Positions 1 through 63,465 are shown, counted from the first letter of the whole stretch. The stretch: DNA of 63,465 nt, filler included, from Basidioascus undulatus (GCA_000826855.1; 9 parts of 9 records of this genome joined end to end with filler, not necessarily neighbours in it), one strand, 5' to 3'. Notes: generated by a model not told the origin, from the sequence alone. Numbers and translations are program-made.

Positions 1-608
1 AAGCCCTCGACGAGCTCGAGCTGTCCGTCCCCCTCTCCCTCCCATCCCCCTTCTCCACTCCCCCACACCTCTCCACCGTCCCTCTCCCCTTCCCTTCTGA
101 CACCCCCTCCCAAAAAGGTTTCTCGCCTCCCTCCCCTACTCGGACTCCCCGACACTCCAGACCTATGCCGGCATGCTCTCCCTCTTCCTCGCCATCCCAA
201 GCCAGGGGATGAGTCAGGGGATGAGCCAAGGGATAGGGAACGAGACTCTCCTCCGCGATGCGCGGACGTACTTTGAGCGGGCGCGCGCGCTCGGAGAGGG
301 GGGAGGCGTGGCGGAGGGGTTTTTGGATCGGGTGCGTGCTGGTTCTCTCCCCTCTTTCTCTCTCCCTTTACCTTCCGTCTCTGCCTTCCCCCGCTTCCGT
401 ATTTCTTTTGTGTTTGGTGTTTGGTGTTTAGGGAGGGAGAGGAACTGATCAGCGGATGGGAGGGCAGTTGAAGAAGATGGTCGATCGGAGTGGAGAGGAT
501 GATGACGAGAAGAGCGACGAAGACAAGAGCAACGAGGACAAGTCGGACGAGGAAAAGTCGGACGAGGATGAGGACGGATACGAGGATGAGAAGATGGACG
601 AGGACTGA
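1..608 (+). CDS. 3' part of a conserved fungal protein, possibly RNA polymerase I initiation factor Rrn11-like, with an acidic tail (5' truncated)
   Basis: Spliced reading ALDELEL|FLASLPYSDSPTLQTYAGMLSLFLA...LLRDARTYFERARAL...|D/E-rich tail, TGA at 606-608; two GT-AG introns. Family assignment is from memory of similar basidiomycete proteins. Confidence 0.45.
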
Positions 609-1431
609 GCGCGGCGCGTTCCTTCCCTTCTCTCCATCGCAATCCGGACACCAAGAATGCGTGCGTCTTTCCTTCTTCCAGCCCATATGGCTAGAAGGCG
701 CACTCGACCTTCCTCCCCTTCACATCAGCGAGAGCACCGCAGCGCTACTTGCTCGTCCGAGGACCCGCCCATGCTTGCATCCTGCCGAACCGCGCACGCA
801 CGCACGCACACTGCCACGCGTCTTCGTCACGCGCTAGGCGCCGGAACGTTCCCGTCTGGTCACGCAATCAAGCAATATTCAAGGTGATGGCCGACAGGCC
901 TGACGAGCGAGGCGGGGCGGAGCGGCCGGTTATGCGGGAGAGAAGCAGGGCGGAACGGAGTGAAGGAGGCGGCGGTGGATGTCTTGTGGGTGGTGCGTCG
1001 CGTTTGTACCTGTTGGTGTACACCGCGCCCGCCTCGGAGCTTCTGGCGAGGGCGGGGCATGGACGGCGCTGCAGCTTCGGGTGCCATTTGTGGGGTATTC
1101 ATCCATGCTGCGTCGTGCCGTGCTTGTCGGTCGGTCGGTGTGTGACTGTCTAACGCCCTGCCTCGTGCGACTGCCTTGACCCGCCTGCAGCTCTCCTTTC
1201 TCCTTCCAACTGCTCCACGTAGTCGTGTAATACAGTACCCATCCCGAAAATCGCTAGGTACATCAGGCGCTTATTCCCTGGCAGGCATGCTACCAGTGGA
1301 AACCGAGACTGCAGCCCTTGGCATCCTGCAAGCAGCGCCGTGTTGCAGACAACCGACACCGGTCGCCCGAGTCTGTCTGCTGGTCTCTGGTTCACAGATT
1401 CTCGTTCGACCTTACCGGGCTTCGCGGCCTG

Positions 1432-1471
1432 ACATGCTGAGAGTTTTTAGTACATGCTGAGAGTTTTTAGT
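1432..1471. repeat. Perfect 20-bp tandem duplication (ACATGCTGAGAGTTTTTAGT x2)
   Basis: Read directly at 1432-1451 and 1452-1471. Confidence 0.9.
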
Positions 1472-3354
1472 GATAGATGATGCTCCCAGAAAGGCGATCG
1501 TCCGCAAGAACATCAACACTGCGACTTGCAGCCCCTTCCAATGATGAACTTATTCATGTCACTTGGGGCAGGTTAATCCCATTGGTGGACGATCTAATTC
1601 TTCCGTGACGACGGTCATTTTCTCACCAGGACATGTTCTGCTGTGCGGCGAGTGGGCGTGATTGCACATCAATTTCGCACATCAGGGCGAGAGCGACAGG
1701 TGATCAAAAAAGTTCGTTTCTGTGGCTATAATCCCCCGTGACCTTCAAGGATCGCGGAGCAGTGGAGCCGGTGGGGAGATGTAAAGGTCGGTCCGGGAAC
1801 TGTCAAGGCTTTCGTTAAAACTATGGCTCGTCGACATCCATGGCTGAGTGCAAGGAATACACTCAGGCTTATGACTGACGTTCGAGAGTAAGTAAGCAGG
1901 CGCCCATTTTGCATCAAAGCAGCACCATTTCCCTGAGCAGGGATGTTGGTGCCCCTATGCCCTACGTGCCAGTGCCACTACCGTCCGACTCACGCAAGGC
2001 ACTCCCAACCACAGCCGCGCCGTGCTTTGGAAATTTTTCCGTGGGAACACAACATACAGAATACCGGGCATTTCGAAACATTGCTTCAGAGGTAGAGCTG
2101 AGGGCGAAAGAGGCAAAAGGACTGCGGGGAACGTCGTCGGCGTGAGGGCGGGTGCCGGCGGGATGGGGAGTTCACAGGACTCCAACGTGGCGATAAATAC
2201 TTCGGGATCGAGTGTGACTGGAGGTGGGCCTGGTCAAAGGAGGTCAAGTGCCTCACTACTCGTTTTCCGACCATCCCGTCGCCACCAAGCAAGCAGCTGC
2301 TCTCCGCACCCACACAGTTTAACGCTGGCCACCCGCATGTCCACCTGCACGTTCTCAAATTCTACATGCCACCACTTCAGATACTTGGGACTCGAGGAGC
2401 ACTTGAAGACCTCTCCCTGCCACAGTCGGCCGCTGGACGCGAGGAGCAGATCCACACGGCGGCAACGCGCGCCTGCTCAGTTTCGAAGTCGGCAGCGAAC
2501 ATCTGGTGCAGGCCGTTCATGCAGTAAAGCCGTTCGTCATGGAGGGACCAAGTGGCCGTAAGAATCTGCATATCGTGTGGTGATGATGGGTGTGGGTGAA
2601 GTATGGAATGTGAAACGAGGCTCCCTCTTGGGCCACCCGACCTAACCTCTCAGTACACCTTTCGCGTCAACTTGGCAAAAGAACGGGTTTTACATAGCTT
2701 CTTTGGTTCGGCATTCTTGAGATATCGGTTCAGTTCCGAAAGCATAAACCAAGCTAACGACAAATCAAACACGCTACTGGAAGAGCACAGATGTAGTTCA
2801 CATCTTTGCGGGTTCTGCGGAGCGTGAAGCCGCAGCCGTTTGCTATCGATATCCATTCCATGGCTTGTTCTCACCATGTAGGTAGTTTCTCCGAATGGGA
2901 AGTCAAGGGCAGCATTCTCCGACAGCAATCCATGTTACGTACAAGGCTGCCAGGACCAGACGAAATGGTCCCAAATTGATGTGCTCGGACGCTGCGCAGT
3001 CGATAGTTTGTACGCGCACAGTCAGATGGGCTAAGAAAAAAGTCTATGACGACGATGCAGCGGTGTATGGTCCACCAAGAACAGCACATAATTGAGGGTG
3101 GGTAACAATGCAAAGAGTGCAGAGCACGAGGCGCAAGAAGGTGAAGGAAGAGATGTATGAAGGCAGAAGCCGCTTACAGTTCCAAGGGGTGTGTAAATGT
3201 CAACGATGCGCGATGAGGAAGAGGGGGTGAATGGAGAAACTGTCCAGATGCAAAGCAAAAGCCAAAGAGAAGAATAAAAAGTCGGGAATCCTGACATATA
3301 CTAAGAAAAGGCGCGAAAAACAAGAAAGCGGTAACGACAGAATGTGCGTATGCA

Positions 3355-6300
3355 TCAAGGCTTGGAAAGCTGTTCCTTGCGGAAGAAGACCTGCGATGAG
3401 GAAAAGGCTCTCGTCAGACTTGAGATGTAGTGATGCCGTTCTTCGTCACGACGCACCAAATATCCTACAACAATGATCAGCTGGCATATCAGCGCCACCC
3501 AGAACGCCCAGTACGCGATGGGCGAGTCGGAGAGGCCCTTGTCGAGGTCCCACAAGCTCGCGTCGGGGAAAACGGAGCCCGGCCCAAGACCTGGAAAGAA
3601 GTAAGCAGTGAGTCAGCACAGGCCTCCCTAGCACAGACGACGGCAAAACGGACGGTTAGGAGCGGTTGCACGAGCGACCATGACGACAACGGAACCGGTG
3701 ATCTGGGCGAGTGCGAGCGTTGCGCAAACGTGCAGTCGGGAGAGGGTCTGCGATAGCTGCGTCAGCACCTCGACGGGCATAGACAGTGAATGGGCAACAC
3801 GTACCTGCAGCAGGATCATGCCGAGACCGACACCCTGGATCGCGTCGAGCACGCCGAGCCAAAGCCAGAGAGACGTCGACAGGTAGGGACCGGCTTCTCC
3901 GCCCCACGGGACATAGAGACCAATCGAGGAGGTACCCCAAAGCATCTGTTGAAGACCATCAAGATAAGCTCAGCTCTGCACGTTGACATGCGGAAGAAGA
4001 GGCTCACCTGGCACCAGCGGGGTGCACCCAGACCGACAGCGAAGACGGGCAGGAGCCACGAGTGGACTCGGCTGAAGTACATCAGGACGTAGAGGATCGC
4101 CGCCCAAACACCGATGAAGAAGACGGCGATGAGAATGACGATCGCCCATGTTGGAATCTTGTCGTTGTTCCACAGGAAAGTCCTAGTGGGACGCGACATG
4201 GGTGAGCTGTAAGAAGACTATTCGGCGGAAAGGCAAAGACGCACCAGTTGCGGCCGTACGGCGCCGACAGCCAGTAGTTGCGGAGAACCTCGGAGATCAG
4301 GAACCTGTGAAACGAGATTCAGCTACGCGCTCGGAATTTGTTCAAATGAGACGCACCAGATGACAAGCTTGCGACGGAACAGCGTTGCCCAGAAGTTCGG
4401 GACGAACGGCGGCAGTTGCCAGTCTGATCGGCATGCAACGTCAGCCCGCGATACGCCCGCGAGCGATAGAAGACACGTACAGTAGTCCGGCAGGCCCTTG
4501 AACATCAAGAACGCGAAAATGAACGAGAGAATGCCGAGCGGCCAGACAACGATGAGCACCCAAGGCGACGGCTCGAGACCCTTCGGATCCGTGCCGTTCA
4601 GCGTGTAGCCCCCTGTGACCAAGAGCGGAAGTCAGCGGTTGCGAAGGCAGGATAAGCTGATATGCTCCCAGCTACTCACAGTACCAGAGCGCGGCGACCC
4701 AGATTTGTTGCGAGCCCTGCAATTAAAGAGGGTTATTAGCGATTGCGCAAGCGGAAGGAAGAAAGCGGAGTTTGCGGGCGACGCACCTGCACGATACATG
4801 CGCGCATGATCCAGACGCGTGTCTCCGCTCCTGCCTCCTCTCCGAAGTTGAGACCGAAGAAGAGGAAGCCGGCCGCGGAAGCGATGGCGTAGGACCAGGT
4901 CGCGACGTCGCTGATCCACTTGCGAGGACCGAGGAAGACGGAGTGCAGCGACGGGAAGCCGATGAGGAGGAATGCCACGCCGTAGAAGAGCCAGGGGGTC
5001 GCGAGGACCCAGACCGAAGGGCGGTACCGGAAAGCCAGCCACCAAACGGCCGAGGCGACCAGGAAGATGGCGCCGATGATGTAGAGCGCCACGTCTTCCT
5101 GCGTGTTGGTGCCGGACAGCAGGGTAAGCTGGAAGCTGGTCGCGCTGAGCATCTGCAAGCGTTCAAGGCGAAGTTAGCAAAGGCGATTGATACAGCGACA
5201 CGCCCAGCGGGCGAACCTGTCCGAGGGCGATGATGATGCAGTACAACGGCCAGCCGCCGATCGTGCGCTGCATGAAACGCTGAGTCGAAGACATGACCGA
5301 GTGGTCCGAGTCCCCGGCGAACGACGGCTCCTCGCCGTAGCCGCGCGGCGGAGAAGTGGCGGTGTCGGCGACAGAGAAAGGCGCTGCAAAGAAGGACGAT
5401 TCTCTATCAGGCACTGCACCCGCCAAAAGCAGATAAGGGTGGGGCTGGAAATCTGTTAGTAAGCGGTCAAGACTCACAGCCGGGGCGGAAGCCGTCCATC
5501 ATGCTCGGCGACGGCGGAGCGTAGAGCGAGTCCCGGCGGTACGAGTCGCGCCGCGACGACCGAATGCTGGGCGCGGCCATCTTCTCCTTCTTGATCTCTT
5601 GGAAGAACGCCTTCTCGCTCTTCATCAGGAACTTCTCGATACAGAGATCGCCCTTCGAGTTGCCGGGAGAGAGGTTCTGTAGGCGAGAGACGAAGCTGCG
5701 AGCGACCTCGCCATCGGCGTCCGTGAACTGGCGGCCACTCTCCCAGTCAGCGAAGGCATCCGAGCTCTGCCAGAGCGAAGTACGCACGTCGTGAAGCGCA
5801 GCGTTGAGCGGCGAGGCAGTGCGCTCCTCCATGATCGAAGAAATGGAGCTGCAAAGCAAGAAATCTGTCAGCAAGTATATCAACGCGCATCTAGCGGTGC
5901 ACGTACTCGAAAGACGATGAGCGCGAGTGCTCAGCGAAAGGCCGCGTAGGATGGGTCAGGTCGTCGACGCTCGTGCGGTGCTCCATGAACGGATCCCGGA
6001 CGTGGCCCGCTTGCTGAGCGATCGCGCGGTTTGCGCGCGAGAGGAAGTTGCCGTAGTCCTCGCCACCGTGCGAGCCTGAGCGCGGCGTAATCGCACCCGT
6101 CCCGGGCGTGTCCGGGCCGTACTCCGTGCTGGTGCGCGACATGAACGACTCGGCGTCGTCGTCCGCGCTGCGACCGATGTGAAAGCGCGGACGGCGCGCC
6201 CCGGCCGTGAGGTAGTCGCCCGTCGGCTGGCGACCGGCGGGGGCGCCAGGGCTGGGCGGCGAGTTGTGGTAGTCGTTGCTGGGCCTTGGCGAGTTCGAGT

Positions 6301-6983
6301 CCTCGTCGTAGGACTCGTGCGAATAGCGGTCGCGTCCGCCGCGACCGCCGGGCGAGAGATGATCGCCGCCAGTCGGGACGGGGCCGTGGTGGTAGCCGGT
6401 CGCGTTGGGCGAGAGGGGCAGCGCGTCTGAGTTGTTGAGGTTGAAGGCCGGGATTTCGTCCATCGGCGTGCCTGCCGCGCTCATGAACGCGGACGCGGGC
6501 GTGCCGGGCTCGGAGTCGGCATAGTCGCGGCCACCGAACAGCGCGTGCGGCGCCTCCAGGTTGTCGTACGTGAAAGTGTTGTCACCGGCGATGGCGCGGC
6601 TGGTCGTGATCGAGCGGCGGTGGAAGTCCTCAAGGCGTTGACGCCACTGTCAACGGGAGAAATATTGAGCTAACAGCAAGCTCTCCTGATGACCAAGTAA
6701 GACGCACCTCCACGACGGGGAAGCGCTGCACGGCAGAGCGGGCGCGGAGGATCGCGCGCTCCTCCTCTGACGACTTGAGCGCGACCTTGATCGTCTTCGT
6801 GAGCTGGCTAAGCATGTGCTGGGTCGAGTCGGACTCGACAGGGAACCACTGTTGCGCCGAAAATCGTCAGCCTCTCGACGCGCATCGCGGAAAAAAGAAA
6901 CCCAAACGCACCCATCCGGGCATGAGACCGAGACCACCGAGACGCGAACCGACACCGAGCGCGCCCTTGCGACCGAACTCGAC
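3355..6983 (-). CDS. AGS1: Alpha-1,3-glucan synthase (Ags/Mok family), C-terminal glycosyltransferase end plus multipass membrane domain; 5' truncated by contig end
   Basis: VEFGRKGALGVGSRLGGLGLMPGW|WFPVESDSTQHMLSQL...RARSAVQRFPVVE, GWPLYCIIIALGQ|MLSATSFQLTLLSG, FLFFGLNFGEEAG...WIMRACIVQ and terminal FFRKEQLSKP* are Ags signature segments; multiple GT-AG introns. Confidence 0.95.
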
Positions 6984-7083
6984 NNNNNNNNNNNNNNNNN
7001 NNNNNNNNNNNNNNNNNNNNNNNNNNNTTAATTAATTAANNNNNNNNNNNNNNNNNNNNNNNNNNNNNNNNNNNNNNNNNNNN
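6984..7083. other. Artificial contig linker N44-TTAATTAATTAA-N44
   Basis: Identical 100-nt spacer with stops in all six frames occurs eight times in the window. Confidence 0.98.
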
Positions 7084-7447
7084 CCGCTGCTTTCACCACA
7101 TCCAGCTTCAGCACTTAGTTTTAGCTCGCACTCACACTCTACCTTCTTCTCCTTCCAGCCCACCCGCTTCGACCATACGCTCTACCCTCGCCCTCCTCGC
7201 CGCCGTCTCCCACGCCGCCTTGGAAAAAATACATCTGGATCAATGCTTCCTTATTATCCAGCTTTCTGCACCCACCTCTCTGAAGCTCTCTGTTAGTCTT
7301 CAGGTGCTCGTTTTGTATGCTCTCAGACACAACTCGCAAGGGTTTATGTGAATGTATTATACGGATTGACAGAGATATGGAGAAAATCTCGGGATCCAGC
7401 CCAACCTCTTCTCCCCCAGAGACGCGAGCTTAACGCTAAAGTCGAAT

Positions 7448-7927
7448 CTCTGCAGCGCAACGCCGGTGTCAGCAAGACGCGGCAGAAAGAGCAAAGTCGC
7501 TGTGTAAGAAGAACTCGCAGCAGTCTCCGATCTTCTTGAGCTCCTTGCTGTTGTTTTTGGTGCCCTCGTTGAGGGTGCAGAGGCCCTTGGTCTTGCCGTC
7601 CCTGGTCGAGTCGGAGATGGGGCCTTGTCCTGAAAGTACCCCGTGAGATTAGTGCACGCTACATTCGGTCGAAATTCTCCAGGGGCTTACTCCGTAGTTG
7701 TTGTTGATCTGTGGTAGGAAACGCATTCGTCTCAGTTTCGTTGAATGATACACATATTCTACAGGCTCGGAATGGACGTACCTCGGCCAGAGTACCACCG
7801 TTGACGGCCCGGACGCCGGTGAGGACGACAGTGCGCGCACACTGCGACTTACACTAAGGGTATCAAAGAGAGTTCAGTGAGCTAGAAGCATCCAGTCGGC
7901 GAGCTCAAGAGTGAATTTGCCACAAGA
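7448..7927 (-). pseudogene. Pectate lyase (PL3-like) C-terminal remnant
   Basis: Exons read SCG..|CKSQCARTVVLTGVRAVNGGTLAE|INNNYG|DKA(fs)ISDS...LCTLNEGT...KKIGDC*, matching the PL3 SCGNC...GINxNYGDxATI...C pattern; -1 frameshift near 7620 and no upstream exons. Confidence 0.65.
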
Positions 7928-8225
7928 GTTCGTACTTGGAACCCACGGCGAGACCACTTCGTACCGGCGGGGCCATATTTTAGTATTAGGTGCAGGGCCA
8001 CATCATTAACATGCTTTCTGTACGAAAGGGACGTTCAGTTCTCGTCTCCTTGTGTATTGCACCGCAGTCTTGAGCAAAAGCAGAGGTCTCAGAACACCGA
8101 TTTGATGTACCGGGACATTCTGCCTTGGTGAAGAAGAGGCAAACACAAGTGAAAGGTTCCAAAGCTTTAGAGGCCAGTACATGTATCAGTGCGCGTAGTT
8201 GTCAGGGCCTACAGGCTGCCCCTCG

Positions 8226-9433
8226 TCATCCAACAAAGCTACCCCACCGCAAAATATCCTCTGCCCAAACCGCCGTATTGTCGTCGAAGCTATCCTCGTC
8301 CACCTTTAGAACGATTCTCTCCAGCTTCGGCAGTCCGTCGCGATCCAGCTGCTCGACCAGCGCATTTGACGTTCTCGTCGCTGAAGCACGTCCACGAGAG
8401 ACGGAAGGTTTCGAGCGCGGGGTGGTGAAGGGCGTGTGAGGCAAAATACGTCAAGTCGGGTTGAACGAGGTTAAGCTCGAGGAGGTACGGGGAGCGGGCC
8501 GCAATCGAGTCCCAGACGTCGTCGGGCACAGCGGCAGGCGTGAGGCTCAAGTCGAGGTGTCTTAGGTCCCGACCCGCCCGTTCGAGGAGGCGCACGACGA
8601 ACTGCCTGTCATTGCACATGCTGCTGAGATTTGAGTTCCGCGAGACGAGGCATGTCCGCGTCGCCCAGGAGCGCGAGCGCATGCTCCGGGGAGGGCTGGA
8701 TTGTCGAGGTCGAGAATGCCAAGCTCTGGGAGGCGAAGAGCAGCAGGAACCGAGCTATCGGGGACGGGCCGGTCGTGCGTGAGGCGCAAGATGCGAAGAT
8801 TGGTGAAGGAGTTTAGGATGTCAGCGACATGAGCGAAAGTGACATCCTCGCCGACGTCCGGCGCTTCGAGGACGCGCAGGGTAAAGGCCGCGGCGGAACG
8901 GAGAGCGGACCATGTGCGGCCGGATACGAAGTTGACGTCTGTTAGGGAGATTGCGCGCAGGTTGGTGAGGGAAGAGATGAAGGTGATGGTCGCCGCGCTG
9001 GCTTGCGACCGGAAATCGAGCTTCGACCGGTCAGGTCGAATTTTGATGTACAGAGAGTAACGAAACCGCCCAGTTCGGGGTTCGAAGAGCAGCGCGAGGC
9101 GATCGAAATCATCGAGGAGAGGGTCGAGAGGTAGAGCTCGCGGTAGAGAAGCGGCTCAGAGAGAACCTGCGGGTATAAGAACCCCCGTCCATTGGCGTCA
9201 GCTATACGAGTTTGTGCTCATGGGCATCTCAAGCGCACCTTCCATGCTTTGCAAACGCAAACAATACAAAGAGCAGTCCGCTTAGCGGTGTTGACGCCCT
9301 CGATAACATGCTTCCTACTCTCCGACTGCTGCCCGTGGCCATCGACACCGACAGGAAGAGCGGTTGCTAGCTCGAAAATGTACGAGAGAATGTCAGATGG
9401 AACGCGGTGTATCGAGCTTGTGTGAGGCGACAT
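8226..9433 (-). pseudogene. F-box / RNI-like leucine-rich-repeat protein, frameshifted
   Basis: N-terminal IHRVPSDILSYIFELA...VCKAW F-box-like motif, then LRR-like LRAISL/LRVLE/LRILRL/LRHLDL segments spread over changing frames (shifts near 8690, 8630, 8365). Confidence 0.6.
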
Positions 9434-10382
9434 GGCTGGGAGCTCGGAGACAGGGACAGAGGCGACGTTGACGAACGGCCGCAGAAGGCACAAGAACGGA
9501 CCATCATCGGAGGATGACAGGGGGGTTCGCGCCGTCGCGGTGAAACGGTGAAACGGTGAAACGTGCACTACTGCAGGTCTTGCTTGCAGCTTGTGGGGCT
9601 CTCCGCTGCACAACGCGCGGCAAAAAGAAATAGAACATGATTGGTCATATTCCTCGCCAGTAGTTGTGCCTGTCCTTAATTTCTTGTAAACTGTACCTTG
9701 CATCTCTTCAGAGGACAGGTTTCAGCCGTGAAACGGTACGGATGCTCGGAGGCGGCCTGGGTTCTACACAACCCAGTCATCTATTTGTATTCCCTTGCGC
9801 AAAACCTTGATATAATATCGTGCATGGATTGAGAGCAACGCATGCTCCATTTCGCTCGCTAGACTGTCCGGCTGATCCAAGGCTGATCCCAACCGGCCGC
9901 TGCCTTGACTTTGCTCAACTCCTAACTCCTCAGGTCCCGGTGCCGCCGACTGCACACCCAGATGAATGTCGAGGAAAAACCCCTTCTCGGCCTATCTAAG
10001 CTTCAACATGCAGGTATTGGCAGGTGATATGACTGGGGAGATGAGGGGACAAAAAGCACACGGACGACCATAACGGTGATCTCAACTCCCCGTCGGAAGT
10101 AGTGCGAGCGAGTTGGCTACCGCACTTGTATCAAGTTGTATCAAGTATTCTGGCCCGTCTGCGCGATTTGCCCTCTTCGGGGCTGTGGAGATGTGGGCAG
10201 TACCGCCTGTGGCCTCCTAGCTGTTTCACGAGTAGTGTCGCATCGCCGCGTGCTGCACTTCCGCCAGTAGGCACCACCCCAAATTGGCTTTCGTATCATA
10301 GATGGGAGGAGGAGGACAAAGGAGCCCATAAGAGCGCAAGTCTCTTCGCTCTTCCCGTCGCGTCCATCATCTCGCCCTCCCC

Positions 10383-13300
10383 ATGCTCGTTGCTGCCTTT
10401 CTAAAGCTCGGCCTTCCGGCCTTGCTCGCCGGCGGCGTCGACGCTCAACACTCGTTTCAACAGGCAGCAGGCCAGCAGCCCACATCCACTTTCGTTCAGC
10501 TTCGCAACGGATTTATCACCTCAATTAGTCCCGCGTCGACTCTCCCCCCGCCACGGGACATCGCGACTGGCAGGTGTCCACGCGAGGCAAGTCAAGCCGG
10601 AGTGCCTCCGGTCGACGGAAAGCTCCTGCTATACGCTTGCAGACAATTGCCTGTGGATTGCAACGTCTGAGGTGAGTGACTCCATCTAGTCTGAGAAATA
10701 CGGAAATAACGAGGCTAAAACCCAATTCCCTCGCAGAACATTTGGGACTAAAACTCCTGCGTGGCTGCTGCCGCGTGCTACGGTGTAAGTTAAGTTCGCT
10801 CCAAAGGAACTTACTTCCATGCTCTAAATTACTTGATGCTCCCGGACAGGTTGGGGACTTGGTCAACAGCATTAACTGCTAGCTCGGCTCGGACGTAACA
10901 TGGGAGACGAGGCTTCGTTGAACTACGCTGCGGTGGGCGTTCTTCGACATGAAAGTCCGAGGCCCAAAAGCTAAGCTGTACAAGCTACTGTTCCAGGTCT
11001 ATCAAAGCATAACCAATGGATGTGATGGGCAAGGGGCGACTGTATGGTTGCTGCCGCTTGCGAAAATCATGGGATGCCATGCTGAAAGAAGGGGTTCTTT
11101 TTTCAGCGCTGTCACTGAGCAGGCGTATTTGACCTGGTACAACTACATCGTCGGAGGAATTTATGGGTCTTCGGGTACCGCGTACGTCCTTTTATCCTCA
11201 AAGCACGCTCTCCGAGTAATTGTCTTGACGAATATGTGGCTTCATTTCTGCCGACATTGTGCGCGGCTACTGATCGACTCTGAGCAATTGGACGGGGATG
11301 GGTGAAAGCATGCCCTACTCAAAGTGAGTGGGCCTTCTTATTCTGTTGTTATGTAACGCTAACCCATACACCTATATACTAGTTTCAACGACTTCCTGCA
11401 CTACTCGTGCTCAGCTTCGTCAAGCCCGGGCGTGTCCGGCACGGACTCTACTTCCTCGACAGCTGCAGGCTCTACTTCTTCAGCTGTGTACGGGACTTCG
11501 TCAAGCTCAGACACGGCCGGTACTGTGCGTATCTCACCATGACAGCATTGAACGGCCCTGGAAGAATTCTCAATGCTCACTCTTCAACGTCTCCCGCAGT
11601 CTACGGCCGCAGCGTCCGCGATCAGTCCGGCTACTTCGGGGGCGGACTCACCGGCTTCTGCTCCAGACTGGGTCTCTTCGACTTCAGAAGGAAACACCCG
11701 AGTCTGAACGTTCTATTCCTAAAAAAAGTACCTCCATGGGCTGACACCTGAAACAACAATCTATCAGTCGGTGTCTGCCGCGCCTACCGACGACTGGACT
11801 ACGTCGACGAGATACGATTCAACGTCTACGGTATGTCGAGTTTGAACGTTCTTCCCGGAGCACGCCTATCTTACAGCCTATATAGTAGAAACAGTCCTAG
11901 TTGTCTACAAGCTCTGATGGGTTCAAGCACTCTTCCATTTGCGTCCTTGCTTAGTCAATCCACTGGCGACTTTGCCACGTCCACACCTTGTGATGTTGGC
12001 ACGACGGTATGTTCAGATGCAAATTTCCCCCATAGCGTTCTCTCACGGCATGGTACTTCAACAGTCGACGACTCCTACCGACTTAAGCGCCTCAACCTCG
12101 ACTGCTTCCTACACGGAGTCGAGTACGTCCACGCCCATCAACGAAACCTGTACCGTGCGTTGTTGGAAGGCTCGGGAGGGTTGGCCGAATGCTGACTTTG
12201 TGCGCGAGACGTCAGTCCGCGTCTATCACGGACTCCTCCGCCCCCATCACTGCATCAAATACCTCGACAGATGTAAACGACAGCTCCTCCGTATGTCGAG
12301 CAAATATCTAGCGGCACACAACGAGCTTACGTCAGTCACGATGCCGCAGTCAGTGACGGACTCAACAGCTTGGCCGATCTCAGCCTCTCCTACCGCATCT
12401 GATGACTATCCCTCAGTGCGCCAAGTCATAAACAACGTTCCCATATACCGCGCATCGCTGACAGTCTATACCGGTACCAGAGTCTGTGTCCCCCACGGAC
12501 TCAGCCACGTCCACCGCGGACTGGCCGTCTTCCACCCTTTGAAATTAGTAACTCACTGCGCATTCGGGGTCTCATATTTAGCACCCCTTTCTGCAAACTT
12601 CTACCGATGTAGCGGCACCGACTGCCACCCCTCCTCCAACTGCCACCAACTCCAACCCGGTACCTCCTCCTAGCGCTACCGCCATCACGTTTACGGACGC
12701 ATCCGATCCCTTCTGGACGAGTATCGTTCCGGTACCCGCCGCTTCGGAAGGACTCGCAGCGACCGTCTACGGACCGTCCGTCGATGGCAGCGTCCCGTGG
12801 TGGGTGGTCTTTGGTCCAGCGATCGTCGGCCCCGTTCCCTCAGCCGTAAGCTGCGTCGGCTGCACCCCGCCTGCTGCCGTCACTGCGAGCCCGTCGTCCA
12901 CTACAGCCTAAGACTCCTCATCCTCTTTCACTTCCACCACTGGCACTTGTTCTCCTATTCCTCATCCGACATGGACCCCATCGGCGGACGAGCTGGACGG
13001 TCAGATCGACAACGACGATGGCGATTACCGTAAGAGGTCCTTTGAGCCTCGCTCCAACAAAGGGTGTACGTTCCGCTATTGACATGTTACTTTACCAATG
13101 CCCTTGCCCATGCTTACCCAGTCACGGTTTTTAGCGATCAAGATCAAGATGTGCAATCGCGAGGCGAAGCCGGATGGATCTGCTGACCTTGAGCACGGGA
13201 CGTTCTTCTATCTTCCTGATGAGCCTGGGGACAGCATTGTGTTGAAGACGGAACACAATGAATAGAGGCTTGCAAGCAATGTGCAGGAACACGGCTTCCC

Positions 13301-24106: not shown

Positions 24107-26619
24107 ATGCCTTCGACTTTCACACTGTCTGCCGAGGCTCGCGAGCTCGCTTCGAAGGTCCTTCAACCGCAGCTTCTCTCTTAGGGATAGAGATCTCACC
24201 ATTCTTCATATACAGCTGAAAGACCCTTCGCTCTTCCTCGAAACCGGATACATCAACGGCGAACATGTCCGCTCGTCCACCGGCGCGACCTTCCCCGTCA
24301 TTGACCCAGCGACGGGAAAGACCATTGGCGTAAGCATTTTTCCGTGGTTGTAAAAGGGTTGAGCTTTATACCAGCTGATGGTTTTTCTCAAAGAACTGCC
24401 CCGACATGACCACTGCCGAGCTCGAAAGCGCGATCGCAGCGTCTGTCGCGGCCTTCGACTACTGGCGGCACACAACACCTAACATCCGCGCCGAAGCGCT
24501 TCAGAAGTGGCGGGCGCTGTGCATTGAACACGCCGAGAGCTTAGCACACTTGATTGTTGCCGAGAATGGGAAGCCGTGGAAGGAGGCGATGGGCGAGGTA
24601 CGTGAGACGCAGCGGCCCAACGCAGCGCTTTCGCACTCACACTGTGACTTCCTAGATTGCGTACTCGAACAGCTTCTTGGATTGGTTTGCTGGAGAGGCA
24701 ATGGTATGGCTCATTCAAATTCACCTATACAACCTTGGTTGGCTGATGCAACGAGCAAATACAGCGGAACTACGGGGATTTCATCCCCAGCCCCAACCCC
24801 CTCTCCCGCAACATCGTTGTAAAGCAGCCCGTTGGACCTGTCGGCTGCATTACGCCTTGGAACTTTTCGGTGGGCATGTGCTCAAAGAAGGCGGGAGCAG
24901 CTATAGCTGCTGGATGCACGATTGTCATCAAGCCTGTGGGGTTTACGATTTTTTACTCGCTGTGCGGACGAGCTGACCTCGACTTTGGCAGCCTCCGGAG
25001 ACCCCCTTCTCCATCATTGCATTTGTCGAGCTTGCAACTAGGGCTGGCATTCCCCCAGGAGTGATTAACGTGGTTCCAACCAAAACACACACGAGGGAGT
25101 TTGGGATTTTGCTCTGCCAGTCCGACGCCATTAAGAAGATCTCGTTTACGGGCTCGGTGCGTTCATCCCATATCTCTTACCTGAAATACATACGCAATAC
25201 AGCCCCATTAACCTTAATTCCCGTGCCACAGACCCCGGTTGGCTTGCACCTCAACCGCCTCGCTGCGAACGCCAGATTGCTCAAGAAGGTCACGATGGAA
25301 CTGGGCGGGAACGCGCCGTTCATCATATTCGACGACGCCGACCTGGATCTTGCGATCGAAGGTGAGCATATTATGGAAAATTTGCTCCACAGTGAAAGTA
25401 AGCTGACCATCGTCGTCAGGTGTCATCGCCGGCAAGTTCCGCGCAAACGGACAGAAGTGCGTTGTCTTTCGATCACGAACTACTCCAAACTGACTGTAAT
25501 GTGACCACTCATAGCTGCGTATCTCCCAACCGCATTTTCGTCCAGTCGGGCGTGTACGACGAGGTCATCTCCCGCCTCAAAGCCAAGCTGTCGCAGTACA
25601 AGGTCGGGCCAGGTCTGGCGAAGGACACGACGCACGGTGCGTTTTGACTGCTGGTTCCTTTGTGCTGGTTGTGCTGCACAACTGATAGTTTGCTGGACAA
25701 ACTCCAGGACCCCTCATCCACACCGCCGCACGCGACAAGTGCATTCGCCTCGTGAAGGACATGCAGGCGAAGGGAGCGACGATCGTCCTCGGCGGGAGAA
25801 TTCCCGAGGGGCTCGACCCGAACGGGGCATATTACGAACCGACGATCGTGAGCGGAATGTGAGTACCACGAGTCCCTGTGGTCTCGCCGAGAGCTTTTGA
25901 CCATTATGTTCAATTGGGCACAGGACGCCCGAGATGGACGCGTGGAGGGAGGAGCTGTTCGGTACGTAACGAGCCGAGCTGTGCGTAACGATGCCTTCAA
26001 CTAACTCCTAACCGCCCGTGAAGGACCCATCGCCGCTTTGCTCAAATTTGACACGGAGCTCGAGGCGCTCAAGGGAGCCAACAACAGCGAGATGGGTGCG
26101 GCTCGCCATTCTCGGCACGCAGTCCATTTTTTCTCACGTCTGACCTGTTTCTCCTTCCGTCATGGCAGGTCTGGCATGCTACATCTACACGAAGGTACGA
26201 TTATCCGACTCCCACCCTACCTCCCTGGAAAAGGTGCTCATCTGCTTACAATTACTCCGAACCTGTTCAGGACGTCGCCCGATGCTGGAGGCTGTCCGAG
26301 GAGCTTTCCTTCGGGATGTGCGGGATCAACGCAGGGATGGTGTCCGCTGCTGAGCTGGTTTGTCCCTCTCACAAGTTATTTAGACATGCACCCCTCTAAG
26401 TAGGCTATGCTTGTCCCACTCTTAGCCGTTCGGCGGGCGCAACAACAGCGGCGTCGGCACCGAGGGAAGCAAGTATGGGCTGGACGACTACCTCGAGAAG
26501 AAGCTGCTTGTAAGCTGGGATCTCCCGCTATCTCAATCATTTCTTCTCCGGGGTTATGAAATGCTAGGTTTTTCTCGTGTCAGGCGTTCGGGAACATCGA
26601 CTCGAGGTCGCTTTGGTAG
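24107..26619 (+). CDS. Succinate-semialdehyde dehydrogenase-like aldehyde dehydrogenase (ALDH5 / Uga2-GabD family), multi-exon
   Basis: LKDPSLF, ENGKP...GE, KQPVGPVGCITPWNF, KKISFTGS|TPVG, MELGGNAPFIIFDDADLD (catalytic Glu), KFRANGQ|NC (catalytic Cys), EELF|GP, PFGG...EGSKYGLDDY. Confidence 0.92.
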
Positions 26620-27338
26620 ACCAGTGGAACCGCGGGGTAGGAATCGACGACAATGTGTGGACAATGAAGAGTATGAATACCTGTACTGTTTGTTCATGGG
26701 TTACCTTCATTTGCATCTAAAGCGGCACAAGCTGTTCATGATTCGTGTCTTCCTTGTATAGAGCGAAGCACTGGACTCACAGGAACCCAGCTGGCTTCAG
26801 TTCCGCTGCTCACAGTAGGCGCCTCTTAAACATCGTACCATGCACCGCCAATGAAGCGGGCTCAAGGGAATTACGAAACATTCTGAGCGTAGTTCATTAC
26901 CATTGTCAAAGTTGAGCCTCCGCTATCAAAAGATTAACAGCCAAGCGGAGGTTTAAACGACTCCCTCACTCAGCTGCAGCCCACTCTCGATCGCTCAGAA
27001 AGCGCACTGCGCAACACGCAGTCCACACGTCGTTAAAACAGATACAACAAGCACGTGGACATGTAACAAGCAATACGAACAAACAACGCCCCCTCCCCGC
27101 CCACCGCCCAAACCTGCCTAACCCTCCCTCACTCCCACACCCGTCTCCATCTCCCCTGCGCACCCCAATCCCACTCCCAGGTCATTCGTGTAGTCTCATC
27201 ATTATCGTAATCTCGAATTGCAATCGTGATCGTAGCGCGTCTCGGTCTTCGCCTCTTCCCGCTCCTCACGCCCACGTCCTTCCTCCTCTCTTCTTCAGGT
27301 ATAGGCGATGCGCCCCTCACGCGGCGAGCGACGGGCGC

Positions 27339-28202
27339 TCAACGGAACTCGAACGACTCGATCGCTGCGCTGGGGACGTAGCGCAGGCTGAGCTCCTGGT
27401 ATGGTTCCGAGCTCTGGTCTTTTCCCAGTAGCCATCCCGTGCCGAACCCATACAGCATGTCAGAAGGCAGGCGCAGGGACAGAAAATAGATGAGCGGGAG
27501 GGGGCACGACAGGAAGACGCACGGAAGTAGAACGCCTGGATGTGCGGGCCTGACTCGGGCGGGGGGTCCCACGGCGCGAGAGACGGGACGGAGGTGGAGG
27601 TGGAGGTGGGCCTCGAGGGAGGGATGGAGGGCGAACGGGCGCGGGAGGGGTAGGATGAGGGGTGTGGGGAGGAGGCGCGTGGTGGGGCAGGAGGGGAAGA
27701 GAGGTCGATGCAGGCGTAGTAGAAGCCTGGGAGTTGGTTGTGGTTTGACTGAGCGCCGCGAGATGGGTTGGAAAGCGAAGGAAGACGTACCCGCGAAGCT
27801 CGCTCCCGCGATATCCCGCACCGTATAGTCCGGGACCATAAACTGTTCCTTCCAGCGCATAAAGATGGTCTCCCTGCGATCCCACCCCTTGCCGGGGTTG
27901 TAAGTCAGGCCCGGGCGGCGGAGCTCGGGCTTGAGTTGGCGGAACGCGGGGAAACGCTGCCAGTGCTTGATGTCGTCCGCCTCGGACGCGCCCCACTTGT
28001 CGGTGACGAAGCCGTGCTCGGCGCCGATGAGATCGGCGGAGAAGAAGGTCGTGAGGTCCGGGTGGGACTGCGTGAGGCCGCGGATACGGAGGTAGCCGGA
28101 GAGGGAGGAGTGGAGCAGGGAGACGTCCTGAGGAGGTGGGGGAGGGAGTTGAGAACGGGGAGGGATGAGGGGGAGGATGGAAGACGGACCTGGTTCCGAT
28201 CG
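27339..28202 (-). CDS. GID4: GID complex subunit 4 / Vid24 (5' truncated)
   Basis: GYLRIRGLTQSHPDLTTFF...KWGASEADDIKHWQRFPAF...IFMRWKEQFMVPD..VRDIAGASFAG|FYY...GFY...SEPYQELSL...SFEFR*. Confidence 0.93.
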   Translation of the reverse strand, partial: RSEPGPSSILPLIPPRSQLPPPPPQDVSLLHSSLSGYLRIRGLTQSHPDLTTFFSADLIGAEHGFVTDKWGASEADDIKHWQRFPAFRQLKPELRRPGLTYNPGKGWDRRETIFMRWKEQFMVPDYTVRDIAGASFAGTSSFAFQPISRRSVKPQPTPRLLLRLHRPLFPSCPTTRLLPTPLILPLPRPFALHPSLEAHLHLHLRPVSRAVGPPARVRPAHPGVLLPCVFLSCPLPLIYFLSLRLPSDMLYGFGTGWLLGKDQSSEPYQELSLRYVPSAAIESFEFR

Positions 28203-28302
28203 NNNNNNNNNNNNNNNNNNNNNNNNNNNNNNNNNNNNNNNNNNNNTTAATTAATTAANNNNNNNNNNNNNNNNNNNNNNNNNNNNNNNNNNNNNNNNNN
28301 NN
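28203..28302. other. Artificial contig linker
   Basis: N44-TTAATTAATTAA-N44. Confidence 0.98.
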
Positions 28303-30668
28303 CTCTGCACTTCCCCCACCCCACCCTTCCCCACCTCACATCCGCTCCCTCAACCACCTCATCAGCCCCCTCGTCCCTGCGTCCCCACCCCCGAAATCAG
28401 CACACCACCTTCCTCGCCGCTCCCCTCCTCCGAACAGGCAAGGACAACGGCGGCTCGAGCGATCTCGAGACCACCACGAAGTGCGTTTAAGGCCTCTAGC
28501 TTTATGTATCCTCCCGGAAAGGCAGGCTAATAAAGGGGGGATAGGTTGAGGACGCATTCGCTTTATGCGCGTAGGTCTTGGAAGGTCTGAGTGTGTAGAG
28601 GAGGGTATTGACGGGTTAGGCGCGGGATAGCTTATGTTGATCAGGAACTCAAGTGCGTCCAGTTTCTTGTCTTGAGCGTCCTAATGCGCAAGCTCACCCT
28701 TCACCTCGTCCGGGCAGCAACCGATGGTGGGACTTCGGCGCGGACACGATCATCGTGCGCCTCACCTATCCTGCTTCTTCCCCAGTTCAAGCTTGAGATT
28801 GAATTCCATAATACCACAGAACACCAACAAGCACGTCCGCCTGACACAGGATCGTCAGTCCGAGATGGGGTGGATCTGGTCCCGTCTCGTGCGCCCCCAT
28901 CTTCCCTTCCCCCGCTCCTTCGCTCCTCAGCTTTTCCTTCCATCCCACCACCTTCCCCTCCGATTTCTCTGTCCCTCCTGGCATACCCGAGTCTGAATCT
29001 GATACGGTGATGCGGGCAGCCCATCTCCGTCCCCTCCTACCAAGTCGAATTCGAGTTTAAGGTGGACGGGAAGAGCAACTCGCTTTACGGTGACGGGTTC
29101 GCGATGTGGCTTACGTGCGTCCGGTCCTTCCTTCCCTTCCTCACCTCCTCACCCCTTCCCTTGCCTACCCTTCCTACTTTTCTCCCCCTCTCTCGCCCTT
29201 ATACCACCTGCGACTTTCAAACTCGTGCAATGAGGTACTGACTTTGGTCGTGGATGAACAGCACAACCCGCGCGAAGGAGGGCCCCGTGTTCGGGTCGAC
29301 CGGTGCGTCGCCGTCCTCTGGCTTCTTCGCTTCCCAAAGAAACTCAGGAAGTGTGGATTTTTGATTCTGGGATGGATTCAGACAAGTTCAACGGCCTCGG
29401 AATCTTCTTTGGTCCGCCCCTCTTCCATCCTCTCACACCACTTCTCCCCACTGACCCTCTCTCCTCCCATCAAGACACCTATGCCAACTCCCGCCACTCC
29501 TGTACGCCTCCCCTTCCCGCGCAATCAAACAGCGAAAACAAGGAAAACTGATTGGGAAACGGAGAACAGACACCTTCCCCCGCGTAAGCGTCATGCTCGG
29601 TGACGGCTCGACCCCGTACGACCACGCGAAGGACGGGCAGGCGAACGAGGTTGCGGGGTGCTCGGTGCGTCTGGCACCACCTTTCCCCTCTTGGATTGGT
29701 TTGAGAGGGTGGGGTGGCTGAGATGGTAGGTTGGTGGGGATGGGGATGGGAAACAGCAAAGGTTCAGGAGGACGGATATTGCATCGAGGGGACGGTGAGT
29801 CGTTGGTCTTTGGTTGTCGGTTGCTGGGGTGGTTGGGCGGGGAGTGCGGGGGGTCGAATGTGGCAGGCGGATGGCAGAAGGTGAAGGTGGGAGGTGGACA
29901 AGGAGGAAGGAGTCACGCGGGATGAAGAAGAAAGGAGGACGAGGATTGAGGGGGGGAAGAGATGGAGCTGGAAGCTGATGAGGACCGTGTGGCGGCGCAC
30001 ACAGCTTCACGTACTACAAGAACAACTACATCAAGCTCGAGCTGCAGCTGAAGAAGTGGGGCGAGTGGGAGGAGTGCTTCACTACGTGCGTCGTCTCGTC
30101 GTCTCGTCGTCTTTCCGTCCCCACTTTCTCGGTCCCTCGTTATTTTGGATTCGGATTGAAGGGGGAGGACTGACGATGAATGCGCGCGGACAGGAACGTC
30201 ACTATGCCGAGGCATCCTTACCTCGGTGCGTTTTGGCGGGAGCAGAGCGGATGGGGAAGGACAAGAGGAAAGGCTGAACGAGTGTGTTGTGGACAGGCTT
30301 CTCGGCTGTTACGGGCGACGTGCACGATGCGCATGAGTGCGTGCTTTCCTTACCATCCATCTTCGCTCCCTGACTTTCCCAAATCCGCCCTTCAATTACT
30401 GCGCGGCTGACATCCCCCTTCCCTTCGCAGTATTATCTCCGTATCAACGCACGAGCTCGTCCCGCGGGCCGCGTCCTCCTCCCGCCCGCGCGTATCCCCC
30501 ACAGGCAGCTCGTCCTGGCGCTCCCGCTCGCGCTCGGGCCGCTCGGGAAGCGGCTTTGCAGCGTGGCTTGGGTGGCTCGTCAAGTGGATCGTGATTGTGA
30601 CGGTACTCTTGGTTGTGGCGGGCTTTGGGAGGGCGTGGTGGATGCAGAGGAGGAATAAACGGTTCTGA
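28303..30668 (+). CDS. L-type (legume-like) lectin cargo receptor, VIP36/LMAN2-like, type I membrane protein (5' truncated)
   Basis: LRTHSLYAP|YVDQEL|NRWWDFG, HVRLTQDRQSEMGWIWSR, EFEFKVDG...GDGFAMWLT, FNGLGIFF|DTYANSRH, FSAVTGDVHDAHD, TM helix and terminal KRF*. Confidence 0.92.
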
Positions 30669-31095
30669 GCTTGGCGGGCATGGGAGGGAAGGGGTGCAGG
30701 GAAGGGGGTGCTGTAGAAGGAGGAAGGAAGAGAGGGGAGATGGAGAGGTTGGGGGAGGATGAGTGTGTGTGTGTATCGACTGAAATTAATGTCGTAGAAG
30801 GGTGAAGATGCCTCGTCGTGCCAGGACGCAAGTCGTGGTAAGTTCTGCTATATCCATTCATTTACGCCCAACAGTCTTTCCTTCACGGAACCGCTGGAAC
30901 GTCCAAAAGAATCTAAAAAAATGTGTTGAAGAATTTCAGGTAGCACCGCCGTATCCTCACACTTAGCCAGCAAGCTGTCGGCCTCACACTCAACGGGAAA
31001 TCTTCACGCAGCGTAGTAGTGTTCAGCAATCCAATTGTCTCCCAAAGGAAGAACACCATCTGGCACAATTCAATGCGATACGGTTACCGCCTCTT

Positions 31096-32876
31096 TCATG
31101 ACCTCCTCATCCTCTCTATGCGCTCCACCCGACCCTTCCTCCGACTCGTCATCCGACTCTGTTTCCCACCCATCGTCCCGAGCTGCGCCATCATGCCCCC
31201 CAGCCCACCAAGTCCCGCGTAGTCAAACGACGACGAAGAGGAGTAGCCCTCGTTCTCGAACTGCTCCGGCCATGCGTCGAGCAAGCCTGCATGTACAAAA
31301 ACAAAGCAGCCGTCCTGTCAGTTGGCGAACGAGGAAATGAAGCGGTAAAAATTAGGAAGAAGCAACGAACGATCATGGCCTTGTATCGGATGCACGAAAG
31401 TCGAAAGGACATAGCCAGTCGACGTGCAACTCACTAGAAGGGTCGAGCGTCAGTTCGGCGAGGACGTCGAGGATCTCGACGTCGTCCGGTTCGTGAGGTA
31501 GAACTGTGCACACAACCTCTGGTAAGCGAAAAACGTGGCCCGAACCGGAATGACTGTACCACATCATTGCCTGGCATCTCCACTCAGTAAAGCTGCGGCA
31601 TTCTGCCCGCGCGGACGAGCCTGAAGAACTCGAGCAGTCGCTCGTGCTCGAGGTACACGTCGATCTCGAGCTTCTCGAGACTGCAGAGCCCGCGCTCCGC
31701 GTCTTTTCCAAAGCCTGCGTACGAGCGGGGTTGCCTCCTCGCCCGGCGGATAGGACAGCACGCGGAGGCGGCGCCGCACATCGTTGAAGTGCTTGGTCGC
31801 GAGGAGCTCGGCGAACTCGGGCTCGTCGCCGTTCAGGAAGTCATCGACATTTTCGAGGTTCAGGTACGCCAGGCTGCTGAGGGGATGCAGGTACTTCAGG
31901 ACGCGGCGTGGACTGTCAGGTGAGGGCACCGGAGATTCAACTCGGCTTGACGAATCGCTTTCCGATTAGGCTGTGAGAGGAAGACGCCACGTACGACATG
32001 AGGTTCTGAAGGTCCTCATCTCGTACAGAGATATCCGAAATGTCGAACACCGTGGTATAGGCCGCTTTGGCGTGTGCGTTGCCACGTCTAAAGAAACGGA
32101 GGAGACTGTCCACGCGCGCGCAGCAGGTCAGCAAGCAATCCCGCTGCATGTGAGTGTACGCACGCTGTGTCATTCTCGAAAACGGGGCTTCGATACAGAA
32201 GCTGTTGAGGACTGGTCAGTATTACACTACAGCACGCTCATGCGGGAACGGGTGACGCACCGGAGTAGCGATGTCCTTCATGACGGTTGATGTAAGAGTG
32301 AGGGCGTGAAGCGACTTCTGGTCGTCCTCAAGGAACCCGGCCATAGCCGCCTTGATCTCCACGGCACCGGCGGGCCACTGGGAAGCCCGACCTGCGCTTC
32401 GCGCTCTTCCCTCGCGCGCTCCTCGAGAAGCGGCAAGACCTTGATCACGGACTCGACGGAACGGACTCCTTCATGTGCCGCTCCATCTCGGCCTTCGCAG
32501 CCTCGAAAGGCGACCGCGTTGCGAGCAGCTTGCTGATCTCGGGGCTGGCCGCCGAGCGTGGTAGCGCGTCTAGCAGCGTGACGAGCTGGTTGCTGAGCGC
32601 GACCTCTGGCGTTACGGCGGGCTGCAGAGCCATTCCTAGATGGTCCAGCTCCGTCGTAAGAGCAGAGAGAAGCTCGCCAACTTCCTGCGGCGGGTCGGGC
32701 AATGCCCTGCGTAGCTGTCGAGAATCGCGGAGATGAGGTCGGCACGGCAGCGATATCCCTCGGCGGGTCGTTGCGGCGTTCGAACGGGAGCGGTGCAGAC
32801 ACAGGACCACTTCTTCCGGGCTACAGCTGTGTGGCTGTGAAGGAGAGCCGTCAGTCGGTTCGAAGAGGAAGGGCAT
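31096..32876 (-). pseudogene. F-box / LRR-type protein, multiply frameshifted
   Basis: PVEIKAAMAGFLEDDQKSLHALTLTSTVMKDIA F-box-like segment near 32370-32270, and LAYLNL / LEKLEI LRR-like pieces in alternating frames with stops. Confidence 0.5.
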
Positions 32877-35203
32877 GAGGATCGCGATGGGCGTACAGTG
32901 TCCGTGTGGGTGTCGGACCCGAGCTTCACACCTGCGCTGAAATTTCACCTGTACAAAAAGCGCGTATCGACACTTGTCTGAAGCGTCAATTTGCGTAAAT
33001 GAAAGTACTCGATGGTTCCTTGCACCAGAAATAGTGGTCTGCATTACGGGTTGAAAAAAAGAGTCGATCGTCATTCCATTCGTAGGTACAGCCGTCTCCG
33101 CCCCGCTCCCAACGTGTTCAGCCCGCATCCTTCAGGGCCACCTTCAAGCGCATGCCATCCTGCTCCCACAGCGTCCCACTCATCATCCTCTCTTCATCTG
33201 AACCTATGCCATTCAGAAACGGAATGTCTGTGTTCCCCTCGCGAATCAAGTGTACCAGTATACTTCTACCTGCCTGTCGCGTAGAGAGTCACAAACGGCT
33301 CGCAACCCGGTCTGCGTAGGGGGGTACTCCAACCCGCCCAGGATCAAATGAACGCGCTGCAGTTATGGGAGACATTTGGGAGCTCCCACCTGAGCGCTTT
33401 GGTCGTAACTACCATAAATCAATGCTACATGGGTGAGTCCGGTGAAGCTGCTGATTGCTGCAGCCTGATGTACGGGGCTGATATGCAGAGCCTCCGCATG
33501 GCCGTGGGCCTGAAGATGATCGCCCTGAGGTGAGCCCAGTCAAAGTCTTGCTCATTCCTAGAAAGAACGTAAATTCCTCAAGCTCATGCTTCAAAGCGCC
33601 AAACGATCCTTCGAGATGGGTTGGTGAGAGGGCTCAGCCAAGCAGGCGACCATGTGCGCAACGACGTCAAGCAGAACGTAGACGGGCATTGTGAGTGTGT
33701 GGTGTGAGGGTGTGAGCGATTGGGATGTTGATGTGAGTGATGAGCTGCGGAGCGATAGTGGTTGGCTCGAGGGCAAAAGACAGCGGCCGAGGGAGAGAGA
33801 TGGCGGACATCAGCGTTGTCTCGCGCGCTCTGCAACAGTTAAAAAATCAGAACCTGTATCTTCTCTCAACACGGATGCGCGAAACCCACAAAGACAAAAA
33901 TCAAACTCTGCCAAAGCTCAAGTACAGTGCTAGGGTATAAAGCAAAGCGGAGCGAAGTGATGCAAGACGAGACGGGATGATGTGCGTGAGTGCAAGAGAT
34001 GTGCGAGTGGTGCCTGCGTGCGGTTGGTGGGTGAATGCGACTGGAACAGAGATGAGGGAGGGAATGGGAGAGGAATGGGGAGGTAGGGACGGGGCTCGTT
34101 ATCGGAAGAGAGAAATGCTAGGTCGTTAAGGAAAGCGCTACTAATGCGCAAAACGTTATGCAGGAAGTGACAGGAGAAAGGTGCGTTTGCGGTGGATAAG
34201 GGAGGGCAAGAGGAACAATACCATTCAAATCGAAAACGAAAAGAGCTGTTCCAATAGTAACAGTTTTAAATCTGGAGTGAGACGCGCTGCGACGGAAAGG
34301 AAAAGAGAGAGGGGGGAACGAGGTATGCGCGAGATAGGGGTGTATCTGAAGATGGTCATGCGAGCGTGAAGCTGTATGGGGGGTTGCATGGGTGAGTGGA
34401 AGTCAAAAGTTGGGATGTGGTTTCGATGGTGGGGATAAGATGTGAATTGCGTGAGTAGAGAAGGAAGTGCGGTGCTCGAGTGGCGAGGGGAGGAAAGGGT
34501 CGGGGTGGGGATGGTAGAAAGGGTGGGGATTGTATGAGCGGTCGGGCATGATGCTTGCGACCAGAGCTCTGCTTAGACAGCACCCTCCAACAACCCGTAC
34601 CACAGGGAAGAATGCATAGGAGTACATGACGATCTGATCCAGCCTACCTGAAAAATATGAGTGCAGCGACCCGTCTTTGGCGCCCGTGTCGTAGGCAAAC
34701 CGTGAAAGTTTGAAGAGGACTGAAGAGTGTACATAACTTTCCATATGATACCATTTCCATAAAATTATATACATATGTGAGAATTCCTCCAGGGTATGCC
34801 GTTTCCAACTTCCGAGCCACCAGATTTCAAGGACAACGTGACGAGAGTGACAGAGCTGTGGGGATGCGGACTCATGCAAGTCACACCGCTGTGTGCATTC
34901 TCCTCTTGCTTCGAGTTAAGACTGCGCAGAGGAAATGCATAAAGAATCTACAATATAAGCAGAATAAGACTTCAAAGCAGCTAAAGCAAAGGGCGAGAAG
35001 GCTGCCTAGGGAGAGTTCCAGCTTCAACAGAGCGGCTGCGGCTGCGGAGTCGACTTGAAGCTTGATCCCATCGTCAGGACGCCTTTGACTTCCATTCGAA
35101 AGACTGAAACTTGAAGTATTCGCATTTCAGAAGACTGTACAAAGGAACTTTGCCAAGCCACATGAGCTCTGAACCTGCCTGCTCCACATAGTATGAAAAT
35201 GAA

Positions 35204-35267
35204 CAATAAGGGCATATGGGCATTTGGTGTAGGGGCTATCATATCTCATTCGCAATAAGGGCATATG
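35204..35267. repeat. 15-bp direct repeat CAATAAGGGCATATG (49-bp period) running into the contig end
   Basis: Copies at 35204-35218 and 35253-35267. Confidence 0.75.
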
Positions 35268-35367
35268 NNNNNNNNNNNNNNNNNNNNNNNNNNNNNNNNN
35301 NNNNNNNNNNNTTAATTAATTAANNNNNNNNNNNNNNNNNNNNNNNNNNNNNNNNNNNNNNNNNNNN
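35268..35367. other. Artificial contig linker
   Basis: N44-TTAATTAATTAA-N44. Confidence 0.98.
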
Positions 35368-36633
35368 GGTTCAGAACGGATCGATTTGTTTGCGAGAACG
35401 AAGGAAGAGAGAGGCAGGGTGGGGGGAAGACGGGGGTGGTACTTTTTTAATGGGGTGGGATGATGGGGAGGGACGAAGGGGGGTGCATTGGTTCGGCGGA
35501 CCAGGACGGATGGGCTGGGTTAGTCGGGGCGCTTCTCCTCTCCGCGGCGCGGGGGCTCGTAAATCTGTCCTTCTACCTAGCGATTGGGCGTATGTTGTGA
35601 GGAAAAGCCTGAGCGCCTTCGTCAGGTTAACCGCTACCTACTGCATGATTGACCTGCCGCGGGGCGCACTGTGATGGTGTGCCCGGATGCTTGAACGAAG
35701 GACGCTTGGAAGAATAGATTGGTAAGAAATTTGCACTCGTACGGAGCGCAGCCTGGCCAGTTTCTGGCACAGTGACTGTTAGGTACTCCGGCTGCTTGCA
35801 TTCTCCGCGTCTTTGGGGCATCGCTGAGTCTCTTGCGTGCTGCCCTTTTCATAGTATCGAATTGATACCTTTTCTCTTTGTATCCTGGAATTATTTGATT
35901 TCTTTGTAACGCGAGCAGGGGAGGTTAATGGACTGACCGCGCCGCGGGGCAGGACCACTGCGCGTTGAAGGCAGATTCTAAGCCGGAAAAGTGCACTGAA
36001 ATGATATTTTTCTAAAGTTGTGCCTTTCCAATCCTGTAACGTCACCTTTCACGCAGCAAACCTGAAATGTCCGAGGGAAGGACGCTGGCGATGCCCAGTT
36101 CACCGCTCGGTTGGCTTCATTTTTCTCGTTTGCGGGCCCAACAATTGCATTAGGGCATGGTAAAAAAATAAGGCAGGCATTTTGCATGGGCTATGGCAGC
36201 TTGTACATTACAACATGCGCATTGAGTGAATGTATGACATCGAGGGTTGGATGATAAGCAGAGGTGTTTCCGCGATCTCGGCCGCGGGTGTGAAGGAAAG
36301 GGGAAAGACGTCGGCGTTGGCGAAGTCGAAGGTGAAGAGAAACGTTGAGGGTGAAAGCGAGCTGGATGGGAGGGGAAAGGGGGAGGCGGAGAGGACCTGT
36401 GTGTACTTTGATCAGAAACCGGCCGAGGCTCCTTACGGTATTCAAGCCTATACATACGGGAGAGAGACCGCTGGTAAGCGCAGCTTCGCTTGTGAGCTGG
36501 ATCCCGGTGGTCCGCTGTGACGAATCGGCCGCAACAGCGAGCGCTGGAGAGGGCCAGCCAACGCAAGCCTGGCTATAACTTGAGCGGATATTCGGCGCCA
36601 TTTGTCCGTAGTCGTACGAGCTGTGGACTTACT

Positions 36634-37005
36634 TCAGAGACCTTGGGCTGTCGCTGTCCGTGACGAGACCGGTGGATGCTCCCTCAGCCAATACGCTAGC
36701 CTCGCCCGCGTCGGACTCCGAGATAGTCGGCGAGCCTTGAGCCTGCACTGCGTGTTGCTCTCTCGAGTGGCGTTTTCGCGCCGCTCGTGTGCCGCGGTCG
36801 GGACCTCGCCGTCGTCTGGGTTGAGAGGTACTTCAGCCTGCGGCGACAAACACTGGGATTCGGCACAGATCCAAACTTGTACGTACACCGTAACTGGGAA
36901 CCTACACTCCAGTCCGTGTACCTTGCAACAATTGCACGGCTCGTCTCCGACGCACTTGTTCTTGCCTCTCCGGCACTCGAGACACGATACTGTCCTGCGC
37001 GGCAT
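36634..37005 (-). CDS. Zn(II)2Cys6 binuclear-cluster protein, short or degenerate
   Basis: CLECRRGKNKCVGDEPCNCCKVHGLEC fits C-x2-C-x6-C-x5-C-x2-C-x6-C at the N-terminus; no recognisable downstream TF domain. Confidence 0.7.
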   Translation of the reverse strand: MPRRTVSCLECRRGKNKCVGDEPCNCCKVHGLECRFPVTVYVQVWICAESQCLSPQAEVPLNPDDGEVPTAAHERRENATRESNTQCRLKARRLSRSPTRARLAYWLREHPPVSSRTATAQGL

Positions 37006-38931
37006 TTACAGGCCGGGCTTGGGAGAAAGCGCCGCGTCTTTTGACGCTGTGGCAGATTCCCCGGAGAGTGTGTTAACTCGCGAGACTTCAATACAGCGTC
37101 AGCGTCTGAGGGACCATTCTATCGAGTGGAAGGTCAAGGAGAACACCCTCCTCGGGGAGGCCACGCAGGCGGTACAACGGCCAATAAACAAGGACAAGTC
37201 GACAACGCACAATGCTGCATCTGCAAGGCCATCTCTGGCGTGGCAGCTTTGAAGTTTTCCCCCCGAGACGAGAGATCAGGCGGTGTTCAAGGGAAAGGAT
37301 AAGATGGGAAGGAGAGAAGAGAGCGAAGGGACAATCGCAGGCGACCATGCCAGCGATCAGTGACAGCTGCTGCACGCGGGGACGCGGGCATCTGCAATGG
37401 ATTAAATATGATTGTAGTACTTGCATGCCGAACTCGTCCGAATGCATTCAATAATGATTATGGGTGCCTGGTGTGGCTAATAGAATGCATGGGCACACGC
37501 CGAGAAGGAAGGAAGGCGGCCATAACCGCTCGACGCAAATGACGGTACGGCCTTCTGTAACTCTCCTCGAGGCTCGCAGCGCTCATGTGCAAAGTCCTTC
37601 ATGAACTGAGCATGCGATTAAAGCATAACACATCTTCGCACATCCACTATCCAAAGACACACACACACACTATCCAGACATGGTTCAAGTCATCCGCGTT
37701 TTCGTTCTCAGCTCGCGCCCGTATCCGGTCCTCCTCAGTGCCCTCTTTGAACCACAAGCAACGGCTTCGAATGGCGTACAAATATAACCTCATTCAGAAT
37801 CCAGTATATGAAGAACGGTGCACTTCTTGCTCAGGATCTGTTTGAAACAACACTTGCCCAAGATTCGGAATCGTCAACACCTCGGAGTATGATGTAGCCT
37901 AGCGCCCGACCTGCTCTATGTACCTTGGTCCAGTCCAGATATCCATTACCTAGACTTGGCGAAACGGTCAGCTTAGCAGACAGTTAGGACTTGCTGCGTG
38001 CTGCAGCCCTGCGCACGCCGACGCCTACATTTGGACGGCTTATGTTGACGTCCCCCCTGCTCAAAGGATAGACAGCAACAAGAAATACATATCAAGAATA
38101 GAGAAAGAGTGCAAATGCTCTGCGGATCTGTCGGGTCGGGACACTCAAGGACACTACTCAAAAGATCCCCCAATTTCGTCGAAACTCTTGTGTGCATGTT
38201 GCTCAAAAAAGGCTTGCTCTTATTCAATGTGTGCTGAAATGAAATCATACTTTACTTCCCTTGATGCTTCCATTTCCAAGCTCAGCACGGCGGGTGCAGT
38301 TCAGGCGTGGGCCCACATGTAAGGGCGGCTAAAACGGGGTCAGCGCGAGACCCCAGCATTTTTCTCCAGGTTGGCTAAAGGTCATGACCATGCGAAGCGG
38401 TCGTAATTCTCAATTTAAGCCTTCAATGCTTGGTCCTGACCATGGGTCGGAAAGATATCGAAGGCAAAGGATCGCAGAATCGCGAAGGCTGCCACAACTA
38501 GCTGCCCACTGAGTCCAGCGGACCCATGAGTTGTGTAGCTCCCTGATGGCATGTATTGACCTGATAAGTGAGTCGGGTAACATAAGCTTTTCAAGAACAA
38601 ATGTCAACCTGCGTTGGACGCGTCCCACTCCCGGCCTATCTTGCAGCCGGGGGACGCTCCATCCCTCATTACTCGCACAGCTTTGCCTAACCATCATTTC
38701 ATTGAATTGTGCCGTTTTATGAATGCCGAGATACACGCTGAACGAAGCGAAGCTGCGGCCAAGACAATGAAAATCTGAGGAACGTGAGGAGGTCGTTTCA
38801 CATACAAACCGGGCTGTGCTCATTGAACCGCTCTCTCGTGCGCTTGTGTGCGCCAACCACGAGGACCGCGGCCGCTCGCCGTTCAGCTCGCTCGCATCTG
38901 CAGCTTCCGTACCCCCGCTCGCTCCAGGTCC

Positions 38932-40075
38932 ATTTCTGCACTCCAGACTCAGATCAACATCCCCAAGCAAGATCTGTTCACGGCACTGCCGACAGAGCTT
39001 CTCCTCGTCATCGCATTCGCTGCGGAGTCGCTGCCTTCGACCGTCGCTCTCGCCCAGACGGACCGCAGGTTGCGCCAGATGCTCACAGGGCCTGGGAGCG
39101 AGAACAAGTGGAAAGCATCCCTCAACTGGTGCGGCTTTGGATTGCCTCGTGGGACCTTCGAGGGGAGCAGGAGCGCCGCCGCCGCTGCGCTCGTTGCACA
39201 CCACCACTGCGCGATCTGCGCGGACCTCGTGCGTCATGTAGCCAGCCTCGAGAACGTTCGTTTTGGGCCGAAGCGCCGTTTGCGCGCCGTCTACACCCCC
39301 GCCATGGTCCGCCAGCAAGGGATTCAGCTGGAATCGAATGCCTCAATCTTCTCGCGCATTCTGGAAGTTCTGGGAGATGAAGGCTGACGATGCGGAGATC
39401 GCCTACTCCGCCAACCTCGATGAAGTTCCGTCGTCTCCGACCTCATTTTCGTCGTCATCCGCGCGTTCCACTTCGTCCGCAGCCTCCAGCGACTGTTCCA
39501 GCGGCGCAGGTTCCGAAGGTTCCAGCTCAGATATAGAGCTTGTCGATATTTCGATCTACCGTCACCCGCTCGTCTTTGCGGCATTCGCGACCTTCCCGCC
39601 CGTCACCGAGCTTGCGTTTGAGGCAGACAGCGGTTTCAAACATGATCCGCCTCTCGAGTGGAGAAATCCGCCGTGGAGCGGAGAGGCCAGCAATCCTGAT
39701 GGGGTTACTGTCCAAGACGCGCTGGCGGGAATGGAAGCTCTGTACGTGCCGATCCTCCTGAGCACTGCGAGCAACGGCTTAAGGAACTGATTGCGGGGCT
39801 GCCTTCCTTCAGCTTTACAACGCCTCTGATGACAGCGGAAGAACAGGTCGATGTACAATGAGCTCAGCGCAGACCCAAAGCACGAGAAGTACCAATACGA
39901 TTCTCTCTTCTGGGTGCCGGGTCACGAGTTCGGGTAGTGGTGAGTGTTCGAGCTACCATTCCAATTGTCATGCCTCTCTTCCCTGCTCACTGGCTAACTG
40001 TACTTTTGCAGCCAGTTCGACGGGCTCCTTCGCCCATGTCAGGGCGATACGACTTTTCCACTTTTCCATCTGTGA
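38932..40075 (+). pseudogene. Lineage-specific F-box-like protein, start codon apparently lost and frameshifted (paralogue of 14595-15564)
   Basis: LPTELLLVIAFAAESLPSTVALAQTDR...GFGLP...AAAALVAHHHC, frameshift near 39382, then HPLVFAAFATFPP...NPDGVTVQD. Confidence 0.55.
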
Positions 40076-42329
40076 CAAGCCCGAGGATGCATTATGAATG
40101 CGGTCAGCGAGGTAGACAAGGGTCGGCATGGCCATGTATGATTTTTCTCGTCTACTGCGCGTGCTTGATATGTGCGCCGATCTGCACGGCCTGTCAATCG
40201 AGCCTTCGCGGCGTGGGCGGTGCAAGGCTCTGAGCTTTGAAGCCTAACCTGCTCTGTCCGCCTGCCCGTGGACCCTTTTCAGCGCTGTGTCTTGCACTCT
40301 GGATTCTCTAAACTCCCCGTGCTGTTAAGGCGGGGCACATTTCAGTGACAGTAAGAGGCATCCGTGACCCGTAGCGGACGCGCGGCTGCCTTATATAACC
40401 CACGGCACTTCAACCGATAGGTGCGATTACTTTCGTCCATTCAATTGGAAGTGACATGATCTCATGAAGGCATAGTATGACCTCAGCCCCAGCAGATCTA
40501 AGAAAGCTTCGAAATCCGTCTCGGGCTTCGTGGAGTGTACGCAGAGCGTATTGACCGGCCTGGCGAACGTGCGATCAGTCTGGGTGTATGTAAGCTCACG
40601 GAAGGCTCGCCGGCGCTGAGCGAGCATGATATATCAGAGCATGGTTGTTGGATTGAAGTACGCTTGGGAAAAGGGGAGTGGGTTTGGGAGGACTGCAGGC
40701 AATGCCTGCGCATTGACGAGCCTGGGTCCCAGCTCGCAGACAGTTGCAGGGACGACGGTCTTCTCAAGGACTGTCGAGGACGTCTGTCCTTTACAGGTAC
40801 TGCTGCTATGGAGTTCTGATGTTCTTTATGGAGATCCACCTCAGTCTGCCCGGTGCTTCCATCAGACACATGCGGGACACCTTCTGTCCCAAGCACAGCG
40901 CGACTGTGCGGACTGGCAGCCTCATGCATCATGATCCATCAGCACCGCTCCATGGACTGAATGGAGCGTCCAGAGTCGATATCGTCCCTTTGCTGAACCA
41001 AGCGGTCTCAACAAGGTCTCAAGCTTGATCAAAGCAGTTTTGTTGTTGTTTATTGTCTGTTGTCGACAAGCCGCTCGAAATTTTAATTGTCCGTCCTAAT
41101 TCCCCGAAGCCTCGTTCTTGGGAGCTGTCAGTCGCAGCCGCTGCGGAAGGCATTAGGCCGAATCGGTGCAGATCACCTCATCCACATATTTATTGCTTGT
41201 TGTTGGTTGTCACTCTGCAATTTGTTGTGCTTTCATTTTCGTTGGCGAGGAAGTGGAGAACGATGGCGACACGACGAAGCGGAAAACGCTTGCTTGTGCT
41301 TCGCCTGCTTGGCGGTGTACTTACTGTACGGGGCGGTGGGAGCACACGAGAGACTGAGTGGGCTGTCAGTGGAGTGAGCGGACGAGGGCGTCGAAGCCAA
41401 CTTTCAGTCGAATTCGTTCTGCGTTCGTCCTCCAAGCTGTGTGCGGCCTCCCCGGCCGCCCGACAGTAAAGGTGCGTCTGCGTTGAAAATACTGGTACGA
41501 GTTCTCTTTATTTCTGTACAGACGTCACTCTGAAAAGAAGAGTGCCGACAACAAACACGCAGGCAAGACGAAAAATGACTGGAAGAGGAGCATCTTCGAT
41601 CATTTGTCTCCTCGCGACGCGAAAGACGAGATGTGACGTCGATCGTGTCTGCCTGCCCCGCGCTTTCGTTCGCTCGGCTGTGTTGCGCGTTCACATGGTG
41701 CGCTTGGCGTTTTGAGGGCGTCGACAATTCTTCAAATGGGCGGTGTTGAGGTGCAAAGTGTTTGTTTGGTCGTGTGGATGCTCAGTGCAAAAGGCTGAAA
41801 GAAGAACGTGGGCGAGGAACCGAGTACCTAGTTGGTATTCCGCGAGGGCACGGATGAGCAAAAAAGCACGGCAACGTTGAGGGGTGCTGCGGACGGTAGA
41901 ATAGTATGCAAATACAGTAGGTTACAGCGCGCTATCGCTTTTGAGCCCCGCGCGTCCCGCGCGTCCCGCCCAAACTCGTCGGCGGTGTGAATCGAATCGA
42001 AACGGGACGGGATCTTTGACACTTCGCCCCTGCCTGCGTTTACCCCTTGCTCGCCTCCTCTCGCTCCTCACCCTCGTCCTCCTCGCCCAGTCTCCTTCTT
42101 TGTTCCTTGCTCCCGCCATCCCGCCCTAGTCTCCTCCCCGTTCGTTCCTTCGTCCTCCCCATCCGACCCGGCGAGCACAGCAGTAGCAGCGGCGGACCGA
42201 CGCTCGCACAATAAGCCGCCGCCCGCCCATCCATCGCGCGCGCGCCCCGCCCTCCCTCCACCAACACCACACACAAACCCCTCGCCCTGCCACTTTTCGG
42301 CTCTGTCACAGCTGGACTACTCGGACGTC

Positions 42330-42429
42330 NNNNNNNNNNNNNNNNNNNNNNNNNNNNNNNNNNNNNNNNNNNNTTAATTAATTAANNNNNNNNNNNNNNN
42401 NNNNNNNNNNNNNNNNNNNNNNNNNNNNN
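42330..42429. other. Artificial contig linker
   Basis: N44-TTAATTAATTAA-N44. Confidence 0.98.
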
Positions 42430-43078
42430 CGGTCAGTCTACTCGAATCCGCGACCTGAGTACGCTTCTCGCGAACCCCAACCCAGCCTATACCCCCCGCA
42501 CCATCCCCGTCCCATCCTCTGCCGGCCCCTCCCCCGCCCGCTCCCGCACGCCCCCCTCGACCTTCCCCGCGCTCTTCTCTCCGCTCTCCCCGCGGGCTGT
42601 CTCGCTCGACCTCCCGCGCCCCTCCCCCACACCCGCATCAACGTCCTCCCTCGCCCCGCCTACGCCCTCCCCGTCCATCTCCCCTTCGCCGTCCGTCATC
42701 CGCCGCCCGAGCCTCGCGAAGCGCAAGCCCGTCCCGAGCTATTTACCTCCGCGCGCGGCGGACACTGTGAGCGAGGAGGGCGGCGCGAGCGAGGGGTCCA
42801 CGACGGCTGTTGAGTCGGACGCGGAGGGCCCCGAGGCGTGCGCGAAGACGAAGAAGGAGACGGCGGTCTTGCCGGGTGGGAGGGTTGTGACGGCTACGGC
42901 GAAGGTGAGCCGGGGATATCGCCCTGCCTGGCTTGGCCGCTCCGAGGCGCTGATTTACTGATCTGAACGTGTCGCCCGCGTACAGGTCCGACATGACGCC
43001 TACATGGAAGACATCGCGCGGGCGCTGAATGACGACCAGCCTGCGCCGGCTGGCGTCCCGCTCGGACCTGTGCAGTAG
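42430..43078 (+). CDS. 3' end of a proline-rich hypothetical protein (5' truncated)
   Basis: ...AKRKPVPSYLPPRAADTVSEEGG...TATAK|VRHDAYMEDIARALNDD...PVQ* with one GT-AG intron. Confidence 0.45.
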
Positions 43079-43898
43079 TCTTGCGGGCGTTCAGATTCAA
43101 CTAAACAGTCTTCCTTCACCCTTCAATTCTCTTAACACATCTCGTCCTTCACGTCGCTGTGCATCTTACGCCATCTCGCATCCTTGCGTCTTCAGTACTT
43201 GCTATTCACATTGTTTCCGCACCCCATCGCCAGCCGCTCTTCAGTTCGTTTCGTCTTGCCTAACATTCGTCACGTTTACATTGCGCTCTGCCACGTTTCT
43301 TACGGCTTCTCAGCTCTGTTGCATTTTCCCGCTCTTCGTTCGCTCCTGTTGTATTAGCTACACGCGCGCCACAGACTTCGATCTTTCTTCACGTGCAGTG
43401 TGTCCAGAGTATCATCTCAGTCTGGCTTTCCCATTGTGATCGTCGCTAGAAGTGACCGAAGTGAGCAACAACCGAGCACAGTGCCAATCTGCCTCGCAAT
43501 TGTATCCCAGTGTGTAGAGAGGACTTCAACAGCACTTGACACCGAGCTTCATCGAACAAGGTTCCAGGCTGCGGGGGGCAGAGGGTCGCGATGACCGAGG
43601 GTGGTGCACGCTTAGCACCGAGCTCTGGAACGATAGCGCGTCATCCGCCTCCTCTCTTCTTTTACATAACTCTCCCTCACAGGCAGCAGTGTGGACAGAA
43701 CTCAAGGTGTTATGAATCGTTGCCCGGAGGCTGTGCACTCTGTTCGGCGTTCGATATCCTCTCGCTCCCTCGCTCGGTGCGTGAATCGGGATTTCGAAAG
43801 GCGAGCCCGACCAGGCCCTTGCTGGCATATTTCCCCTTGCACCAGACCTTGACGCTCCTGAGCTTCGATATACAGTTGCATCCCACTTCGAGCTCCTC

Positions 43899-44992
43899 AT
43901 GACCGATCCTTTGCTGCCGAAGGTAGCGCTTGCGGGCCCGTCCTCGCCGACGCAGTCGGAAGATTCCCTTCCGCCGTACACGGAGGAAGACAAGGCAGCG
44001 GGTGGGTTCGAAGAAGGTGCGTCCTTTCTCCCACCCCACCCATGAATCATCCCGCCTCCTCACCCCCTCGACCCAACAGAGCTCGACGTGAAAGAGAAAG
44101 AGCCGCCCTCGCTCAAGTACACGTTCTTCTCCAAGCGCTGGAACGACATCAGCCTCGTCGAGGGCGGCCCGAAGGACGTCGCCGCCGCAGGGCGAAAGAA
44201 GGACGTCGCGTACTACGCGGACGTCAAGGGCTTCTTCAGCTCGAAGATACGCGTGCTCAAGGGGGTTAAGGACTCAGGGGAGGTCCTTGCTTTCATTGAG
44301 AGGCAGAAGCGGCCTGGAGGAGAGATCGAGGTTGAGCTGGTGGGAGGGGGGACGTACGCGCTTGCTAGAAAGGGGAACATCTTCTCTCGGTAAGCATTTG
44401 TTTCTTTCAAACCTTAAAGCCGGTCCGCAACTAAGTGACTGTTCATCCTAGCTCACGCTATCTCCTCCTGTCAGGTATGAATCTTCCCTACCGTCTCTCG
44501 CAATCGTCCCCTGGAACTGATTGAGCATAGCTCCCGCAGACGGAACTGAGCTCAAGTGGAGCGTGTCTTTCTGGGGACACTTCACCCTTTCGGTAGTTTC
44601 CACCAAACAGGTCTGCTTCTCTTGCGCCCTGTACGCGCTGCATCACCTCGCTCACTGTGGCTGTCACCTGCAGGTCCTCGCCCGCTTCACCCACAAGGTA
44701 CGAATGCATGAGCCTGAAACCACTGTTCCGCAACACAGTTTCTGATGAGACACGCGTTGGGAATTCGTCCAGTTCTGGAACATCTCCCGTCGCGGCACTC
44801 TCGAAATCTGGGGGGAAGGCGTCTACTACCGCGACCTCATTATCGCTTCCGCTATCGTGGTACGCACGAGGCGACTGTTACTGCGATGACAGGCACTTTC
44901 TGACGGTTTCCCTTTTTTCGCAGATGGAGGTGCGCGAGGAGGAACGCCGTCGTGCTTCGTCCGGGGGCGGCGGCGGTGGTGGGGGTGGTTGA
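43899..44992 (+). CDS. Small uncharacterised fungal protein (DUF6593-like beta-rich fold), multi-exon
   Basis: Continuous spliced frame MTDPLLPK...PPYTE|...AYYADV...|GTELKWSVSFWG...|VLARFTHK|FWNISRRGTLEI...RDLIIASAIV|MEVREEERRRASSGGGG*. Confidence 0.65.
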
Positions 44993-46381
44993 AGTTCGTA
45001 TCACGCTGCAGAAACGTTCGCGATCATCTGTCTGTACCTTAATTTTTTTGGAAACTCGGTTGGTAATATTTGGTATACATTCCTTTATACCCGTAAAACA
45101 ATACAGTCTATGTAGCGCAGTGGTGCTGCCGGGCATGTCCTAAGAACTTCAGGCAGGACGAACGTCCGAGGCAGCCCTCTGCCTCTCTATGTCTTTGGCT
45201 TCTGCAGTGTGTCAGACGTGAGATTGATGCAACGGTGACGTCGGAAGCCGACGATTTTGTGGCAGCACGACAACAGTTCCAAGGGCTCCATTACAGTCTT
45301 GACGCCACAGCCTAGAAATACATGCGCGGAGCAGAGGATTTGCTGGCTTGATAAAACCGGATGTAGGCAGCACTTTTATACATAATTACATTTTCAAAAA
45401 AGAAACAGGCAGTGGAAGGAAGGTGCGGTGAAGCATTCCTCCTCCAGCAACAGTGCAAAAGAATTGGTTCTTCCGTGGATTGAACACGGTACCTTCAGGA
45501 CTTCAATCTGACGCTCTCCCAGATGAGCTAAAGAACCTGTCGCGGTTTCATGAGGATGCAAATCATATGGGATGACAAGCAAGGACGCAACGCTGAATGA
45601 GAGGTTCAAGTGGTCACCCATAGTCTAGCCATTCAACATAGCATACATTCCTTCGATTTTAGAAATAATGTTGAAATAATAGGAATATGTCATGAACCGC
45701 CCGGCCGAGGAAAATCGATACTCACTCAGAGGCTGACAAGGCCTCGGGCGGGAAATCGTTGGCTTTCTCTTCCAGGATATATTTTGGGATGATGCAGGTG
45801 TTATGAGAAACAAGGATTGGCAGACTCGACAGCAGATAACGATAGCCTGGAACCACGTCCACGGCGCGTCGACTGCCCCAAGTTTCCTGAGAAATGTGCT
45901 TCGCCGTCCTCGGTGTCGGAACCATCCCAGTTATTTGGGTACTTACCTAGGGCATCTCCTGCCGTACTGTTGCCTACACTCTTGGCTCTGGCACTGTGAA
46001 CACTGTGGATCTGCAGCCTTTCGTCGAGCTTGATGTCATCCTTGCCGGCAGCAGTCACTACGGCAGGCGTGTCACTCCACGAGTCAAGCGCTTCGCGCCG
46101 TTCTGCAGTCTCGGTCGAAGACATCCATTCGCTACAATCTTCAGCTCTCTTTCACATTCTCTTGTGCACCCCTTGCGCATCTCCCCGAAAGCTGTCGGGC
46201 ACTCGGCATGGGGGCCCTCCATCCGGCCTCGGCTACTCGGCCCAGATAGCGATCACGTGGGCGTCTTCGGCGCGGTTGAACGGGCAGTAGTCAGCCACAC
46301 CGGCCCGTACGACTTCCTTGAGCGAGGTCGTGTGGAAAGCACCCAAGCGAGGGGCATCTATCTCAGCTTCCAACCATCATC

Positions 46382-49000
46382 ATGTCGCTGCCGATCACTG
46401 GGAGACTGACGGAGGAAGAGACAGTCACAGAAAAGGTGGTCTCGAAAGAGAAGGGAATCGAGGAGACAAAGGAAGCGGAAGACCTGCAGGCGCAGTTGGC
46501 GGATTGTGAGTCTGCTGCATTTGAGCGAAACTGGTTTGAGCTGAGACAGTGAATCGACGGTAGTTCCGGACGGCGGAAGAGCGGTAGGTCGGGCGTGTGC
46601 TGAGGGAGAGAGGGACGTTCCGTTCGCTGATGGACGTGCGAAGGCATGGCTGGTTGTGCTGGGAGCGCACTTAATGGTGTTCTGCTCTTTAGGGTTGAGT
46701 GGTTCCATTATAACATCCAGAGAGATTTATACTGACGAGCCCGCAATGTCATAGATTCATCAACACTGTCGGCACATTCATCTCGTGCGTCCCTGAAATG
46801 CCCAACCTCGGACCGTGCTAACCGACTGTGCACACGCAGGTATTATGAAGAGAATCAGCTGTCGCATCTGCCCTCATCGACAATCTCCTGGATTGGCTCT
46901 GTTTCATCATGGGGTCTCTTGTGAGTCGCTTTGCTCTACTTAAGCAGAACAAGCACCTGTTGACAGCCCACGATAGCTTCGGCGGTTTATTCGCGGGCCC
47001 GTGAGCGACACGTTGTGCGTTGGTTTGACCCTGAACTCAAATATTATTCAGACTTTTCGACAAGTACGGGGCCAAGGTAAGGCTGGTCGGGCCGAACAGC
47101 GTTGACAGCGTAAGTTAATTTCTTCCGCATAGTGGATTACGATTACAGGCTCGACATTCCTGGTTGTAGGCCTGATGCTACTGAGCGTCTCAACAAAATT
47201 TTGTGCGTCTTCAAGTACTCTCATGCCTTTGTAAGTGGGCTTATAAGGTGAAAACTGAATAATTGCAGGGCATTTCCTGTTGGCGCAAGGATTCCGTGAG
47301 CTCGCTGCGCTCGTTTCGTGCGAGGAGGCAGGAGCGACGTGGGCTCACCATGGACTGCAGTGATGGGTTTGTCCTCTTCAATGACGTGCATTGATTGTGC
47401 TTCTTCCTACTACGCGTAGCTGATGCCGACACGAAATGCTGCGCTTATGCAGCTTCGTCGTACCAATCGCCACGGTGAATCAGTGGTTTTCTCGCAATCG
47501 AGGAATGGCAGTGTGAGCTTCGCTTGTATTCGCACAGTGACGTACAATCATGTTGCTGACGCCACGCGAAGAGGAATCGCCATATCAGGCGGGTCCTGGG
47601 TAAGAGCTTGTTCCTCGCCGACTGTGTCCTGCTAAGCTTACATCGCGTCGCGTAGGGCTCTGTACTTTGGCCAATCATGTTGAGCGAAGTTCTGTTCCCT
47701 CGCTTCGGATTTGCATGGAGTGTTCGAAGTCAGTCTTCTTACCGTTCCGAAGAGCCAGATGGGACACTAACATATCCTTGCCTTTCAGTCGGTGCGTGTG
47801 CGGCTCGGCAAGAGATGCTTGCGGAAATGCTGCTTACGCAGAGCTTCACTTGACGCAGTCGCTTTCATGTGCATAGGCCTCCTGATCGTTGCTTGCGCAC
47901 TCACCCGATCACGTCTCCCGCCAAAGCCACCTGGGCCGCTGATTAATCTTGATGTGGTCCGCGTGCTTCCTTTACGGCTCATCGCATGCGGGCACTTCTT
48001 CTCCTCGCTATGTGTATGTTTCTTTCCACGAGGTGTCATGAGAAGAGCATCTAACACTCTTGGTCTTTGCCATTAGGGATTCTACGGGTGCGCGCTCTTT
48101 AGGCATCAAATTGTGCACTGCCAAGCCGTGCTGACACACTTCGCTCAGCTTCTTTTACCTCCAAACCTACGCAACGAATAATGGGCTCATCACGCTCGCG
48201 CCATACATCCTCGCAATCTCAAATGCATCTTCGGGCTTTGCGCGCATCTCTATCGGCATGTTGAGCGATAGAGTCGGGCGGTGCGTAGATAACGCCATGT
48301 TTTTGCCGCTCTCTGACATCGTTGCTGAATGATAGCTGCGGTTTGCCAGATTCAACATGATCGCTCTGTGCGCTTTCGGTTTCTCAGCAGTCTACTTTGC
48401 TTGGACAGGAGCTACTAGCCCCGCCTCTGTGATTGTTATAGGTAAGTCTGATAGTTGAACGGCTGTGCGCAGCAGAGCTGAACTGAATCCGGACCACGCA
48501 AGCCATTCTGTTTGGTGCGCTGAGTGGGGCGGTCATTTCGCATATGTCGGTCTGTGTTGCGATCTGCACCGAAGATCCCCGGAAAATTGGGTCTAACGTT
48601 GGACAAATTGTGCGTTTCGTCTACCACTCTGTGTCCTCGGTCATGGATGGCGCTCATCCTTCGTACTGCTCTACAGCTAGTGTTTCAATCGTGTGCCGCT
48701 CTCATGTTCGTACTCACCTGGTGGCGCAAGATCTACCTCTTCCTGCATAACTGACAGGCGTCCCCGATATCTTCCTTCAGTGGACCTCCAATTTCCGCGG
48801 CCATCTCAGGGGCAGCATCCTCCGCGGCATCTGGATTCAAGCATTCCCTCATATTGTGAGTGTTCTTTCCTATCACCTCAGTATTGCTCTCTGACAGTTG
48901 TGTCATCTAATACAGCAACGGATGTGTGGGCATTGTTGCTGGAATGTTTTATGTAGCCGATCGATTTGTACTAGACCGCAAATTCCTTGCTCGGATATGA
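46382..49000 (+). CDS. MFS monocarboxylate-transporter-like protein (Mch family), many exons
   Basis: VPDGGRA|AWLVVLG, YYEENQLSHLPSSTISWIGS, FDKYG, QWFSRNRGMA, SNASSGFARISIGMLSDRVGR|FN, GPPISAAI. Confidence 0.9.
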
Positions 49001-49303
49001 ACATGTTACATAGATCAACTGTCCTTTTGGCCGAGAGATCAAATGCCTGGAACACTTGACCATTCGACATTGAACCACTGTCTGAAACGTGTACGTAGAT
49101 GTGCGAGAGCAGCCTGTTTGCCCTGTTGTTGAAAGCTTGACAGTGTGGACACGCCGAAAGTCCGTTTGGCTAGCTGATCGAGTCCTGGGCAGCCTGTGAT
49201 GACGACCACGGCTAACAACATCGCCAGCCTAGTGTGCGCGCCCCCATGACAATTAAGAAAGACCAAACGGATATTGGTTGCCGTCTCAGGCAGGCAAAAT
49301 GAA

Positions 49304-49376
49304 AGCCCCACGCGGGGGTCGAACCCGCAGCCTTGAGATTAAGAGTCTCACGCTCTACCGATTGAGCTAGCGAGGC
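49304..49376 (-). tRNA. tRNA-Lys(CTT), intronless
   Basis: Reverse complement GCCTCGCTAGCTCAATCGGTAGAGCGTGAGACTCTTAATCTCAAGGCTGCGGGTTCGACCCCCGCGTGGGGCT, 73-nt cloverleaf. Confidence 0.96.
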
Positions 49377-49385
49377 TTGATGCTC

Positions 49386-49485
49386 NNNNNNNNNNNNNNN
49401 NNNNNNNNNNNNNNNNNNNNNNNNNNNNNTTAATTAATTAANNNNNNNNNNNNNNNNNNNNNNNNNNNNNNNNNNNNNNNNNNNN
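49386..49485. other. Artificial contig linker
   Basis: N44-TTAATTAATTAA-N44. Confidence 0.98.
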
Positions 49486-49547
49486 TACAGTCCTGCTGTC
49501 CTTGATGCTGCACCATCTTCCGCTTACACGCTCCCTGCACCTGGAAG

Positions 49548-49737
49548 GTCCCCGTCATCGCCGGTGCCGTTTCCGGCAAGTGTGACAACACCCCGGTGTG
49601 CTGTGACAACGTCTACCAGAACGGCCTCCTGGGTGTTGGGTGCTCGGTAAGTGACTGTTGAAGCTACTCTTGGCCGTCTTAGCTGTGCTGTGCTGACCCG
49701 CGTTTGATTTCCACGAAAGCCCGTACAAATCGCTTAA
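49548..49737 (+). CDS. Class I hydrophobin, last two exons (5' truncated)
   Basis: VPVIAGAVSGKCDNTPVCCDNVYQNGLLGVGCS|PVQIA*: C5-x5-C6C7-x13-C8 spacing typical of basidiomycete hydrophobins. Confidence 0.85.
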
Positions 49738-50645
49738 GAGCTGGGCCGGCGACTGGACAGCTGAACAGCCTGTATTTTTTATTGTAAGGCCTGTAGAATT
49801 GTAGGGAATGGTGAATACATCCCCACGCGACAGGGAGGTACGCAGGCTTGATGAAGATCGGCTTGGAGCTTTGCCGGCCGAAGGAGATGGCAGGGCACCC
49901 TTCCTCTTTGTCCAGATGCACGGATGAGTATTTTGGCATTCTGAAAGCAGTTGAAAGCCATGAAACCTCTCCGATCAATCGCTGCAGCCCGCTTGACAGA
50001 AGCCAGCTTATGGCTCTCAGTTGATCTTTAGCAGGAATCTCCCGACGGTCGCAACTCACACCCTCATCGGCAGGTTAATTCTGCTCCTGTCAAGCTAGAC
50101 CTGGCTATGAGGACACGTAGTGAGGAGCTTTCGAACGAGGTCATGGTTATCGCGGAACGTTCCCTTGCTTGGCCCAGATTTAATCGAGGTGTGAAAAACA
50201 ACTGTTTCGTGCCTTCAACCGTTTTTCGGAAGGCTACATACAAGGAGGGAGAACCCAGGATGCGTCCCGAAAAAGACCGCAGCAACAATGAGGCCGGCAC
50301 GGGGCTTTGTCACGCAGTTTTGCGCGTTTTTAGAGCGTCCGCCGGTGAAGCCGCGTTGAGGTGTGGGAGCGGGTTGACCAGTTGCCTTCACTTCCCTCAG
50401 CTTCTGAACTTTTGCCAGGCTGCTCAATTATCACTCAAGGCATTGTTCTTTCCGTACAGACATAGTGCGTACCCAAATATTTTCGAAGGCTATAAGAGCA
50501 GGTAAGCACGCAACGCACCACAGAGTCCAACCTGACCAGGTTCACCCGCTCATCTCCTCTCCACCTTGTGTGTCCTACATCGCGATCCATCCATTATTAT
50601 TCCTGGGCTGAACAGGGCTCTCCGGTCTGCAGATAATCTACAGCA

Positions 50646-51950
50646 ATGTCCGCCTCCTCACCCCTCCGCTACCGCGACATCGTCACCATCCGGGCCCCCT
50701 CGTACCCCGACGCTGCGCTCAGCCCCACACCACCAGGCTTGAACACCGTCACAGTAAACGGTCTCCCGTTCAGCTTCGTGCAGCGGCACAATCACACAGA
50801 GGCTACAGCGCGAGGCTCTTCTCGATCTGCCGCTGCCGCCGCGCGTCACCTATCGCTGCCACCAGTTCCTGTTCGATGTCAAAGAGGCTCCTGAAAGGGA
50901 GAGAGGGTTCAAAAACGAGGCTTTCGCCGCGTGAGCAGTTCCTCTCCGTCAACGGGCTTGATTCCCGGCGTGGGCGGACCGCTGGCTCTTGTCGTCTCAG
51001 AAGGACGCTTCTCGCCCGTATCCTGGACCCCGTCCATGAGATCGTCAACGAATGGGTCACGGAGTGCACAAAGCCTTACGCGAGCTATTGGTCCCTCATT
51101 CGGGAGCACGCTTTGAAAGACGGCCAGGGTGAGCCAGCCCAACAGCCGATCGCATGTCGCGTCCTTCCCCTGACATTTCCTTCTTCTTCGATCTGGTAGC
51201 CTTCTTGCAATCCGACTCTATATTTGCTCTGGGGTAAGTCTGACGTCCCATATTCGGCTCTTGTGACTGATGTGCGGTGAAGGAGGTCGGAAGGAGATAA
51301 GGGCACCGACAAGATGCGGTGGCACGACAATCTGTCCCCGCAAGCAGTCGAGCCTGGTCAAGCGTATCCGGTCTGCACTGAAAGTCAAGGTGCGCAGGGC
51401 CTCCATGATCTAAGTCCCCGACACCACTCGACTGTTTTCGTACTCCGAATGTGCAGCGGGCGGGCACCATCAGGTTCAGCGACTTCAGCTTGCCGGGCGG
51501 CTCCTCAGACGACTACGAAGGCTACGCCAAGACGATCCTCAAGGATATGAGGCACTTATGGTCGCTGTTATCCCTCTGGCGAGCACATCACGTCGCACAG
51601 GTCATGCCAACCGCGTCGATATGCAGATACGCCAAGGCCCGCCGCTGCCGCCGAGTCATCCTCACCGACTCTTCGAGATTGGTCTTCTTAGTGCGCCTAT
51701 CCAAGTTTTATTCTGGAGATTCAGGCCGCTGAAGCAAGGGGGGTGGCGGGACAGCGCTTCAAGGACCCGAATGCCGCTGAGCCTGTGGCGGACCTGTTCA
51801 TCGCGACGGTCGACAACGCGCCTCAGCGCCTGTTCTGGTTCCTCTGGGACGGCTTGCTCGAGTACGGCCTGCCCGACCGTCCCTATGCTCGTTGTTCTTG
51901 CTCACGCCTCGTCCTTCGCTATACCCGCTGTTTTCTTTTCTCTCGCGTCT
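50646..51950 (+). pseudogene. Frameshifted gene with a putative PD-(D/E)xK (restriction-endonuclease-like) motif set
   Basis: GTDKMRW...PVCTE(fs)VKV then ICRYAKARRCRRVILTD and LFWFLWDGL; several frameshifts and stops. Confidence 0.4.
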
Positions 51951-52617
51951 TTATCTCGCGTCGCTATTCCGGCCGTTTTTGTCCCCCCAATTTGTTCCGC
52001 ATTTGTCCTGTATCGTGCTTCCCTCGGTCAATTTCTGATTTTTCTTCCACCGCGGTACTGCTGTGCTATGTGGCAGCCACTTGTCCGACGCGCTTGTTCT
52101 ACGTCTACTAGCAGCTGCGCTGGTCCTAACCGAGAACCATGAGATGATATAAAGACAGCGTCCATGCCTTCGAGCGAGAAACATCCAAAGTCTTCTCTGC
52201 ATCACAACGCCGCAGAATCGCCTAGGCAACGCAGTATGTTAGTCAGCGAACATCGGGGCAACACAGACTGTTGTCCCCGAAGTAGCAACGGCAGGGTCGG
52301 GGGCGTGCTGGCGTCTCTCGGTGGTGCTGATATGTTGCACCCCACATTGTCCTACCTCCAACAAGTCTGTGCCATCGACTGTGTGCACCGGCTTGCTTGA
52401 CAGACACAGACATCAATCCTCCGACCTCGCGTGCATGCAGCTGAGCGGCCGCACGCATGCGAACCAGAGACTCAACACAATTCCTTTTAGATTGAATCTG
52501 ATGTTGAGTATTATATGCGAAAGTATTATCAAGTGCGAAAGAGAGTAGTGCACTGATGATAATCTTATGTCAGAGGCATTAACAGACTCAAAGAAAATCT
52601 TCACGACACATGCATAT

Positions 52618-52707
52618 CTCTCCTTAGCTCAGTTGGAAGAGCGCGAGACTGTAATGTTAAAACTCCAGTTCATCTTGAGGTCCCTGGTTCGATCCCGGGA
52701 GGGGAGA
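52618..52707 (+). tRNA. tRNA-Tyr(GTA) with 17-nt intron (52655-52671)
   Basis: CTCTCCTTAGCTCAGTTGGAAGAGCGCGAGACTGTAA[intron]ATCTTGAGGTCCCTGGTTCGATCCCGGGAGGGGAGA, followed by a T7 Pol III terminator. Confidence 0.96.
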
Positions 52708-52999
52708 TTTTTTTAAACATCCTCCCAGGCTGGAGCTCCTTCCGAACCACGCATTGGACGGCTGAGCAATGTCATCCGCCGTCTTTCTGCCATAAATAGT
52801 CCGCTTGTTTGGACTTGCAAATACCGGTCTGATCATACAGCTGACTTCCGTTGCGAAGTTGCAAGTTGGTTTCACTGTCCCGCGCTCGGTGTACACGTCG
52901 TAGGCCAGTGCCAGGTCGCCTGGGCTGTCGACTGGGCTGCCTTGATGTCTTCAAGGTGAGCCCGTCCGCATTCCTCAGTTGATATGTCGCGTTGCAGAT

Positions 53000-54136
53000 C
53001 GACGTTTTTAAGTATCCCGTGCCCGGCGGCTTGATGTGCGCAAGTGTATGATCGACGGGCTGCATGTGCGAAAATTGGGCGATCGCGGATGCCGCTGTCG
53101 CCGTGTTAACGTCTCTTGCGCAGCCAACACTGCCCCAACGCAAAAGTCTTCCACGCTACAGCTCGACTGGTTGATTCGGGGGTTTCGACCAGGCGCTCTC
53201 ACGCTTCGGTGACCGTCGCCCAGCGATCGTTGACGAGCGTTACAAGCGCGCAGGCCTCCTTTGCAGGTTTCTCTCAAACCTCGAAGTCCTCATACTGTAC
53301 GAGCCTTATAACCCTACCCGTGACTCTTGGGCCTCGCCTATGTGTCTCCCTTCGATCGGGCGAGCAGTGTCGGCCCACCTTCGAGTGCTCAAGGGCATCA
53401 GGGTGTATGGTGTCAGCCCTGCGGCGCTTGTCGAATGGCTCGAGCTGTTTCAAAACCTCGAGGAGCTTCCGCTGACCATCGCCACGGACGCAATCGATTC
53501 TGATGCCTGCTGAAGACCGTGCAGCCGCTTAGTCTTCCCAATCTCCGTGTCCTCTACTGGAGCGTTTGCAGTGCGTTCAACGGTACTGATGGTAATGACA
53601 GTATCTTGCTCTGCTCGCGAGGGCACGCCTCCCCAGACTGTTCGACTTGCGTATGCAGTACGCTGCCGCGATCTATCCAAAGCATATTGAGGTTGTATTG
53701 GTTGGCGTCGGGGCCACACTTCACAAGCTAAGCCTAGGCCACTCAGACTTGCTCGAATCGCTCGACTTCCTGCCACGCGCTGTCCACGTCTGCGAGTCTC
53801 TCCATCACATCGAGCCCAACAGCGTCTTTCCGTTACGCCGCTCCACTCTTGAGGTTCTCGCGCTGTCGAACCTTTTAAGTTGGCACGTTTGCCCTGGCGG
53901 ATCCATTGCAGTCGCTGTGTGGCTCGGACTTGCCGAAGCTCAAACCCGTCGTTCTCAACGATAGGGACTTCGATTCGCTGGTGGACTACCATTTCATGAA
54001 AGATTGCTCCATTTACGACGAGATTAGTGATGCGGTCACAAGCACCTTGGGCCGCGCGGAGCTGCGCGACATGTATGGCCGGGTATGGGCAGAGTGGCGT
54101 GCTAGAGTCTTTGATATGGATTTTGCACACTTATAA
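53000..54136 (+). pseudogene. RNI-like LRR (F-box-type) protein remnant; 5' boundary approximate
   Basis: FLSNLEVLIL, AHLRVLK, FQNLEEL, SLPNLRVLYW, TLHKLSL, LPKLKPVVL in alternating frames with stops. Confidence 0.5.
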
Positions 54137-55980
54137 ATACAATGCAATACTTTTCTGGCTAGAGTAGTTGGACTGGTGGGGTCGGGCTTCCCGGAATGTG
54201 GAAGATGCGCTCTTCAGCTGCCCTTCATCGTTCATTTGCCCTTGACTTCCGGGCTTCATCCGCCCGTAACTTTTACACAAGTTTAGCCTCTCCTAAAAGG
54301 ATTGAGAAGTCATGACCTCCTGGTTCCTCGAAAGTTTACTCTAGGGATGCCGAACAGGAATGTAAACGCCATTTTACCGTTCCTTGTCAGCCTGCCCTTC
54401 TTCTGTTCACGCTTGGACGTCGATAGCAACTGATTTTAAATTTCATTCTTTTAGGAGGTCCTCGGTGAATCTGACTATCCTACGCCATGGCAACGACTCG
54501 AATTGTGGGCAGGGCTAGCTGTGCAGCGGGTTTCCTTTTCGTTCAAGGACCTTGCTTTACGCCGGGCAGGTAAAAGTCTGAGAAATATAAATCAAGGTTA
54601 GTACCCAATTAATCACTGACAGATGTTGCTTTCGCCCATCACCCCTCTCGCAGCTCGAGCTCGACTGGGCGCGCTGCCACTGCTGCCTCGGGTCGGGACT
54701 GCACATTGTGCGTGCTGTCAAGCCGTACAGAGGAGTTTCAGCATGGGTGGGAGCGAAAAATATGAGGAGGTGCCTGATAGGACTTTTCCTTCTTTTGACG
54801 AGGAGCTGGGCAAGGACAGGGCTGACACGCCAGCTGCAGAGCGGCCTGATAGGTATTGTAGGTTTAGACATGAAGTTTTTTGGCTTGGAGTGGAGTACCA
54901 TTCTCAACTCGGTGCCCATGCACAGTGTTGATACTTGCCGCATCGGCAAGGCTACAGCGTTGCTGCCGGACGTCGTGTCTTCGGGGATGATCACTTATCT
55001 TAAACTGTCAAAACCTTCAGAGTTAGTATCTTCTTGCAATATAACTCAAAGCCTTTCATAACGGTACAACGGCCACAAACTTGAGTCTACCTTGAACGCG
55101 AGCTTCAGGCGGAATACCCAACTCTCAATGAACTTGTTCGTCGCCCTTACATCGCTGGCAACCGGATGAGGGGTGATACGAGTTAAAGAAAGGGTGTGTG
55201 CTATGTATAGTGGTTAGCGTCTAGCCGCAAGAATGAAAGACCTCTGTGTCCGCGTGGGCACTGCGCAGACTGCATAGTACTCAACCTTCCTCTCCAGTAC
55301 TGGCAGTCACTCCGCCCGAGACACCTTTCCCTCCATCCGACGTCTTCCACGTTCATCTGACATTGAATCACAGGTCTTACTGAGATAGAATCTAACTCAT
55401 CATCACCCCCTCTCCGGTGCCACCCGCTGAGTCTTCAAACTCGGCAGTTAGCCAGGTCAAAGCGGGCTTATCTTGGATGGTCATCCAGGAAGGGCAGAGC
55501 TTCCTGTGACTGGAACTCCCCCGAAGAAAAACATTTAGTTGAGCGTAATGAGAGATGCACTTTCAACACAGACTATACTCACGGCCACTCAATCGTCACC
55601 ATGCACAGCTTCCGTCTTCGGCAGCTAACCGTCCCAAGCGTCGGGGGGTTTCTCCCTAAATTACGTAAAAAGGCTTCTTTACAGTCTTTTAATAAGTGAA
55701 AGGAAAAGGACATCACTATTGAACCGCTGGATGAGGCAGCAAGGGTTTGGCATCGTTCGAGAGAAGGTCGAACCCGCTACTCTCGCCTGGCCCCTGGCCA
55801 GTTCGTTTTCGAATCGAACAAGGCGACGCGTGCGAGGCGCGTCGCCTTGTTTGCCTTCCTCACGCCTGTCCTTTCGTCTCTCATTTCGCTCCCACCATTC
55901 TCGCTCTATTCTCGTTTCTCCGCCGCCCACCGGCCAGGGCACGGCGCATCGCCCCTCCGGCTCCCATTCCGCACCCGCGC

Positions 55981-56438
55981 ATGTCGTCGAATTTTCTCTA
56001 CGGCACGTTTCAGACGGCACGCGCCGTCCAGCGCACGCCCGACGAGCGTGGCGTCGTTGATGACCCGGCGCAGGACGTCGTGTACGACTCTGAGCCTGAG
56101 CGGGTGGCAACAAGGAAGGCGCGCAGGCGGGAGAAGCGGGCTGAGCGCGAGAGGGAGAAGGAGAAGGTCGCGGGGCAGGGAAATGTCAAGCGGGCGAGGA
56201 CGTCGGCGGAGGTTGTGCAGATTGAGAGCAGCGGCGGGGAGGACAACGCGGACGGCAGCAGCTTGAAGGATTTTGTCGGCAGGTTCAGGCATGGGCCTGC
56301 GCAGGCTGACGGAGGACAGGGCCCGATCGAGATCGACTCGTCCTCGGTGTCGTCCGCGTCGTCAATGTCGACCGCCTCGTCCTCGTCCACTCGCTCCAAG
56401 AGCACCCGCACCTCCCCTACCCCCCCCACGCTCCCTCC
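55981..56438 (+). CDS. N-terminus of a hypothetical, probably nuclear protein (3' truncated)
   Basis: Open frame MSSNFLYG...VVYDSEPER...RKARRREKR (basic, NLS-like) and Ser-rich tract running into the linker. Confidence 0.5.
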
Positions 56439-56538
56439 NNNNNNNNNNNNNNNNNNNNNNNNNNNNNNNNNNNNNNNNNNNNTTAATTAATTAANNNNNN
56501 NNNNNNNNNNNNNNNNNNNNNNNNNNNNNNNNNNNNNN
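56439..56538. other. Artificial contig linker
   Basis: N44-TTAATTAATTAA-N44. Confidence 0.98.
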
Positions 56539-56619
56539 GTCGCTGGGCGGAATCGAACTGCCGTCTTCACGGGTCAAAGTAACCACAACGTGATGTACTA
56601 ACCACTATACTACAGCGAC
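56539..56619 (-). tRNA. tRNA-His(GTG) with ~10-nt intron, at contig edge
   Basis: Reverse complement GTCGCTGTAGTATAGTGGTTAGTACATCACGTTGTGG[TTACTTTGAC]CCGTGAAGACGGCAGTTCGATTCCGCCCAGCGAC; perfect acceptor and anticodon stems. Confidence 0.9.
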
Positions 56620-57165
56620 GATACTTTTTCGTTCTCGTTTATCTCTCAGGCCCAATCGGCTATCAGCTCAGTGCGGCGGGGATCAAGGAGGTGGTTGGAA
56701 AGGGGGGCATGAAACGACTAAACGGTAGCGAATGGACCCGCAACTTGTTCAATTCCGTACTCCCGTCTCTTGTAGCTCGAGTGGCGCAGAGCTGTTCGCT
56801 ACTTACTATACTTTGTCTCGTTGGCCTGTTCTGGCTTGCCTTCGTACTTTCACCACTCTACCGTCGTCTGGCTGAACCACAACCACTGACCCTTTCGCGC
56901 TCGATCATATTCACCTCAATAAAATCAAAAGACAGCTTCCCCTCCTTCCCACGCTCCCCGGCGACATAGCCTTCATCCGGCACCCATACCCTGGTGCTTC
57001 TCCCTCTTCGGCGCGCCCGCCCGTGGCTGTACTCCCAGTCCATCTCTCGGACACCCCTCTCCCATAGTGTGTCCTATCCCAAAAATCTTGGCGACGGCTA
57101 ACCCTCCTCATCAACAGCGTTCGCCTGGCTCACTGGCGTTGCCGCTCATCGCGTGATTCTCGACC

Positions 57166-58613
57166 ATGGCGAGCAACTTCTGGCTCTCATCACATTGGTT
57201 CGTCGGTAGACTCCGGCACATCATGGAATGAAGTCTGAATCTTTTTTCGCCGCTTCTTCGCCCACAGCAACTACTGGCTCGTTGACCGGGACACGCTACG
57301 ACGCGCGCGGGACCTCGACCGCAAGTACGCGACGGACCGACAGCTCGCGTGCATCGGCATCTGGTGCGCGAACGGTGAGTCGTCATCGATGTTATCAACC
57401 CGTTTACAGGAACATGCTTACCCCTCTGCGATGGTTCGTATTCAGTGCTGCACAAGCTTACGCGCCGGCTGCAGCTCCGCCAGGTCGTCTCCTCAACAGC
57501 GACGACGTTCCTGCGCCGATTCTACCTCAAGAACAGCTATTGCGAGACGGACCCGGCGCTCGTCATCGCTGGCTGCGTCTACCTCGCCGCCAAGATCGAG
57601 GAGTGCCCCGTGCACGTCAAGAGCGTCGTGACCGAGGCGAGGGCGGTCTTTCAAGGTTCGCGCTCTCCCCACACATCCTCACGGCGGCCTTCGCGCTGAC
57701 GCGATCGAGGACTTCAGAGTTCCACATCAAGCTCCCGTCCGACAACTCGACGCTGGCGGAGATGGAATTTTACCTCCTCGAGGACCTCGACTTCCACCTT
57801 GTCGTCTTCCACCCGTACCGCACGCTTGTCTCGCTCTGTGGCAAGGAGACGAACGCGCCACAAGAAGACTTGGGCACGGCGAAGGGAGGAGGAGATGCGG
57901 AGCTGGGCGAAGCAGCGGAAGGGCAGTATTTGGATATCGATGATCAGGGATTGCAGCTTGCCTGGTACGCCCGTCACCCGCGGTTGCCCAGTTCCGCTTA
58001 CTAACGCGGCCTGATCGACTCTCCGTGGAGGTTCGTCATCAACGACACCTACCGCTCCGACCTTCCCCTCCTCCATCCTCCGCATCTCATCGCCGTCGCG
58101 GCTCTCTACCTCGCGCTCGTCCTGTACCCGCCCGCCCGCGCCAAGCTGGCGCCCGCCCTGTCAGCCGCCAACCCCCCCACACCCGCCGCCGCCCCACCGG
58201 CAAAGCACCACGCGACGCGTTCGACCCCCGTGCCAACACCGACGCCTGCCGATGCGACGCTCGACTTCCTCGCTAAGCTCAATGTGAACCTCGCGATCGT
58301 GGCCGAGATCGCGGCGGAGATGGTCGCGCTGTACGAAGTCTGGGACGCGTTCGAGAACGCTCCGGAGTTCCTACGCGCTGGGAAGCCGCCGTCTGCGCCT
58401 CCGGCTAAGACGGTCGATCTCGAGGTCGCGGAATTGCTGGTCAGGATGAGGACGGAGAGAGAACGGGACCTCGCGCATCCGCCAGCCGGGTCCGTCTCCG
58501 GAGCAGGAGAAGCGGCGGGGGAGATCCTGGCTGCCGAACCTCCGCCCACGCCGGTAAATAAGGGGAAGAAGGCGGTTGATAGGAGAGTGAGGAGCGTCGC
58601 CGGGAGGGGTTGA
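57166..58613 (+). CDS. SSN8: Cyclin C (Mediator CDK8-module cyclin, Ssn8/Srb11)
   Basis: MASNFWLSSH, LRQVVSSTATTFLRRFYLKNSYCETDP...CVYLAAKIEECPVH, LAEMEFYLLEDLDFHLVVFHPYRTL, AW|FVINDTYRSDLPLLHPPHLIAVAALYL. Confidence 0.95.
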
Positions 58614-58993
58614 TATTCATTGCGTTTCCGCTGCGCCTTTGTATGGTCTTTGCGACAGAGCCGAGTGATCTTCTCCGAATTAAGAAACTCAGGATATGGT
58701 GCGCTCGTTTACGTCTGCTATCAGTCAAAATTTCGCGCTGTGTGCATCGATCTGAAGTGCCACCCAACTTGATTGACATGTCGCTTGACGGGACGCGCCT
58801 GGCAGCCGTAGTTAATCAGGCGCGTCGCGTTCGCGCGTCTTGCCTTTCGACGTTCGTCTTCCTCCTTCGCACGCACCCGCAATCGTTTCGTTCTCCAGCC
58901 TGCAGCTCGGTATGGCAGCATTCAACGCTATGGGCACTGGCCCTGGAGCGGCGGTTCTCAACAACGCTGTCATTCTTGTGAGTCGAGACTAGG

Positions 58994-60048
58994 ATGTCTA
59001 CAGATCGACTGTGTGACGCTCGCTGACCTTCGTCCGACGCGTCTTCGCAGGATCTCATTTTCGAGAACCTTGCCATGGACGACCTGTGCCTGCTCAGCGG
59101 GACGTCGCGTCAGCTTCGGAGAGCCATCCACAGGCACTTGCGCTGCTCGTACCGGGCACTGCTGGTGTGATACGCGCCGCACTCGCCGGACCACTTCCTC
59201 GTGCTCCTCCTCGCAATGCAGAGCTACATCAGCAGCGAGTCAGCACTGTTGTTCATAGTCCCCAGTGCATTCGCTGCGAGCGACCTGGACATCTACGTCC
59301 CCTGCAGCATGCTCGAGATCGTCCAGAAGCATCTGGTCAAGACGGAGGGTACGAGAAGGGCGAGGACTGGGTTATGGAGCACTATCTCGCTGACCCCTCG
59401 CAGCAGGGCAGCATCAATCGCGGCATGCATCTGACCAAGGACGGGTGGAAGATCGACATTCTCGAGTCGAAAACCATGCTGAATTCGCCCAAAATTTCAG
59501 CTACGTTTACGGCTTGGGCAGTCCGGCAGTCTCAAGAGGTGGTTTCGGCAACTGACCAGCGGCATTGTGGGGAACAGGACACAAACAAGCCCATCACTGA
59601 ATTCATACCGCCTTCCCTACCCTTGTCAGCACAGATAGCTGTGCTGATCATGGGATCACGCTGTGCCCAGACAGCCCCCTCCTGCATGATGAACATGCTC
59701 GCAGCATGTGCGATCTGCTTCTACCCGCAGTACACACTTGTCAACCAATGGAACATACGCTCAGCTTCCATCCCTGCCGGCATCAACAGCAGCGAGAAGA
59801 ACTGGCGCTGCCTCGAGTACAACGCACGCGGGTTCCAGCTCCAGTGGGAGGACACCATTGTCCAGCTGACGATCACTGCGTACCGCGAGAGGAGGTACCC
59901 GATGCTCAGTGTGCCTCTCATTGACCTCGATGAGTGGGACTGGCTTCTCGAGCTGGAGGACATGATGAGGGATCTGAAGTTCAGTATTGGGCACTCCGGG
60001 AACCGTTTCTGCACTATCGTCATGCGTGAGTATGCGGGCCAATCATAG
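58994..60048 (+). pseudogene. F-box-like N-terminus plus polymerase-beta-like nucleotidyltransferase-type domain, disrupted
   Basis: DLIFENLAMDDLCLLSGTSRQLR, ISSESALLF...SDLDIYV, KIDILES, PITEF, MMN...FYPQYTL, EYNARGF; stop at 59168 and frameshift near 59349. Confidence 0.6.
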
Positions 60049-60967
60049 GGATGATTGCGCACTGCTGTCATTTCGTGAGACAGATTCACCAGGAGCAGTG
60101 GTTCATTGTGCAGCACATGCTCAAGGCTCGGGGCAAGTCTGCTTGGGGTCGCAGTACGATATCAGAAGAGTATGCATATGGATTGTCGGTTGGAGATGCT
60201 TGCAATCGAGCGGTGGAATCTTCGAGAGCGGCTCTCGAACCCATATTCTGCCTTAGCTTTCTCGTTGCGATAGGATGTGCAGCCAAAAGAGGCGCTTACG
60301 CTTACAAAGCAGCACCCGGATTGCGAGCACGTCTCGCTTTGTTCCACCCGTCTCTGAGAAAGCATTGTGTCTGATCCGCACAGAAATGTAGAGGACGAAA
60401 AAACTTATGGTTCAGTTGCTGCTTTACAAGTTCAATGGGTCTGCAAGCATCGATGGTTGCACCTTGTCATGTCTCCCAGACCACTTCTTTGCGACGTTTG
60501 ACCTTAACTGATATGGAGTTTCGAGCTTAAAGAATCCCGGTGTTTGATAGAATGAGGGCACCCTGGACACGGACAACTTCTCGAAAGCCGCTGCGAGAAC
60601 GTGCAAAAAGTGTGAGTCACTTTCCTCCTCGACGTAAGTGTCATTGCCCGACGGGTTGTGAGAAAAGGGTAGAAGAACCGAAATCCTCAAGGGTTCCAAA
60701 AAGCCTGTGAGTGACAAGATGGTGCTCAGACGTTGGTGCTGCGCATTGATGAGCACTTGCGAAGAATCTTGAACCCCACCGGCCATTGTCGCTGTCGGAC
60801 AACCAGGCCGGAGAAACAGGCCCAGTGTTCACTCGCTCCTCCCATATGATTCCAATCAATGCCATAAAATGCGAAAGCCAACCCCCACAGCGCCACAACC
60901 AATCTTCCACAGCCCAACTTCCCCCTTCCCACAGTTCCCACAGCCTTTCCAATCCCCCTCTCCCCCC

Positions 60968-61630
60968 TCACACCTCCGGCATCCCCGAGTACCCCGACGG
61001 GCGGAGCCCGTAAGCGTGCGAGTGTCCTACCACCGGCGGGGGCGTGTATCCCGCGCTCGGCGGGGGCGGGGACTGCGGGTAGGCTGGGGCGGGCGTGGGC
61101 GGGAAGGAGGCGGGGTTGGAGGGGTCGTCTGAGGAGGATAGCACATAGTCATCTCAGTTTCAGCTCAAAGGAAGGATGAGGATAGGAGCACGCACAAGGT
61201 ATGAGGCTCCCTCCTCCGTACTGCTGCTGGTACCCGAGCGACACATGCGTGCCCGCCGAGGGGAGCGAGCTCTCGTACTTCTCGCTCATGAACGGCCTGA
61301 CCTCCGGGGAAGCGGTGGGGGGAGGGACGTGCTCGAAGAGGGGACCGGAGGCGGATTCGTTGTAGGGCTCGTCGACGGCGCATGTGAGCTTGGGCGACGC
61401 GCGGCGCTTCTTGCGGAATAGAAGGATGGCGAGAAGGGCGAGGAGGAGGAGGAGGATGAGGCTGTGGATTGGAAGGGGGTTCAGTCGGTGGGTTATGGGG
61501 GGGAGGGGAAGGAGAGGATGTACCCGCCGACACTGCTGTCTCCTACGTGAAAGCGTCAGCGCGGTGTCCCTCGCAGGTAATGGGTTGAACTCACCCCCCA
61601 GCAATAGCTCCCACCGCCACCTTCTTTCCT
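60968..61630 (-). pseudogene. 3' half (TM helix and cytoplasmic tail) of a basidiomycete type I membrane protein
   Basis: KKVAVGAIAG|GDSSVG|LILLLLLALLAILLFRKKRR...|YDPSNPASFP...GYSGMPEV*; no signal peptide or start upstream on this strand. Confidence 0.65.
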
Positions 61631-61933
61631 TCTCCCTTCTGCTCCTCTAAAGCAAGGGCATAGCTGGCTTTATTAACTCACCCTGTCCACCTCAGAATCA
61701 TTTATTTCCGACTTCCAGGACGCCCCCACACACCACGACCGGGAGACATGCGCGCAGGCGGTGCAGTCCAGGCACATAAGCGAGACACTGAATGCGCGAC
61801 TGCGTCCCCTTCCGCCCCGCCAGGGCCTTCCCAGTCCGCTCCAGCCTGCCACTCCTCTGTTCTCTATTCCCCATTCGCTTACCTCTAACCATCCTCTCCC
61901 TCTTTTCTTCCCACCATCCTGAGAACTCCAGCG

Positions 61934-62817
61934 ATGCTCCTCCTCGCCCCCCTCCTCCTCCTCCTCCTCGGCCTCTCCGCCCCCGTCGCGGGCCAGAGCT
62001 ACACCACCTCCGCCGTCTGCGATCCGGGGCACGAGTGGATGACCAATTCGAAGGGGTGCGTTTGCAGCCTGCGAGATGGAGCAAGCTTGGGGATGAGGGA
62101 GACGAGGGAGGCTGAAAGGTGGAGTGGGGGGAAACAGGCAGCGCCCGTGCTTGATGGCTGCTTATGCGCAGGGGTCGTGTACGGGGCAAGGTGCGCTGCT
62201 CTCTGACTCTCAGGTGACCGATGCAGGCGAGACTGACTTGTGAACGCGGGGCGGGGGAAGGATGGACCATCCCAGCTCTCCAGGTGCGTTGCAGCACGAC
62301 CTTCAACGGAGTGAACGGGGTACTGACGTTGGGGATGATCCGGGTAGCCCGACCACCTCTACACGGGCCCGTTTGTTTCCCAGGCAAATGTGTACGCAAC
62401 CCCCCCCCCCTTTTCCGTCTCCGCCTGCCACGTTACGGAACACTGACTGCGTCCTGTTTCCGGAGCGCAGCTGCCAGTGCAACTCGATCACGTCCGTCCT
62501 TTCCCCATCCTATCACCCGTCCTCCCTAAGATCCTTAACGATTTCGACCCATTTAATTTCAGATACTCCCTCGCCTCCGCCTGCGGAGCGTGCCAAGGCC
62601 GCGTGTGGAGTTCCTTCGGCGAGTGGACGACCAACTGCACTGCGTCTCAGATCCGGGACGGGGTGTGCGTACGCTGTTTCCCCTTCCTCCACCTCTCACC
62701 TCTCTCCCTCCCCCTCCGGTTCCTTCCTTTCCGTTCTCACCCTAGGTCATCCGGAGCAGGTACAGCCCCCAAGTCCCTCCGCAGACAGTCTTCCCGAAGT
62801 GGGTTTACCTCCCTATC
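61934..62817 (+). pseudogene. 5' half (signal peptide and Cys-rich ectodomain) of a basidiomycete type I membrane protein
   Basis: MLLLAPLLLLLLGLSAPVAG...CDPGHEWMTNSKG|QRPCLMAAYAQGSC|...WTIPAL|...CQCNSIT|YSLASACGACQGRVWSSFGEWTTNC...FPKWVYLP, then unrelated sequence with no TM segment. Confidence 0.7.
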
Positions 62818-63465
62818 GGGGCGCGGGGTCTGAAGATCGTTGCGAGAAGCGAGGTGCAAGGAGAATGCACTGGGGCGAGTCGCCGATGCGCAATCTTTTT
62901 TGAGTCGCCAGGATTCCAGACTGGCAGCTGAGTGAAGAAGGTAGGCAGCCTGCTCGTCGTGTATGCATGGAAGCGGGGCGAGCAGTTGGGACGCGCTGGT
63001 GCCTCCTCAACGTCCGAGCCCAGTTCAAAGGAACCTGAGCCGGCACGCAAACGCTGCTGAGCCGTGGAGAGGTCACTAAATAACCTCTTCAAAGGAGAGG
63101 ACGAGCGAGCGACACAAGATGTGTTTTACAGAACAGAATAGACCCTGTACAGAAATCAACAAGCGCACTACCCTCTCCCCCTTCCTTCCTCACCGTCCTT
63201 CCCACGTCCTTTCCCAGTCCTCTACCCTCGCTTCACCAGTTGATTTGACCCATCTCGGCCTCCGCCACCTTCCACGCACCACCCGCAACCCATCAAGCCA
63301 AGCCCACCACCCGCCCTCGACCAAAGTCTCAGCCATGGAACCCCCTCCCCGTGCCCGCCGGCGGCGGCAAGCCCGGCAGCGCTCCGCCGGTAGGCGGGGG
63401 GAGGGGCGGGCGTCCCGGGAACGCCTGTCCAGCGGGGGGTGGGAGGCCCGCACCCGGCGGGGGTG

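Follow-up and report, generated by a model that had tools for sequence, protein, structure and literature searches.

What kind of process leaves pieces of ordinary genes, broken and with their introns in place, on one contig after another of a fungal genome? The question is raised by a 63,465-nucleotide stretch of the Basidioascus undulatus assembly (the window), which consists of nine contigs of ~7 kb each (C713–C720 and C722, with C717–C720 assigned from their order of length) linked by N44-TTAATTAATTAA-N44 spacers; the whole assembly, from a yeast-like basidiomycete, is intron-rich, with 2,992 contigs and 32,128,072 bases (32 Mb). An earlier note ascribed the wreckage to one genome-wide process, either fractionation of a subgenome or Helitron/Pack-type capture. 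The broken, intron-keeping pieces are real, but they are mostly the result of ordinary decay of spare copies and of stray DNA in chromosome breaks, not of one event: the relics differ in age, and neither a homeologous block nor a helicase or end of Helitron type came to light with them. It is likely that gene birth-and-death and break-repair insertion of the NUMT/NUPAV type, acting side by side, explain the wreckage. The anatomy of the pieces, the spread of their ages, the selection that preceded decay and the scatter of element and mitochondrial sequence were all observed.

The gene wrecks that had been described are present, and the PL3, GH51, Hsp20 and SDR/RPS5 pieces match relatives or families. 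All five named pieces retain introns, so the intron loss that marks processed (retro) pseudogenes is absent and the events took place at the level of DNA, as had been proposed. The Hsp20 piece, thought to be the exception, has an intron 3′ of its stop codon, as do its paralogs. Both the SDR/RPS5 and the GH51 junctions had been placed inside introns; this holds for SDR/RPS5, where the intron is a hybrid, but the left GH51 junction lies at a splice donor. About four of the ten junctions inspected are intronic, no surprise in genes so rich in introns. Three-frame translation bears out the frameshifted relics in further contigs, with in-frame stops or frame switches in C717, C718, C720 and C722, and wrecks also recur on other contigs of the genome. 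A comparison of 140 kb of long contigs with the examined loci alone gave one element piece and two paralog matches, and is no fair measure of wreck density on long against short contigs. DNA searches of contigs against the assembly covered C714–C716 and C722; that of C715 was swamped by tRNA matches (40 of 75 candidates scored), and Hsp20 was therefore searched by family. The state of each wreck before the event is read from paralogs. Identity to the nearest relative ranges widely: 97% for GH51, 88% for the RPS5 exon, 74–77% for PL3 and Hsp20 and ~70% for a GID4 pseudogene; for the SDR and membrane genes, genome searches found no nearest relative.

The RPS5, PL3 and Hsp20 relics are old paralogs that were dismantled in place. 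The pectate lyase PL3 relic (7513..7859, minus strand) is a 3′ remnant that retains introns and lacks its 5′ part; a PL3 gene on C1379 that matches PF03211 in its exons shares 74% identity with it, and two exons of the relic have pN/pS values of 0.14 and 0.37. The Hsp20 pseudogene (16676..17020, plus strand; PF00011 match at 16676-16944) has lost its middle and carries a frameshift; its own start and stop are still there, as is the 3′ UTR intron (16946-17020). It shares 61% of its amino acids with the nearest intact paralogs, and of the genome's seven Hsp20 loci three are broken. C1916 holds a full-length GID4 pseudogene, also with its introns.

The RPS5 relic (21811..22184, minus strand, on C716) matches the gene on C2933, the one intact copy in the genome, where the earlier note had expected such a copy to exist. 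What survives is the end of intron 1, exon 2, the greater part of intron 2 and, beyond a deletion, the last codons, with an extra intron (21823-21919) ahead of the last three codons. Over 51 codons it has 10 synonymous changes in 37.5 sites and 5 non-synonymous changes in 115.5 sites (pN/pS 0.16, Fisher p 2.8e-4). This low ratio, together with those of the PL3 exons, indicates that both genes were functional after they split from their relatives. Two RPS5 pieces are 88% and 98% identical to C2933. The introns of the relic differ from those of the intact copy. The extra intron is found neither there nor in any of the 74 fungal loci that have the motif, out of 80 metagenome loci (6 lack the motif) that are by their N-terminal sequences mostly ascomycete- and agaric-like and appear to include no close relatives; to account for it, an intron must have been gained or lost or must have come from a foreign source. 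Among the RPS5 neighbours in these 80 loci there is no match to C716 at E 1e-6, and only scattered family matches to C2933, which says little about synteny at such distances. As read from the sequence, the introns of the relic are in this genome's own style.

Through the hybrid intron, the relic is joined to the 5′ stub of a short-chain dehydrogenase (22269..22420, minus strand), which has a weak match to PF00106 positions 2-21 (E 0.035) and no close parent in the DNA search of the assembly. Contigs from sequencing runs were compared with this one contig, C716. A contig of DNA run X1 (21926-22972, depth 49.5, flanks 47.7 and 38.7) and one of DNA run X2 (21926-22980, depth 15, flanks 16.6 and 17.1) span, without a mismatch, the junctions between SDR and RPS5 and within RPS5. 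This supplies the read-spanning check that had been proposed, for SDR/RPS5 only; both runs are flagged as possible assembly sources, so they exclude a mis-join and are not independent biology. An unspliced contig of run X3, classed as RNA from its GT..AG joints, covers the fusion (21943-22379) at depth 9 with 0 mismatches. Next to the fusion, the 5′ stub of an F-box-like gene (22591..22942, plus strand; 73% to C1190) ends at a piece of a virus-like element; its relative on C1190 sits ~11 kb from it within one and the same X1 contig.

At the end of the window, the C-terminal half of a membrane gene (about 61000-61690, minus strand), with a pre-TM motif, TM and tail, retains introns and has no 5′ part. 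The N-terminal half, with a signal peptide and Cys-rich exons, lies at 61934..62750 on the plus strand. Judged from sequence and translation, the two halves may be one gene split by an inversion of ~1.1 kb in place. Long inverted repeats are absent from the presumed breakpoints; the DNA search for a homologue gave low-complexity matches only, and atlas and protein searches were blank. On the same contig, three-frame translation of a fungal family gene (58913..60045, plus strand) reveals an in-frame stop, and the DNA search of C722 against the assembly found no paralog.

The GH51 piece has a different history. It is an internal piece of an arabinofuranosidase gene (13782..14065, plus strand; 96% to C1479) that matches solved alpha-L-arabinofuranosidases (E 4e-10). 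Its host is a multi-exon secreted-protein gene of family Y with premature stops (10383..13781, plus strand), which can be aligned as far as 13781 with paralogs on C1778 and C2438. Counting a putative continuation on C2673, linked by a 60-bp overlap, the piece measures 384 bp and differs from C1479 at 12 positions, 7 of 198 exonic and 5 of 186 intronic; pN/pS is 0.83 in the longest exon. This equal divergence of exons and introns, with the high ratio, marks a young DNA-level piece that was dead on arrival. The ‘parent’ on C1479 is broken too, by an in-frame stop and a frame switch. At the edges of the piece there is no terminal repeat, terminal inverted repeat or target duplication, and its junction has a short donor-like overlap. 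In the paralog on C2438, an APH-like piece (44% amino acid identity to the virus-like element) sits inside an intron; the C1778 paralog has an empty site. The same contig of the window starts with the cut-off 5′ stub of a multi-copy secreted protein, family X (7084..7217, plus strand; 77% to C2438 and C2673), whose opening 83-84 bp overlap with the beginnings of C1379 and C1316. It also carries a frameshifted F-box/LRR-like gene (8250..9400, minus strand; 91% identical to C61, indels apart, and 72% to C809).

The element piece beside the F-box-like stub is 156 bp of a helicase gene (22943..23098, plus strand; 94% to C2820:4802-4956). C2820 is a 13-kb intronless contig of 58–59% GC that encodes a PolB, a D5-like helicase, a piece of RNA polymerase beta′ and kinases, and it appears to represent an undescribed, multi-copy, virus-like element. 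The PolB fits PF00136 (E 2e-29) much more closely than PF03175 (E 0.004, below cut-off), the polymerase piece matches PF00623 and the helicase has PHROG primase/helicase matches: PolB, D5-like primase-helicase and RNA polymerase subunit together are a trait of Nucleocytoviricota. A 283-aa ORF has its nearest relatives in Nucleocytoviricota clusters, in one of which 12% of the members contain Pox_I3; this similarity to a putative ssDNA-binding protein is a lead only, and the single-sequence fold has a pLDDT of 39.6. The eight main ORFs, of which the last was annotated from similarity to APH ORFs without a profile scan, include no integrase, transposase or intron-bearing host gene; no capping enzyme or toxin is seen in the 13 kb. 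No major capsid protein or packaging ATPase was found in C2820 or in the 96 of 177 listed flanking ORFs that were scanned. C2820 has no terminal repeat, its ends may not equal the element's ends, and the element is probably longer. At one 156-bp stretch its depth is 74 in X1 (~2x) and 371–444 in X2 (~22–26x), and the version at depth 371 is present in the RNA run X3; the element may be extrachromosomal. In a quick tree of 54 rows that included no named viral reference, the polymerase falls in its own clade of ~700-aa PolBs, apart from two named cellular PolBs, and relatives of the element lie on 18–29-kb contigs. IMG/VR gave no match with a single protein and only distant PolBs, with a weak E-value, with a profile; the plasmid collection gave only bacterial rpoC.

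Pieces of this element are scattered through the chromosomes: 60 matches on 52 contigs, including the longest (C1), measure 38–1,244 bp at 67–100% identity and cover 58% of the 13 kb. The figure of 60 overstates the number of independent small insertions, since several matches end alike at gene boundaries within longer element-like stretches, and ten short matches of 98–100% identity sit mostly at the ends of contigs, where they may be assembly tips. On C1554 and C2111, distant element pieces are stitched together, with an 8-bp overlap on C1554. None of the 17 pieces viewed has shared termini or a consistent target duplication. Mitochondrial COX1 has left similar pieces (NUMTs) on three nuclear contigs (82, 90 and 93% identity). 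Both sets are random internal pieces of many ages without fixed ends, as expected of NUMTs and NUPAVs. The 50-bp tip at 42280..42329 (plus strand), 100% identical to C2989, is either a recent NUMT or a tip artefact.

Gene families evolve by birth and death. Here, DNA-level duplicates would arise both in families (Hsp20, PL3, F-box-like, secreted) and in normally single-copy genes (RPS5, GID4); they would work for long and then decay in situ through deletions, inversion, frameshifts and stops. The broken Hsp20 loci and the decaying tandem and dispersed copies of PL3, F-box-like and secreted families resemble the classical pattern, from which the involvement of RPS5 and GID4 departs. The SDR/RPS5 fusion would result from a deletion that joined the stubs of presumably neighbouring genes. 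In parallel, the genome would repair chromosome breaks, presumably by end joining, and patch some with pieces of free DNA of about 40–1,200 bp without fixed ends. The sources of the traced pieces would mostly be abundant DNA (the virus-like element, mitochondrial) and in a few cases chromosomal genes, as for GH51; pieces of that type would keep introns because they are copied from such genes.

NUPAVs and NUMTs are described as pieces of extrachromosomal DNA, of many ages and varied stages of decay, scattered in chromosomes (PMC4431711), and NUMTs as products of break repair (PMC2567098). The scattered, variously decayed pieces found here are alike, but the donor has 58–59% GC, a PF00136-type PolB and a D5-like helicase, unlike an A/T-rich yeast VLE, and intron-bearing host gene pieces are captured as well. 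In grasses, double-strand-break repair with filler DNA moves intron-keeping genes or fragments to non-collinear sites where they are later pseudogenised (PMC3445842). That movement goes with transposon insertion, whereas no transposon was found beside the GH51 piece.

The element itself could drive the wreckage, by integrating, recombining and carrying host DNA, possibly between species, in which case the RPS5 relic would be a foreign gene. There is indeed an element piece 760 bp away from the relic and SDR stub; on both C716 and C125 such pieces adjoin one F-box-like family; longer element-like stretches occur in a degraded state; and the relic's intron pattern is unlike that of the intact gene. 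This reading is nevertheless unlikely: the main C2820 ORFs lack the genes for such a role, no element sequence is near four of the five named wrecks, mitochondrial pieces were captured too, and the relic's introns match the style of this genome. Assembly or library chimeras are a very improbable source of the junctions. The assembly is fragmented and built from short reads, one tip ends in mitochondrial sequence, and the end of C716 (28166..28202) matches an exon/intron boundary of another gene (C1990); run contigs end at 28162 and 28165 and RNA shows another upstream exon, so that these last ~37 bp are a probable mis-extension. Against this stand the single-copy depth at which two DNA runs and one RNA-type run bridge SDR/RPS5, the many substitutions that separate the pieces from their relatives, which shows that they are not copies of parent reads, and the 61–63 kb breakpoints, which lack long inverted repeats.

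Helitrons are defined by 5′-TC, 3′-CTRR with a hairpin and Rep/Hel (PMC5148889). Capture and fusion by Helitrons or Pack-type transposons would fit the chimeras that unite pieces of several genes in one orientation, with introns kept and junctions in introns (SDR-RPS5; family Y-GH51-family X), and so resemble Helitron cargo, and the presence of the SDR-RPS5 contig in RNA. It is nonetheless improbable. A transposase search, which covered Helitron only, gave 0 matches to PF14214 (Helitron_like_N) with 1 candidate scored, a weak result since the control was blank. Helitron-like 3′ ends, from a scan outside which Helitron2-type ends fall, number 5 in the window (0.080/kb), none beside a relic, against 11 in the 140 kb of long contigs (0.079/kb) and 3–11 in 10 shuffles. 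There are no Pack-MULE/CACTA-like terminal repeats or duplication at GH51 and no long inverted repeats in the window except the spacers; each chimera is single-copy by depth or search, and selection before decay is unlike fragments captured dead. That a subgenome of old hybrid or duplicate origin has been almost fully fractionated seems similarly improbable. Copies of normally single-copy genes (RPS5, GID4) did decay after selection, and several paralog pairs lie near 70–75% identity. However, C716 and the 32-kb C2933 share no neighbouring genes (one pair, on short contigs), and paralogs of the C2933 neighbours are on C2702, C1223 and C2308. Mitochondrial S7 and two genes that we take to be SSADH-like and cyclin-C-like have no second copy, the duplicates range from 97% to ~70% rather than being of one age, the intact RPS5 is single, and the GH51 and element pieces are far younger.

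Taken alone, the wreckage represents heavy gene turnover in a fungal genome, which is ordinary, and annotation of such assemblies would count the chimeras and stubs as genes. Literature searches, with subscription journals outside their coverage, found no matching description of such fungal gene wreckage or of such an element. Two papers of 2026 (PMC13348850, PMC13533422) report no dsDNA or giant virus from Dikarya, with none in Ascomycota or Basidiomycota, and raise the question of why Dikarya escape infection; the element is a novel lead because of these reports. There is about an even chance that it is a dsDNA element of roughly 20–30 kb that replicates and is transcribed, whose genes for both tasks are of giant-virus type (PolB, D5-like helicase, RNA polymerase beta′ piece, putative ssDNA-binding protein) and which also bears kinase/APH cargo. 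On that reading it would belong to an unnamed family of at least two dozen 50%-identity clusters, would have left dozens of chromosomal scars of all ages after a long association with its host, may promote breaks and fusions, and would count, in Dikarya, as a dsDNA virus or as a derivative of one without a capsid. Like pGKL-type VLEs and Nucleocytoviricota, it is compact, intronless, multi-copy DNA that encodes a DNA polymerase, an RNA polymerase subunit and a helicase of its own and leaves nuclear relics. It differs from the former, which have protein-primed PolB, A/T-rich DNA and terminal inverted repeats, none of which is seen in C2820. It differs from the latter in the 18–29-kb contigs of its relatives, far below giant-virus size, and in the lack of a visible capsid gene in 13 kb. 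An expressed multi-copy element with virus-type polymerases, a strain with DNA and RNA runs, and a dated insertion trail make the question of Dikarya viruses testable in culture, and the scars offer a natural assay for the rate at which free DNA is patched into fungal chromosomes. The pieces on C716 and C125 might conceivably be two halves of a single element insertion into an F-box-like gene, since their element coordinates abut (4797/4802), but their identities differ (94% against 85%) and the gene has ~390 bp that are unaccounted for.

The broken gene pieces described in the earlier note are real: PL3, GH51, Hsp20, the SDR+RPS5 fusion and the two halves at 61-63 kb were all recovered, and the anatomy, ages and scatter of the pieces can be read directly from the contigs. 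The wreckage represents a variant of processes already known, part of it explained by a virus-like element. One relic is an SDR stub fused to two RPS5 pieces; the intact RPS5 expected elsewhere exists as a single copy on contig C2933. Across 51 codons, the relic and this gene are separated by 10 synonymous changes against 5 non-synonymous ones (pN/pS 0.16, p 2.8e-4), and the introns of the relic are hardly alignable with those of the intact copy. At window 7513-7859 only the 3' part of a PL3 paralog remains, with 74% identity to a PF03211 gene on C1379 and exon pN/pS values of 0.14 and 0.37. The low ratios indicate that the RPS5 and PL3 relics were long-working genes, cut down later. SDR and RPS5 were presumably once adjacent. 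An extra RPS5 intron (21823-21919), three codons upstream of the stop, is absent from C2933 and, of 80 fungal loci examined, from every one of the 74 that have the motif; either it was gained or lost in one of two old paralogs, or it came from a foreign source. C1379 itself carries a tandem PL3 pair (L068:428-1324 and 2816-3740), the first copy of which has lost its 3' half.

Decay takes several forms. Hsp20 (16676-16944) lacks its middle and retains its own start, stop and 3' intron; three of seven Hsp20 loci are broken. A GID4/Vid24 (PF09783) pseudogene on C1916 (L005, 1080-1850) is full-length, keeps its introns and has ~70% identity to the GID4/Vid24 gene of the window, and translation alone reveals stops or frame switches in four further window contigs. 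The 61-63 kb region holds two halves, one N-terminal and the other with TM and tail, that point away from one another, an arrangement that, judged from sequence, would fit an inversion; a search for a homologue showing one single gene returned none. An apparently intact gene lies at 57100-58610, presumably cyclin-C-like. On the 44-kb contig C1778 (L067:1690-2200), a PF16363/PF01370 gene, which we take to be UDP-glucuronate decarboxylase-like, is broken mid-domain at a head-on junction with a truncated gene of secreted-protein family Y.

The GH51 piece (13782-14065) is of a different kind. It has 96% identity to C1479, matches solved arabinofuranosidases and continues for 100 bases on C2673, joined via a 60-bp overlap. 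The resulting internal piece of 384 bp has the 5' part of one secreted-protein gene on one side and the last exon of a second such gene on the other. Differences from C1479 are alike in exons (7/198) and introns (5/186), marking a young, never-functional piece. The parent (C1479:13318-15700, L011) is itself broken, with an in-frame stop and a frame switch. In place of the one genome-wide process proposed there are two classes: old, formerly functional paralogs (RPS5, PL3) and a young dead piece (GH51).

At 22943-23098 an F-box-like gene is cut off by a piece with 94% identity to C2820. This virus-like element (13,076 bp, 58-59% GC) is intronless, and its ORFs run long without interruption: two orphans (509 and 283 aa), a kinase, a D5-like helicase, an RNA polymerase beta' piece, a PolB of 718 aa and two APH-like ORFs; among the products is a putative ssDNA-binding protein. 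No capsid gene was found in the element sequence examined. Depth at the 22943-23098 stretch is 74 against ~44 in one DNA run (X1) and 371-444 against ~16 in the other (X2); element depth differs ~tenfold between these runs and is 371 over the same stretch in an RNA run. The element would presumably exist in a free, extrachromosomal state. PolB relatives share 30-34% identity, many on 18-29-kb contigs; the close ones looked up carry labels no further than generic family-B and no NCBI record. A profile search returned a few dozen full-length members among the top matches listed, and in a quick tree 27 of 54 rows form one weakly supported clade separate from named cellular PolBs. The clusters nearest to the 283-aa ORF belong to Nucleocytoviricota, which is a lead only. 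The element falls outside the yeast VLEs as defined by their criteria. According to PMC13348850, no dsDNA virus has been found in Ascomycota or Basidiomycota; PMC13533422 asks why giant viruses do not infect Dikarya, and PMC12297863 adds metagenomic assignments only. No such element is described in the literature searched, which lay outside subscription journals and supplements. We give even chances that it proves to be a dsDNA virus or an episome that replicates in a dikaryan yeast.

Element matches number at least 60 on at least 52 other contigs (38-1,244 bp, 67-100% identity), a lower bound, with 55 of 66 candidates scored. Artefacts may explain ten of the matches, which are short, have 98-100% identity and for the most part lie at contig tips; some of the rest are parts of longer degraded variant copies, in which the kinase/APH gene order differs from C2820. 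Such longer stretches, at 80-89% identity, lie on C1665, C1096, C1554, C125 and C2428 (L188, L237, L238, L217, L212, L189). C1554 and C2111 stitch together element pieces from distant positions, and on C2438 an element-related APH-like piece occupies an intron that is empty in the C1778 paralog. In a single search with COX1, pieces turned up on three nuclear contigs (82, 90 and 93% identity). Mitochondrial pieces in nuclear contigs are those at L232, L233, L234, L039 and window 42280-42329, the last at a contig tip; the mitochondrial contigs themselves (C2988-C2990, C2992) have 49-57% GC and abundant short repeats. The scatter of element and COX1 pieces has the NUMT/NUPAV pattern (PMC4431711), and PMC3445842 describes how intron-keeping gene fragments can arise when breaks are repaired with filler DNA.

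The mechanism we favour, with reasonable confidence, is that duplicates would arise at the DNA level, function and then be dismantled in place, while free DNA, derived in most cases from abundant sources and at times from chromosomal genes, would be patched into breaks; the repair pathway behind the patching we infer. Shuffling or transfer driven by the element itself is unlikely. Fractionation of a duplicated or hybrid subgenome, one of the two causes first proposed, is distinctly improbable: RPS5 is the sole sequence that C716, the contig of the SDR/RPS5 relic, shares with the 32-kb C2933, and paralogs of the C2933 neighbour genes are dispersed over three other contigs. Transposon capture of the Helitron/Pack type, the other, is equally improbable. 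About four of ten junctions inspected fall within introns. Hairpin-CTRR ends, a Helitron feature according to PMC5148889, occur at background density (0.080/kb in the window vs 0.079/kb in long contigs; 3-11 per shuffle), with none beside relics in the window scan; Helitron_like_N had no match in a genome search whose control was also blank, and the GH51 piece showed no terminal repeat or duplication when these were looked for.

That the junctions are artefacts is very improbable, and contig ends do give some cause for it. The window comprises nine 6.9-7.0 kb contigs with artificial N spacers, from an assembly of 2,992 contigs totalling 32.1 Mb. Judged from intron style and gene content, the source would be a basidiomycete yeast of the Microbotryomycetes type. 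Three of five tRNA genes (14162-14243, 45465-45537, 49303-49377, 52617-52708, 56537-56620) lie at contig ends and thereby account for some breaks. Reads were checked on one contig, C716, with run contigs of two DNA runs and a third run, identified as RNA by spliced GT..AG joints. Run contigs terminate ~37 bp short of the C716 end, and the tip (28166-28202) is a probable mis-extension whose match lies on C1990, at an exon/intron boundary in a spliceosomal RRM gene; contig tips are therefore untrustworthy. The SDR/RPS5 region is bridged with 0 mismatches by DNA-run contigs (21926-22972 and 21926-22980), both runs possibly being the assembly's source, at a depth matching the flanks and intact RPS5 in both. 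In the RNA run an unspliced 437-nt contig covers the chimera at depth 9, with adjoining stretches uncovered; intact RPS5 has depth 1,221. On the same contig, an apparently intact aldehyde dehydrogenase gene (24100-26620), presumably SSADH-like, is spliced in the RNA run.
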